Positions 1 to 64,000 of a stretch of 64,000 nucleotides of DNA are shown piece after piece. The stretch comes from Lophium mytilinum. Taxonomy: Eukaryota. Below the pieces are notes generated by a model. That model saw only the letters and a program-made list of their open reading frames with translations. It was not told the origin of the DNA and did not search any database. The stretch is taken from contig MU004193.1 in assembly GCA_010093605.1 (NCBI GenBank), positions 62,001 to 126,000 of the forward strand. Reading direction: 5' to 3'. The position numbers were made by a program, and so were the translations under genes. The first letter of the stretch is position 1. Each line of letters starts with the position of its first letter.

Positions 1-2278
1 GCTGGCGCATATTAGGTTCTAATGCGCAATTAGAGCTATAATAGCTAATAATAGGCTTATTAGAGGTCTTATAAAGTCCCTTATAATCTAGTAAGAAGCT
101 TATAATCTTGTATAGGTCTAAGAAGCTGTTAGTATATTACAGAGCAGTAAGTAGTAATCTAGAAGTAATAGATTTAAGAATCTAAAGTATATATAAGGCC
201 TTCTTAACGCTCTTACACTCTTTCTTCTATACTTAACTTTCTTCTTTAAGGTTTAAGCTTCTTTTAGCTTTAAAGGTTTATTAAAGACTCTTATAGCTTC
301 TCTTCTTATTACTATTATCTTTTCTTTATTAATTCTTTTATTAGGACTCTCTCTCTCTTAGCTTCTAGGCTGCTTCTCCTTACTCCAAGTCAGCGTTATA
401 ACGTTGCTTAATACCTAGCCAGGTTCTATAGCCTCTAGCTTACTCTATAGAAGAGGTAGAGATAATAGAGATAATAATCCTTTAGACCCTAGCTATAGTT
501 GCAAGGTTCCGCGCTCTTATAAATTCTTAGGCATCTTAGCTTATAAAGCCTTATAGGCCTATAGTAAGTTCCTAATAATAGTTTAGCTCTTTCTCTTAAT
601 AAAGCTAATAAGATCTAGTTACTATTATGCTTATATTAATTATCAACCTTTTAATAGTCTAGAGGTTCTATAATCTATACTATACATAGCTAATAGCCTT
701 TAATAACTCTATCCCACTTCCTTAAGCCTTCCAACGCTACGCTATAGCTTCTAATTATTTAAACTACACTAAATACCCCCTAAAGTTTAAAGGTAGTAGT
801 AGAGCTTAAAGAAATATACTGCTTTAAGGGTTCCTTAGTAATATTAGGGATAATAAACTAATTTTAAATAAGAACTATAGCTATAATTCGCGCTTTATAG
901 GGCTTCTTAAATAGTATTTAGGCTTAAGAGTAGATTATAGTAAGAATTCTAGGGCTCCTCCTGCCTTTAGGGCCTGCAACTACTACCTAAGAATGTTCTT
1001 AGGAGGCTGTTAGTTTAGTAAATATATTTAAGCTCGCAATCTAGATAGTTCTCCTCTCTACTAAGGATCCTGTGTGGAATATTATTAGTAGGGCAGTAAG
1101 GAGACTTATTTATTCTAAGGTAAGTTTAGCTTTACTTTTAGAGTGTCTTAGAACTTAGCTAACACCTATTATAGAAGGATAGACTCTAATAGCTTATTAG
1201 AAGACTACTAGGGCTCGCGTTTAATAAGGTCGCTATAATATTACTAAGTTTATATCTTCTCTTTATAATTAAGAATCCCTTAAGAACCTAGCTAAGAATA
1301 TAGTACGCTTAGCCTTAGCTATATAGCTGCTAATAGAATTAATTTAAAGAAAGACTACTATACTACTACGTAATCTAGGTATTCCTTATACTCCTAAATC
1401 TCTAACAGCTTAATATCGCCTATAGGGCTCTAGTAGTGCTTCTACTTAGGCTTCTAGTTTAAGATCTAGCTTCTAGTAATTATCCGCAGCTATATCGGGT
1501 TTAGGAAATATAGCTACTTTAGGTTCTAGCACTTAAGGTCTAAGGTAATACTCCCTAATCTTTCCTACTTAGCCTTTAACTTCTCTAACTTCTTTAACCT
1601 CTTATTATTCTCCTTTAGGTTCTCTATAGCGCTCCCGAGAGCCTACTTCTAATATACTATTAAGCCGCCGCTTATCCTAGTTATCTATTAGTAACAATAA
1701 CAACTCTACTAGAGAGACCCCTCTAAACTCTACTTAGTATTAGATGGGCTCTCTAAATGCTATTCTCTAAAAGAATAGGGCTAGTAAGCATAGCTAAAAT
1801 ATATTAACTTAGAGCGCGCCTCCAAAACAGCCTTAGAAGAATAATAATAGCTATTCTAGTAGTAGTAGTAGCTATAAAAGTCCTAGTAGAAGGAGTTCTA
1901 GTAGTAGAATAGCTACCTAGAAGAACTAAGAGTGTGTCGGCTTAGCTAGTATTAATGGAAAAGCGTTAATTTTCCCTCCCCTTCTAGATATAAGAAGGAT
2001 TAAGTGCGATAGAAGTATAAGCTTAGCTTAGTTAATCTCTAATATAGATTCTTAAATTTATTATCTTTTTAAATCTCTAAAGATAAAACATAGCTAAATA
2101 AGTAATAATAAAGAATTAAACGCTTAAATCTAAATTAATAAAGGAAATCTAGGTAATAAATATATAGAGTTCTTTTAACACTCTATTAGCTTAGAATAGA
2201 AGTGCTATTTAAGCTCTTTTGCGCTTTCTTCCGCGCAACTCTATATTAAGAGCTTGGGTGGGTTATATTATAGGTATA

Positions 2279-5200
2279 TTAAAATTGCTATCTAAATCTA
2301 ACTTATAATTACTACTAGTATTCTTATTATCTTTAACGTCTATTATGCTAGCATTACTACTAGAGGAGCTCTCTAATTATATATTAGAGCTAGCATTCTT
2401 ATCTAAGGACTTATTATTTATACGCATTTTAGTATCCTTAGCTCTTAAGTTAATCCCTTTATCCTGCAGCTCTATAGTATTATCGGTTTAAATAATAGCA
2501 TTACCCCTTAGCCGCATAATAATAGTATCCCTATTATACTTATTATTATCTTAGTGCGCAGCATTAGGTAATTAGGTAGCAGTATTTATACTCTTAGGTG
2601 TCCCATTACTATCTTAAGCTATTTCCAACAGTTCCCTGTCCTTAGTATCTGTGGCCAGCACTAATACATTATTAGGTTATCCTGCGGGTGCTGCGTAATT
2701 ACTAGTTCCCTACAGAATATTAAGCTTATCTTAACTTATCTCCGGCTTATACACATAAACTTCCTAATAGGTATTTATAGCAGTCTTACCTGCATCTTTA
2801 TATTATGTAACTATAAAGCTAGTAACCTATGCTAGTGCAATAGTTAATTAACCCTTCTCGGGTCCCTTTTTCTTAGTAGCCCGTCGGTCTCTCTTAAGAA
2901 CTCTCTCTTTAAAATCTCTTGGTATTTAATGTGGCTTCAGTTTAGGCAGTTTCTAAGCGTTCTCCTCCTCTTCCTAAAAGAGCTCCGCGCCCTTATACTA
3001 CTATTTTAATTAATACTTAGTAATATTCCAATTCTATTCTACTTTAGAAATTGTAGCAAACTTGGACTATAGCTTTCTATTAGCGTTGTCTATATCTAAT
3101 GCATCCGCGATAGCGTTATTACTAGGTTTAACTTCTTCTTAATGTGCAGCACGCTCTTTATTAGCGTTATTAAAATCCTCTTAGTTCTAAAGTGCTTAGT
3201 TATCTTTTAATACGTTATTAGAATATTCTAAGCTATATTTAGGGTCTTCTTAGTTCTAAAACTTTATATAAGCATTAATGCGTGCATTTACTAACCTGTT
3301 ACTATAAATAAGGTTCTTTAATACTTAATTAGTAGGCGTTTAAAGCATATAGGTACTAAGAGAATAAGCAGTAATAATCTTAAATAGACTAAACTATTTC
3401 GCTCTAAATTTCCTCTTAACCTTATTTTAAAGAAGTACCTAGAAACTAATCTTCTATTAAGTAACTAGATGCTCCTTAAATAGAGGTTATAGATTCTATA
3501 GGCCTGCCATAATTGCTTTCTTTAGTAGCCAATCTTCTACTAGTACGCGCGTGTATTAAACTTTCCTAATGCGGGCTAAATAATGCTCTAATTTAGCTTT
3601 TTTATCCGCAGTCTTATTAAGAGCCGGTACTAAAGTATTATTAGGCACTTAAGGACGTCTACTATATATAAGGTAGTAGGGAGTATAGCTATAGAAGGTA
3701 TTCTAAGTGCGTGTTATATATACTACAGCCGGTAACTAGGTATTCTATATAGCTATATCTTAATTAATTATTAGCTTTATAAGGATATTCTCTAAGACTC
3801 TATTAAGCCTCTCTACCTTACTATTTACCTAAGGGTGATACAGCGTTATAACGTTATAGCGAGTCTTAATAAGCTTTTATAGTGCTATAATAACTTTAGA
3901 AAGAAAGTTTAAACTATTATTAGAAGTAAACGCCGCTGGAGGTCTATACTAGTAGTAGATTCTTTTATAGATAAATATTACTATAGTCTCGGCTTAAGCA
4001 TTAGAAAGCGCAGCAGCTTTAGGCTAACCTATAGCGTAATTAATGGCAGTAATAATCTAGCAATTCCCGTAGATTAATTATGGCAATCTGCCGATTAAAT
4101 TAATGCCCCATTTATTAAATAGATCTTAATCTTTAACCTAATAAAACGTTAGTTTATAAATAATCTTTCCCTTCTATACTAGCTAGCATAAGGTATACTT
4201 ATAAGCGTATTTATTAGCATTATAACTTATTATTAGCTACTAGCTATATACTTACAGGGCCTTCTACATACCGCAGTATATAAAGTGGCCTAGCTAGTAG
4301 GTCCTATTAAGGACCTATTAATAATAGAAAGGTGCGATATATAGTATAGTATTCTTAAGGGTATATAGATCTAGATTACTATTAGGTTTATAGAAGCAAT
4401 AGCGTAGTTCTTCTTTTAGAATTATAAAGTTTCAATATAGAAATAGATAGATTCTTCGGCAGCAAAGCCGGTATTATTTTAATTTAGCCTCCAACAGCTA
4501 TTTAGAGAGAGTAGGCTTAAGGCCTATTATAAGAAACTTCTTTAAATCTTTAATATACTCTATATTAGGATCTTTATACTTAGAGAGGGCTGCAAGGCGT
4601 TCTTAGGCAAAATTAGGGCGCCTACTAATTGCGTCCGGCACTATTATAAGAGCTTCTAAGCGATACTATATTATAGGGTTATACTACTAGAAATCCTTAA
4701 TCTATTAAGTAAGCCTTAGCGAGGCTTTCTTAGTAGTTTATAGGTATTGTAACAAGTAGTAATTAGTTATAATTATTAATTCTTTCTCTTAGATGTAGTG
4801 TTGCTAAATCCTAAGCGCTTCTTTAATTGCTAGGAGTTCTTTTTTATAAACTAGATAGTTTAATTTAGCTTTATTAAGCTTCCGACCGTTAAACACAATA
4901 GGGTGCCACTTGCCGTCTTCTCCTTATTAGAGAAGGACTATTCCAATAGTAAAATTAGAAGCGTCTATTTTAATTTAAAAGGGCTTTAACTAGTTAATAA
5001 GGGCGAGCACGGGGCGTTTAATAAGCTTTCGCTTAAGGGAGTTAAAAGCAATTTAATAGCTAACGTTCCATGTAATAGCTTAGTACTTTTTCTTTTATAT
5101 TACGGCGTTGCTTTCCTTTAGAAGCTTATAGAGAGGTGCCGATATATAGGCGAAGTTCTTAATAAACTTTTAATAGTACGTTGCTAGTCTAATAAACTAT

Positions 5201-8170
5201 TAGACCTTATAGACGTTAGTAGGAATAGGCTAACGCTAAATAGCGTCTAGTTTATTAGTTATTAGTTTTACGGTTCCGTAAGAAACTATATAGCTATAGA
5301 ACTTAATAGTTTCTTAAGCAATTAAGCACTTATTAGTTTTAGCAAATAGTTGTTCCTTTCTAAGAGCTTTAAATAACAATTAGAGGTAGTTAAGATGCTC
5401 TTTTAACGTTTCTAAAAACACTATAATGTTATCTATATAGATAAGCATAAATTAATATAGGTATAGTTGCAAGGTATTATTTATAATAGCTTAAAAGGTA
5501 GCAGGAGCATTATAAAGGCTAAAAGGCATAACTAGGAATTTAAATTTCCCTTTAATTGTGTTAAAAGTAGTCTTATAGACGTCTAATTAATAAACGCGCA
5601 GCTAGTAATATCTAGAGGTTAAATTAATCTTAGTAAAGAACCTAGCCTTCCCGAACAACTATAGGTAGTTATTAATGCGTAGTAGAGGGTAGGTATTCTT
5701 CTAGGTTACTAGATTAAGTACTCTATAGTTAATGCATATTTACTACTTACTATTTAGCTTTAGAATAAAAAGAACTAGAGATCCCCAGGCACTAATAGAC
5801 TCTTAAATAAGGCCCTATTCTAGTAGCTTATAGATCTATTAGGTCTATTCTTCTATTTAATAATGTAAGAGGCGGTATATAGCATTATTTACCGGCTTTA
5901 CATCTCTAGTATTAATTAGATAGTTGTATCTGCGCTTAGGCGGCAGAATGTTAGGGAGGACGTTACAGAAATAAGGTCTATACTCTTTAAGAAGCTCTTA
6001 GAACTTCTCTTATATAGGAGTAGTAATATAATTAATTAGGGGTAATAAATTCTCGTCTTCTAATAGCGGATTGGTGCCGGGTTATAGTACCTAATCCAGC
6101 ATTAGTTTATTAGAAGCTTTTATAATATAAAGGTAAGCGGAATTAAGCTTATCTACTAAGAGCCTCTTATACTCCCAATAGGATATTACATTAATAAAAC
6201 CCTAGTATTCTAGTTTAGGGAGACTAAGGTCTATAATAGGGCTTAATGCATTAAGCTAATAAGCTACCGGTTTAATTTTTAGGTTGCGGCTAACCTGCGT
6301 TTGCAAGGTAATAGAATTAGTAAAGAAGTTAATAACAGCTTAGTATTACTGCAGCCAGGTTATACTAAGAATACATTAATACTCTTTAAGGTCTAGAATA
6401 CGCGCGGTTAGAGTACCCAACAGCGTATAGATCTTAAATAGAATCTCTAAGGCTTTTATACTAATTATAGTTATACCTAAGGGGAGTTTAACTGCCTTAG
6501 GGGCTATTATTTTAACGTTTCTTAGCTAATATTAAGCATGCTTTAATAATATGTAGATAGAATTAGCGCTATAGTTAATTAAGAAGGTAGTCCTTTTCTA
6601 ATAGTTAGACGGTTTTAAAGTTCCCTTATATTCTAAAAGACGTTTACCTAGGGAGTTAAGGCAGCAGATTCTTTCTTCTATTAATTTAATGACAATTTAG
6701 TTAGAAGGATTATTAAAGGGCGGCTAATTCTTTTCCGTTATAAGTTCGCGAAAAGTAGGAGTCTTATCTTTTAGGTTAGTTAGTTACTCTAAGGCTACTA
6801 ACCCTCCTAGTTTTCTAACGGCTCCTTAGCTAGCTAAGTGCAGTTGCGTTTAATATAGCCCTTCTTGCCATAATTATAGTACTTACGCGTATTAGTATTC
6901 TATTAAGTAGTACCTTTACTGCGTCCGCTATAGCCTTAACCGTGTTCTTAAGATCCGGTAGTATTTCTACCTTTAAAGGCGTTAAGTTTAGCGTTGTCTT
7001 TAGTGTCTAGATATTTATATTTATTAGGATTAACGTTAGTTCCTTAGAAGTAATTATTGTCTAATTCTTCGTCGGCCCTAGAGATAGTATTAAGGCGGCC
7101 CTAATAGTCTCTCGTTCTCTTATACTAGGAGATCTAATGCTTATTAGTAGTAGCAACCTACGCCATCTATTTATTAAAATTAGGAGGGGCCCACGCTTAG
7201 GCGTTAATATAAAACTTAAGGCTAGGTTTTAAACCTGCGCGGGCACGTTAATATACCTTAAGATTAGACGGAGCCATATTAAGAGGGCATATATAAGTAG
7301 CCCTAATAAGCTTATTAAAGAACTATTAAGCACTAGTTATCTACACTATTTTGTTAAAGCGGCGTTGGCGTTGCTCTAGCATATCCGCGCTCTTATAGCG
7401 GCGGCTAAAGGTAGTAAAGAACTAATCTAATATAGTAAAATTAGTGTTGCCTTAGTAGTGCTATTAAATATCTTAGTTCTATTAAATGGCTACAGTTCCA
7501 GCTATATAGCTGCCGGCCAGCTAAATCTTTTAAGTTTCTGGCATCTACTAGTAAACCTATTAATAGGCGTCCGCTTATGTAGTAATAAAGTTATGCATCT
7601 AAACTATCTAGATAGGGTACGTATTATTATTAACTTCGCCCAACTATATAGCGGGAGTTCTTATAAGGACTTTAGGTAGCGCTATTAGGCAAGGTTCTCT
7701 TATAGCTAATATTTTTTTAAAGGCTTATTAGAGCTCTTATATAGTTTATTCTAATAGACCCTTATTATAGTCTAGCATTAGATAATCTAAGAAAGCATTA
7801 GATAATAGACCCTAGGAGTTGGTAGCACTCTAAGAAGTAGGCTGCTGCTAGGGGTTATCTAATACGTCCTTAACGCGGGCATAGTAATTAGGGACTTTAT
7901 ATTACAGCTATTTTAGTATAGCAGCCTGCTGCTATTACATAGAAGAAGCTAATATAGAACTAAAGGGTTCTAGTCCCTAGTAATCTATTACATACTCTAT
8001 TATAGGGGCTTAGAAGCGTTAATAGCTATCTAAAGAAGGCGCGAATAATAGCCCTTAATAGGTAAGCCCTAGATTATAGGCCGGGGCACTACTATAAATA
8101 ATTAGAGGACCTTAAACTAGTAGCTTAACGGGTTCTAGGGCAGCGGCCTGCTTAGCCTGCAAGGCTAATA
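2279..8170 (-). pseudogene. gag-pol relic of the Gypsy element (PR-RT-RH-IN order)
   Basis: Motifs as above, interrupted by many TAA/TAG stops from C>T and G>A transitions. Boundaries are approximate. Confidence 0.85.
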
Positions 8171-8424
8171 TTAGATTAGATAGATTAAAAGATATAGTAC
8201 TAAACTAAGAGAGCCTTTAAAAAAGTCCTTAAAGGTTAGAAGGTAATCTATTAGAATAATAATATCTATTACTAGATATAAAAGGAAGCTAAGGGTTATA
8301 GAACATCTAAGGATAAGAAAGAGTAGAAAAGAGTTAATAACTGCAATACAATTAAAGTAAAGAGTAAGGAAAGGGTGCTAAGATAGTAATATTAAGTTTC
8401 TTTCTTAAATGCTTTTTAATATCC

Positions 8425-8794
8425 TGTTAGAGAGGGAGGATTCTTAAAAGGACTTCTCCGCCTTCTTCTTATAATTAACTTATAAGGATTTCCAATTGCT
8501 ATATAATTATTAGGCTCCATTAAGCCACAATATTATTCTTCTCGCCGTCCTGCTATTAATCTTACTTTAGCAGATAACAGAACGCGTAGTTAGTTGCGTA
8601 GGAGTATTAAAAGGGATAGGAAAATCCCGCAGTAACGTTCTAGCTAAGGGCTCTTTAGACCTATACCATTTAATTTTTATAAGAATATTCGCAATAGGCA
8701 GTTATACTATAACGCCGGCCTAATACTAATTAGGGGCTATTATTAATAGTTATTATTAATCGCCAATTAGGTTAATTTTTAGAAACTGTTAACA
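8425..8794 (-). repeat. candidate 5' LTR (~370 bp)
   Basis: Bounded by TGTTAG (8425) and TTAACA (8794), i.e. TG..CA with a 5-bp terminal inverted repeat, just upstream of gag. No second copy lies inside the window to confirm it. Confidence 0.5.
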
Positions 8795-9719
8795 CGGCTC
8801 GGTATTATTATAATAATCTAAAAATTCTACTAATTATAGGAGCTAATGTCTTCTATTATTACTAAGGGTTAATTATAAGAATATAGCCTTAGCTAGCTCT
8901 ACGCTATTAAGTTTAAGGACCTAATAGCCCTCTAAGGAGGCCTTAGAGGCGGCTAGAACTGCAACTAAGCTACTAGATATAATATTTCTAATTATGTAAT
9001 ATAAGAATTTAGAGGATAATAGATATTAATTCTATATAGAAATCTAGCTAGGCTATATATATGTTGGGGAGGCCCGTGCAGGCCTTAATTATACTAGATC
9101 TATATAGAAAAGCGTTTCTACAGTAGATCTATACATTACGTGCACGACATCCAAATATTAACCGTATATTAAGAATTCTATAGAGATACTGGCTTCCGGT
9201 TGACGGGAGGAGAGCACTCCTGATGTATTCCCAGGTCGGTCCTCTATCATGTGTCCTCATATTTGCAACTCTGTCCTCTTCGTAGAACTTTTACCAGTGT
9301 CCTCATATGGCGCAACTGATGGCGAGATATATTTAGCACGTAGTATCGAAGGATTGTTTTGGATGTATGGATTGGCAAGGCGGTGTGGCGGTGCACGGGG
9401 GAGGCGCGCAAAGGTGGCACAGTTGGCACAGTAGCGTGACGAGGTAGGTTGGCAGGCATCTGCGTGACCCACACGCCCCAACATTGCCGCCGGCGCCTGA
9501 AACATGTCGACCCGCTTTCCAGCTCCCTCGCCAACTCCCTCGAAGCCGCCCACCTCACTCCTGGCAATTCACTTGCAGCTACGTGTCCTAGTCTTGCGGT
9601 TCTTGGGGCGTAGCAGACGGTGCTCGTTTGCATGGTTAGAATGCAAGAACAGAACCCATCCATTGCCCCGCTGCACCGAAAAATCCTATCCACATCGGCC
9701 ACCAGCAATCGACGCCACC

Positions 9720-11332
9720 ATGGAAAAGCTACCCCAGGAAGTCATTGCCGAGATAGTTCCTTATTTGCGAGACGAATACTGGTCCGGCTTCCATCGATAC
9801 GCGACCATCAGCAAGGCCTTCCAGTATGCCATTGAGCGCCGTCTATTTCACCGCCTCTCGATACGGAGCACCGAGCTCCAGTATGCCGCGAGTCTTCTCA
9901 GACGGGACCACCGATGCTCTTCCGTAAAACGTATCTACCTTGAAACAGTGCTCCCAGAATACAGCGAAGAAGCGAGCAAGAGAGAAGAGACACAGGAAGA
10001 GCAAGACGCGAACAGTGCTGCCTTTTCAGAAGCAATTCATGGCTTGTTTGAATTACTCCGGATCATTGAAGACGATCCCCAGTCAACCCATGGATCGGGA
10101 ATGTGGATAAGCATATCTGAACTGAAATCCCCCTCCGACCTCAAGTACAAGTATACACACAATGGTTATGGGCCTGGTGCTGGAAGCACGTACTCCTTCA
10201 TGGCGTCGCGATGGAAGAAGTCGTGTGTGAGGTTCTCGGATGTAAATAATCTTCCTGTCATCTCGAAGGTGTCTCAGCTCCATGCCCATTCACTGTCAAC
10301 AAACATACACAGGCCACGCAGGATCGAGCCGGCATCCGTCCTAGCAATTGCGGACAAGTTCCGCCGACTCTCTAGCCTGGACTTCAATATTCGAGATTTC
10401 AGGAAGTCTGGACTTGAGGCTCGGCAAAATAGGCGCCAAGGTAAGAGACCTAAAATCAACCCTCGATTCTTAGACCCTTTGCACACCGTTGTTGGTCATG
10501 ATCAGCATACGAGTCTTTGCTGACGATAGCCTTGAAAGAATTGGCGCAAGCTATAGACGTTGTGCATCTGGACACACTCCGCCATCTGCATTTCGCCAGT
10601 CTCACCGAAGAACCTTGGAACGAAGAACGGCAATTAGCGAATCTGCTTGACATCCATCCGGGGTCTATAGATTCTTTCAGCCGGGCGCTTCACAACTTGA
10701 CGTTGTCTCCGAATCTAGTCGAAATCTCCCTCAAAGGGGCCCACTTTATCTCGCCAGAACTTTACTGGCCCTCTACTGAGCCTGAAAGTGCCCCGACTTG
10801 GCCAAATCTCAAGTATTTCTATGTGAATATGGCTCCGTTCGACGCTAAAGGGGAGTGGTATTTCCTGCCAGGGCGCTCTCAGGACGAATTCACCATAACC
10901 CCTAGCGACAACGACAGCGACAGTGGCGATAATGACCTCGACGAGGACTCCGACGAAGTCTCTGACGATGACTCTGACGCCGCGCTATCAAACGCATCCA
11001 CAGAAGACTCTCAATATCATACACAGACCAAGCCCTTACGACGGCAATTCCGATGTATTCCTGACGCCCAGAAGATAGACCCGCTACTCATATCCGTTGC
11101 TCGGGCTGCAAAATGCATGCCTCAGCTCCATTATCTCAACCTTGATGTACCTCGCGAATTTCTTGGGGACGGATGGGAATGGGTCACCAAGAGACAATTC
11201 TATGTTCAATACTATGCGAGAGAGAGGAAGTTGTCCTTTGATGTATTGCCGAAGGATTGGCGACCAAGCTCAGAAGTTGAGCAGAGTTGGAGGGAGACTA
11301 TGGGAGAATATGGTGTCTTCGAATTCAAGTGA
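9720..11332 (+). CDS. F-box-like domain protein (2 exons: 9720-10440, 10530-11332)
   Basis: N-terminus MEKLPQEVIAEIVPYL...YATISKAFQYAIERRLF is typical of fungal F-box-like proteins. Intron GTAAGA..GCTGAC..ATAG (10441-10529) joins the two ORFs in frame. Acidic patch near the C-terminus. Confidence 0.8.
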
Positions 11333-11707
11333 GGGGAGCGGATGCGGTCTGAGTGACCTTTGAGTTATGGGAGTTAGGGCATGATTACTGGTTATAAATC
11401 TGCATATCTATTGGACCTTTCCCTAACGTTGGAACTGGTCCCTACGTGCGTAGACATCAAATTATCCACTGTACTCTACATACGTCCGTACCATGCTGTA
11501 TCTCAATATGTGGAGGCATATGAAAAGAGTTAGATCCTTGACAAGTTGACATTTTCATTCTTCTCAAAAGAGAGCCCAAGAATTCAAATTTCCATGTTCG
11601 GTCAAACCAATCCCAGTGTGAAGCTACGTCTTCAATTCAGTTTCAATCAGAAAAGTCAAATCCATAATTCCATACAGAATTGCCACCAATTTCCAAGCAC
11701 TCCGCCA

Positions 11708-12073
11708 CTACTCCATCACACAATCAGCCGACTTCCCCTCGCACACATCCAAGACGTAATACGACGACCATTCCTGGATATTCGAGCAGTCCGAATCAAT
11801 TGTCTCGACAACCTCGGCTTCGTTGCAGCTGTCGTTCTTGAAGAACACGGCCAGTTGATTGACGTCTGTAGGCCCGGTCGAAGACACGATGACTCCCATC
11901 CCCTTGGAGTCATCTCGAACATGACAGCCTTGTGCGGGACCGAATGCCTCGTCTCCTAGCTTATCGCCAGAGCACGCCGGGCCGCGATAGTGGGCAAACC
12001 CTAGGGCCATAGACATAGGTATGAATGCGAGTGGTGCACAAGCGACAAGATTCTTGAGGGCGGAGGGACGCAT
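11708..12073 (-). CDS. small secreted cysteine-rich protein (121 aa), effector candidate
   Basis: ATG at 12073 gives a signal-peptide-like MRPSALKNLVACAPLAFIPMSMA, followed by ~98 aa with 6 Cys. Confidence 0.75.
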   Translation of the reverse strand: MRPSALKNLVACAPLAFIPMSMALGFAHYRGPACSGDKLGDEAFGPAQGCHVRDDSKGMGVIVSSTGPTDVNQLAVFFKNDSCNEAEVVETIDSDCSNIQEWSSYYVLDVCEGKSADCVME

Positions 12074-13468
12074 GATTATCAGGGATTCAAGAAGAAATTC
12101 GGGATGAAAGAGCTGGAATAGAAGATCTTTGGAAAGTTTCGATATGCTGAAGATGTTGGAGGGTGAGAAACAATGTGTGGGAGTTTCGGTGCGGGTAAAG
12201 AGCATCCACAAACCGGCCACATATTCTCCGGACTAGATCAAGTTAGTTCTGGGGTATCTTGTTTCACGATTGTGTTTTGGCATCCTCGTGACGATATTGA
12301 GGGATTTAGCGCCGCGATGCTTTCAGTTTTACGCCTCAAAGGACTCCACTAATGGGGCGGAGAATACGGAATGCCTAGAATAGCTGGTTCGATTGACGCC
12401 GCTCGGAACTACATTCTCGATACATCCTCTGGACGTCCTCGCCGCCTATGCTCTGTGCTCTATCGCCGTGCAGCGGCTATTGCGCAACCAATCCTAACCC
12501 TAACCTAACCGAAGGACTGTGGCGCAGTGTCACATTGGAGCCTTATTGCAACGCCTCTAGCGGACGGTTTCACCACCTCCTCGAGTAGGACCACCAACTC
12601 CGAGATCATGAAACTGTACAACCCAAGAGAGCATCGTGAAACCCAATAATGCCTCGGTTTCCCCGTAATTGCCATCCTCTTGGCTACGCCGTTTGCTTTT
12701 AAGCGAACCCAGCCACGTGCGCAAGGATACTTCCCTGAAGTTCAGACGGGAATAACATCACCAGATACTTCAAGTGGCGCTACACAGGAATTGGGATCAA
12801 ACAGAGTCATCTGACGCTAACTGCGCTTTGACGCCTCTCTCTCGCAGAACTTCAACAGAGTCGCCGCTGTTTCATCTTCACCAAGGGATTCTTGAGGAGG
12901 CGTCGACCAGATGAGATTCTCCTACGGTATCATGTGTAGCCCCAAACTACGCAATCAGATTGGTCCACCTGGACCTGAGCTGTGCCCCAGGCTCTCCTCC
13001 TCCCGAAGCCCCGTGTCCATTGGGGCAATGCCTTCGGGCTCCGACAAGAATAGAATCTCCCTGTTGAAGGAAGTCTATGGGTTGTCCGATCCATCCTCTT
13101 GGGGTTTCAAATGAGACGCCTCAAAGGATTGAATCCAACTCACTCACCTGACTTTGTTCTCTGCTTCGATTCCTCTTGGTTCTCGAATCCTCAAAGCTCC
13201 ACCCAAATGTGGCGTTCTCTACATCGCCACATATTCCAGCAGTATGCGGATACAGCCTTCTCTTGGTGCATCAGGAGATGCCAGATCACCAAATAATAGA
13301 TCCTTTGAAGAGAAATCAACACGTGTCCAAATCTCATGTCTGTACTTGTACAAGAGGTCATCGTAAGTTGTAGGTGCGAAGTATTCTCAGAGTTCAACAG
13401 TGCCCTCCGTTATATTGAGCAGAAACCAAACGAATCAGCAACTTTCATCTCCTTCATCCGTTCCAATT

Positions 13469-15049
13469 ATGATTCTACAACATCTCCCTTTCCTCCTACT
13501 CTTCGCTTCGCTTTCTTTCCCATCTACAAACGCGGTCCCTACCGACGTCGCTTTCGAAAAGCCCGTCCCCCTCCATCAAGTCCATTCTGTGCTCCACATC
13601 AGACGCCACGCTACGACCATTCACAACGGCCGAAAGATCAACTTCAAGCTAATCTCGCGCGCGCCCAAGAACCAACACTGCTGCAAAGACGGCAAACAAG
13701 CAAAGAAGGAATGCCAAGGCATCTGGAAGTCCGACGAATGCAAATGCAACCCGTGCAAAAAAGGCGAACACGCAGACAACACCAAAAGCTTCTGCCTCAA
13801 GGACGGAGAAGACTGCCCTGGAGACCAGACGAAGACCGATAAGACTGGCTGCGTGTGTAAGGACGACACCAAGAAGGTGAACGACGGCAACGGAAAATGC
13901 GATCTCGACAACGACTCGTGCCCTGATGATCAAGAACTCGGCTTGGATAAGCGGTGTAGCTGCAAAGACAAGAAACTAGTGCCGGATCGTGTCACTGGGA
14001 GATGCGAAGTTTCGGACAAGAAAGGGCAGTGCAAGGATGGGCAGATTCTTGATCCCGCTGAAGGCTATCAGGACAAGAGTAAGAAGAATCCGGTCTGTAT
14101 TGATGACAGAGATTCGAAGTGTCCGAAGGGCCAGATTGCACCCTCGCCTTCTGACGACGATAGGACGAACCCGAACCCAGCATGTGGGAAGGAGCCGGAT
14201 GAGAAGGACAAAGCCAAATGCAAGAACGGTGAATACGTTTTTGTGACCGTCAGCGACGGGAACGCGCATGAAAGTTGCAAAAAGACGCGTGAATTCGACA
14301 ACAAGAAGAAGGACAAAGCCAAGAGTATTCTCGACGATCGGGCTAAGAAGCGCAAGCACGACGACGACGAGAAGAAAAAGAAGCAGAAAGACTTCGACGA
14401 CAAGAAGAAGAATCGTATGAGCAAATGTCTACTCTACGTGCCGCTAGGGATGTCAGATTTGAAGGTATATGAGGTCTCGCCAGCCTCATGGACGACCGGC
14501 TTTTTCACCGAAGAGTTTATCCAAGACGACGATATGCTGAGCAACAAGACTTGGTTCCCATGGGACGAAGACAACGTTCCGTTCAGCCTCGATCCCCCCA
14601 AAGAGCACGACCCGTTCCAGAATGATACGTACATGGCGTTGTGGGTTTCGCTTGCGACTGAGCAAGGAGATCCGGTAACCTTTGGACCGTGTAGCAAGCG
14701 AAATTTGTTCTCAGGCTCGGATAAGAGATGCCAAAAAACGCGAGACGTAGATCCCGGTTCTACTGGGGACAGACTCGAGAAGAGATGGGAGTGGCTTGCC
14801 GCTCTCATTGCTTGGTTTTACCGACTCGGGTCCCGCATAGCAAGTGCTTTAAAAGGCATTGTGGGCAGGCTTAGGGAACCATTCAAGAAGGTGTTCAAAA
14901 GTGATCGCTTTTTGAAGCTTGCGGACAAAAATAAAGGCGCAAGCCGTGATGCAATGCAGAAAGCCCGGAAATTTATCACAGAGGATAAACGCTGGAAGGA
15001 TTGCATTGCGGGCAAGGAACCAACAAAACCACTTCCGAAGATTAGTTAA
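13469..15049 (+). CDS. secreted Cys-rich, Lys/Asp-rich protein with dibasic (Kex2-type) sites
   Basis: Signal peptide MILQHLPFLLLFASLSFPSTNA, propeptide ending HIRR, ~21 Cys in repeated modules, a charged coiled segment, then EKR followed by an amphipathic helix. Single exon. Confidence 0.85.
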   Translation: MILQHLPFLLLFASLSFPSTNAVPTDVAFEKPVPLHQVHSVLHIRRHATTIHNGRKINFKLISRAPKNQHCCKDGKQAKKECQGIWKSDECKCNPCKKGEHADNTKSFCLKDGEDCPGDQTKTDKTGCVCKDDTKKVNDGNGKCDLDNDSCPDDQELGLDKRCSCKDKKLVPDRVTGRCEVSDKKGQCKDGQILDPAEGYQDKSKKNPVCIDDRDSKCPKGQIAPSPSDDDRTNPNPACGKEPDEKDKAKCKNGEYVFVTVSDGNAHESCKKTREFDNKKKDKAKSILDDRAKKRKHDDDEKKKKQKDFDDKKKNRMSKCLLYVPLGMSDLKVYEVSPASWTTGFFTEEFIQDDDMLSNKTWFPWDEDNVPFSLDPPKEHDPFQNDTYMALWVSLATEQGDPVTFGPCSKRNLFSGSDKRCQKTRDVDPGSTGDRLEKRWEWLAALIAWFYRLGSRIASALKGIVGRLREPFKKVFKSDRFLKLADKNKGASRDAMQKARKFITEDKRWKDCIAGKEPTKPLPKIS

Positions 15050-16014
15050 AGGGGATGCATTTTCTTTGGAGAGGGCTACGGCAGGCATGTGTTATCTCTT
15101 GTATATAGCCTTACCTTCCTCTAGACCTCGTCTCTCCATTATTATTATTCATCTGATACACCACGTACACAGCCCACAGCTCCGTGTTCCGCAACAGTGT
15201 ATCTCATGCGACCCAGCCCACATCCGTCCCCGTAGCCAAGCACTATCCCTATATGGATGACATGCAAAACTCATGCGTGCCGAGATCGCAGCCAGTCCGT
15301 ACCCAAACAATCGACCTCGATAGACGACATGCTTCAAGCTTTGTCTGTCCCCGCTCTTCTTGAGATTAGCGAGTCTAAGAAGACCCTTACGTAACTTTAT
15401 ACTGTCCCTTATGTATTCTACTTGCTGTACACCTTACTCCCCCACCACTAAAGCAAGTGCGTCAAATGGATGAAGGACCTGCTGGTTCCTATCGCAGACG
15501 TCCATCATCTGCCTATTTCGGAAGTATAGGGTTGCGGGGACAAGTTTTAGCAAACTAGCAACAACGGATAGAGGGGTGACAGCATTTCTCACGGAACAGG
15601 CGATCTAGAAACCAGCCGTCACATAGACCCGGTTCTAGGTAAGGTATAACTCACTTCAAGATAATAGTCAACCAAGTCTGACAGCTTGAATAGCGGTATT
15701 GCGGCGTGGGCTCCCCATTGGTTATATTGTATCTCACCGCTGCGACCGTATTTTAATACGCGGCGTATCAATCAAGCTAATTTGCCCGGCACGGAGAGTC
15801 GTCCGATGAATTGCAGATTTTTTGGGGCTTGTTTCACGAGATGTCATGATATATATTTGCAGGTGGAAGGTTGAGTAGATGCTTTCAATTCTCTATTTCA
15901 GTATCGCATCTAGCTACTAAGGTACTCGGGGTCGGGAAGTGACCCCAAGTAAGCGAGTACGCTGAGGAGTTCGAAAGCCGAGACTATCTTGAAGCGTTGC
16001 TTCGAAAGATGAAT

Positions 16015-16836
16015 CTATTCACCGGCGGCATATTTCTGCTCCTTCTGATCTCCAGAAACTTTTTCCAGTCGAGACACTTCAGAAAGCCACTCCTTCGCCA
16101 GCCGAAGAGTGTAATCGGAGTTATCTGACATGTTTTGAGACAGCTTCCTCGCTTCCAGAACTTGATCCTTCGATATAGTCTGCAGCTCGCCGCATTCTTG
16201 GCGAAATCTCCATGACAGGCGATATCCCTGCGACTTGAACATGACTATTTCCGCTTCCTCGAACGACATGGCAGCGTTTTTGAAGCCATTCGATGCCGCT
16301 GCAAAGTATCGAGATGCCTCAATTAGGCTTTTCGACGCTTCCTGATAGGCATCGTGTATCTCCTTGGCGCGAGCAGCTGTCAAGAACGTGTCCTGTCGAT
16401 GGACTTCAGGATAGCTCTTGAAGTCGGTAGGGTAAAAACCCAACGCAATCTCATGCGCTAGTGAACCCTGATCTTTCCTGATCCAGGCTTCGTTGTAGAT
16501 ACTCCTTGCCCAATCGAACGTCCGGGCGGCCTGCAGAGCGGAGATCGGCTGGGCTTGGGCAGTGGGCTTGGGGCTATGGAAGGATGAAGGCATTGCAGAG
16601 CCAGGCGTTGGATTAGACTGCTGCGCAAGACGGCGGTCCAGTTCGGCCCGCTTTGATGCGTCAATCAGTATTTCGTAAGCATTCTGAATCTCCTTGAACT
16701 TCTCCTGCCCAATTTCACGATGAGCAGGATCTGCGATCCTATCCGGATGGTACTCTAGGCATAGCTTGTGGTAGGCCTTCTTGACTGTGCCAAAGTTTGC
16801 GTCGTGCGACACTCCAAGAATCTCGTACGGAGACAT
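16015..16836 (-). CDS. J-domain (DnaJ/Hsp40 class C) protein J1 with uncharacterised helical C-terminal domain
   Basis: PYEILGV...YHKLCLEYHPDR...FKEIQNAYEILID..KRAELD is a canonical J-domain with HPD. The C-terminal domain is shared with four paralogs in the window. Confidence 0.9.
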   Translation of the reverse strand: MSPYEILGVSHDANFGTVKKAYHKLCLEYHPDRIADPAHREIGQEKFKEIQNAYEILIDASKRAELDRRLAQQSNPTPGSAMPSSFHSPKPTAQAQPISALQAARTFDWARSIYNEAWIRKDQGSLAHEIALGFYPTDFKSYPEVHRQDTFLTAARAKEIHDAYQEASKSLIEASRYFAAASNGFKNAAMSFEEAEIVMFKSQGYRLSWRFRQECGELQTISKDQVLEARKLSQNMSDNSDYTLRLAKEWLSEVSRLEKVSGDQKEQKYAAGE

Positions 16837-17343
16837 CTTGACGCCCTTGAAGATGCAGGTCGAGCGTTGATAGTTTCTGAGCGGTTATATAGATGGTGAG
16901 AGCAGCATTGTGAGAGAATGATCATTCTGCAACATTTTTTCTAGATTGTAGAAGATTGATGGAACTCGGTTCATTGTTGGCTCAGAATCGACGGTACATG
17001 AGCTGTCAAAAGCCTACCAGTGGAGATCCGGAGATAGCAACGAGCGGCACGGCGTAGCCAAAGCGCTGCTTACTCGACAAGCTCTTTCACTCGTATTTAT
17101 ATTATCATTGCATCACAGAGAGAACACAGACGGGAGATGTTTGAGTAAGGAGCAAAAGCGTAGTTCTTCATCTTAGTTGTCTAAGATAGTGACTAATTAC
17201 CAGATTTTCTGACAGTTAGGGCCGCTACGCGACGGTGAGAGATACTTGCCAACATTAGAAGGAAGATATGATATTGACAGTTATGATCGCGGGAATTACT
17301 TAAGCATGACCAGAGGATGCAAGCGAGGTCCAGGAGCCGTAAT

Positions 17344-18140
17344 TCATCCAGCTATGATGATTCCCAGTGCTTCCTTCTTGGCTGTACCCTGCTGCAGGAG
17401 CCTGAGGACCATGTGCATCCACCCAGTAGCCAGGTCAGAGAGGCTGAAATGCTCCAATTTTGTTTGCTTGTGAAGCTTCGTGAGCTCTAGCTCTTGCTTG
17501 TGTGATTCTCTGCCCCACTTTGCGCACTCCTCGAGGGTCGTTGCATTTTGTGTAGCTCTTGCGGCATCCGCAAAATAGCGCCTCGAGTTGCTAAACTCAT
17601 AACTTGCCTTACGGAAACTGTCGGACGCTACCCAAACCAAAGCTGATGCCTCGCCGTATGCTTTCTTGGTCTCAATGGCCTTCTTCACTGTCAAACAGGA
17701 GTCCTTGTAGTAATGGATCGGAGAGCTGGGGTAATCCAATGGTCGGAGTTTGATCGCGTCCTGATATTTTTTACGACCCAGGGCGCTTGTAAGACGACCT
17801 TTCGAATACCAATGGCTTCCTAGTTCCAAGCGCTCGTCTACGAAAAACTGGTTGGGGTCGCGACGAAGTTTGTCGCGAGTATTAGGGCTCTGCGGGGCAT
17901 CGGGGCAGATCCACCAGCTTGCCGTGGGAGGCGTCGATCGAGCTCTGCGCGTTTGACCGGATCACTAAGGATCTCCCAAGCGCTCTGTACTTCCTTGAAT
18001 CTCTTTTCTCCTTTCTTTTGAAAAGCAGGATTAGCTATCTTGTCTGGGTGGTGCTTCAAAGCCAGAGCGTGGTATGCTCTGCGGATTACTTGGGGAGTTG
18101 CATCCTGGGGGACTTCCAATACGGTGTAGGGGGTTGACAT
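17344..18140 (-). pseudogene. J-domain paralog J2, frameshifted near 17900
   Basis: J-domain with HHPDK in ORF 17838-18140. The homologous C-terminal domain (PLDYP...YGEAS...LSDLATGW) is in another frame that stays open up to ~17910. No plausible intron was found. Confidence 0.7.
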
Positions 18141-18457
18141 GATGAAACTGTTTGTTGGATCTGTTGGTGGACCCTTGTCGAGGGCCGAAGGGGAGATCTA
18201 TACAGACTAGTTCAGGTAGCTTTGTAAGTGCACGTTTACCACGAAGATCTTCCACATATACGACCTCCTCACCACACCCCCACGGCCGTCAACGTTGTGC
18301 AGCATCGTCTCGTGTTGTGTGCTCACAATGTGCCAGTCTCGAAGAATATAAACCTCCTGCTCATTGAACGTCTGCATTTCTTGAAGAACTTTTCCGGGCA
18401 CAAACCCCCAAGGAAGCCAACCGACACACACAAATACCAAGCTCCCACCCTCTCAAT

Positions 18458-18838
18458 ATGAACTCTTACATCGCGATGAAGAACGCGATACAAGAGATAG
18501 ATAACGGGAAGAACCCGAAGCCCAAGGAAGAGCCTAAGGAAGAGCCCAAGGATGGACCTGCGCAATACGACGAAGTCGTCATACTCGAGGCCGGGGCTAG
18601 GTTCGTCTTACCAGGGGCGAGTCAAGAGACTAGGACCTCTGTCAAGAAAGTCAGGAAGTGGCTTGAGCAAATGGAAACTGATCCCCCTGTAGAATATCAT
18701 CTACCACCACAGGACCGAGTTCCTGCAGAGTATGTTCAACAGCCGGGCGAAAAGCCTCCCCCTACTCCTCAGGTTCCTCCAATCGTTCCACCACCTGTCC
18801 CTCCACACGGTTGGAAGAAGTGGGTCTTTAAAGGCTAA
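18458..18838 (+). CDS. orphan family A, copy 1 (Pro-rich tail)
   Basis: 126-aa ORF with TATAAA at ~18347. Shares ASxETxxSVxKVxxWLxxxExDxPVEY with 19429-19791. Confidence 0.7.
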   Translation: MNSYIAMKNAIQEIDNGKNPKPKEEPKEEPKDGPAQYDEVVILEAGARFVLPGASQETRTSVKKVRKWLEQMETDPPVEYHLPPQDRVPAEYVQQPGEKPPPTPQVPPIVPPPVPPHGWKKWVFKG

Positions 18839-19428
18839 GCTTGATTCATGGTGTGGATGCCTGAACTTGCTGACGTTGCCTCCATCCAGTTGCGGTCGCA
18901 CAACATCTTCAACAACGTGAGTAGTGTAGCAAGACTCCTAACACGAGCATCATAGGATATTATGAGTCAGGCAAGTTGTACCAGGCTCTCATTACTCAAA
19001 TCAAGTCCCTCTTTGCCTAATGCAAACTTTTGACCTGAAAGTGACGGATACCACAATCCTAATTTACGTGCCGTTTCCTGCCTCGTCCAACTTCTCGGGC
19101 GGGAGAAGTTGACCTAGTTGGTGTCGGTGTTGTTTTCCCATATATGGCATGCCATTTCATAGATAGAATTCTCAACACCAAATTCAATATTGAAGCGGAA
19201 CATTGTGTAGTCACATAGGAATTTCAAATATACGAGATTGTAAGTAGGCATTGTTGCTAGACAAAATACTTGGAGTTGAAACATATATCTTGAGGAAGCC
19301 AAGAGTCATGCTAATCTCTCACCCTTCACGTTTCCAGACACAGGAATTTGGAATTCTCAAAAGTCAAAAAGTCCACCTCCAAAGCAATCAACGTGTCTTC
19401 GCGGTAACTTTCGTACTCGACTCATAGT

Positions 19429-19791
19429 ATGGAGCGAAAGAAAGACAATAGTAAGACAGGATCTTACAGTTCTGCTAGCACATACGTACTCCCAGAACAA
19501 ACTGAGCGCTCTATGAATATGTGCAATCTACCCGATGTAAGCTCCAAGCACCAGGACTTTCAGATGTTCCTCGAAGCAAGTCAGCAGCCAGCGGGAGCGC
19601 CACTTAAGCCTAGAGTTAAGCGGGTAGAGGTGCTTATCGATCAAAACGGAGACAGGTATTCCGCCCCTTGGGCTTCGAGGGAGACTATCAAGTCCGTTGA
19701 GAAGGTGAACGGGTGGCTGGCGGAGCTGGAGTTTGATACTCCTGTTGAGTACCTAAATCGCCCGGAAGACGAACGTTCTGAGTCGAAATGA
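19429..19791 (+). CDS. orphan family A, copy 2
   Basis: PWASRETIKSVEKVNGWLAELEFDTPVEY aligns with copy 1 (PGASQETRTSVKKVRKWLEQMETDPPVEY). Confidence 0.65.
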   Translation: MERKKDNSKTGSYSSASTYVLPEQTERSMNMCNLPDVSSKHQDFQMFLEASQQPAGAPLKPRVKRVEVLIDQNGDRYSAPWASRETIKSVEKVNGWLAELEFDTPVEYLNRPEDERSESK

Positions 19792-20397
19792 TACTTGGTT
19801 TTGCTATCTTTAGACGCATCTTGGGAGATACGAACGGTACCTGACACCAATCCCAAGTGACACTGCGATCGAATGAATGCCATGCGCGCAAGCGTAGATA
19901 CGGGGCCGAGACTGCTACGCTGCCGGACTCCCAGCACCCACGAACCACAATCCTTGTTGACTTAGGTAGCGATACCAAAATCACACATTCAACTTTTCCA
20001 ACCAAACATCATTATTGCCTCTTCTTTTTGCACTATGAAAGCTCTTGCACAATGACTGCAAATGTCTTGACATAACCAGTAGCCAGGACGCAGCTAGATT
20101 CACTTGCATGCCGTATGAATGAGAAGGAATGCTTGGGCGATTAAAGCGTGAATGCTAAGTACCCATATCGTTCACCTGCCCTTCTGAATACGGATATATA
20201 AATTAGACTTGCGATCGAGCTCTTTCCTGGATCACCCCACAGCTCCCACGCCAAGCCCACTTCATATCCACAACCACCGCGCTCCCATACCACCAGCCAT
20301 ACCTTCTCAAGGACCAATACTACTTTCCGGGCTACTATATCCCTAAAATTCAACCCTGCAATAATTTCAATACTTTCTCCACCCATTTCAACACAAG

Positions 20398-20922
20398 ATG
20401 TCCCCGACTTCCAGGCTCGAGGCTGCGGGGATGGATGCTCGCCAGTTTCAGAAGATCACCACTGGATTGCCCTATTCTGAAACGACTACGGTCTTGGACG
20501 TTCGAGTGGCAAAGGATTTCCAGGAATCCTTTCTCCAGGCCCAGCGCAAACTTGCTGACGACTGGCAGCTTCTCCAGTGGACGGATATGAAGGACGTCTG
20601 GGACGATCTCTGCAAAGTAGCGCAGCCCAAATGGGACTATTCTTTCGAGATCCTTTCGCACGCGGCGAATGGTCATGCCCAAACAACAGAAGGCCGAATC
20701 AAGAGCAGAATCTTACAACGACAACGATGGCTGGAGCAGAAACCTCGAGGACCACCTCCGAAGCCTTATTTCGGCTCTACAGACCAGGACGACGCAGACT
20801 TAGCAAACTTCTGGTCTGGGAATATGGAGCCCAGGAGGCGTACCCGAGACCTGTTTCCCAGCAAGGAAAGCATGGACAAGGCTAAGGCGAAGGTTTTCCA
20901 ATGGCTCTCCGAGCTTCCGTAG
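20398..20922 (+). CDS. orphan family B, copy 1
   Basis: TATATAAA at ~20195. MKDVWDDLCKVAQPKWDYSFEILS aligns with copy 2. Confidence 0.75.
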   Translation: MSPTSRLEAAGMDARQFQKITTGLPYSETTTVLDVRVAKDFQESFLQAQRKLADDWQLLQWTDMKDVWDDLCKVAQPKWDYSFEILSHAANGHAQTTEGRIKSRILQRQRWLEQKPRGPPPKPYFGSTDQDDADLANFWSGNMEPRRRTRDLFPSKESMDKAKAKVFQWLSELP

Positions 20923-21679
20923 CTGGTTGCCCCCAGAGCTCTTGCACTGAGATTATCTCTCAAAAGGGGGTCACATAGCTTGACGCGAAGGCGTAAGAAG
21001 AGAGGTGGACAGTTTTACTAGATCTATGGAGCATCCAAGTACGTGCGCTAATCACTTCTCATTTCTAGATATTCAGGATGAGGCCTTGGACAGTCTTCTC
21101 ATGCTGCGTTGGCTCGTCGAGTAGTTGTGTTCAAAAGATATCGAGTCTAGGTAGATACACAGGCGCCAGACGAATACACAATATTGAGCGCGTAGATGCT
21201 ATGATAGTCAGCTTTTGCACGCACTTCTGATGTCTCGACAAAGTATCTCAACTACGGACAGCTAAGTTTCTCCTACTTGAACTGTGTGAATAATCATGAT
21301 TGGTTGAAGCCGCTCTAGTCAACAATGCGTCAATTTTGAAAGCTCATCTAGACTGATAAGAGGTAATCAAGGTCAATGGACGATGGCCCAGGAGAAGTCC
21401 ATAGAATGTTTTACAGGTATTGTACACTTCCAGGACTCCTTTTCAGCTTGTGATTCGTTACCAATGTTCCCGATATTGAGCCTTACTTGCAGTGAGTAAG
21501 GCCACCCGATCTGTGTTTATCCACACTGAAACATTGTTGAATAGTTTGAGAGAATGGTGACTGGGATAATGCTTCATAGTGCACTCTAAACGTGCTTTGT
21601 GTTCACACAATGTGTCCCAATAGGTAATATATGGTCAACAATCCCAGTTACCACTCGTTATCAAATCAATCTTCCAGAT

Positions 21680-22270
21680 ATGCCATTCCATACAAGCCAT
21701 AATCCAGAAGACACCATGTCGTTGCTCTCACGCCCCAACACGCCCCCAAACATTCCCATGTTCAGATATCTCGAAGGATGCCGCGCAGCACGCCATCAAA
21801 ACTTGACCGACCAGTGGCTAATGATGTACCAAGATCCAACTATGAGAGATATCTGGCCAGATCTTTGTGCCATAGCACAGCCGAAGTGGGATAGATCTTT
21901 TGAAGAACTCTCGGGATTCATTCACCGACGTCAAATGACATCCAATGATCACATCAAGTACAGGATGCGGCAACTGAATGCATGGCGATCTCAAGAGCCG
22001 CGCACTTCCTTCCCACCGCAACGCATTCTTGGACCCTGGATTTCGCCTGAACAAGATCCGGACTGGGCAGACTTTTGCGCGGGTCCCATGGAGGGCGATC
22101 CAAAAGATATGTACCCAGATATGCAAAGGCAACTTGCGGGCAGAATCGCAGTCCTGAAATGGCAAAAGCAGCTAGAGAAAGACCCACCGGCAGAGTACGT
22201 TGTTGCTCCCAAGGTCGTGAAGCGAGTTCTGAAGCGAGCCAGGGGAGAATCCTCCCATCGTTTGGGCTAG
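21680..22270 (+). CDS. orphan family B, copy 2
   Basis: MRDIWPDLCAIAQPKWDRSFEELS; C-terminal VLKWQKQLEKDPPAEY links it to family A. The start may instead be 21716 (CACCATG). Confidence 0.75.
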   Translation: MPFHTSHNPEDTMSLLSRPNTPPNIPMFRYLEGCRAARHQNLTDQWLMMYQDPTMRDIWPDLCAIAQPKWDRSFEELSGFIHRRQMTSNDHIKYRMRQLNAWRSQEPRTSFPPQRILGPWISPEQDPDWADFCAGPMEGDPKDMYPDMQRQLAGRIAVLKWQKQLEKDPPAEYVVAPKVVKRVLKRARGESSHRLG

Positions 22271-22734
22271 GCTCTTGTACACCCCCTTGATTGAACACTT
22301 GGTAGCTGGTCATACTGACCGCTACCCATGAGACCTGGATACCAAGGATCGAACCTAGGAGATTATGCCTAGTTCGAATACCCTGAGAAATCAATTTTAA
22401 CCCCTACAATAACTTTTCTTCTTCTCCGGCATGTGACTAGTACGTGAATACCGAAAGCAACCTCGATGATCTTTGTTCCTGACATTCTGTTCGCCGGCGT
22501 AAGACCAAATCGCTCCCCTCCAGAATCTCCAGTTTCATTGTCAGGTAACACGACGAGGATTATGTAAGAACAATCGTGTAAGTCTGATGCGTCTACAATG
22601 ATTCATCCGTACCTGTGATTTCCTGATCATGGGTATAACATGCTCCAAACTCACGCGCACAGACAGGAATTTTGCATCATCAAGATTGTAGTACTCGCAC
22701 ACACGAAGCGTTGAAGTGGGTACCTTATTCCACC

Positions 22735-23262
22735 ATGTTCTTCTTCAACCCCACCCAAAACCCCCTGCCCAGCCCCTTGATGCCCCTGCCTAGCACCCTA
22801 ATGTTCGCATCCACCCCCGAAGAACGCGACCAGATCGAGCGCGAGGTAGCCTCAATGGGCACCGAAACGTTGCCAGAGTGGTCCGACATCATTCGCGCGC
22901 GTTATCGACAGCTCTGCCAGGACCTGATGACGCGTGGCACACCTCTGCCTCTGAGTAGAGTAGAGATCTCGAAAGCGTTCCATTGGTGTACCCTCGAAGA
23001 AGCGAAGCAAGAGCCGCGTCTTCGTGCCCGTCTTCGGCAACTGAAAGCTGAGCACGAGAAGGCACACATGCGGGAACAGACGAAAATGATAACCGCACAA
23101 CACCCAGCACAGCCCTCAAAGAAGGCGAAGAAGGGCCGTGAGATGGACAAGCCGTTTTGGGCTACGTACTTGGTCTTGCTAGTCCTCTGTCTTGTCATGC
23201 TTGATCGTGTCTTCGGGTTCAAGCCGTTTGGGAAAATTACTAAGGATGGATTCGAGGTCTAA
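22735..23262 (+). CDS. orphan family C, copy 1 (C-terminal transmembrane anchor)
   Basis: IRARYRQLCQDLMTRGTPLPLSRVEISKAFHWC aligns with copy 2. Hydrophobic FWATYLVLLVLCLVML near the C-terminus. Confidence 0.7.
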   Translation: MFFFNPTQNPLPSPLMPLPSTLMFASTPEERDQIEREVASMGTETLPEWSDIIRARYRQLCQDLMTRGTPLPLSRVEISKAFHWCTLEEAKQEPRLRARLRQLKAEHEKAHMREQTKMITAQHPAQPSKKAKKGREMDKPFWATYLVLLVLCLVMLDRVFGFKPFGKITKDGFEV

Positions 23263-23828
23263 ACTGGATCTTGAATCAATGATTCTGGGGGTGTGGGTGC
23301 AAGTACATTTACTTGTCTCAAGTGTACACGAGAGAGTATAGCCAGTAGCAAACTAAGGTGATCTTGCGCTCCAAATACAAATCTTTGCATATTGCATGTA
23401 CCTTTTTCCTTCTGCGAGTCAGGTGACATGTATTGCGATGGAGAGATGGATGAAGAAACTCTACCTCATCTTTCAAGACCAATTTCCTCGCTCAGTGTCA
23501 GGACTATCATGTACTCATTACGAACCCAAACCCCGAATAGCCATCTCATTTGTTCGTCGCTTGAACCATCGAAACATTGTGCACAGAGACCGCGGCAATA
23601 GCAACCCTACTAAGAGCATTTTGAATATATGTAATGACAGTATCATAACCTCACAATGCCCCTGAACCTCGTCGTGAAAGCGCCCTCTGCACTGTATATA
23701 CTGAGCCGTCTTCCTCCAAGATCAGCCTCATCACACCAGACCAACCCTGCTTCGTCTTTTGACGTTGTTCCCTCAACCCTAACGATATCTCAGGGGTTCC
23801 CCGAATCGACGGTACATACCTTCCCAAA

Positions 23829-24779
23829 ATGTCCCCCCACTTCTCCGTCGGAGCCTTCGTGCGAACTAGTGCGGAGCGCCAATTCATGGAGCTTGAGGTC
23901 GGTGAAGAAGCTGACAGCTGCTTCCCAGCCGAGACCTCCGTACGAACCAGCGAAGAGCGTCAATTCATGGAATTCGAAATCGACGAAGAAGCCCCCACCT
24001 TCTCCCCAGCCGAGAACTCCATGCTAACTAGCGAACAAGGCCAAATCAAGGAGCTCGATGTCGGCGAAGGAGCTTCTAGCTTCCCCCGAGCCGAGACCTC
24101 CATACTAACCAGCAAAGAACGCCAACTCATGGAACTCGAGATCGCCGACGAAGCGATTCGCCACTTCCCCGAACACGGGGATGAGATCAAAGCCCGCTAC
24201 CAATGCCTGCTCCAAATGATGGCCAAAAACGGCTACCCCAAACCCGTCGAACAGCAGGAGATTGCCAATGCGTTCTACTTCTGCCTAATGCAGCTGAAGC
24301 ACAAGCTCGATAACCAAGGTAAGGAAGAGTATACCGACGACGACGACGCCATCTACAGTTCAGAGGAAGATTATTCTTACTGGGCGGACGATGAGAGCGG
24401 GTCGGATACCCTCGTTGACGGCTCCGAAAGCGACGAGACCGATCCAGAGACACTATTTGGCGATTCCGATAGCGATGGGATGAAGAAACGCAGGGACGGT
24501 CAGCGTCCCACCCCCCGGCATCGTCCGCCTTGGGGTTACTACCCGCGCTACCCGCAAAAGCGCGATGGCCAGCAGCAGACGCAGGCGGTGCAGCCCAGGC
24601 CCTTGACTCCAAGCGAGGAGGCGCTTCGTGAGCGCGCAGTCATTGTGACTTACTGGGCGTGCCTTATCATAGCGGTGCTGCTTTTTTCAAAGCTTTTCGA
24701 GATAGTCTCCGGGGCTCGTGGGACCTTTAAGATGTCAGCGAGCATTATGTTCGTCTTGTTTCTCTTCGGTCCCCGTTAG
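23829..24779 (+). CDS. orphan family C, copy 2 (4x27-aa repeats, acidic tract, C-terminal TM segments)
   Basis: IKARYQCLLQMMAKNGYPKPVEQQEIANAFYFC; hydrophobic VIVTYWACLIIAVLLF and ASIMFVLFLF. Confidence 0.75.
   Translation: MSPHFSVGAFVRTSAERQFMELEVGEEADSCFPAETSVRTSEERQFMEFEIDEEAPTFSPAENSMLTSEQGQIKELDVGEGASSFPRAETSILTSKERQLMELEIADEAIRHFPEHGDEIKARYQCLLQMMAKNGYPKPVEQQEIANAFYFCLMQLKHKLDNQGKEEYTDDDDAIYSSEEDYSYWADDESGSDTLVDGSESDETDPETLFGDSDSDGMKKRRDGQRPTPRHRPPWGYYPRYPQKRDGQQQTQAVQPRPLTPSEEALRERAVIVTYWACLIIAVLLFSKLFEIVSGARGTFKMSASIMFVLFLFGPR
23859..24180 (+). repeat. coding tandem repeat, 4 x 81 bp
   Basis: VRTSAERQFMELEV.. / VRTSEERQFMEFEI.. / MLTSEQGQIKELDV.. / ILTSKERQLMELEI.. with a 27-aa period. 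Confidence 0.9.
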
Positions 24780-25783
24780 CATGGGAAGCTGGGCTCCTAT
24801 GTTTCATTGGGGTGATCCGAGCTAGTGTGGGAGAAGCGTAATTATGCGTGTTTAACATGTTCGTTTTGACTAGCGCACAGAATTTCTTAAGCTTGCCTGG
24901 TTCGGATTTGCCTTCTTGTCTGTCATGAGATCCCATAACTTTTCGACAGTTCCCTCGCTGGTGATTGTGACTTGAGCGCCCGTGCTGTGAAAATACTGTG
25001 TTTCCATAGATCTGCTCTCGGTGCACGTAGATATCCTGGTGGTAGCGTGGATCGCAACTCAGGCCCACCAAGCTTCATTTTCCAACACGGGCAGGAAATG
25101 TAAGGACCTGCATAGGGCTGGAAGGCATGCACACCTCGCCTCATATCTAGCGAGAAAGACATTGTTGAGTGTATCAAGGCTTCGCTGAAGTCGAAACTGA
25201 CATTGACGCGATTACCAATGCGACTAGCGCTGTAGTCACGTGGCGCAAGCCTACAAATACAAGTACTCCATATCAAACAATTGCGAATGCGGTCGCTGTT
25301 CGTCTACATCAAGGTGAAGTCTGAGCTCTCCGAGGCTAGAAGATGCATGCTGAAGAAGTCCACTGCGACGTCAAGAGGCAATGAAGAGGGACGAGGCCGT
25401 CGCCTCTGGCTCGGTGTTGTGCCATGACTTGAAGATCGATGAAAATGATTTATGAAATGTAAGATCATTAACACTGCAACATGATGCAAGCACGGAGAAA
25501 AGATGGTTCTTCTTACGACGTGGGGGGCTTGAAATGGGAATGGTGATATTTGATGGTATAGAACAAAAATAGTCCTTTGCGACAGCTTACCCACGGATAG
25601 TCCCTAAATCAACTCCTCGCTACCTAAACACTTTTACATGAATGATCAACCCGGACTAAAACGTCGGTCTAGTCACAGGCGATCGTGTGGTTCCGCATAA
25701 CATAAGGTCGCATTCCGTCTCTTCCTCAGACTATTGACTCCCGACCCGATAAAATCCCTGATGATGCAATATTCGTACTTGCT

Positions 25784-26693
25784 TTATGCCAGCTCTGTTC
25801 GTTCCACGTTGGGCATCTCATAGGCCTGTTGCGGCGGCGCCGGTTGCGGCGTATGTTGATACGCCGCCTTCGGATCTTGTAACGGATACACCCCGCCACC
25901 CTGGTGGGCCACGCCCGCAACGTTCCCGCCCTGCCCGCCGTACTGCCATTGCGCGAGCTGCTTTTTGTGCTTGCGATGTTGGAATAACAGTCCTGCTAAG
26001 CTTGCCACGAGCAAGATACCCAACGGGATGCCGACTCCCGCTCCGATTGCCGCGTCGTGCCCGCCTGAAGTTGACTTCACAGTCACAGTGGCTGCGGCCG
26101 GTGCGGACGTCGCAGAGGTTGGCGATGCGGTAGATTGGGTCCCGGACGCGGTGCTAGCGGATGCTACCTGCTCGAGAGGACCCCAGTTGGCGATTACTTT
26201 GCCTACGTTGAAGGTGGCGTCCTCGCCGTAGCATTCGTTGGCGGTGGCGTTGAAGCTCAGGCAGCAGAACTGGCTGTCTTGGCTAGGATTGAGGATGCCG
26301 ACGATGGGACAGGCTGAATTCGTGTATGCTGTAGTGAAGTGTGTTAGCAGTGTCGTCTCAGATGGCTGCAATGCTTGAGATTGTACTTTTGCGACATGGT
26401 CCAGGGCAAGATGAGGCTCCCCAGCTCTTATCTGTGCAAGAGTCGCGGTAAAGATATCCTGGGTTCGTCTGTCCTTGAGCAAAGCAGAGTCCATTGTCCA
26501 AGCAGACCTCGTTGATAGGATCGCAACAGTGGCTGTGGCCATCGGCGGTGTCGGTGTAGCAGGGCCTGTGGTTGGTCCGAGGGTCTCCATTCGGCACGTA
26601 GCAGCTGGTTGGCACCTTGATGGCCTCGACGGGGACCAGAGTCGCGAGCAGAAGAACGGCTCCCGCCATGGGTAGCGCAAATCGGGTAATCAT
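25784..26693 (-). CDS. Mid2/Wsc-like type I membrane protein (signal peptide, Cys-rich ectodomain, S/T stalk, one TM)
   Basis: Exons 26693-26387 and 26328-25784 join in frame across a GTACAA..CTAAC..CAG intron. Motifs CYVPNG..CC..CLDNGLC..YRDSCTDKSW..CP..C and TM AAIGAGVGIPLGILLVASLAGLLF followed by RKHKK. Confidence 0.85.
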
Positions 26694-27789
26694 GGTGTTT
26701 CTCAAGATTCCTACAGCCGCAGGAAGTCGTGTGAAGGATGAGAATTGAAAGCAGACGCTGAGACGGGATCCCACAGTCTTTGAGTCGCACATGAAACCCC
26801 ATCATACGCCCGTGGTAATTGTCATAGCGGGCAGTGCCAGCCCTGCGCCTGCAACCTTGAATCCTTCGCGTCTCATCGTGGCGGTAGCGTTGGTCTAAAA
26901 GTGGCTCAGCCGTAGAATTAAGGGTTGTGAGCCTATGATGTAGGCTGTTGGTGTTGTATTTGCGGGGGCAGCTAGAAGGCTATTTACGGCCCCCACACGA
27001 GCCGCAGCTTTGGAGTCGATCGACAGAGTTAGGCCTCCCAGCTCCGGCTCTTCACAGCCTCACCCGGGACGCCGGCGCTTAGAAATCCTTCCATCGTAAT
27101 TCCACACGACTAGTCTTTACTTCGCGGCCCCCAGAAATAATAGCAGTACTGGCCTATCTCTGGAGGGCGGGTTTTCAGCGGATTTGAGTAGCGAGAACAG
27201 CTGTAAACGTACCCGAATTGCATGAGCCTTGAAGCCTGTGCTATTTGCCCGAAACGCCAAGAAGATCAACATCTCACTTTCGATAGCCCGTCTATTTTAC
27301 CTTTTTCAGGCCCCTGCTTCTCGTGCGTATTGCCTTTGTAGGATGCTGCTTACCCTTGTAGAGAAAATGTCTTGCGGACGCTTATTAGTCCGTGGGGCCA
27401 ATACTCGGCCTGATCGCTACACGACCTTCGTACAAAAGTAGTAACTGGGATCGTATGATATATGAAGAGAGGCATCGGGTGTAACGAATGGCCTATTACA
27501 AGAGCTATAACGACAGCTACTCAACGCAATCATATCCTTGGACGGCCCCGCCGGTTCTTCATTGTAGTCTCAAGGAGATAGCGGATTCACGAATCTCGTC
27601 GCATTCTTAGCCCTCCTGTAATAGAAGATTACTCATCTCGCCATGAATTGTCCCAACGGGTACATGTTTCCTCGTTGCCTACAATATTGAGCTCTCTAGC
27701 CCCTTGTTGACGATCCGGAGAAGGGCAGCTATGCGGGAAAGGACGAAAAGAAGCGCAGCTGAAGCTTTCGAGTCTGCTTGACTTATACT

Positions 27790-30147
27790 TCACGCCATCG
27801 GAACCCTCTTCCTCACCGGCTCAGCATCCCAAAAAGCCTCAATAAGACAAAACCCCACCCCCACTCTATACGCAACTCCATCCCTCCACTCCAAAGCCAG
27901 CACATCGTACGCTTGCCATTTGAGCTCAAACGAATAGTCGTTGAAATACGACGCCGCACCCCTCTCATCGTTTATCTTCCGCAGCTTCTCTCTTTCCGCG
28001 TATCCTTCTCTTAAACCTAGTACATCAGCATCATCTTCCGGCGGGTCCTCCCAAGCTTCATTATTAACGCCATACGCCGTTCTAGATATCGCGGCGAACT
28101 CAATACATCTAGGTTCTACATCAGAGCTGCCATCGCCGTGAAAATACGCGGTGCCGCAGAAGCGGCCGTAGCGATCGAAGAGCGTTCGCGAGCTTACGCT
28201 GGGATCTGGGACGCGGTCTGTTTCTGTTTTCCTGATTAATAGGACGCCTTGTCCAGGTTCAGTTGATATGCGCGCTGTGTATGCCTTAAAAGTCAAGATG
28301 GGGGAGTTCTCCTTCAGAGACCTCCGATGTTGCATTGCAGCAGGGACCGGTTTTGATACTGGATGCGTGAATAGGATATTCGGTTTGCCGGGTCTAAAGT
28401 AACCGGGCGGAGCGTCAATGTCCAAGGGTTTGCGCTGCCATGCCACGCCGTCGCTAGTCTCCAAGCCTCTTTCTGTTCCGCGCCACTCGCTCGTGGTGAA
28501 CTCTGTTTCGTCTTCGGCGTCGACGAAGGCAATCCGGCTGAAATGGGTTGATTCGAAGACCGGCATGACAATGGGGCCTCGCCAACCTGCCCAACTCCAA
28601 CTGGGGAACAGCTCATCCCCCGTAGCATCGTCGAGTCTGCGTTCTAAGTGCTGAATAGGACGCCATGGAAGCGCAACATCAAGTTCCGAAGATGGCATAC
28701 CATAAAGGAAATCCCGACAAAAGTCCGCGCGCATGACGTTGAGGACTCCTTCGAAGGCTCTCAGCGTATCCGTTTGGTAAGTAAGCGTCTTACCGGAGTA
28801 GAGGTGGACCGCAAGAGCGAAATGCATTAATAGTGATATACCCCCTGAAGCTCTGACAAGTGATCCTCCCGTAGGAAACCCTCGCCCATCCGGCAAGCCG
28901 TCGTCCACAGCGTGATGAAAAGGCTGGTGGATGTCTTCTGTGGTGACTCCGTCTTCGCTCTCGTATTGAATACCATCGCGGGCGAAGAAGATCAATCGTC
29001 TTGATAGGGCGTGCTCCTGGTATGTCCATCCACGCGTAGGCCAGTCCTTTGGACCGGAATTGGGAAGTATTATTTGGCGGTTAGCTAGCGTTACACCGTG
29101 GACATTGACTACGTGTTGCTTCCATCGGCCACTAGTTAGGCGCACTCCTGGGAGACCAGCGTGGCAGCTAGAGCCATACATAGCCACTATTGTGACCATA
29201 GCGGATGTGTATATCTGATCCATGGCATTGATTTGGACCAACTTCATAAAATCGTCGTCTTGAACAATACAAAGACTGTCCACCCAAAGGTAACGTTCAC
29301 CGATGCGGGACACAAAGAGCATCGCATCTGCTATTGTCAGAGGAATTTCGGCGTCAGTCGAAGCTAGACTTCCTGGGCATCTGAGGCGACTATCATTTGC
29401 TTTGGTGTTCTGGAAATGCTGAGGCCCACCCCAAACATAGCTCAGGGCCAGATACCTGCAGCTCTGAGATCCTTCGATCAGGACAATGCATTGATCACGT
29501 ACGTCAATAAGCCGGAACCCGTCCGGGGTGTTTCCTGAAGTGCCTGGATCTGAAAGAGTAGGTGTGAATTGAGTTACCCACTCTCGTGCGTTTTCGAAGT
29601 TGATCTGCTCATGGACCCGAGCACCCTCATATGGCGTGCGATCCTCGCGGAGCCTATGTATGAAGATGTGATCAAATACATGGAAGGATTGCGGAATGAT
29701 TCTAAGCGAGATGACTAAGTCATAGACCTCTTCTTCAGCACGTGTGTTTCTGCTGGTGCCTAGCGAGCAGAAAACCAGTGGGAAGGGACAGGCATCGATG
29801 TTGATAGACTGCAGAAGGTTGGGAATAGTTTCGTACTTGGCAGCGACTGCCGAGATGACAAGATGGCAGAATTTGCACGTGTTTGACTTGGAAAAGATAT
29901 CGCTCAGTAGTCCGAGAGGGACTGCAGGCATTTCAGGGATGGCATAATCCGTCCATTGACCTTGCCAATACAGCTTTACATGATGAGGCTGATCGTCTTC
30001 GAGAACTCCTGAGACGTGCCGATCCCAATGTTCGCGGTCGAGATCGTGGTGAAGAAGCCATTCGAAGTGAATTTCGCGACAGATCGAGCAAAGGTTTAGG
30101 TCGTCTTCGGTGGAAGATGGAGCACGATACCATGGCTTATCAGGCAT
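27790..30147 (-). CDS. HET-domain protein (heterokaryon incompatibility, TOL-like)
   Basis: HET motifs RLIDV, YLALSYVWGG, PLTIADAM, YLWVDSLCIVQDD, QINAMDQIY, TRGWTYQE, FPSWSWAGW. Confidence 0.93.
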   Translation of the reverse strand: MPDKPWYRAPSSTEDDLNLCSICREIHFEWLLHHDLDREHWDRHVSGVLEDDQPHHVKLYWQGQWTDYAIPEMPAVPLGLLSDIFSKSNTCKFCHLVISAVAAKYETIPNLLQSINIDACPFPLVFCSLGTSRNTRAEEEVYDLVISLRIIPQSFHVFDHIFIHRLREDRTPYEGARVHEQINFENAREWVTQFTPTLSDPGTSGNTPDGFRLIDVRDQCIVLIEGSQSCRYLALSYVWGGPQHFQNTKANDSRLRCPGSLASTDAEIPLTIADAMLFVSRIGERYLWVDSLCIVQDDDFMKLVQINAMDQIYTSAMVTIVAMYGSSCHAGLPGVRLTSGRWKQHVVNVHGVTLANRQIILPNSGPKDWPTRGWTYQEHALSRRLIFFARDGIQYESEDGVTTEDIHQPFHHAVDDGLPDGRGFPTGGSLVRASGGISLLMHFALAVHLYSGKTLTYQTDTLRAFEGVLNVMRADFCRDFLYGMPSSELDVALPWRPIQHLERRLDDATGDELFPSWSWAGWRGPIVMPVFESTHFSRIAFVDAEDETEFTTSEWRGTERGLETSDGVAWQRKPLDIDAPPGYFRPGKPNILFTHPVSKPVPAAMQHRRSLKENSPILTFKAYTARISTEPGQGVLLIRKTETDRVPDPSVSSRTLFDRYGRFCGTAYFHGDGSSDVEPRCIEFAAISRTAYGVNNEAWEDPPEDDADVLGLREGYAEREKLRKINDERGAASYFNDYSFELKWQAYDVLALEWRDGVAYRVGVGFCLIEAFWDAEPVRKRVPMA

Positions 30148-31030
30148 GTCTCAAGGAAAGCAGAGCCACGAAACGCGATGCTACAGTGACAGGCCACAAG
30201 TCTGGGCACACTGGCACTCCACTGCTTAGGGTGCCCCACGGTATTCTGAAGATCCAAAAGGTGATGTCAAGGTTCAAGCAGTGTAAATTGGACTGCTTCT
30301 TAATTAATTGGTTGCTCAGCAGCCGGGCTGCCCCCGACAGTGGTATCGAGTGAGCAATTTGGATCCTAGCTGTAAAGAGTCAATGTGCCCAGACTTGAGG
30401 CCTAGTATTGTAGCGACTAGTGTCTGTAGGGTCATGGGGAGCATGTTAGGAGTGATTGTGGGAAAGGTGCTGGCGAGGTTGGAGGTCCGAGTGCGAGAGG
30501 GTAGTGAGGAGCAAAGGGCAGCTTATGCTCGTGTTTTAAGTACCCTGGCATTTTTTTCCACCGCGCGTCTCAATTCGCCGGGCGTTCGAACGATTGCGCG
30601 TGGCAGTGCAAGACCCTTCGCTAGGTAGAATATCCTTCGCATTAATTACAACTACTATAGGCAAAAACACAACAGAATCTTTCATTTCAAAGATGGTGTA
30701 GAATTAAAGGGAATAAGTTAAGCGTGGTCTATATATTGTCTTGCATGTTCGTCGTTGATGGTATAACCTCAGGATGGCTATCTGGCCAGGCTAGACAAAC
30801 GGTCGGGAAGGATCGACCTTGGGGAGATCCACACTAGCTGCAATCAAGTCCAGGAGATGCTACCAAACGTCCAGGCTTGGCCTGGTTATCATTCCAGGCC
30901 TTCAGCAGGTAAGTATAGACGAAAAAGTGCAGATTCCCAAATGGAAAGCAATTAGTTTTTATGTGAGAGCTACATCCTGCCCATGTCCTCGCCGATCTGA
31001 AAATGAACTATGGCCCTAGGATATCCGTCA

Positions 31031-31844
31031 CTAGCCAGGCTGTGCTTGTTTCGTGAAGGAGAATCTTTCCTTAGACAACGGTGCATACCGAAGGTACGGC
31101 TTCACTGCATGATGATCGGGGAATAAAGTCTTGGCCTCCTCGTTGCTAACGCTCGGATGAATGATGACATGGTCGCCCACGTTCCAGTTGACGGGCGTTG
31201 CGACACGGTGCTTATCGCTAGCCTGAAGAGAGTCAACCACACGGAGAAGCTCTGTAGTGCTACGCCCCGTCGAGGCTGGATAGGATTGGATGAGGCGAAT
31301 GGTCTTTTTGGGATCGATGATGAAGACGGAGCGAATCGTGAGTGCCATGCCCCTCGAGTCCACGTTGCGCATGTCCTGGTAGTCAAGCCTATTCCCAGGT
31401 CAGCCCGAGTTTTTGAAATTCATTAGAGGCAGGTTGTTCACATGTCATAATCAAAAGCGATCTTTCGGTCTTTGTCACCAATAATAGGAAACGTCAATGC
31501 ACATCCAGCAATTTCGTCAATATCATTGATCCATCCGCCATGAGTCTCGACCGTGTTCGCAGAGAGGCCGATCAGTTTGACACCACGCTTGGTGAACTCT
31601 GGCGCGTGCTTCGCCAGAGCGGCAAGTTCAGTCGTGCACACTGGTGTGTAGTCTTCAGGATGAGAAAAAAGGATTGCCCATGCATCGCCGATCCATTCGT
31701 GGAAATCGATGGGGCCGATTGTCGTCTCAGCCTGGAAGTTTGGGGCAGCGGAGCCCAATCGAAGGCTAAATGGCAAAGGTCAGCATGTACTGTACCGAGC
31801 CTTAATAACTGCACCTACGTGGTCGATTTAGGCTCAGCGGCCAT
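31031..31844 (-). CDS. PRX1: 1-Cys peroxiredoxin (Prx6 class)
   Basis: LFSHPEDYTPVCTTEL active site, plus YPASTGR and ATPVNW. Exons 31844-31819, 31765-31442 and 31388-31031 join in frame. No mitochondrial presequence. Confidence 0.93.
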
Positions 31845-32112
31845 TGTGAAGTATTTACAAGTGTCTGTTGTTTGATGAATACCTAGAGAAATGAGCCAAG
31901 ACAGGTTGCCACAGTTGATACTTCCAAGTTTATTTGCCGTCGCGATGACGCAATGTCGGAGTTTCGGAGCAACGACTTCCGCATCTTACCGCGAACTTCG
32001 TGCCACAGACGTGGCTAAAGACATATCAATTTCTGTGTGAAGCACACCTCTATCAATAGTCATGTCGTAGATAACGATACAGTAGCGGCGAGGACCTCTG
32101 GGCTGACTCGCA

Positions 32113-35100
32113 ATGTACGGAACCGCCGGCGCAAGCGACCCACTGGAACCTCCGCGCTACTTGCTGGAGAGACTACGACAGATTCAGGGATATACATGGG
32201 ACGAATCTAGGCGACCGTTCCATTCTAGCTACGATATCTGGTGAGTGCCAAGGGAATTGAATCGATGGAATGCGCAATGCTCACATAACTCAATAGGCAC
32301 ATTTACGGGACGAAGGACAATGGAAAACGCCCACAGTCGTCCGTCCCAAGTTCCGAAATACGAAAAGATGGAAAGGATCATGAAACTATCGCAACGGCTG
32401 GCCTGGGGATCGTTGCACGAGTATCCATTCATGCACTTCGGGATGAACGCATCTACAACGTTTGCAAGGCTTTGGTGTCTACCGTTGATCCGGATGGACG
32501 CCATATTGCCCTTCCTGTGGCAACGATGAAACTGGAGCCACGACCGGAGGACAAGGGTCCAATCGCTGTGTGCATTTTCGAGGACGTGGGACCGAATTAC
32601 ATGCCACAAGTCGTGGATTATGGCCCGGCATGGTATCAACTCGAGATACGCCGAGACGACCTTTATCGAATTCAGAACGACAAATTCGTGCCGCAATCGA
32701 TGACGTTGCAGACCTTTCTTGACTTTGCCATAGGAGCAGCTGAATGCCTCGAGATGCTTCACGGTCAGCAGATTGTGCATGGAGAAATCAGAGGCGATGC
32801 ATTCCACATGAACAAAGACACAGGGAGAGTCAAATTGATCAACCTCGGTGCTGGCCTTCGAACGTTCGAGCATAGTCTGACTAGCATTGGCTGGTCAACA
32901 ATGCTAGAAGAACTCGGTGCCAAGTCGAAATTGTCCTTCATGAGTCCTGAACAGACTGGACGTATGTCTATCGAACCCGACAGCCGCACCGATATTTTTT
33001 CACTGGGTGTGCTATTTTGGACGATTCTCATGAGCAAGCCAGCCTTCGAAGGAGAGACACCCATGGACATTCTTCAGGCCGTTCTGGGACAACGACTTCG
33101 GTTGGTATCCAGTACGCGACTCGACATTCCAGAGGTTATTGGCCGGATCATTCAAAAGGCGACAGCAAAAACAATATTCCAACGTTACCACTCGGCGAGC
33201 GGCTTGCGATATGATCTGGTCGAAGTTCGACGGTTGTTGAGCATTGGGGATTCTGCACGGCTTCAAAACTGGGAGATCGCCACTAAAGATGTTTCCCCGT
33301 ACTTTATTCTGCCGAAACTCATTGTTGGCAGGGCTGCAGAGCACGATGCAATTGTCGAGGTCATTGACAACGCCTTCAATCAGCATCGTTTCAGACAAAG
33401 ACCAGAAAGACCTAGCTTAAAACAGTTGTCGCGATTGTCCGAGGGGAGATCTGCAAGTTTTAACACTGAAGACCAGTCCCTCGACGATGATATTGCGAGT
33501 TCTTCAGATGGGTGGAAAGCTTTGCAAACCTTGCCCGAGGAAGCCGCCGGGGATCACACGATCTACAAAGCAAATTCGGGCAAACCGCGGTCCGGCTCAA
33601 ATTCTCTACGCAACTCGGTTGATAGTTCCGGAACTGGCTTCCAAGACTCAGATCCAAGACTTCCAGAGAAACGGCTCCCGACAACACCCGACTCTGGAGT
33701 TGCTGACGGCAGACACAGTGCGGTTTCAGGGCCAAGGTCAAGCTCTGGGAGCGCCGAAAGTGTCATTATGCATCGAAACTATGGAAATTTCCGGTCGAAA
33801 GGCCAATGTGAAGTCATCACGATAGCTGGAATCGCTGGTCTCGGGAAAACACGTCTTATTCAATCATTACAGGTGGAAGCGCGGCAAAGAGGCTATTTTG
33901 CAAGTTCGAAATTTCATCAAACAGAGGAGACACCCTTGGCTCCCATCCTTAAGCTGTTGTCAAGCTTGTTCCAACAATTTTTCTCTGAAAGCGAGATGGA
34001 TCTTGGGTTCCACGAGGCTCTCAAACGACACGTTGCCCCTGTGTGGCACATTTTACACAAGGTCCTAAGCCTTCCGGAGTCTTTGATTTCTTCGAAGGTA
34101 CCACTCCGGGTGAGGAGCCAGTCGCAAAGATTATCGAAGGGCTACAATGCTACCGCAGGTCTTGAAATCGGGAGACGTGGCTCACCACTAGCGAGTACGC
34201 GGAGCAATCTCAATAGTAAGACCATGGGCGCTCAAAGTTCTCAGGACTTTCTCCGCGTGGGCTCGTCCACGAAATCTCTGCCATCAATCAACATCTTTCT
34301 TGATATCTTACGTTTGTTTGCTAGCCACAAATGCATTTGTATCTGTTTAGACGATCTCCATTTTGCGGACGAGGAATCACTGCACCTGGTTACTCAAATC
34401 GTTGCTACGGAAATAAAAATTGTGCTCATCTTGTCTTACCGGGCAGAAGGATCTTCAGATGATGCGTTGAAAGGTGTATTGGATACTCTTACAAACGAAG
34501 GTAAGATGTCCACCTAGGCGTAGGAGTGGTGCATCTGATGGGCTGTGCTAACAGATTGCAGGACACAACAAGTCAAGCAAGGTCCGTGTCACTCCGATTA
34601 TACTCAAGCCGCTTACCGAAGACGACATTTTGGAATACGTAGCAATCGCCTTGCGTCGACCCAAAGCCGACATTTCTGCACTGGCGCTCGTCATTCAATC
34701 CGTGACTGCCGGGAATCCATTTTACATCAAGGAAATGCTCGCTGCTTGCTACCGCAAGAAGTGCATATGGTTTGACTACGGAAAAAATGGGTGGGTGTTT
34801 GATCTCGATCGTGTCTCGAAATACTTCAAAAGGGAAAATCACAACGACACCATCGGGAACGATCTCGTTTCGAACCGTCTTGAGGAACTTCCAGCAGCTT
34901 CAAGATCGATTCTAGCCTGCGCCTCGATGCTAGGCTCGTCATTCTCCTTTCAGATGATAGTACGGCTTCTCTCTGGCGAGTTCACCGCTCGTGAACCGGG
35001 TCACGAACCAGGCGACACTCCAACATCCCACGTAGAAGGTGACTGCTTGACAGGTCTTCAGGCCGCCATTCAGGCAGGTATAATTCTACCCTCAGACGAC

Positions 35101-38100
35101 GATGACATCTTTCGCTTCGCCCACGACCGCTATTTTAGCGCTTCCGCATCCCTTAGAACTTACGATACAAAGCTGATGCATTTCATCATGGCGCAAACTC
35201 TCGTCAAGTATTACTCGATTGACGACAAGTACCGCACCAACGCCGCATCGTCAATTTGTGAATCGGTGGAAATGATTAGAAGCTCAGTGGCCCACAGACG
35301 ACCATTTAGAAAATGCCTACTGGATCTTGCACGCACGACTTGTGAGAGTGGCGTCAGATCCGAGGCATTGAAGCTTTATGCTGCTTGCGTTGCGCTGTTG
35401 CAGGATGATATGTGGGACGATGTGTCATATGAGGAGACACTACAGCTGTACACAGAAGCAGCCGAGACTTGCATATACAGAGGTCAGTATGAAAGCGCCG
35501 AAAATCTGCTTCTATCGGTCTCCTCCAACGCCAGGACTGCTGTTGATCTGGCTCCTTCGTTGATTCTTCAATCTCGCCTATTGGCACAACAAGGGGACTC
35601 GACTGGCGCCTTTGAAGCTTTGAAGCGATGCCTTGTGACTTTGGACGTCAAGGTCGACCATGAACCTACATTTTCAACATGCGATGCAGAGTTCAAGCGG
35701 TTGTTTCGAGAAATACAGAATGTTGATATGGATTCACTAGTCAAAAAGGCCACGGTCGAGGACTCGAATCTGGCTGCGGTCGGAGCAGTTCTTGTGGAGG
35801 CCACCAGCGCTGCTTTCTGGTCCGACACATTGACGTTTTATCGAATGACACTGATTATGGTTGATACTCATCTGTCCTCTGGCAGTTTTCCCCAATCGGG
35901 CATGGGCTTTCTACAACTAGCGCTGATTGCTGCCACGAGGCACAATATGATCAGTTTCGCCAGCGACTGTGGGAATATCGCTCTGGCTCTTATTGATAAA
36001 TGGAAAGACCCCTTCACAATGGGAAGAGGGGGGACCTTGTACTCTACTTTCGTGGGACATTTCCAGCATCCCCTCCAACAATCGATTCCCCAATTGGAAA
36101 ATGCTCTGGACTTTGCAATTCAGGCTGGCGATAGGATAGCCACCATTCTGAATTTTGGATTCGTCAGCAACCTCAAATTCTTCACATCAGCAAACCTAGT
36201 CGAGCTCGAATCGTTCTGTACTTACGCCTGTCAGGACATCCCGAATTGGGAAATGGACACTCTTGGAGGCACCATGATCATCACAATCAAGCAAGTCTGC
36301 CGGGCCCTACAGGGAAAAACCGACACCGGGAACCCCCTGGGAGTGATGAGTGATGATCAACATGACTCATTGCTGTACAAATCTTGGCTTCTTCATACCG
36401 TGAAAAACAGTGATCGACCCCTGATGCTTTACGAGAGCATTGAGATCGCCCCTCTGTTTTTGTATGGCCACTATGCGAATGCGGTTGACCTGGGAAATTC
36501 CTGTCTCAAGAAGATTAACGCCATATGGTCTGCACGGAATACTCGTTTTCTCATGTTTTTCCAGGCTCTGTCTCTTGCCGGATCTATTTGGGTCAGAGTC
36601 CAAGAGCAACTGGACCCGGTATATCGTGCACAGTCTCCTCTACTCTCGTCAGATATCAACGGTACTTCCTTAGAAGCAACACTGCTGGAAGAAATTGAAG
36701 GGATGGCGAATCTCTTGAAATACTTCAAGAGGAAAATTGAACTGTGGCAAGCCGTCATAGATGTCAATTATTTGGCATGGTCGAAAATACTCGCTGCTCA
36801 GATCGCCGAGATGGAAAACGACGCAAACGGTGCACTTCGTCTCTGGGAAGAAGCGTTGGCGCATGCATCAAAGCACGGGTTTGTGTTTGAAGAAGCGCTC
36901 GCCAGTAATCTCCTGGGCAGCTACCTTCTACGTAAAGGATCTCCTAGACTAGCCAAGACGGCGTTTCGTGAAGCCATTGCCCTTTACCGCCAAATGGGCG
37001 CGATTGGAGTTGCCAGCCATATTGAAAACGAACATCAATCTTTGTTGCGGGAGTTCAGCATCAAGCCATCGACAGCGGATTTTGGCATTCAAGCGGATCT
37101 TGATGACAAGCTACACGACTTGCATGTTGTAGCAAACGACGAATCTCCTCTCCGCCCAGTAGTCTCTGATAAAGTCCACACGTGGCAGGAAGACACTGCA
37201 TTTGTTGACGTGCTTCCAGTAGCGGCACTTCACATGATGGATTTAACCTCCTTACTCAAGAGCTCACAGGTCATCTCGAGTGTTTTACGAGTGGACCAAC
37301 TTCTCAAAACCATGTGTGAGATAATCTTACAAAACTGCAAAGGCGTGGCATCCCTAGCAGCCATTGTCATTGAAGAGTCGGAGGGCTGGGTGATTGCCGC
37401 GAGCGGCGATCCCGAAGAAGGAGCTGAAGCTCACAACCCGTCTCCGCCCCTCAAAGGATCTGCACTCATCGCTGAGGGTGTAGTGAATTACTGCACCCGT
37501 TTCAGAGAGACAGTTCTCTTGCCCGATCTCATGCTGGATAATCGATTTTCAAATGTCAACGAGAGTTGGTCAGCCCGGAATCCGGGCAGCAAATCTGTAG
37601 TAGCCTTCCCCATTTGCTATGGTGAAAACAAGCCTCTCCTCGGTGTTTTATACCTCGAAGGCCAACCCAACGCGTTTACCACTCGCAGTCTTGAAGTTCT
37701 TCTGCTGCTTGTCAACCAGATTGGAATCAGCTATTCTAATGCCTTGACCCTCAAAGAAGTTGAAAAGGTTTCGGCCATAAACCGGTCAATGGTTGAGGTG
37801 CAGAAAAAGGCACTCTCTGAAGCGATCGTGGCAGAGAGCAACGCGAACATTGCAAAAGCAGAAGCACTGCGAAATGCGAAGTTGGCGGAAGAGGCTGCTC
37901 AAGCAAAAACGACCTTTCTCGCTAACATCTCTCATGAGCTTCGGACCCCACTCAATGGTGTCATTGGCAACTCTGACCTCCTCATTGATAGCCAACTGGA
38001 AGAACATCAAGCTGAAATGGCTGGATCCATTCGGGTTTCGGCGGATCTATTACTCAGTCTTATTAACGATGTTCTGGATTTCTCAAAGATCGAGGCTCAC

Positions 38101-39111
38101 AAGATGGAGCTTCATCTCATCCCGTTCGATGCCAACAAGATGCTCCAAGAAGTTATCCGGTCAATCCCCATGGATAAGCGGCAGCGAATAAACTCGAAAG
38201 ACGTTCAGGTTGTACAAAAGATCGACCTTCCTCAAGCTTTGCTCAAGGGCGATTCTCTGCGCCTCCACCAGATCCTCGGCAATCTCATAAACAACAGCAT
38301 GAAATTCACGGAAAAGGGAACGGTCACGATTGGAGCCAAAACCGAATGGGAGACCGACGTTGCCGCACATCTTACCTTCTGGGTAGAGGACACGGGGATT
38401 GGCATTCCAACCCAACAAGTGCACAAACTCTTCAAGCCTTTCAGCCAGGCCGATGCTAGCACAGCGCGTAAATACGGTGGCAGCGGCCTCGGCCTCAGCA
38501 TCTGCAAGTCCCTCATCGAATACATGCACGGCCAAATCGCGCTCGAAAGCACCGAGAACGTCGGAACCACCGTCTCATTCTCGCTCACGCTCCCGAAAGC
38601 CGACTCGAAAGCACTGGTAGGCGAGGACCAACCGGACGCCGGTATCCCATCAAGCTCTAACGACGTCGAGGACGTAGCAACAACCGCTTTCACTAACCTC
38701 GCTTCGCTGCGCAGTGACGAGTTGCGCATCTGCATTGCCGAAGACAACCCCATCAACCAAAAAATCGCGCTTCAGTTCCTCAAAAAACTTAAGTTTGACG
38801 ACGTCGACGCCTACGACAACGGGCTCGTGGCCGTGGAAGGCATTCGGCAGCAGGCGCGAGAAGGGAGGCCGTACCACATCGTGCTCATGGACGTGCAGAT
38901 GCCGCTGATGGACGGCTATGAAGCGACGAAGCTGTTGCGGCAGGATCCGCTCGCGGCGGTGAGGGGCATCTTGGTGATTGCGGTGACGGCGAGTGCGGTG
39001 CAGGGGGATAAGGAGAAGTGTTTGGCGTCGGGGATGAATGATTACCTGGTCAAGCCGGTGAGATTGGCGGTGTTGAAGAAGAAGATTGGGCAGTACGTGC
39101 AGGTACCGTGA
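32113..39111 (+). CDS. group X hybrid histidine kinase (S/T-kinase-like, AAA/P-loop, GAF, HisKA, HATPase, receiver; Chk1/Mak2-3/PhkA type)
   Basis: Exons 32113-32240, 32297-34500 and 34562-39111 join in frame. Motifs HGEIRGDAFH and MSPEQTGR, GIAGLGKT, H-box FLANISHELRTPLNGV, NLINNSMKFT, DTGIGI, GGSGLGLSI, and receiver AEDN..LMDVQMP..KP. Confidence 0.95.
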
Positions 39112-39820
39112 GGGGAGCGACTGGATGAGGGTGTTCTGGATAGCGCGGTTTTGAGGAGTTTCTTTGGGGGGTGCATCGGGCGGTGAAGATTGCAGCACAT
39201 CGGGCCAAGTGGCCCTGTTTCGAATTTCATATTATCACTGACACTGTGGATTGACGCATTACTGCGGAGAAGGGATGGACTGCGGGACGATATTCAAGCC
39301 GCAGCCTCGTTCTAAACTGAAATTGAGAAGCATATAGCATACTCGATCGAAATTAGAACAATTCGGCAAATCTCGCGATCCTGCTGCATTCTCCTAGCCT
39401 CTAAATAGTGAAATCAATGTAAAGATAAGTTTTCGCGCTTGAGATATTCAAAAAGGAGACTTCCCGCACTTGAGCCACATCTTCGATCTCTCGTACGACG
39501 GGCAGTTGGGGCTTGATGTGGATCAGACGCTTGAAGAAATATTTACCGTGCTGCAAGATGTTGGCGTCAGCTATGGAGAGAAAAAAGCTGATTGCAGGCA
39601 CCCTTGGCGTGGGCCTTTCTACTGCAGATCACGTGAGGTGGCACCAATGCACAGGAACGCCGTGGATAGGGCCTGCAAACCCAGGAAGCTGGATGAATTC
39701 ACTCAACATAGACACATTCACCTCAAACCCTCTCAACCCAGCATCGATCAGCCAAATGGGTATTCTATTCCGCATCTATCGCTAACCTCTACCAAGCCAC
39801 GCCATCCCAGGCCGTCACAC

Positions 39821-40871
39821 CTATTTCCCGTGAACAAACACCCTTTCCTCAATCGGCTTAAACGTCTTCTCATTCGCCTCGCCCGCCTTCCCTCCAAACA
39901 CCAACTGCGCCCTCAGCTTCCAGTTGCCGGGCACCTTCCACTCCTCGGCCACCTTCGCATCGATCAGCGGGTGGTAATGCTGCAGATTCGCGCCGAAGCC
40001 CTCCGCCTCGAGCCCCGCCCACAGCACGAACTGGTGCATCGCCGACGTATGCTCCGACCACGTCGGCATGTGATCCGCATAGATGGGATAAGCCTTTTGC
40101 AGCGCCAAGACGGGCTCCGGGTCCTCATAGAACAGGATCTTCGCGAAATCAGCCCGACTCTTTCACGACGCATGCTATGCTCGAACTATATAGCGTAAAT
40201 TGGAATCAACTCACGGTTCCGTATCCGGCCCCAAACGCCCCCAGCTTCCCCGCCGTCGCCTCCCACTGGTCTTCAGGCACCGCCGGCTTCAGGATGCCCG
40301 ACACGAGCGTGTTCCAGAACTTGTCGTGCTCGTCTTTCAGCAGCACGATGACGCGGGTGGTCTGCGTGTTGAAGAAGGAGGGCACGCTGAGCACGGTGTC
40401 CTTCACCAGCTGCTCGATCGCGGCGTCGGAGATCGGCGCTTCCTTGTTCAGCGCGTAGACCGAGCGCCGGCCCTTGACCGCGTCGATAAACGAAACCTTA
40501 GACGCCATACTCGCTGCCGTCGTCGTCGTCGTCGTCGTAGAAGTAGTCGCAGGGGTCGTCGCGGCTTCCTTGTCCTTAGCGGAGTGGTTGTTGGAGGTGG
40601 TGGATTTGAAGCGCTTATTCAACGAATCGATCAAGCCCATGCCCTGCGTAGTCGAGGTGAGTTGCGAGCGTGCTGCTGCTGGATTACTGCACGGCTGGAT
40701 TCCACTCGCGGTGTGCAGGTATTTGTAGAGACCCGGGCGTAGCAGGAGCGGGAGTCGTTGCATGGCGATTTCTAATATGCTGTCGTGGGCGGGGGTTAGG
40801 ATGGCGTGCAAGAGCAGCCCGATTAGGAGACCGGCGGCGAAGAGGAGTGTAGAACTCCGGAACGGAAGCAT
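39821..40871 (-). CDS. nitroreductase-family protein (Frm2/Hbn1-like)
   Basis: KGRRSVYAL, VPSFFNTQTTR, GYGT|ILFYED across intron 40214-40139, GFGANLQHYHP, WKLRAQLVFG. The start is uncertain (40871, 40763 or 40508). Confidence 0.92.
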
Positions 40872-41778
40872 GGGGCTCCGGGGCGTTTGTCAGCTTATGT
40901 AAAGGGCGAGAGAGAGGTGGGTGGTGGGTAAGGCGGTGTGGGGTTGGGGTGGTGGTTTGATGGTTTTTTGGGCCCGGAATCGTTGCGTTCATGCGGCTGG
41001 GTTTGGTGTTGAATTGTAACGGGGATCGTTTTTGGAGAGCCGGAAAGTCGCTCCGAGGCTGGGGGGCCGCTAATGGTCTGATGGTCAGGCTTGCGTTGAT
41101 AAGCGAGTTGTTAGGAAGGCGGAATCTACCTATCTTTACTACTCCTACTCTCAGATGGGATTATATATGTTTAATTGGTAAACACTGTCTATATTACACT
41201 TTCTAAGCAACATGGCAGCAATCGAGCAACTACTTAGCCTTTCCGACGTCAAGTTCGGGCTTAAAGAAGGCCCGATACGTACATTCGTGCTGGAAAGATA
41301 CAGGGGTGGAGGATCTGCTTACCGCGCCGGCTCGGAACGCGATCTGTGGCCCGAGTGCTTAATAACAGGGCGGAATGGTCCCGTTCGTGGAACATATTGT
41401 AAATCAGAGCGGGAAGAACGAATGGCATTACTGAAGTCGGGTATTTGTCTTTGTTTACTTGTTGGAGTACTCCGAGTAGCTGGGGATTTGAGAAATGATC
41501 AGCAACTTGGTGTGGATCTATGTACTACTGCACCTGTGGGGTGGCAGCCAGAGCTCACGTGACCAAGATCTGTTGGTTGTGAGAGATCATGAAACATCAA
41601 TATCCGAGTTAGGAAAGAGGCAGGTGTGGTTTTTAAAGTCTCCTAGATCTTACATGAACAAGAGACGATGAGATAAGGTTTCTACACGTGATCGCTCAAA
41701 CATCCTCTCAAACTTCCTGGTCCGTTCTTTCAACACCATCATTTTCATTGTCTTCACCATCATTCCTTACTGTCTTCA

Positions 41779-43680
41779 TCACGCATGCTCAATCCTCGTT
41801 GCGGCGAGCTCCTTTTCCATGTTCGGGGTCAAGCCTTGATGCGTTGCGACATGTGTGAGTCCTTCGCCGGACTTATCTCCATGGGCCGCTACGACGAGTT
41901 CGTGGGTATTGTGGTCGACGTGAATGTCTTCTGCGTACACCATGATGTCTTCTGTGTCGCCGAAAATCTTCGCCATCTCTTCAATGGGGATTCCTTTCGT
42001 TTCTGGCAGGACTAAGAACATGAGGATGGCTCCGAGACCGCTGATGATGATGAAGACCTGCAACAGCAATTAGCTCACGGCCTATCTGGGAATGGAGAGG
42101 TGCTAACCAAGTAAAACTTCCAACCAATGTTGGCAAAAGCTGTGGCTGTCGCCTGAAGGTATACCAGATCTGTAAGCGCGATGGTAGCGACTGAAAGACA
42201 GACACCCTTTGCGCGGATATGATTGGGGAACAGCTCTCCGTAGAAGACGACACCAGCGACGTCAATACCCACACTATACACGGCTAGGAAGCAGTAGAAT
42301 GCCGCGACGCCGACGCCCAGGCCGGCTTTGTTCGTTCCCGCAGCGGCGAAGTTCGCAACCATTGCAGCCTCGATGATTAAGGTTACGCAACAGGCTGCCA
42401 CACCGAATATCATCAACGGACGACGTCCGATCCGGTCCATCAACGATGCTCCGACGAAGTTGAAGATGATTCCAACCGTGATCCATCCACACTGGAGAGC
42501 AAGCTGGTCTTTCGTGCCATAGCCGAGAGCTTTGTACAGCGTTGGGCCGTAGTTGTTGATGACCAAAACGGCTGTACTTTGGCCTATGAACGCGAACCCC
42601 ATCGCTAACGCAGTACGCTTCCGATAGCTTGGCTTCGAAAACATTGCTCTCTGAGACAAGATTAGCCTTCCGTCTTCAGTTTAGATTTGATGTACCTACC
42701 CATCCAGGATCTAATGTCCGATCAAGCTCAGCCTGTTTCTGCATCTGGTAGAACTCCCCTCGGGCAAATTCCTGGTCGGGATCGTTCTTGATCTTATGCA
42801 GCTTGTACACAATCTCTTGAGCTTTGTCGACTTTTCCTTTCAACAAGAGCCACCTCGGGGATTCGGGGATGAAGAACATGACGACGAGCATCATCAGCGG
42901 CCAGACCAGAGCAAGTCCTAAAGGGCCACGCCATTGGAGAGCCGGGTCCTTCGCGAAATAGAACGCCATGCCCATGTAGGAAGCAAGGGCATAGCCGAGA
43001 GCGATGTTCACGCCATTCATACCGACGAAGAAGCCACGGAGTGCAGGAGGTGCAAGCTCGGTGGTAAAGGTTGGAGCTTTCATAGTTAGCTAATGGTGGT
43101 AACCTGGCCATGAATGCGTCTGCCATGATGCTCCAGACAGCGTCAACATGGTGTACACACATTAATAGTGTATCCCGGTTTCTAATAGTACGTCGGGGCC
43201 CCTCAGACAGTGGTAGGGAAGTGTACTCACTGACTGCCAAGAATCCCCAACTACCAACTCCAGCGAAGAATCTAGCGACGATGAACATAGCAATGTTCTT
43301 CGATCCGACGAGAAGGCCTCCGCCGAAGAGCGAGAAAACCGCGCAATAGATAATGCCGGCTTTGCGGCCCCATCTCTCCATTACAAAACTACATGCCAGG
43401 ACACCGAGAACGGCCCCAGCCTATCACAGTCAGGATCTTTCAGAATACTGTGCGAAAAGCGTACCTGAAAAACTCCAGAAGTCGCCCCGATGAGCTCGTT
43501 TGCATTCGGCGTCAACGCTTCCGTCTTCGGGTCCAGCAGTCCCATATAGATCAGAAACGACGGTTCCCCGAGCGTCACCCCAATGACCGAAGCTGGGTAT
43601 CCGAACGCAACCTGACCCAAGGACACTAAACCACAGACCACGAAATTATACCAGTTGAACTGGTGGAGTTTGGCGCCCAT
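41779..43680 (-). CDS. MFS sugar porter family transporter (5 exons)
   Basis: ERWGRK, TELAPPALRG, PESPRWL, DRIGRRPL, ELFPNHIRAKG, PETKG motifs. Introns at 43464-43421, 43230-43077, 42699-42651 and 42107-42058. Confidence 0.93.
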
Positions 43681-45400
43681 GCTTGCTGAACCTCAAAACC
43701 AAACGATTAATTTTTCCAATCAAAGTCGTCGAGATCGGTTGAGATTATAACCGCGGGTGTATGTTAGGACTCCCATCGCTCCTTATATCCACCCCTCCAT
43801 CATAGTCTTCCCAACGTCAGACGCCCACTTCTGTTCATTCCTAAACCAGACACGAATCATGATTAGGCTTGATAGGCTGGATATGAGGACTACGGGCCTG
43901 GATGCGCGCCACCGACGGGGATGGCCTGGTTCTCGAGAATCAGAATCTGGGGTTCCGCGTGGAGAGAAGGCGGGGGAGCCGCGTATCATGCAGCTTGCCC
44001 ACTTCGACGGGACTATCACGATCGGATAGAGGGTAGGACTGTGGTCCAGACACCCGGTAGCAGGTTATGCTTCACCCAACAGCTTGAAGCCAAGGCATGC
44101 TTTGCGTGTTTCCTCACTAAAGTAGGCTTTGTTATATCCAATGACCGGCCATTTTGGGTCTTTCGAGGTAACAGACTCCAGATGAGGTTGACAGTGATCG
44201 CTCGACTCGAGTCCTTACAATGACTCTGGCTAGCTGACTCTACTAGAGTCCGTCGGCTGCCCACCGCAAGCGCTGTCGGTAAAGTTCCTAGCGCCGGTAA
44301 TTAGACTGCTATACTTTTCATATGCGGGGAAGGGAATTAAGCCCTCAATCAGATTGCTAGTGTGCGGTAGTCGTGACCTTGCCTGGATTCTGATTCGTCT
44401 GGCCCTTAGATATCACCAGTTCTTACGCTGAGCAAGCAGGAATTAAGCCTCCTATGTTACTAGCCGCGCCACGTGGGAGCGCGTTGTGCTCTTAGAACGC
44501 AACGTCTGAGTACGTGGTTTTATGAGGTATGATACGGATCCGAGTTCTTAGATGAGCGTGATCCTCTTTATCGAGTTCTTTTCCTATTTCCTTATGTTAT
44601 ATGCATTACATCCGATCTCATATATACTCATCTGTTCGAAGGTACCAGTCGCTTCTATGTCGAGTTCTACCTAATCACCAAATTTCCAACGTAATAAGCT
44701 TGTGACTGGCGGAGGGAAATTTTTTCAATGTTTTGACTGTGCCTGGTAGGTTGGGCATCTTCGTTCACAGGCACTACGTTTTCGGATGTATCAGGGTATG
44801 AGAATAGATCGATGCTGAATGAAACGGAGAGAAGACGGGAATAGAAGAGAGACAACTACTGGTGAGATTTGTCGACTTGCGGCGCGGGTCATGTGTGCGA
44901 TGCCGCTTTCTGACCCTTGTTAAAATCCTCGGCAGGTTGATGTAGAAAGTTCTGCTAATGGAAACGAGCTGTTGGAAATGCAGCGTAGACAACACTTGTT
45001 TGGATTTTTACTAGGTTTCTTTCTATGAATATCTTTGTGGCTAGTGCTGGATCCCGCACCCCTGTCGACTTAATGGTAAGGCTGACATACGTCTTCCTCT
45101 AGGCTGACACTGCCTACTATACATACTCGGTGACGAGGTTAACACCACCCATTGCTGCAGTCACAAGGCTGACACCATACATCATATGGGTCAACGATTG
45201 AGCATTATGAAGTGGACAATCAAAAGCATAGCTGGGTTCACTGTTACCTAGAGATGTTGCCTAAACGTGCCGTCATTTGAAGATCTGCAACCTATTACCC
45301 AAAAATACCCTACTCGCCCACCAAAAAAAGTTCTCAACGCCAACTCAGGCCTTCTCTTGTTAGCCTCTTCATCCTCGGGTCCTCTTCTCTGCACCCTTCC

Positions 45401-46371
45401 ATGGCATCATCAGACATGCCGTCGCAATCTGACCATGACGCACGCTTTAGACGAGAAGTTCGAGAGGGATTTGATAGCGATATTAGAGGAGTTTCCAGCG
45501 AAGATGATAAGCTAGACCTGTTAGTATCTATCTAAAGCTTCAGCTTCCATTTTATTAAAGATGCCGTGCGCCGACCGCCAGCCGATGCCGAGGCCGTGCA
45601 GCAAGGACTTGACGTTCTTTGGCACATGTTTCTTCAGGCCGCTAAGGTACTTGGAAAAGACGACGCCATTTGAGACAAACTCATTTCGTTGCTGCTATGG
45701 ACGAAGGAGTTCGACTTGTTTCACAAGAGCCTCCACCCTACCGACAGAGCTACCACCCCTTGGGAGAGATACGGCTTTGCCGACAGCTTGCAAGCGACAT
45801 GGGATGAGCTATTGGCGACTGGCACGGCCTTGCAGCAATGCAGTCTTGCCGCAATTTCAGCTAAGGTCCTTACGGTTGGTGTGTGCCGAGAATTAATTGG
45901 CCTAACAGCATTATGGTACCTGCGCGAAACCCTCGAAACAGACGATGATACGGAGACTTTCGCTCTACTCCGCACGGCCGTTGTCTGGATTGAGACCTGC
46001 CGCCATTTACTTCTTACCTTCTTAGCGATAAGTTAGTCCTATAAAACGCACTTAAAGGCTCGCTTGGCGGTCCCCGGAGTACTCGTACGATAAGCAGGCA
46101 TAGACAATCAGGGCTTCAGTTTAAAACGATAGCTGTTTGGAGACGGTGCCTTCAGCTTCTAAGTCATAACACGGATCCTGTAGTCGCTAAGGAGGCTAAA
46201 AAGGGCTTCATGGCTATGATCTTCTGCGGTCGTGACTTGGACTATGATGTGCCAGGCGAGACGAAATTCACAGAGAAGCTCCAGGCAGCAATGGAAGCGG
46301 AACTAGTCAGGAGCGGAGAGCAGAGCGTAGATGGCGATGATATCGATATCTAGGTGGACTGGGTGGATTAA
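45401..46371 (+). pseudogene. DUF3632-like pseudogene with RIP-type nonsense changes
   Basis: LWHMFLQAAK..DKLISLL, LWYLRETLET, AVVWIE, GFSLKR(W)LF(W)RR resemble DUF3632 (recognised from memory). Stops at 45533, 45671, 46034, 46091, 46130, 46351, and a frameshift near 46139. Confidence 0.75.
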
Positions 46372-47054
46372 GCGCTCACGCTCGGGAAGGATCCTGATAT
46401 AAAGGCTTCACACGATATCGGCGTTACGCACCAAATCTGAACTCGTTTGCATCTCACACAAAAGGGTATTCCTAGTCACAAGACCTCTTGACAATTGTAC
46501 CCAAAATCACGTTGTTAGAATTGACACAAGTTTGTTCTTTCATATCCACCTGGGGTCTAACTGCGATAAACTTGAAATGGCTTAAGATAGAACAAGCACT
46601 TCTAAGATAAACCATTACAGCGATGTATAAGACTACCAGCCAGATCCTCTCCAGACGGCGGGGCTTTTCTCTGTCCAGATCCTATCATTCCACGAGAAGG
46701 TTATTAGCTGTACCGAGGAGACCTGGGCCGGTTTAGCCAGGTCCCATGATACGAGATGCAAGTGAATACGTCGAAGCTCTCGCATTGCACTGGTACAACC
46801 TCTTTGCTCGTTGTGCCGTAACAGGAATCTATTTGGACAAGTATATGCCTTCACAATGCTGAAAATCTACCTTTCCGCCTCACCAACTTACTTGGCAGTC
46901 TTCAATCTCGGTCCTTAAATACCGGTCGAGGTTCACGTATTCCATGATCCTGCACAGCTTCCAGTTCTCCGATCAAAAGCACCGCAACTGCATCCGAATC
47001 AGTCGCTCCGCCTTCCGTACTCAGAGCTTCTCTTGCCCAGCTTCCCGTGTCTCC

Positions 47055-47642
47055 ATGTCCAAGATGCCGGACAAGTCTATTCCCACAATTTGTGTGACCG
47101 ACCCTGGAGGACTCACTAGGGAAGCCGCTGAGGTCGAGGAGATGATTAATACTCCTCGTGTCACCGCCGAGCGAGCCATTTGGACTTGGAACCAAGCCAA
47201 CACTATATATGTGAAGGCCCAACAGGATCTCAAATCTGGGGCTCAGTGCTTCCTTGATGCGAAACAGTATATCCCATCCGACTTCGCCGGACACCCTAAT
47301 CACCAGAAATCAAACCCTACAGCCACACGAGCCTCGGAGATCGCAGAGCTCTACAAGAAGGCTTCAACGGTGATGATCGTCGCATCCGCAACCTTGCGTA
47401 GTGCGCTCAAAGGGTTTCAACAAGCATTCAAGCTCTTTCAAGAGGCCTTGAAGGATATGCCAAGAGTGCATGTTGAAATGTGCGAGCGCACAACTACGTC
47501 AGCAAGGGAGCAATACAATGAAGCCCAGGAGCTCTTGTTGCCAGTGAATGCGGAAGTCAAGAAGTTACATGTGCTGGCCATGGCGTGGGACGCTCAAGCA
47601 CATGCTTTCGCGAAGACGGAGCGCAACGGCCAGGATGATTAG
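47055..47642 (+). CDS. J-family paralog J3 (C-terminal domain only, no J-domain)
   Basis: IPSDFAGHPNHQKSNPTATRASEIAELYKKAS...LHVLAMAW aligns with J4, J5 and J1. Confidence 0.8.
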   Translation: MSKMPDKSIPTICVTDPGGLTREAAEVEEMINTPRVTAERAIWTWNQANTIYVKAQQDLKSGAQCFLDAKQYIPSDFAGHPNHQKSNPTATRASEIAELYKKASTVMIVASATLRSALKGFQQAFKLFQEALKDMPRVHVEMCERTTTSAREQYNEAQELLLPVNAEVKKLHVLAMAWDAQAHAFAKTERNGQDD

Positions 47643-48329
47643 GAGCTCCAGGCTCGATCGTTCTTTTCTCCAACCTCCCTTCTCAACACAACGGCATTCA
47701 GGTATCGTACACTGAGTAGTCTGAGTGAACCTCAAATAGCCGCTGAACGGTTGGATATGGACCCCGACATGAGGATCCGATAGAAACGATCTCGTCGGAT
47801 ATCGCTTTCTTTGATTTTACTACATGGATGCACTTTACTGATTATCAGAAACTCTGGTAACCAGTTTCGCTGCTACAGCACTTACTTCAACACACACTCT
47901 GTGTTAAGACACTTTCCCCTTAACCGTTTCCTTTATACTCATAATGTAAAAGATCCATTTCCGTTCCTGGTACCTCACTGCAAAAGTCTCAAGCTCCATG
48001 TCCATCAAATCTTCCGTTCGTATATCTTAATTCATTACTCGCCGCCATGCTAGGGAAAGCCCCACAGAGCCAGTCCTGTGGGTCATAAACATTCACTATA
48101 AGATACGCGCTTCCCATGGTACCTAAACAATACTTTCTTTCATGCTTCCAGATTCACTGTGTACACATAACTGCGATGTATATAAACCTCTCCACGATTA
48201 CGCTTGCTAGATTTCATTCAAATCAACCACTGCCCCCGCCACCACAACCACCACCACCCGCCAGCCACCAACAGAGTTCCTCTACTCAGTCTTTCCCTCC
48301 ATCACATATCAGAAAACTCTGTTCTCATA

Positions 48330-49181
48330 ATGTCCGACCCATATTCCATTCTCGGCGTTGCACAGGATGCAGACTACGACACTATCAAGAAGGCCCACCA
48401 TGGGCTCTGCATGGAATTTTACAGCAACGCGCGGAACCCTGCCCTCCGTGTGGTAGCCCATGATAAGTTCAAGCGGGTACAGGAGGCTTGGAAGGTAGTT
48501 TCTAATACCTATACACGTGCCGAACTCGATCAATCTTTACGGCCTCCTGAGAAGATGGACGCGGCTTCAAAGACCGAACACCCGTACAATCTTCGTTCTG
48601 TTGCGAAAGCTACTCTCAGCTTCAATGCTGGGCTCGCTCCCAACGTTCAAACTGCCCAGACCATTGGCCCTGCTCCATCGGCTGCTCAGAAGGCCCCTGA
48701 AAACTGGGAGATTGCTAAAAAGGCACGCGAAGAAGCCTGCACTAAGCTTCACACCGGGATCAAACAGTACGAGGAGGCTACAGACCTCATTCCGACGGAC
48801 TATCCAGGTCACCCTGACATCCACCGCTCCAAGCCTTCGGCCGAGCGTGCCAAGGCTGTTTCGCAGGCTTACAGTAAGGCCTCGAAACTGGCTACGGCTG
48901 CATACACGGACATCCGTCTGGCGAAGTCTGGACTTGGAGGAGCTCTGGAGCTTTTAGAGCAGGCAAAGGATGGGATGCTCTCAGGGCTAATCTCAGCATC
49001 TCATCTCAACGAGTGTAAGGAGATGATCATTCACCTCCGAATTCACGATACTGAGGCTACGGAGTACATGGCGATGAGCAATGCTGACTCTAGGAAGTTC
49101 CACGTGCTCGCAATGGCGTGGCTTGCTGAGGCGGATGTTCTCGAGAATGGAGGGCGGGACGATGGCGAGGATGAGTTGTAG
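48330..49181 (+). CDS. J-family paralog J4 (degenerate J-domain lacking HPD)
   Basis: MSDPYSILGVAQDADYDTIKKAHHGLCMEFYSNA...KFKRVQEAWKVVS...RAELD; then IPTDYPGHPD...FHVLAMAW. TATATAAA at ~48179. Confidence 0.85.
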   Translation: MSDPYSILGVAQDADYDTIKKAHHGLCMEFYSNARNPALRVVAHDKFKRVQEAWKVVSNTYTRAELDQSLRPPEKMDAASKTEHPYNLRSVAKATLSFNAGLAPNVQTAQTIGPAPSAAQKAPENWEIAKKAREEACTKLHTGIKQYEEATDLIPTDYPGHPDIHRSKPSAERAKAVSQAYSKASKLATAAYTDIRLAKSGLGGALELLEQAKDGMLSGLISASHLNECKEMIIHLRIHDTEATEYMAMSNADSRKFHVLAMAWLAEADVLENGGRDDGEDEL

Positions 49182-50063
49182 GTTCACGGATTGAACCTCG
49201 CGTCTAATGGATTTCTTCTAGCTGGACAAGACCCATAAATGGGTTTGATGCTAAGCCTCGCGTTGCTGTAACTGGCGTAGGCGCTCTTGAAATTTAGGTT
49301 GCACTTACGATTTGGCTGCGTTCTGTTCCGGATCACTAGCTTACAATGTTAGAGCTCGACAAGAGAGGCCCACCTTTGACATTGGATAAACGACCCCCCT
49401 GATATTGGAATAGTATAGCTCTGCTGATTATGAGAAATACTGGTAGCCAGTCTAACTACTATAATGTATCTGACGACACATGTTCTCTTGTACCCACTTC
49501 GCCTCTTCACCTGCATTATATCAAAAGGGACTTTGCTTCTCTACGTTTACACACTCACTGTGCACCCTTTAGCGGTTCTTGTTATAACCCCATCACAAAT
49601 GCACACTCTTTGTGCGTTCCAATCTTGGACTTGCCCAACTGATTTCCCGTGCTGGAGATGTTACACTGGGGCTTGTGGAAGTAGCAAGCGCCCAGTTCTT
49701 GGCCTTGGAGACTGGATCAAATGCCCAATGAAGTCACGTGACCGTGTTAGAAATCATGGTAGTAATTTCGAGCTCGCTCAAATTCTAAACGTCCTGATAA
49801 GTAGGAGTAGATAGCAAACGGTTCAATATACTTCTTTGTCCAGATAAGAGGGAAACAGACGTGTTTTATAAAGAGGTTCTTAATAAGTATAGCCCTTCAC
49901 CTAATTTCTCTACGCTAAGCTAATTTCAGATCCGCACTTCCTTTTCTAGCTCGTCTTGGCACACTATCTGCAGCTCCTATAGCTACCTGGTCACATTCGT
50001 TCTCTGTTGCCATCGTAGTCACGCCTCTTGCAACTTCTACAGAGAATACACTCGCTCGTCAAT

Positions 50064-50660
50064 ATGACGAACCCGTCCATCCTATCAAAACCTCTCCAAC
50101 ACACTCCCCATGAGGCCATCGAGAGCCCTCCCCACCCCAAACCAACCAACTCATCCGCTCCGCCTTCCCCACAAGCCGCCCTCCAAACCATGCAAAAAGC
50201 CGCCACAACCTACGCCACCGCCAGCCATCTCAACAACCTCGCCTTCCAGCACCTCCACAACGCGGACGCCCTCCTCCCCACCGACTACCCCGACCACCCC
50301 GACCTCCTCGAACCTAACGAGCTCCCCACACCTACCCGCGCGCTAGAGATCTCAGAGGCCTACCGCATCGCATCACGGTTCGCCACGAACGCGTCGGGGC
50401 GTTTTCGTATGGCGAAGGAGAGGTTTGAGGCGGCGAATATGCTGTTTGAAGAGGCGAGGGGGATGATAGTGGCTGCGGTTGCGGGGGTGGAGCTGGAGGA
50501 GGTGGAGGGTGTGGTTGAGGGGATGAGGATGCGGGGGGAGCCGGCAGGGGATCATGCCGGGACTACGAATGAGAGGGCGAGGGAGTGGCATGTTTTGGGG
50601 GTTGCGTGGTATGCGGAGGCTGTGGTGCGGGGGGCTGAGGAGAGGGGGGGCGGGTCCTGA
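50064..50660 (+). CDS. J-family paralog J5 (C-terminal domain only)
   Basis: LPTDYPDHPD...PTPTRALEISEAYRIAS...WHVLGVAW. Confidence 0.8.
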   Translation: MTNPSILSKPLQHTPHEAIESPPHPKPTNSSAPPSPQAALQTMQKAATTYATASHLNNLAFQHLHNADALLPTDYPDHPDLLEPNELPTPTRALEISEAYRIASRFATNASGRFRMAKERFEAANMLFEEARGMIVAAVAGVELEEVEGVVEGMRMRGEPAGDHAGTTNERAREWHVLGVAWYAEAVVRGAEERGGGS

Positions 50661-51339
50661 TGGTGTTGTGCGCTGGAATGAGGATTGGTGGCGATGTGGG
50701 ACAGATTGATGCTGGGGAGGAGAGGGGGGTGGAGGATGGGAGACTATCTTGGACGGTGATGGCTTTCATGGGGAAATGCATGAGGTGACCGCGTGCGGGT
50801 TAGTTTGAAAGTCTTCACGTGCGACGGCCACAAGGGGATAGAGCGAGAAGTGCGGAGGTCAGTCTAATGGGGTGCACGTGTCACGGTGTTACTGGGCAGG
50901 ACGCAGGTAGGAGCTGTAGAGGTCAGTTCAGGGTGGGAGAAGACAGAGGAAAGGACTTGAAGACGAGAATGACATACCTGGATGGAATGAAATCGCCTAG
51001 TCAGACATGGTGAGTACATAATGCGAGCGTGTCAAACGCAAGGGGATTAGTTTCTCGAACGGTGGGCTTGAATGCACATATGTACAAAACACGAGAGCCA
51101 GATAGAGGTCAAACCTGATGCAAGTATAGGCAATAGGACGGCGGACAAGTTCAATGGCGATGCTGAGACGCTGAAGCACGATAACGGGAGTAACAAATAT
51201 GATTTCGGGATAGGGGTTTGATTGGGGAGGAGTCCAGGTATGCGTCAAGCGGCTTACTAAATAGCTAAGAATACAAAGGTATCGTGAAACAGATGATCAT
51301 GTACTACTGAAGCTTTTCTCAAATTCGATAGCAAGACGC

Positions 51340-51418
51340 GGCAAGAAGTTGCAAGAAGCGGCAAGAAACTGCAAAAATGGCAAGAAGTTGCAAGAGAGAG
51401 CAAGGGATGGCAAGAGAA
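51340..51418. repeat. degenerate 10-bp minisatellite (GCAAGAAGTT-like, ~8 units)
   Basis: gcaagaagtt gcaagaagcg gcaagaaact gcaaaaatg gcaagaagtt gcaagagaga gcaagggatg gcaagag. Confidence 0.8.
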
Positions 51419-51464
51419 ATCAAGTCATCAAGCATGAGCCTACGAGGAATGTAGGCCGAACTTA

Positions 51465-51749
51465 CTAATGCTCTTGGTAATTCACCTTCTCTCGACAAGG
51501 GCGAAGCCGTGGCTTCCAGATATTCTCGTCTGGGATATCCTCTGGTAGCACCTTCCGAAGCCTAGCCGGAGGTTTGAACTCGACAAGGCCATCCTCACTG
51601 TCCCCCTGAATCCGAGCACGGATTGTACGAGCACGGCGTCGAGGACGACGTCGAGGACGACGTCGAGGCACCGGTGTTCCAGGCAGTCGAAGACTGCTTG
51701 GCCGTGGAGTGATGCGGGGTCGAGACACTGGCGTGACGATACGGGACAT
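51465..51749 (-). CDS. orphan family D, copy 1: small Arg/Pro-rich basic protein (94 aa)
   Basis: PRRRPRRRPRRRAR. C-terminus LPEDIPDENIWKPRLRPCREKVNYQEH aligns with copy 2. TATATAA at ~51900-51906 on the minus strand. Confidence 0.7.
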   Translation of the reverse strand: MSRIVTPVSRPRITPRPSSLRLPGTPVPRRRPRRRPRRRARTIRARIQGDSEDGLVEFKPPARLRKVLPEDIPDENIWKPRLRPCREKVNYQEH

Positions 51750-52304
51750 GATTTGTCTGTAGAGTGGTTGGAGGTGCTGCTCTGAGGGTATCTTCGACAC
51801 CTGTGGTTCCAAGAATTGAACTACCAGCTTTTTGGGTTTTCTGGAACTTTGGGTATCAAGGATGATGTGGTGGAGTTGGAAAATCGCGCGAATAGAGAGT
51901 TATATACTCTTTAAGATAAGTTATGTAAGGGTACGAAGTCTACGATGAATATAGAATGTGAGTTGTGAGTATACAATGGGGGTGGATAATTCAAGAATAC
52001 GTAGTGACATAATGCAAGGGATACTAAGTTGCTTTCTTATAAATCGGTAGGATAGTACATACAGAGTTCTGCTCATGCAAGACGTGCACATCAAAAGCTT
52101 TAGTAACAAAAGAAGTATGAAATTGGGGGAAATATATCAATTGAGTGAGTCAAGGCACGCATCAAGCGGCCAAAGCAAATTCTAACAAGGTAATGGATCG
52201 CGAAACGAGAGAACTCCACCCATTTGCACAACCAAATTCAAGGAAATTGACTTACCGTGAGCTCATGATCTCGTCATGACCGCGCGAGTGTGGATGCTCT
52301 CAAC

Positions 52305-52931
52305 CTACCAATTCTCGCGGTAGTTGACCCGTCGCGTACGGGTTCGAAGGGTAGGTTTCCAGACATCTTCTTCTGGAACATCCTCTTCGAGCATCTCCTC
52401 CAGCTCGACCGAAGGCTCGAAATCGGCGAAGTCATCTTCGCTTTCTTCCACGTCCACGAAGCCTCCGTCTTCGGAGTACTTCGCGTTCGCTTCCGGGTCA
52501 TCTTCATCGTACCGGCTGTCGTCGGTATCGTAGCCCAGATCATCGGCGTTGTTGTGTTCGATTTGGTCTAGAAGACCATCGACCTCTCCAAGGTCGGCAT
52601 CTGGGTTGGAGTCATCATCGTCCATCTCATCTAGGATGAACAGTGCATGACCATCGTCTTGCTCCTCTGACTCAGTAGCCATAGTACTATCATTGTCACT
52701 ATAGCTTTCGCCAGAGGTTTCAGAGCCGCTGCTGCTGCTACCGCTGGTGCTGTTACTCACAGCATCCATGATCTGGCCCGTACAGGCCTCTTTCGCCACC
52801 TGATCTATCCAGGCATAGATCCTAGAGAATCGGCGTCGATGGTCCACCTTGCGAGGGGTGTGTCGTATGATTCCTCGGCGTGATATGCTGAGGGATGACG
52901 AGGAAGCCTTGGTGATGCCGTGTCGAACCAT
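52305..52931 (-). CDS. orphan family D, copy 2: basic N-terminus, long acidic tract
   Basis: RRGIIRHTPRK N-terminus, D/E-rich middle, C-terminus LEEDVPEEDVWKPTLRTRTRRVNYRENW. Confidence 0.75.
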   Translation of the reverse strand: MVRHGITKASSSSLSISRRGIIRHTPRKVDHRRRFSRIYAWIDQVAKEACTGQIMDAVSNSTSGSSSSGSETSGESYSDNDSTMATESEEQDDGHALFILDEMDDDDSNPDADLGEVDGLLDQIEHNNADDLGYDTDDSRYDEDDPEANAKYSEDGGFVDVEESEDDFADFEPSVELEEMLEEDVPEEDVWKPTLRTRTRRVNYRENW

Positions 52932-53384
52932 TTTGGGAGGCTGATAAGCTTGAATGTTCCGAAGTGGGACTATCTTTTGCAAACTGGTACTGTTAAGGCA
53001 ACAGTATGTGTTGAAAGTTTGGAACTGGTGAGGAGCGGAAGCGATGCGAATCAAAGAGAGTTAAATACTGATTAAGACGAGGCATGTACGGGTACAGTGA
53101 CTATACAATGGGCGAATTGGATATACAATGTGGCTCTCATGGGAAACGGAGTGAGTCTCGTAAGTGTATAATGACCTTAAGATAGTCGATCTGAAGATAC
53201 AACATAGATTCAACCTAGGAAACTAGAGGAAATGTCGACAAGGAGTGTTGAAATTATATTCGAAAGTTTGAGGGACACGAAAGATTTTCGAATTGCAAAC
53301 AGGAAGCAAAGACGTACAGACTGGAAGAGGATACCGATTTTGGGAGAGCCAAGACAAGCATTGCGCGGCCGACTCGTTGGTTGA

Positions 53385-53813
53385 GAACAGCTGAGGTATC
53401 CAAGATCATCGACTTTACGATGTTGTAGCATATTCGAGAGGTCATCAACTCCCCCCCCTGATCCGGGTCTGTATCTTCGTCTTCGTCGTCTGTTTCGTCG
53501 AGGAGCTCCGGCGCGTGAAGAACCCAACCCAAAACTCAGATTTGACGAAAGTTGTCGAGCTGGGTGGCTCGTTCATCGCCGCTGTCGCTGCCGCCGCTAT
53601 CATCGGATGAGTCGGTCAACCGAATAGCGTTACGGGCGGCGGAGGCTTCATCGTGCTTCAATGAGCCCTATGCACCAGCATTTCAGTATCTTCACGCTCT
53701 AGCTTGTCTGTGATCGATGCGACGGCCTCTTTATTGCTAGCGAGTTTGCGACGTGGAGACATGATTGATGTCTTGATGATACCGCGGCGAACATCTCGAG
53801 ATTGGGCCGTCAT
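53385..53813 (-). pseudogene. orphan family D, copy 3 (frameshifted, truncated)
   Basis: VRRGIIKTS..PRRK, then in other frames HAPELLDETDDEDEDTDPDQG and VDDLSNMLQHRKVDDLGY, matching copy 2 (HALFILDEMDDDDSNPDADLGEVDGLLDQIEHNNADDLGY). Confidence 0.7.
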
Positions 53814-54759
53814 TCTCGGGTGTTCGAAGTCTCGGAAAGCGCTCTGTGGGTGCAGTTTCGGACCTGAAGTTTTCCACGGGCTCGAACTTGTGGCTGTCCG
53901 TAGGTTCAATATTCTGCTTGCAAGGAAACGAGTAGAGCGACTAAAGGCAAGCTGAGTTCTTACTCTGAAAACGTAGCAAATTGACTGCACAGTGACGATT
54001 GAACTTAAACAACGCACGCTGAGGCTGGCAAACGAGGCCTCCGAGTCATGGCCACCGCAACGGAATCTCACAATGTTGAAACGTAAAGTCAGAATCTCTC
54101 ATGGGGTATTCATTGCTCTTGATATAGGCTATATCTCTAGCTTGTCTCAGACACCCTTTTGTCACTTGCTCGCCTTTCTTTCACGCTCAAAGGCGCACAT
54201 CGAACATCCATACTCGCGCTCTGGTAGAGACAGACTGGCTTCCTCCTCCTTGACAAACCGCGCTCCTTTGAGATCGTGAAAGGATGAAAGTCTTTGCGCG
54301 AACAAACGCTGAGATGTTGGATCGTATTAGCTCCGCCAGTTCATAAGAGGGTATGTGTTTACATATCTCAAGGCAGCAGATAGCCAAGACGTAGGTCGTC
54401 CTGCTATTTCGGATTCCCCGGATCAGAACGGTACCATCCATCCTCCCCCACCCTGAGATCTCAGCAGAGGTTCCCAGTAAACGGCTGTTTTTCGACAGCG
54501 TCTTCATATTCGCAATCACTTTCTTCAAACTCGCTGTCACCTATAGTCCACTTCTCCATATTCGCAATCACTTTCTTCCTCTCAATCAACTTCTCCGCAT
54601 CCGTTCTTCAGGTGTTGGGACAAGTCGTCCCTAGATAGGAAGGGGGTCAAGCAAATACAACATGTTCTTCCGCACTTGAGCTCTAGGTGTCGGAACAAGT
54701 CGTCTTTAGACTAGAAGATCGCCCAGCAAACACGACAGGTCCATTTACAGTTGTTCCTG

Positions 54760-55859
54760 AGATATCGGAACATGGCGCTTCTAGATGGAAAGCTTTTCTT
54801 GCATTTTCGACAGGTGTTCTCAGGCTCGAGGACTTCCGCCTTCCTCTCTACCCTCCTCTTCTTCCTCTTTCATGCCCTCATTCTTGAAATTAGACATCCA
54901 CCAGGTTAGATCAAGATCCCTTGCAACATGTGGGTGGCTCCTACAGCCTTCCCCACTCGTGCGGCAGCAAGACCACCGATAACGACTCGGCCTGTAGCCA
55001 TCGGGAGCCTGTCGTGCGTCTATCCAGCCATCGCGGCAGCAGTGCGCTGCAGGATTAACTGGAGCGTTCGTGCTTTCCCGACTTCGTCTAGCTCCGGGGG
55101 ATGTTGCTCTGCATCCTTGAAAGCCTCCAGAAGGGCGTTTCTTCCTGGCTTATCGAATTCATAGAAGCTACTTCACTCGAAGTATACCGACCACTGGTTA
55201 CAGTGCGGCACTCTCGAGATGCCTGTGAGAAACTTTCCTCAGTCTCGAGGGTCGATAGATTGATCGATGCCTCTATGGCCAGAGCTTCGGCAAGTTGGTA
55301 GGAGCCCTTGGTCCTCTTGTTAAGCTTTGCAATCCATTGTGGAAAGTAGTCGATTTCGCGGAGATACACTGTCCAGAACACGCGGGGGTTGCCGAGCGCT
55401 CTGCATCGTCCAGAATGTGATGTGTGTTCCGCGTGAGGGGTGGGCTGCCTCCCTGGTAGCTCGCAATTACATTTCCTACCCATGTTCGCGTGCCAATACA
55501 TGAGGGCCGCCTCCTGCTCTGCAGGCCAGAGGCGACCTGGAGTTGGAATATCTCCTGACCACGTGAGCCAAGGTGCACGGCCAGCTCCTCCCCGAAAGTG
55601 ATCGCTTCGTTGGCGACAGCCACGAGCGAGAGTCTCCCCATCAAGGGAGGGGACGTTCACTGGCTCCTCCTAAGCACCATTGGTTAAGAAGTTGAGAAAT
55701 GAATGCTAGTTTTCCTATGACTTCTCCAGCTGCCAGTTGAAAGTGGGCGCTGGAGTCAGGATATATGGCCTTGAGATGTTGCACCTCTCTATCCAGAGAT
55801 GCATGTGCAGAAATGCACATCTCACGGGCCCGAATAAGCCCTGTCACGTCTAGCCTCAT
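54760..55859 (-). pseudogene. possible decayed orphan gene (overlapping coding-like fragments)
   Basis: TATATA at ~55921-55928 precedes ATG 55859. ORFs 55641-55859, 55273-55644 and 55088-55660 abut in shifting frames. No family recognised. Confidence 0.3.
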
Positions 55860-57461
55860 CTCCGTGTGGGCCGAGTTGGCAGCAAGATGCTGCGGTCTTG
55901 GAGAAGGGGTTCCAGGACGTTATATATAAGGTTTTCAAGTTGGTGATATATAGTAGTGTGGGACACTTCAAATAGGTTCCCAAGCCTAGAGGTTTTCCGG
56001 ATTTCCGACTTGAAGTCGTTCTGCCTTGGGCGACTCCTTGCGAATAATCGAACCGGAAGTTGGGGAGAGGGACGAGGAATGCGACCAAAATACCACCGGA
56101 ATTGTTGGAATTCGATCCTTTCCGCCTGTCAATGTTGCTATTGTTTATTTCCATTATACTAGAATCTGGATGCTGCTCCCTAGTTCTAGGAGTCGCAAGA
56201 AATACAATTTCGCGATTCGGCATTGACCTGGTTGTAGGAGCCATGAGTGCGAACTGCGCTCTGGGCGAAAGAATATACCGCGTGAACTGTGAGGACACGA
56301 CATAACTTTAAGCGGATTCCATTTGAATTGCTGCTGGTTATGGGTGATTATTGGACCGTGGAGGGGCGTAGCGTGGGATTCCAACCGAAGCTCCGCCTCT
56401 TGACCGGTCATGAAGTGCGCCTCTACTTCGTTCTCACTTCCCACTGTTACTGGAGGAACAGCTTCTACTCCCAGTTGTGTAGGCTGTAATGACGAACGCC
56501 ATAACAGTTTCGAGTCCTCTCCTCAAAATAAACGACGCACTCCACCAGATCCGTGAGGTTATAGACCTCATATGTCGGCCCATGGAGGCGTCGTAACTGG
56601 GTGCCGCTTTTGATCGCGGCGAGGGAGTGTCCTAGTACTCTAGGCAAGAAATTGCTCCCTTATGGTACCTCTACCTCAGCGTGAGGATGTTGGAGGTAAA
56701 GCCTGAATTTCCGGCAGGCGTTATATATATATAGATATATAGTTTTCGGGCGACTTTGAACGGGTTCCCAAGCCCGAAGGGGGTGCTCCGGAGTTCCACC
56801 TTAAAGACGTAATCAAGACTGGGAGGCACACAATGATAGCGGCAGAACCTTTCACCAGGATTGAAAATCACTTCTTTCTTCTAGAACCGATTAAAAACAT
56901 GTTTGAGAATGGATGAATGCATAATTGAAATTAAATAACGAAAACACGAGATAGAAGAACAAAAATAGAAACCAAAATCAAAAAATAAAAATAAGAAAAC
57001 AAACAAGTTTGAAGACTGATGCGGGTTTGAAACATGTTCGACGTATAATGAGAAGATAAATGAATATAAAACTAACCTCATTCAACGAGAACGGAGGCAG
57101 GCTAGCAGGTTGCAGCTTCCAGGAATTATGAGTTTCTTTGGGCTAGAATCGAATTAGAATATGTTTGATAGTGATGGAGAAGGGATTCTTACGTCCATAG
57201 TTGCGGTTGAAGTTGGATCTAGAATTGCTTCACATTGGACCAATTCCAAGGCACCTCCAGATAGCGTAATGCCAATTCATGACTTGGTACCAGTCGTCGC
57301 AGCATGGGCAAAGGGATAGACCGTTGTGTTTGGCCTTGCAAGGACAGTTAAAAGGTGAAAACCTGGTTCCGGGCGAGGCATAGCTAAAGGACTTAGTGAA
57401 GGCGTTCTGCGTACCCCATGAACTCCTCGGCGGAGAGGCTGCGGGCAGGCATTTTAGGGGT

Positions 57462-58067
57462 TCATCTTCTTGTTCCGCTATCATCCTTGGAATTTTGCAG
57501 GGACGTCCTGTCAACACCATAACTTCCAACACTATGACGTGCACCTTGAACCGTCGAGCGATTAAAAGGATGATTCTTGGAATCTGAATCTGGTGTATTC
57601 CGATGATCATTGTAAAGGTCATGAGTGGAAGAGGGCTGCTCTTGCGAGTCTTGACTCCCTCCCGGCGGCGACAGCGCTGGCGCCTGTATCGACTGCAGGG
57701 CTTGTCCGAGCGGAGGATCGTTGGCTAGCTGGTCTCTTAGATTAGTGCATGTTATCTGAAAGTTGGTGACGGGTGTGTACCTTCTACATCCTCCGCCGGG
57801 AGGCCCGTCTCTGCATGCATTTTGGTGCAAAGACGTCGTTGGCGGTTCGGTGCGGCGAGAAAGGGACGGATATAGGACCTTTCCAGACAGGGTAGTTTTC
57901 CCTGACTGCTGCTGGTCCAGATGATTCGGAACACCATTTCGCTTGAAAGCTTTCTGGTGTTCTCCATCCCCGTTTCGGTCGGAATGGCTGGGCCTTTCCA
58001 GACTGGGTTCTTCTCGGCTCTGACGCTCCATTTCGCACATGGCTTGGTGATGATCCAAGCTAGCCAT
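57462..58067 (-). CDS. hypothetical low-complexity protein overlapping a tandem duplication
   Basis: 201-aa ATG ORF. No recognisable domain. Confidence 0.3.
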   Translation of the reverse strand: MASLDHHQAMCEMERQSREEPSLERPSHSDRNGDGEHQKAFKRNGVPNHLDQQQSGKTTLSGKVLYPSLSRRTEPPTTSLHQNACRDGPPGGGCRRYTPVTNFQITCTNLRDQLANDPPLGQALQSIQAPALSPPGGSQDSQEQPSSTHDLYNDHRNTPDSDSKNHPFNRSTVQGARHSVGSYGVDRTSLQNSKDDSGTRR

Positions 58068-58196
58068 TTCTAGCGTCGCGCGGCGAGGGAGGGACTGGAC
58101 CTAGGACCTTTCCAGACAGGGTAGTTTTCCCTGACTGCTGCTGGTCCAGATGATTCGGAACACCATTTCGCTTGAAAGCTTTCTGGCGTTCTCCAT
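57873..58196. repeat. direct repeat, 95 bp x2 (57873-57967; 58102-58196), inside a diverged ~230-bp tandem duplication
   Basis: taggacctttccagacagggtagttttccctgactgctgctggtccagatgattcgg...ctccat occurs twice, with one visible mismatch. Confidence 0.92.
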
Positions 58197-58899
58197 GCAC
58201 GTTTCAGTCGGTCGGCGACGGAACTTTGGAGACAGGGTTCTTCGCGAACCTGACGCCCCATTTCGGAGAGGGCTAGGTGATCCTACCCATCCTTTCTGGA
58301 GCGTTAGAGCGATTCTCCTAGCTCGTTGCATACTACCCGCAGTGTCAGCCCATGCGCTAGGGTGTATTGCATTTTAAATATACCGCTCTTTCGTTGCTCC
58401 ATCAAATGGCTCTCTGCGTTAATATAGAAATTGGGCACCGCCTTCTAGGTTTCTCTAACACTTTCGGTTAGTACGCGTTGGATGGGATTTTTAGAGAGCT
58501 TCATACCCGTTCCCAAATACAAAGAAGTCCACGCGGAGCGTTAGACTCGCATTTCTCCCTGCAAAGTCACTGGGGCTTTGTGCAAAAGTTGTAATGAAAT
58601 AGTCTCCTTTATCGATCAAGTTCAACAAAGACTGGCTAAATAGGAACGTTGTTATCTTCGGTATTAGGAAATCCTATAACGCGTTGCCGATACCGTCAAA
58701 TAGCAAGATCTCGGTCGCCCTGGATGTTTGCCTGTAGAGGACAGCAACCGTACCTAACGACCCCAACTCTAGCGAAGGGCTGGTATAGAGTAAGCCACTG
58801 TCGATTCGTAGCCTGTGCATACGGTGTTATCAGAATTATCAGACATAGTAGAGGCTGCTCTTGGTTATCTAACCGCAATGTTGGAGGAAAAAGGACAGA

Positions 58900-59950
58900 A
58901 TAGATTCCAAATACCTTTCCCTTTTAACGTGGACGGGCGGAGGTGTTCTTCTCATATTAGGGCAGATCGAACGGCTCCGCGGGCTTGGCGGGCAGCGGCA
59001 CGTGATCCGCAGCCGTTTCTTCCTCCGCTGCGCTCAGGCGTCTCCCAAGTGCAATCTCCTTCTGGCGCAAGTAGGCGGTCCTAAGGTCCTAGTTGCGCAG
59101 ATACTAGAGGTCCTCCAGGTTCGTCTTTGTATAATGTGCCCACATCTCGTCTATAAAGCACCTGGATAACTCTCGCACGTAAGGAAGGATAAAGACGGCG
59201 ATGTTCTTGTGAGCAGCTTCTATGAAGCTGCGCATAAAGATGACTGTGAGCTCTTGGGCCCCGGGTCCTTTGAGTAGGCCCAAGCATCCTCCCACTTGTT
59301 ATCGAGTCTATCCAGGTTGATCTCAGCTGTTGGTTCCCGGTCAAGGCATGGAGTTCGTTCCCATGTTGGGTACCTTCACCTAGTGTCGTCCACGAAGAGC
59401 TAGCACCCCTAATGACCGTTGTCGTAGACATCTGCTAGACATTTCCAGCAGAATACGTGGTTGCAACGGCGACCTATTTGCGTTATTAGCAATTAAAAAC
59501 TTCCTGTTAGTCGAGCAACGTACAGTCTTTTCAACTAGTTTGGCCGTTTTCACCACGCCGAGCACATGTAGTGTCACATTTAGGACATTGTCTTATCGTT
59601 GTGTTGCCGCACCCTTGATAACCGTAGTTGTGGAATGGTTCTAGACATTTCTAGCAGAATACGTGCTCGCAACGGCGACCTGTTTGTGTTGTTAGCAATT
59701 GGCACCTTCTCTAAGTCAAGCAACTTACAGGTCCGAAGGGTCCAGGTAGGCGGCCCTAAGGTCCCAGTTGCGGAGAGATTGGAGGTCCTCCAGGTTCGTC
59801 CCTGTATGCTGTGCTAACAGAGAGTTGTACGGTGCTGCTTTAGCGCCGCTTGCTGGGATCGGGCGCAAATTGTTGTCCTGTTCTAGCGCCAGATACCAGA
59901 TGTGGTCGCGCAGCTCTCGTAGGACGGCCAAATCTCGTCTGTGATGCACC
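58900..59950 (-). pseudogene. mosaic of duplicated, partly RIP-mutated gene fragments (F-box-like start)
   Basis: LRELRDHIWYLAL start. TNLEDLQSLRNWDLRAAYL (59746-59814) is duplicated as TNLEDL*YLRN*DLRTAYL (59071-59140). The splice acceptor plus exon SPLxxRILLEMS is duplicated (59640-59700 and 59434-59495). Confidence 0.6.
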
Positions 59951-61208
59951 CGAATGACTCTCGAGAGGCCAAATGCTACGTCTCGTACCTCGGGGCCTGC
60001 GGAGCGATAGGTGTGACACCCCTGCCACGAACTTCAGCGGGCCGATGGCGAAAGACAACATTCATGATGTGCCATCGCGGAATGCAGAGTCGACCCCGCG
60101 TCGCCACTGGCCGGCTGAAGTGCTGCCACGTTGAATGTTAGTCCTTGGTCGGGTTTGAAGGGTTTCTTTCGACTTACTTATATATAGGTATATATAAACG
60201 GAGTGTTGTGATAAAGAAAGGTGGAGGAAGGGTAGGTATATATAAAAGAAGGCGTCATCGCATCTTGCAAAGAGAGGGGAGAGAGGAGATAGGTGCAAGA
60301 AAGGAAAGATGCTCGGCCTTAGTAGGAGATCGGATGAAAGGTAAAAGAATACAACATGGGTGGGAGCTGAGGTTTATAAAGACTCCCGTGGCCAAACATC
60401 CTATCTCTAGAGGTCCGCACAGCAATGACGATCTCGTGGCGACACGCTGGATTGCTTCGTGCGTCGTCGGTAAACCTTGGGTCGACGACTCGGGTCCAGA
60501 GACGGGAAGCTGAAACAGCCCCACCTCTCGACCCAGGGAAGAATGTTTGCTACCCCCCGCCATGGTTACACAGAATTTGAGAGCAATGGCAGCATGGACA
60601 ATAATAGTAGAAGCCAATCTTCAAGTACCCGAAACAGGGTCACGCTAAACGTACCCATTTAAAAGTAGAAAAGAGGATCGCAGTAGAGAAATGACGGAAC
60701 TTGCCTGACCTACTTCCCAGATGCGATACTGACCGCTATTACGGCTCGAGGCAGGAAGCATAGACCCACGCAGGAAGTACGGTCTTCAGCGACCCCATGT
60801 GCGGCTCGTCGCCTATCGTGTACAACAAGGATATTGCCAGGGTATGCAGTTGGCCTAGAGATGTACGGGCGCTACTGGGAGAAGACTGTACTCGAGAATG
60901 CCAGTCTCTGCAGCCAGGTGGGAATAGCAGATACTCACTAAACGCAGACCCTAGCATTGTGTTAACTAAACATAATGAATTGCGGAATGAGTTGAAAAAA
61001 GCTTAGTAGAGAAGGATTTCGCCAAGACCGAGGAAGAGTGAGACCCAAACCTGAAGCCAGCACTCGCCCCATCAAGCTACGAATCACAACGACTCATTTT
61101 TGTGCAGACAGAATAAGGCAGCCAATGCAATTTACCGAAAAACTCTGGCGGGACCCACCATCCGCCTTCCGCAAGCCCTTCTTGAGACGCATGAAACAGA
61201 AGACCCAC

Positions 61209-61436
61209 GGAGAAGCAAACAGCAGCCGTCCCAATTCAGCACCCACCTGCAAGATCTCAACCGAGGTAAGAGTCATCATGTCCTCAATGTTCGACCGGAA
61301 GCCCTTCCCGGCGTCTGAAACGAAAAGACTCACAGAGAAGCAAACAGCAGCCGTCCCAATTTAGCACCCACCTGCAAGATCCCAACCGAGCAAAGAGTCA
61401 TCCCATCCTCAAACTCCAACTGGAAACCCTCCCCGA
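61209..61436. repeat. direct repeat, ~100 bp x2 (~126-bp period)
   Basis: gagaagcaaacagcagccgtcccaatt(c/t)agcacccacctgcaagatc(t/c)caaccgag at ~61210 and ~61335. Confidence 0.85.
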
Positions 61437-62264
61437 CGCCCGTGCAACCCACAACGAGAGCGACAAAAAAAAGTTGAGAACGTGTCGCTTCCGTGTAACC
61501 TACCACAGCCTCCCCGATCTGCAACCTCCCAACCTCCCAACCGCCCTCCGATCCGTAACATCCAACCGGAACCCCTTCCCACGGCCCGTGAAACCCCGTA
61601 CCCGAGAATCCGCAGAAAGCCACGCCAAGAGCAAGAGTCGAAGTCAACAACACGAAGCTATCGTGTAACGTACCACAGCCGCGTGGTCTGTGCAAGTGTC
61701 ACCGGGAGGCTTCAGACGACATCCCGAAGCCTCACTCGGACTCCTCCGCCCAAACGCCGTCTCTTTTCCGGGTGGCAAGAGTGACACCAGCGGCATTTCC
61801 CGCGGAAATGTTACATTCGTCGCTGCTGTCCGTTTCGGCGGTCGAGGGTTAGCGAGGCTGTGTCACGCTGCGTGGATAGTAACCTGGCTGAAGCCATGAA
61901 CGCCGCTACCCGTGACTCTAGGCCGCTGTGGATCGCCGATCGCTTCACCGGTTGTGCTGGGGCGTTCGGGAGCGTTTGGACAACTGATGTTTGTGTCGGC
62001 GAGTTGAGGCCTAGTCGTAGCGCGAGGGGTGAGATGCAGTCTGCATGATGCACATAGGTGGTTTGAGTTGGAGATGCTGTCGTCGCGTATACCAAGGCGA
62101 TACCGAAAACTAGGGATTCCAAAATGCGATACCCATAGAAAGATGATGAGGCAATAATTTTATTGAATGATGTTCGAATACAGTTGGCGTTGAAGCACGT
62201 GAGAATCCACTCACAGCAATCCCCGCATCATCGAAGCAGGCAGTCTGCTTGCCTGCCTCCAGCT

Positions 62265-63959
62265 CTACCTCCTCCTCACCCGATCCCCACTCGCCTCCTT
62301 AGTCGCCTGCGCCGCAGCTTCAGGCCCGAGATCCAACCTCAACTTCCTCAACCTCTCCGTAATAGCCGCCTTCTTCACCATCTCCTCATCATACATCTTA
62401 TCCAGCTCCGCAGCCCTCTTGAGCATCTGCTGGCGCAGCCCTTCCTCTTGATCCTGCGTCGCGAGCGACTCGCCACTACTACTGACAGGCAATTGAGCGC
62501 TGCCTTCGCTCGGCGAGATCGCCTTCTTCTTGCCTTTGACAATGTGCGCCCCCCACTGCGCAGCGCACTGCTTGGCGTCCTTTAGGTAGTCGAATTGCTG
62601 CTCGGAGGTGAGAACTTGGTAGAAAGCTTCCAGGGGCTCGTTGAACTCGACCACCTCGAGTAACTCGGAGCGCACGAAGCCTTCTCTCTTTTGCTTCTCC
62701 TTGGCAGCCTCGTCGCCGTAGGGCTCGAGCTGGAGGAAGTGGTTGCGGTATTGCGGCTTCTCGTTGCTGACGGGTTGGAAGAAGAGGCGGATGTCAACTT
62801 GGAAGCCGCCCCAGCCGGTTTCGGTGATCTCGTATGGCGGGTTCTCGTAGGCTGGATGTGACATTAGGCAAGGTTCAAGTCTTGTGGTGTGGGGGGAGGG
62901 TACCTCGTAGAGAGGGGCTGTAATCAGGATGGATCTTGAACGTGACCTTGTTCAGCCAGGTGCGCATGTCCGGCTGCCCTTCGGGGTGGCGTATGTATAT
63001 TGACCATCGCTTGGTGTGCTGCTCGGGGATTGAGGGGTCGCGCTTCGGGTCGCCTACGGGGGGGAGATCCGTGGCCTCTGAACCGATGACTGCGAGACTT
63101 GTTAGATGGGACTCGAGATGGAGGGAGACTGAAGACGTACTGATGTTGCGACTGACGCGCCTTTCCTGGAATGAAGATTAGTTCCGTTTAGCATGACCAA
63201 GTAGCAAAGTGACGTACCTTGACACGCTTGTTAGTAACAGGTGGCATATTGACGGTTTCCTTGAGAGTTTCTTTTCGCACAGGCTGTTTAAGAGCTGTCT
63301 TCGGAGCAGCCTTGGGAGCTGCCTTGGATATCGCAGGAGGCTTCGTAGCTGGGCGAGGCTGAGGGGTGGGCGTCACACGTGCGCGAGGGCGAGCAGCGGG
63401 GGGAGCTTTGGCGGGCAGAGGCGATGGGTGCTTGTCGGCCGGTGTCGCTGGCTGAGAAGATGAGCCGTTCGTCTCCTGCCCTCCGGACTTCCTGCGACGT
63501 CCCAGTGGCTCAATGTAGCGGGAGGTAAATGTGCTCTCTAGCTCTCTGTCGAGGCGGCTTTGCTTGGGACGCGATGCAGCATCACTATGGGGAGCTGGCT
63601 GCGTCGGCGCGGCTGGGGCTGGTCCGGGCAACGTGGCGGTGGGGAGAGCGTTCGACTGGCTCGTCCTGGGGTTCAAGGTGAGTATTAGCAGTTCTAGAGC
63701 CCCCCAAGAGCCGTGGGCGATGCGAGGGAATGATGGGTATGGGTTGGATGGATTGGCTCGGAAGGGTGGATGGAGCTGTGCGGTGCCGTGGTAAGGTGGA
63801 TTGTGTGTGTCCAAGAATCCGGATTATAACGTACGTGGTCTCTGTAGCTGGGCGTGTATCATGACTGTCGTTCCCCGAGGCTTCTGTGATGTTGGAGTAC
63901 GATGGAGGTGGTCGAGCATCGGAATGCCTTTTCGAGTCGCGCTGGTCGTCGGATGCCAT
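62265..63959 (-). CDS. YAF9: YEATS-domain protein Yaf9 (NuA4/SWR1 subunit), with probable N-terminal extension
   Basis: KRVK|ERRVSRNI|IIGSEA..HTKRWSIYIR..WLNKVTFKIH..|AYENPPYEITETGWGGFQVDIRLFF..HFLQLEPYG..EVVEFNEP, then a coiled coil. Exons 63959-63835, 63665-63218, 63165-63141, 63089-62904 and 62851-62265 are all in frame. The conserved-type start is at 63247. Confidence 0.92.
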
Positions 63960-64000
63960 TTTTGACGCCACAGCGCGGCCCGACTTTTCGGCTGGTCTGT

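What the first reader, a model, noticed from the sequence alone, without database searches (positions are those of the whole stretch)
16015..50660. Five-member J-protein family with a novel helical domain and graded loss of the J-domain
Seen: all five share a ~150-aa Ala-rich helical domain with PxD(Y/F)PxHP, (P)TxxRAxE(I/V)xxAYxxAS and HxLAxAW motifs. J1 has an intact HPD, J2 has HPD but is frameshifted, J4 has a J-domain with HPD replaced (FYSNA), and J3 and J5 have no J-domain. Known: HPD is required to stimulate Hsp70 ATPase. Inference: the HPD-less and J-less copies may be dominant-negative or Hsp70-independent partners that compete for the same client. Such rapid paralog turnover suggests conflict (drive, incompatibility) or reproduction-related evolution.
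Basis: partly seen in the sequence, partly recalled or inferred. Interest (0 to 1): 0.7.

Follow-up and report, generated by a model that had tools for sequence, protein, structure and literature searches.

The report
Fast-evolving fungal J-protein family shedding J-domains
A fungus carries a small, fast-changing family of Hsp70 helper genes built on an unnamed three-helix rod; some copies lost the Hsp70-activating part yet stay intact, which offers a natural test of why such 'dead' helpers are kept.

Summary
Five paralogues share a ~160-aa Ala-rich domain with no Pfam family, predicted as a long three-helix bundle (pLDDT 94). J1 has HPD; J4 reads YSN; J3 and J5 lack a J-domain. J2's frame break is also in the DNA-run contigs, though the public model splices round it. 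The quoted motifs are a consensus, not shared by all five. The genome is Lophium mytilinum (source names); the family has at least ten loci, with a second cluster on another contig. Outside homologues were found only in Mytilinidion resinicola, where a J-less J3 counterpart exists. J3 is 56% identical to it, against 95% for a control J-protein, yet motif columns are better kept and reading frames stay open. Best reading: a lineage-specific, birth-and-death family of class C client adaptors whose J-less copies keep the rod for Hsp70-independent binding. Dominant-negative action or genetic conflict is possible but untested: no client, expression or binding evidence. The scan's earlier notes showed no match to this family.

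The parts
16015..16836 (-). J1: intact intronless ORF, 273 aa; J-domain with HPD (aa 3-67), disordered linker (aa 79-93), three-helix rod (aa 100-270)
16885..16891 (-). TATA-like box 55 nt upstream of the J1 ATG
17838..18140 (-). J2 5' frame: ATG, J-domain with HPD, stop after 100 aa
17344..17961 (-). J2 3' frame: the three-helix rod, in another frame than the J-domain
17838..17914 (-). 77-nt GT-AG intron used by the public J2 model (P0125); no RNA support seen; more likely the coding linker with a one-base frame break
47055..47642 (+). J3: J-less member, 195 aa; short N-terminus shared with M. resinicola P0126, then the rod
48179..48186 (+). TATA-like box 151 nt upstream of the J4 ATG
48330..49181 (+). 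J4: 283 aa; J-like domain with HPD replaced by YSN (48420-48428), linker, rod
50064..50660 (+). J5: J-less member, 198 aa; Pro-rich N-terminus, then the rod

Best explanation
A Mytilinidiaceae-specific family of class C J-domain proteins evolving by birth and death. The ancestral form is J-domain (HPD), flexible linker, then an alanine-zippered up-down-up three-helix rod. By the predicted topology the PxD[YF]xxxP loop, the start of helix 2 and the LAxAW end of helix 3 meet at the tip farthest from the J-domain. Shown: architecture, paralogy, motif conservation, fast rate. Inferred: HPD members tether Hsp70 to a specific client bound by the rod. In the J3-J4-J5 tandem array the Hsp70 link became dispensable (HPD lost, or J-domain deleted) while the rod stayed under selection, so these copies act as Hsp70-independent binders (holdase, scaffold or decoy), probably of diverging clients and in a restricted condition or stage.
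For: Rod fold pLDDT 93.9, helices 2-32, 51-98, 103-152; J1 model has two confident domains and a low-confidence linker, pTM 0.61. Window group and C18/C5 group are homologous over 151 columns (hhalign 91%, E 1e-6). All 9 J-domains of the family form one clade among 30 rows (83/92, rough). 8 of 11 loci carry HPD, so J-bearing is ancestral. Purifying signal: pN 0.45-0.57 below saturated pS 0.67-0.78 in 10 of 10 pairs; J3/P0126 identical at 27 of 38 family-conserved columns against 48 of 100 others (p 0.012), J4/P0127 21 of 36 against 33 of 111 (p 0.002). Under simulated neutral change of 0.1 per site the frames of J1, J3, J4, J5 stay open in 6%, 13%, 8%, 26% of 500 runs. The J-less state is shared with Mytilinidion. 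Precedents: plant DnaJD/E/F (PMC13493703), Plasmodium PHIST/RESA (PMC1431722).
Against: No client, localisation or expression evidence. With the looser column rule the motif contrast is borderline (p 0.051 and 0.072). Both Mytilinidion models have gaps inside helices (about 21 and 13 aa), as intron patches over broken frames would give. 3 of 11 Lophium loci are broken. The overall J3 rate equals what neutral change of about 0.3 per site would give (53% identity). The fold match is generic, so 'client-binding' rests on class C architecture alone.
Confidence: 0.5

Rival explanations
1. Relaxed, nearly dispensable duplicates on their way out. The family had a function in the past; present copies drift, and HPD loss and J deletion are steps of decay, not adaptations.
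For: 3 of 11 loci broken; J4's J-domain branch is 1.1 against 0.21 for J1; about 12-fold faster than the one control gene; Mytilinidion models have gaps; no J1 counterpart with full-length similarity among 514 hits (best 120 shown); neighbouring orphan pairs behave alike.
Against: Four long open frames are unlikely under neutrality (product of the four rates at d = 0.1 is about 1.5e-4); motif columns are preferentially kept between species; TATA-like boxes within 300 nt in 6 of 12 candidate genes against 259 of 2188 background windows (background includes coding DNA, so weak).
Confidence: 0.25
2. Conflict system. HPD members act on a target, and HPD-less or J-less paralogues antagonise them by binding the same client or pairing through the rod, as in a poison-antidote, incompatibility or anti-parasite race.
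For: Very fast divergence with open frames; clustered paralogues in graded states; a HET-domain gene lies between the two arrays; Pam16 inhibits Pam18 by J-J pairing (PMC13254874).
Against: Rods differ strongly in sequence and charge; the arrays are 29 kb apart, separated by housekeeping genes; no allele data; fast rate is also what relaxed selection gives; no paper links DnaJ to spore killers in the library (0 hits), and the one HET-related hit read (10.1101/721753) only lists a DnaJ gene.
Confidence: 0.17
3. The rod is a diverged member of a known bundle family (MIT, BAG or a TPR-derived hairpin) and works as that family does, for example binding ESCRT-III tails or Hsp70's nucleotide-binding domain.
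For: MIT chains at Z 8.3-10.9 (4p1n: Z 10.9, rmsd 2.3, 106 aligned; 3eab: Z 10.0, rmsd 2.0, 89 aligned) and BAG-domain chains at Z 8.4-8.9 (that 5aqf_B is BAG1 is recalled); weak Pfam MIT hit in J3 (E 0.027, 20 aa); helix 1 plus the PxD loop resembles CHAT-protein TPR repeats.
Against: All Z are below about 13, the tool's level for generic helical bundles; the top hit is a de novo design; Foldseek gave no match at E 0.001 or better; the MIT hit is 15 bits against a cut-off of 30 and in 1 of 12 members; the TPR likeness covers at most 27 aa, scores 5 bits or more in only 3 of 14 sequences, and is partly circular.
Confidence: 0.08

Closest known systems
Class C (type III) J-domain proteins
   Same: A J-domain with HPD joined to an unrelated domain (definition in PMC13254874, passages); J1's J-domain folds like solved ones (6rzy_A TM 0.91 by target, rmsd 1.2).
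   Different: The second domain has no family and was found only in two genera; the genes form fast-evolving tandem arrays.
Type IV / pseudo-JDPs (Pam16, DnaJB13, plant DnaJD)
   Same: Recognisable J-domain with HPD non-conservatively replaced, as in J4.
   Different: Those are old single genes with known partners; J4 is young and sits beside intact and J-less siblings of the same family.
Plasmodium PHIST / RESA family
   Same: Lineage-specific expansion of a helical, Trp-marked domain; some members carry a J-domain with altered HPD, most carry none (PMC1431722, passages).
   Different: No homology claimed; PHIST is four-helix, exported, with the J-domain C-terminal. Here there is no transmembrane segment in the rod (max Kyte-Doolittle 19-mer 1.35 for J1-J5) and J is N-terminal.
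HscB / Jac1 (J-domain plus three-helix bundle; architecture recalled)
   Same: J-domain followed by a client-binding helical bundle.
   Different: No HscB chain among the listed fold or sequence hits; here the bundle is about twice as long and joined by a disordered linker.
MIT and BAG three-helix bundles
   Same: Up-down-up three-helix arrangement, Z 8-11.
   Different: Helices 2 and 3 are about 50 residues long; no sequence-level membership.

Membership tests
Class C J-domain protein (J1, J2 and C18/C5 members) | J-domain over the Pfam DnaJ cut-off | tested here: met
   J1 74.2 and J2 73.8 bits against 27.8; C18/C5 members 59.5-80.7 bits
Class C J-domain protein (J1, J2 and C18/C5 members) | HPD between helices II and III, basic helix II | tested here: met
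   HPD in 9 of 10 J-domains examined (one is the doubtful L011), 3-5 K/R in the 14 residues before it
Class C J-domain protein (J1, J2 and C18/C5 members) | No class A/B zinc finger or beta-sandwich domains | tested here: met
   Only PF00226 in J1, J2, J4; all-helical model
Class C J-domain protein (J1, J2 and C18/C5 members) | Stimulates Hsp70 ATPase | not testable with these tools
   Needs an assay
Type IV pseudo-JDP (J4) | Recognisable J-domain with HPD non-conservatively replaced | tested here: met
   48.5 bits, YSN for HPD
J-domain protein (J3, J5) | Has a J-domain | tested here: not met
   No Pfam hit; no remnant with a family profile in nearby frames
MIT domain | Pfam MIT score over 30 bits | tested here: not met
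   Best 15 bits, 1 of 12 members
MIT domain | Three-helix bundle superposable on MIT | tested here: inconclusive
   Z 8.3-10.9, tied with unrelated bundles
BAG domain | Bundle with Hsp70-binding surface on helices 2-3 | tested here: inconclusive
   Z 8.4-8.9 only; no Pfam BAG hit at E 1 or better; surface not examined
CHAT-type TPR repeat | Tandem two-helix repeats | tested here: not met
   One partial half-repeat likeness; the model has three long helices, no repeats
Heterokaryon-incompatibility or drive locus | Alleles under balancing or positive selection with an incompatibility or killing phenotype | not testable with these tools
   One genome only; no relatives held

The most novel reading that the evidence does not exclude
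The intact and the HPD-less or J-less paralogues form a tunable switch under an arms race: the rod's tip recognises a fast-changing target (a nonself, parasite or germline protein), HPD members deliver it to Hsp70 for remodelling, and J3-J5 were selected as built-in antagonists. This would be a J-protein-based conflict module in fungi, and a case where HPD loss is shown to be adaptive.
Probability: 0.15. Interest if true: 0.75.

Novelty: new variant of a known kind. Interest (0 to 1): 0.45.

Why it matters
A 2026 review states that whether HPD-less J-proteins are accidents or selected 'remains enigmatic' (PMC13254874, section 7). This family holds intact, HPD-less, J-less and broken forms of one small soluble protein in one genome, with the J-less form shared by a sister genus, so the question can be tested by ATPase assays, pull-downs and population sequencing. 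It also adds an unnamed three-helix domain. The weight is limited: two genera only, no phenotype, and parallels exist in plants and Plasmodium.

Tried and rejected
Expression: no RNA holder was listed for 46800-50800. The one spliced RNA-like run (X3) gave contigs over 25542-26937 and 27641-30209 but none over J1/J2. Neither blank is evidence on expression. Homologue searches: J1 full length gave only J-domain hits, 22-33% coverage in the 120 shown of 514; the 12-row profile returned 2 own-genome proteins and missed its own members, so it is insensitive; the L011 C-terminal part gave 1 unrelated TolA hit; a metagenome scan with J3 confirmed 0 of 65 candidates; the Atlas gave no usable feature hit for J3 and only J-domain clusters for P0124; no PDB sequence hit better than E 0.03. 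P0128 (a shark repeat protein) and P0129-P0132 (CHAT/TPR repeats) were dropped as repeat-inflated. RIP as a driver: rejected, composite index is negative in 5 of 5 genes against +1.35 for window 1-9000. Subtelomeric position: no telomere repeat in the first 500 nt of the contig. J5's start (MTNPSIL) as a relic of J4's start: looks alike, but the DNA alignment was not significant (58 of 200 shuffles as good). L011 (C8) and the rod of L006-minus failed a leave-one-out test (27 and 13 of 200 shuffles as good); L011 is left out of the count. Arguing against the J2 intron from its donor alone fails, since both RNA-supported donors in the window also lack G at +5. dN/dS against Mytilinidion could not be computed (no DNA).
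Full report
Observation. J1 (16015-16836, minus, 273 aa) has an HPD J-domain. J2 (17344-18140, minus) has an HPD J-domain in one frame and the shared domain in another. J3 (47055-47642, 195 aa) and J5 (50064-50660, 198 aa) have no J-domain by Pfam or by a profile of the family's own J-domains run over 4973 nearby ORFs. J4 (48330-49181, 283 aa) scores 48.5 bits for DnaJ but reads YSN for HPD. The shared domain is far beyond chance: shuffle z-scores of 9 to 42 for all ten pairs. The three quoted motifs each fit only 2 of 5 genes strictly; looser forms of the first two fit all five.

J2. Contigs of both DNA runs cross the gene with no difference or gap (one sample, possibly the assembly's source), so the break is in the DNA. 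The public model (P0125, 239 aa) removes a 77-nt intron, 17914-17838. Against it: the only branch-like site is 48 nt from the acceptor, against 16-20 nt in the two RNA-supported introns; an earlier AG at 17848 would not restore the frame (the first-AG rule is recalled); the other four genes are intronless; and the read-through linker is as long as J1's. I put frameshift at about 70%.

Organism and family size. The window is G000:C13:62001-126000. Source names on proteins of this genome give Lophium mytilinum, Mytilinidiales. Own-genome searches found more J-plus-helical genes: five on C18, one on C5, one on C8. The C18/C5 group aligns with the window group over 151 columns (probability 91%, E 1e-6). 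L007, L010 and L006-plus passed a leave-one-out test (0 of 200 shuffles as good), L008 and L009 link by z 22.7 and L009 to J4 by 7.9; the rod of L006-minus and L011 failed. That gives ten supported loci, an eleventh by its J-domain and position, and one left out. Of the eleven: five HPD-intact single frames, three HPD but broken, one HPD-less, two J-less. The nine J-domains form one clade (83/92, bootstrap not settled). Single-protein searches found no further J-less copy, but these are insensitive at this divergence.

Range. A profile of the five rods against 1.84 billion representatives gave 11 hits: four own proteins, two from Mytilinidion resinicola, five repeat proteins that I dropped. 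P0126 is J-less and shares J3's private N-terminus; P0127 keeps the last two J helices and is nearest J4. Their locus tags are two apart. So J loss in J3 predates the split of the two genera, if orthology holds. The library shows one protein per 50% cluster, so closer Mytilinidion copies could be hidden; J2-J5 are singletons at 90%.

Fold. AlphaFold2 on the five-row alignment gives three long helices (2-32, 51-98, 103-152; pLDDT 93.9, pTM 0.85). Full-length J1 has two confident domains and a linker under pLDDT 50. Foldseek found nothing at E 0.001. The wide structural search gave Z up to 11.2, a de novo design first, then MIT, plakin, spectrin and BAG bundles, all within the range that means a common arrangement. 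Invariant alanines in helix 2 fall about seven apart (54, 64, 71, 78, 92), as in a tightly packed coiled coil. In an up-down-up bundle the helix 1-2 loop (PxD[YF]xxxP), the start of helix 2 and the end of helix 3 (LAxAW) lie at one tip, away from the J-domain; this is inferred from topology, as I could not view coordinates. The tip may be a binding site or only a structural cap.

Selection. Between paralogues synonymous sites are saturated (pS 0.67-0.78) and pN is 0.45-0.57; third positions are least alike in 10 of 10 pairs; no RIP signature in the genes. Between species, one control J-protein (P0135/P0136; Cwc23-like by my recall) is 95.2% identical, J3/P0126 55.6% and J4/P0127 39.8%: about twelve times faster for J3, on a single control. 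Neutral change of 0.3 per site would give 53% identity, but would rarely leave frames open. Family-conserved columns are better kept between the species (27 of 38 against 48 of 100, p 0.012; 21 of 36 against 33 of 111, p 0.002; borderline with a looser rule). So the frame and motif skeleton are under constraint while the rest changes at a near-neutral or faster pace. Relaxed and positive selection cannot be told apart without Mytilinidion DNA, and gaps in its two models may hide broken frames.

Mechanism. Most likely (0.5) the HPD members are class C adaptors that tether Hsp70 to a client held by the rod, and J3-J5 keep the rod as Hsp70-independent binders. J4 should be inactive towards Hsp70, since HPN or QPD already abolish stimulation (PMC13254874). 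Decay of dispensable duplicates is the main rival (0.25). Two unrelated orphan tandem pairs beside J1/J2 show that such arrays are common in this region; unchecked earlier notes on this genome report similar clusters, which I treat as leads only.

Literature. I read passages and all of section 7 of PMC13254874, passages of PMC1431722, PMC13493703 and 10.1101/721753, and only listings for the rest. Eight searches showed no description of this family; the library lacks most subscription papers, and I opened no supplements, so genome papers on these fungi may list the genes. Graded loss has precedents in plant DnaJD/E/F and Plasmodium PHIST/RESA. A sequence look-up in the scan's earlier notes found no look-alike; the genome look-up showed 8 of 93 notes, none on this family.

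Verdict. Real, undescribed as far as searched, a new variant of class C and type IV J-proteins with an unnamed domain, confined so far to two genera. Interest 0.45; the conflict reading has probability 0.15 and would deserve 0.75.

Noticed in passing
window 30181-30410: Short element with imperfect 29-bp terminal inverted repeats and TA ends, about 35 nt upstream of the HET gene's start; many contigs of both DNA runs pile on its end. Looks like a MITE (label recalled).
   Followed up: partly
window 20365-22270 (+) and 22639-24779 (+): Two further orphan tandem pairs (35% over 129 aa; 37% over 62 aa), without Pfam family over cut-off and with no other copy found in the genome.
   Followed up: partly
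window 13367-15049 (+): Secreted-looking 526-aa protein with Cys-rich repeats, a basic linker and, after an LEKR site, a Trp-rich basic amphipathic tail; no Pfam hit, singleton in the collection.
   Followed up: no
G000:C18:1055736-1128197 (L006-L009): Second cluster of five family genes, including a head-to-head pair; L009 has a frame break and L006-minus a TAG inside the J-domain where its partner has Gln. Not checked against reads.
   Followed up: partly
G000:C8:2081368-2082680 (L011): J-domain, Pro-rich linker and Ala-rich helical tail with a likely 206-nt intron; similar layout but not shown to be a family member.
   Followed up: partly
window 1-9000: AT-rich block (GC 0.31-0.36) with a RIP-like dinucleotide index of +1.35 and no ORF of 100 aa.
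   Followed up: partly
window 26329-26386 and 31389-31441 (-): Both RNA-supported introns have donors with A at +5 (GTACAA, GTGAAC) rather than the usual G (consensus recalled).
   Followed up: no
window 27790-30150 (-) and 32289-39111 (+): A HET-domain gene covered by an RNA contig, and a kinase-AAA-GAF hybrid histidine kinase, lie between the two J arrays.
   Followed up: no
G000:C10 (L017, L037) and C3/C10 others: Two paralogous J-proteins 6 kb apart on C10 each appear to carry further degenerate J-like repeats after the HPD domain.
   Followed up: no

What the first reader, a model, noticed from the sequence alone, without database searches (positions are those of the whole stretch)
16015..54075. 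Split cluster of ~14 intronless orphan genes sharing an HMG-box-type ACAATG promoter motif: candidate undescribed sexual-stage regulon
Seen: two blocks (16.0-24.8 kb and 47.0-53.8 kb) consist solely of short, essentially intronless genes in paralog sets (J1-J5, A1/A2, B1/B2, C1/C2, D1-D3). ACAATG/CATTGT occurs upstream of almost all of them: 16906, 16972, 18325, 19201, 19249, 20049, 21322, 21532, 21607, 22536, 22595, 23575, 23653, 46853, 49343, 51973, 53105, 53125, 54070. That is 13 hits in ~4 kb of intergenic DNA in the left block, against ~1 per 2 kb expected for a double-stranded 6-mer. By eye I found only ~3 in ~6 kb of intergenic DNA beside the conventional genes. In three promoters the motif sits ~14-17 bp upstream of a TATA-like box. 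Known: SOX/MATA-HMG factors (MAT1-2-1, Ste11-like) bind (A/T)CAA(A/T)G cores and control ascomycete sexual development. Inference: unrelated protein families were brought under one HMG-box factor, as a gamete-, meiosis- or ascospore-specific gene cluster.
Basis: partly seen in the sequence, partly recalled or inferred. Interest (0 to 1): 0.85.

Follow-up and report, generated by a model that had tools for sequence, protein, structure and literature searches.

The report
Fungal orphan cluster sharing promoter palindrome
Fourteen small, fast-evolving genes in a wood-dwelling fungus sit in two blocks, and most carry the same short DNA signal in front of them, the kind read by sex-determining HMG-box proteins, so they are probably switched on together, perhaps during mating or fruiting, although the expression and the regulator are untested.

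Summary
All 19 sites are where stated. ACAATG is the top 6-mer of 2,080 in the cluster promoters: 18 seen, 2.8-3.6 expected, corrected p 2e-6. It lies within 400 nt of 12 of 14 cluster genes and 1 of 11 other genes. New here: the sites are half of a degenerate inverted repeat, CATTGT-N6-ACAATG (52 of 108 matches against 27.9 expected, corrected p 2e-4; the 27 other sites show nothing). The fungus is Lophium mytilinum. J- and B-family relatives occur only in Mytilinidion resinicola, at accessions 2 and 6 apart on a same-length contig, so the cluster predates the genus split and may be less split there. ACAATG is the SRY contact sequence and occurs beside S. pombe Ste11 boxes; the Ste11/FMF1 word ACAAAG is not enriched. 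Best reading: a co-regulated battery read by a dimeric HMG-box factor of the MAT1-2-1/PaHMG8 type, probably in sexual development (0.45). Co-regulation is likely (about 0.85). Factor and stage are inferred, not shown.

The parts
16015..16836 (-). J1: 273 aa, J domain with intact HPD plus a predicted three-helix bundle
   Evidence: Pfam DnaJ E 9e-21; model pLDDT 83; HPD at 30
17344..18140 (-). J2: J domain (HPD intact) plus bundle; needs a 77-nt intron at 17838-17914 with a weak donor, or is frameshifted
   Evidence: public model P0007 = KAF2492546.1; DNA contigs X1/X2 agree with the window, but may be its source
18458..18838 (+). A1: 126 aa, no database entry or relative found; shares the VxxWLxxxExDxPxEY module with A2 and B
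19429..19791 (+). A2: 120 aa, paralog of A1
   Evidence: tblastn E 6e-8
20398..20922 (+). B1: 174 aa, paralog of B2
   Evidence: tblastn E 1e-16; annotated singleton
21680..22270 (+). B2: 196 aa (184 from the annotated start); 67% identical ortholog in Mytilinidion resinicola
22735..23262 (+). C1: 175 aa, C-terminal hydrophobic segment (tail-anchor-like)
   Evidence: hydropathy 2.06 at 144; paralog of C2, E 6e-9
23829..24779 (+). C2: 316 aa, N-terminal internal repeats, acidic middle, C-terminal hydrophobic segment
47055..47642 (+). J3: 195 aa, bundle only, no J domain; 56% identical to M. resinicola P0008
48330..49181 (+). J4: 283 aa, J domain without HPD plus bundle; no ACAATG within 800 nt
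   Evidence: Pfam DnaJ E 9e-13
50064..50660 (+). J5: 198 aa, bundle only; nearest ACAATG 721 nt upstream
51465..51749 (-). D1: 94 aa, 23% arginine, C-terminal WKPxLR...VNYxE motif shared with D2
52305..52931 (-). D2: 208 aa, basic N-terminus, long acidic tract, same C-terminal motif
53330..53813 (-). D3: frameshifted relic related to D2 (ends approximate)
   Evidence: DNA alignment score 166 against shuffle max 147
16906..16923 (-). Element upstream of J1 (-75): ACAATG plus inverted half-site 3/6, 14 nt before TATATA
16972..16989 (-). Element upstream of J1 (-141), half-site 4/6
18313..18330 (+). Element in the divergent J2/A1 promoter, half-site 4/6, 15 nt before ATATAA
19201..19218 (-). Element upstream of A2 (-228), half-site 4/6
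19249..19266 (-). Element upstream of A2 (-180), half-site 4/6
20037..20054 (+). Element upstream of B1 (-349), half-site 2/6
21310..21327 (+). Distal ACAATG upstream of B2 (-358), half-site 1/6
21532..21549 (-). CATTGT upstream of B2 (-148), half-site 0/6
21595..21612 (+). Element upstream of B2 (-73), half-site 5/6, 14 nt before ATATAT
22536..22553 (-). Element upstream of C1 (-199), half-site 3/6
22583..22600 (+). Element upstream of C1 (-140), half-site 2/6
23575..23592 (-). Element upstream of C2 (-254), half-site 3/6
23641..23658 (+). Element upstream of C2 (-176), half-site 3/6; its ATG also opens a 123-codon frame overlapping C2 out of frame
46841..46858 (+). Element upstream of J3 (-202), half-site 2/6
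49343..49348 (+). ACAATG 721 nt upstream of J5; probably background
51961..51978 (+). Element upstream of D1 (-229), half-site 4/6; lies in DNA homologous to the D2 promoter
53093..53130 (+). Two elements upstream of D2 (-179, -199), half-sites 3/6 and 2/6
54058..54075 (+). Element upstream of D3, half-site 3/6

Best explanation
The two blocks are one old, Mytilinidiaceae-restricted gene battery, grown by local duplication and split in Lophium by about 21 kb of ordinary genes. Its promoters are read by one sequence-specific HMG-box factor of the MAT1-2-1 / Mat1-Mc / PaHMG8-Rox1 type. The factor binds ACAATG in the minor groove; a second HMG box (a homodimer or a partner) takes the degenerate inverted half-site 6 nt away. 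The bent DNA, 70-360 nt before the start codon and often just before the TATA box, switches the genes on together in mating or fruit-body development. The products look like a cell-type remodelling kit. J1 and J2 (HPD intact) would bring Hsp70 to clients held by their three-helix bundle; J3, J5 (no J domain) and J4 (HPD lost) would hold the same clients without Hsp70; C1 and C2 are membrane-anchored; D1 and D2 are basic/acidic, probably nuclear. Shown: enrichment, position, inverted second half-site, paralogy, relatives in a second genus, domain anatomy. Inferred: co-regulation (about 0.85), an HMG-box reader (about 0.75 given that), a sexual stage (about 0.7 given that), and every protein role.
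For: Enrichment 18 against 2.8-3.6, best of 2,080 words; 0 of 500 matched random sets reach it with a non-periodic word. 12 of 14 genes against 1 of 11, Fisher p 2e-4. Sites are upstream only: 2 in 3,535 bp of 3' flank and 3 in 8,368 bp of coding DNA. Exact word: none of 18 single-change variants is comparably raised, the highest being ACATTG, 8 against 3.6. Promoters are not alignable except D1/D2 (z 10; next best 4.2, of 90 pairs), and the signal survives dropping D1 and D3 (16 against 3.2). T-N3-Y-N-H-ACAATG occurs 13 times in the window, 12 of them in cluster promoters (pattern drawn from these sites). SRY contacts exactly CATTGT/ACAATG (PMC11458547). ACAATG lies upstream of the Ste11 box in 3 of 12 rows of the S. 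pombe M-specific promoter table (PMC1693924 Table 3). PaHMG8, in a clade next to MAT1-2-1, is needed for female fertility (PMC3730723). Podospora sexual-stage genes are enriched in orphans (10.1101/2024.12.09.627484). Relatives in M. resinicola are KAF2807345, 347 and 351, each with a longest contig of 1,325,604 nt.
Against: Nothing here ties the genes to a stage or a factor. J4 and J5 lack the site, and the right block alone is weak (43 of 1,000 shuffles; half-site p 0.013 uncorrected). The second half-site is degenerate (0-5 of 6 matches, driven by T at -7 in 14 of 18), so it could be the extended flank of one protein or the site of a non-HMG partner. Flanks differ from Fusarium MAT1-2-1 (ATTGTT(TAA)): only 4 of 18 sites have the A. 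The S. pombe M-box/TR-box pairing is not found. Rox1 and Rfg1 control hypoxic genes and filamentation, and the Fusarium PaHMG8 ortholog knockout has no phenotype. In Neurospora, clustered lineage-specific genes were mostly not co-expressed and MAT1-2-1 sites were not enriched upstream of them (PMC10684091). No protein has a sexual-function homolog. The background is one 64-kb window (11 control genes), since no genome was held. Synteny rests on accession order for 3 proteins; A, C and D relatives were not found (A) or not searched by sequence (C, D).
Confidence: 0.45

Rival explanations
1. The element is a real shared binding site, but the programme is not sexual (low oxygen, stress, conidiation, dormancy), or the reader is not an HMG-box protein but another dimeric factor recognising TGT-N6-ACA.
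For: All the enrichment and palindrome statistics fit any dimeric factor. Rox1 and Rfg1, in the same HMG clade as PaHMG8, have non-sexual roles (PMC3730723). J-domain proteins suit a stress programme (established knowledge). Flanks match no fungal mating-factor motif I read.
Against: The invariant core equals the SRY contact hexamer, and most fungal MATA_HMG proteins act in sex. Recalled rival words were rare in 4,800 bp of promoter: Ndt80-type CRCAAA 3, MAT1-1-1-type CTATTGA 0, TR-box TCTTTGT 2; AbaA-type CATTCY gave 8, not tested against a null.
Confidence: 0.33
2. The motif is an inherited relic: the genes were multiplied or assembled behind copies of one ancestral promoter, and the hexamer is a leftover or a core-promoter element with no coordinated biological output.
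For: Paralogs sit in tandem, A and B share a module, D1/D2 promoters are homologous across their sites, and D3 and possibly J2 are decayed yet keep a site. Earlier notes list several other orphan paralog rows in this genome (unchecked).
Against: Only 1 of 90 promoter pairs is clearly alignable, while the proteins are 25-45% identical, so neutral DNA should have lost a perfect hexamer. Orientation and distance vary (9 sense, 9 antisense; -73 to -358), and J, A/B, C and D show no mutual protein homology.
Confidence: 0.14
3. Chance and selection: a striking word picked after the fact from one of many windows, helped by the fungal start-codon context (CACAATG) and AT-rich promoters.
For: The word was chosen by eye from a very large scan. 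The Prx1 start at 31845 is itself TCACAATG. TATATA reaches the same p in 24 of 500 random sets.
Against: The correction covers all 2,080 words. Half of the site-gene pairs are antisense, 17 of the 19 listed ATGs open frames of 45 codons or fewer, and the sense sites lie upstream of a TATA-like box. The half-site signal was found afterwards and is absent from the 27 control sites.
Confidence: 0.08

Closest known systems
S. pombe M-cell-specific regulon (Mat1-Mc M-box plus Ste11 TR-box)
   Same: An HMG-type ACAATG within about 350 nt of the start codon, used as half of a two-part element (PMC1693924 Table 3 and passages; the table's underlining is not visible, so reading ACAATG as the M-box is partly recalled).
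   Different: There the partner is a direct ACAAAG box 14-26 bp downstream and the genes are dispersed, conserved mating genes. Here the partner is an inverted ACAATG-like half-site 6 nt upstream, ACAAAG is not enriched, and the genes are clustered and lineage-restricted.
Podospora PaHMG5 / Neurospora and Fusarium FMF1 (Ste11-type) regulon
   Same: An HMG-box core A(A/T)CAA(A/T)G enriched in promoters of sexual-development genes (PMC3730723; PMC11708053).
   Different: The site is (A/G)ACAAAGAA / TCTTTGTY, not ACAATG, and is not described as an inverted pair in the passages read; targets are dispersed.
Fusarium graminearum MAT1-2-1 binding site (ATTGTT)
   Same: Shares ATTGT/ACAAT; a filamentous-ascomycete mating-type HMG box (PMC4559316).
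   Different: The invariant base here is the G of ACAATG; the ATTGTT flank is present in 4 of 18 sites.
SRY/SOX sites, including paired SoxE palindromes
   Same: Identical contact hexamer CATTGT/ACAATG (PMC11458547); paired inverted sites are known for SoxE dimers (recalled).
   Different: SoxE pairs are, as I recall, ACAATG-N3-5-CATTGT; the main signal here has the opposite order with 6 nt. The SoxE-like arrangement (3 nt, 3' side) gave 41 of 108, not significant after correction. SOX-TCF proteins are described as essentially animal.
Neurospora clusters of lineage-specific genes next to HET-domain genes
   Same: Clustered orphan genes beside a HET-domain gene (27790-30147 here), some responsive to mating type (PMC10684091).
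   Different: There co-expression within clusters was uncommon and no MAT1-2-1 site enrichment was found; here a shared element is clear.
HscB/Jac1-type class C J-proteins (J domain plus helical bundle)
   Same: J domain followed by a client-binding helical bundle (architecture recalled; HscB appears among fold hits over the J domain only).
   Different: No sequence link for the bundle; its fold hits are generic three-helix bundles, including MIT domains at Z 8.0-9.8.

Membership tests
HMG-box (MATA/SOX-type) regulon | (A/T)CAA(A/T)G core enriched in promoters over matched background | tested here: met
   18 against 2.8-3.6; best of 2,080 words; 12 of 14 against 1 of 11 genes; window-only background
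HMG-box (MATA/SOX-type) regulon | Direct binding by an HMG-box protein | not testable with these tools
   Needs EMSA, DAP-seq or ChIP; no genome was held to list the HMG genes
HMG-box (MATA/SOX-type) regulon | Co-expression and dependence on the factor | not testable with these tools
   No staged or mutant RNA data were available; see Tried and rejected
HMG-box (MATA/SOX-type) regulon | Element conserved in orthologous promoters | not testable with these tools
   M. resinicola proteins were found but not their DNA
Ste11/PaHMG5/FMF1 regulon | TR-box (A/G)ACAAAGAA enriched | tested here: not met
   ACAAAG 4 against 3.4 expected; TCTTTGT 2 in 4,800 bp
S. pombe M-box/TR-box composite | ACAAAG box at a fixed distance downstream of ACAATG | tested here: not met
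   Spacers 0-20 on the 3' side: best 39 of 108 at 15 nt, p 0.012 uncorrected, control sites 34; spacers over 20 not tested
Fusarium-type MAT1-2-1 site | ATTGTT core (A before ACAAT) | tested here: inconclusive
   4 of 18 sites; a Dothideomycete MAT1-2-1 may differ
Sexual-stage gene cluster | Expression limited to mating, fruiting or ascospore stages; fertility phenotype | not testable with these tools
   No data
J-domain (Hsp40) co-chaperones | J domain with HPD motif | tested here: met
   J1 and J2: Pfam DnaJ E about 1e-20 with HPD. J4 has the domain without HPD; J3 and J5 have no J domain
MIT domain | Three-helix MIT fold and sequence signature in the J-family C-terminal domain | tested here: inconclusive
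   VIA Z 9.2 (spastin MIT, rmsd 2.0, 89 aligned), 8.6, 8.0, 8.0, and Atg1 9.8, among many unrelated bundles; Pfam MIT E 0.027 for J3 only, 15 bits against cut-off 30
Orphan (lineage-specific) genes | No homolog outside the lineage | tested here: met
   J bundle: 7 true hits among 1.84 billion representatives, all Lophium or Mytilinidion (J1 itself is not in the collection); B2: one relative; A: none. C got only an Atlas search and D only Pfam

The most novel reading that the evidence does not exclude
A physically clustered, mating-type-controlled developmental 'operon' of a filamentous ascomycete. MAT1-2-1, as a homodimer or with a second HMG partner, reads an undescribed CATTGT-N6-ACAATG palindrome and turns on four unrelated, family-restricted protein types in one sexual cell type (spermatium, ascogenous hypha or ascus): Hsp70-recruiting J proteins with J-less decoys, tail-anchored membrane proteins, and protamine-like or histone-chaperone-like nuclear proteins. 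Their fast turnover would reflect gamete recognition or meiotic conflict.
Probability: 0.2. Interest if true: 0.8.

Novelty: new variant of a known kind. Interest (0 to 1): 0.55.

Why it matters
Direct targets and DNA sites of mating-type and other HMG-box factors in filamentous ascomycetes are known for a few models, and what clustered orphan genes do is an open question; in Neurospora no shared site was found upstream of them. Here a defined 18-nt element marks a set of orphans as one programme. It gives a probe for EMSA or DAP-seq, a pattern to scan the genome and relatives for the rest of the regulon, and a hint that a fungal HMG box binds as an inverted pair. Limits: the organism is not a genetic model, and the sexual link is an inference from motif identity.

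Tried and rejected
Whole-genome motif test: no genome held, so every background is this window.

Expression: no RNA holder listed for 16000-25800. One run guessed as RNA (X3, stage unknown) was laid on 15600-35599 with two DNA runs. Its contigs match the window letter for letter, skip five introns, and cover the Mid2-like gene, HET, Prx1 and the histidine kinase; none was laid on 15600-24937, where the eight left-block genes lie. Contigs drop rare transcripts, so I use this neither for nor against.

DNA of relatives: two scans of metagenome contigs found nothing; the first J alignment was too diverged to search with. Promoter conservation is therefore untested.

Kozak confound (ACA-ATG as a start): rejected for most sites; it explains the Prx1 hit that inflated the first control count from 1 to 3 of 11. 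One cluster site (23653) opens a 123-codon overlapping frame and one (54070) a 68-codon frame on the opposite strand.

RIP as a source: RIP signs are confined to 1-9 kb, and RIP removes CpA/TpG rather than making them.

Mcm1-like boxes within 30 nt of the sites: none with my pattern. A third half-site at 17 nt (47 of 108, corrected p 0.0125) is weaker and not significant in either block alone; noted, not relied on.

A-to-I stop correction: 8 of 13 intact genes end in TAG and the B1 read-through loosely resembles the B2 tail, but other read-throughs show nothing; the one paper listed was not read. Dropped.

Protein function: J4 100-283 has no relative among 1,091 candidates of 155-496 aa; Atlas feature searches for the J4 bundle and C1 were blank; the B2 model is unusable (pLDDT 43); PDB sequence search of the bundle hit only designed repeats and weak matches; Foldseek on PDB and viral libraries returned J domains. 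Two weak profile hits (P0010, P0011) were dropped as repeat artefacts. C and B profiles are unrelated. No absence of a fold is claimed.

Extension to 54.2-61.8 kb: decayed tandem duplicates, motif at background; excluded.

Literature: searches found no paper on an ACAATG or CATTGT-N6-ACAATG element in filamentous fungi; the library lacks most subscription papers. Kjaerulff 1997 and two other papers I tried by id were not held. My recollection that Candida Mata2 binds CATTGTC could not be confirmed and is not used. Supplements were not read; those of PMC4559316 (S2 Text, S8 Fig) and PMC11708053 (Table S4) may bear on the flank comparison.

Full report
Setting. The window is fungal, with a RIP-type AT-rich block at 1-9 kb. 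The public model of J2 is named DnaJ-domain protein of Lophium mytilinum, a Mytilinidiales ascomycete (order recalled). No genome was held, so all backgrounds come from the window. Two DNA runs match 15600-35599 without a difference, but may be the source of the assembly.

Genes. J1-J5 share a C-terminal domain at 21-33% identity to J4. J1, J2 and J4 add a DnaJ domain; HPD is intact in J1 and J2 and lost in J4. A1/A2, B1/B2, C1/C2 and D1/D2 pair by tblastn at E 1e-8 to 1e-17. A and B share a 24-column C-terminal module (HHalign probability 89%, E 2.4e-6), so there are four unrelated groups, not five. J2 needs a 77-nt intron with a weak donor or is frameshifted. D3 is a relic of D2. Five of the first ten proteins looked up are annotated singletons, B2 is annotated from a later start, and A1, A2 and D1 were not found. 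Between the blocks lie a Mid2-like gene (name from its anatomy, no Pfam hit), a HET gene, a peroxiredoxin-like gene (name recalled from the sequence), a hybrid histidine kinase, a nitroreductase and a sugar transporter.

Is the motif more than chance? Yes. All 19 positions are right. In 5,079 bp of 400-nt promoters there are 18 sites, against 12 in 22,694 bp of other non-coding DNA. ACAATG ranks first of 2,080 words, with Bonferroni p 2e-6, and no other 6-mer survives correction. 2,000 dinucleotide shuffles give a mean of 3.5 and a maximum of 11. Without D1 and D3 the count is 16 against 3.2. Among 500 random sets of other non-coding DNA, 24 matched the p value, all with TATATA, and none with a non-periodic word. 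By gene it is 12 of 14 against 1 of 11 (Fisher p 2e-4); the first count of 3 of 11 fell when the peroxiredoxin start codon, itself an ACAATG, was placed correctly. Against: J4 and J5 have no site, J2 and A1 share one, and the right block alone is marginal (6 against 2.7; 43 of 1,000 shuffles).

Not a start-codon or duplication artefact. Nine of the 18 site-gene pairs listed are antisense. The sense sites lie before a TATA-like box, three of them at 14-15 nt. 17 of the 19 ATGs open frames of at most 45 codons. Only D1/D2 among 90 promoter pairs align clearly, so the hexamer outlasted its surroundings.

The element is larger than six bases. Oriented on ACAATG, the 18 sites have T at -7 in 14, a pyrimidine at -3 in 17 and C at +9 in 12, against 5, 14 and 4 of the 27 other sites in the window. 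The strongest bias was reached by 1 of 2,000 random draws. Sliding four candidate words along both flanks (168 tests) gave one clear peak, CATTGT ending 6 nt before ACAATG: 52 of 108 matches against 27.9, exact p 1e-6, corrected 2e-4; the related CTTTGT gives 50 at the same place, and control sites give 28. Rotating each site's own flank gave an equal peak at any spacer in 3 of 10,000 trials. The best cases are B2 (5 of 6) and J1-distal, A1, both A2 sites and D1 (4 of 6); two B2 sites have 0 and 1. A weaker echo lies 11 nt further out (47 of 108, corrected 0.0125). This is the shape of a site for a dimer with one strong and one weak half. A single protein with an extended footprint is not excluded.

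Which factor? SRY contacts exactly CATTGT/ACAATG (PMC11458547, passages). ACAATG stands upstream of the Ste11 box in 3 of 12 rows of the S. pombe M-specific table (PMC1693924, passages and Table 3). Fusarium MAT1-2-1 prefers ATTGTT (PMC4559316, passages), a flank seen in 4 of 18 sites here. Ste11-type factors use ACAAAGA (PMC3730723, passages; PMC11708053, section 10), which is at background here. The best candidates are therefore MAT1-2-1 itself or the neighbouring PaHMG8/Rox1 clade. PaHMG8 is needed for female fertility in Podospora, but Rox1 and Rfg1 have non-sexual roles and the Fusarium ortholog's knockout has no phenotype. The step from HMG site to sexual stage is thus an inference of about 0.7.

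Conservation. A profile of the J bundle found eight proteins among 1.84 billion: four of this window's models (J1 is not in the collection), plus the one used for J2, two from Mytilinidion resinicola, and two repeat artefacts; by id these are P0001, P0004, P0006, P0007 (window), P0008, P0009 (M. resinicola) and P0010, P0011 (dropped), while the J1 row of the profile has no entry. B2 has one relative, 67% identical, in the same species. The three M. resinicola proteins carry accessions KAF2807345 (J4-like), 347 (J3-like, 56% identical) and 351 (B2-like), each with a longest contig of 1,325,604 nt. If accessions follow gene order (usual, not checked), three genes separate J3-like from B2-like there, against at least eight here, in the same relative order. 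That suggests one cluster, interrupted in Lophium. The promoter DNA could not be fetched.

Proteins. J1 folds as a J domain, a loose linker and three long antiparallel helices (pLDDT 83). The bundle's structural hits are generic, MIT domains among them at Z 8-10, below the level that means anything for helical bundles. The simplest working model is a class C J-protein that delivers a bundle-bound client to Hsp70, with J-less or HPD-less paralogs as competitors or partners (inference). C1 and C2 end in a hydrophobic segment; D1 is 23% arginine and D2 is strongly acidic. A and B have no predictable fold.

Comparison and novelty. HMG-driven sexual regulons and orphan clusters next to HET genes are both known. 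In Neurospora such clusters were seldom co-expressed and showed no MAT1-2-1 site enrichment (PMC10684091, abstract and passages), while Podospora sexual-stage genes are rich in orphans (10.1101/2024.12.09.627484, passages). My searches found no report of this element or this cluster, within a library that lacks most subscription papers. Earlier notes of this scan list other orphan rows in the genome but not this motif. I class it as a new variant of a known kind: it looks and probably works like an HMG-box regulon, fails the Ste11 and M-box/TR-box tests, and cannot be filed as a sexual regulon until expression and binding are measured.

Verdict. Observation confirmed and extended; interpretation partly supported. 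Confidence in the full best explanation 0.45; interest 0.55.

Noticed in passing
window 30180-30414: About 235-bp dispersed repeat with imperfect inverted ends (47 nt, 77%); many diverged copies from other contigs were laid on it. MITE-like, between HET and the peroxiredoxin-like gene.
   Followed up: partly
window 1-9150: AT-rich block (31-36% GC) with RIP indices TpA/ApT 1.7-2.0; a mutated repeat region 7 kb from the left block.
   Followed up: partly
window 20920-21020: B1 ends in TAG, and the 32 codons after it loosely resemble the B2 tail: a recent nonsense change or possible read-through. 8 of 13 intact cluster genes end in TAG.
   Followed up: partly
window 48790-48820 and equivalents in J3, J5: The loop between the first two bundle helices carries a second HPD/HPN-like tripeptide (PTDYPGHPD in J4), with invariant P, D and P across seven proteins.
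   Followed up: no
window 51465-51602 and 52305-52445: D1/D2 end in R...VNYxE, which resembles a short motif I recall from chromatin proteins; D1 is protamine-like in composition.
   Followed up: no
window 54200-61800: Gene-poor stretch with several short tandem duplications (57852-58281, 59068-59819, 61169-61596), TATATA runs and two similar promoter-like segments near 55920 and 56720 (seen by eye); possibly decayed orphans. A TGT-N6-ACA palindrome at 59566 lies beside a CATTGT at 59586.
   Followed up: partly
window 31031-39111: A peroxiredoxin-like gene and a kinase-ATPase-GAF-histidine kinase hybrid are divergent, about 280 bp apart, and lie on one spliced contig of run X3.
   Followed up: no
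window 13469-15049 and 11708-12076: A 526-aa intronless, cysteine- and lysine-rich secreted-looking protein and a small secreted-looking protein, both without Pfam hits, next to the RIP block.
   Followed up: no
window 23840-24169: C2 begins with three to four 81-nt internal repeats; its last repeat aligns with the start of C1's conserved domain.
   Followed up: no
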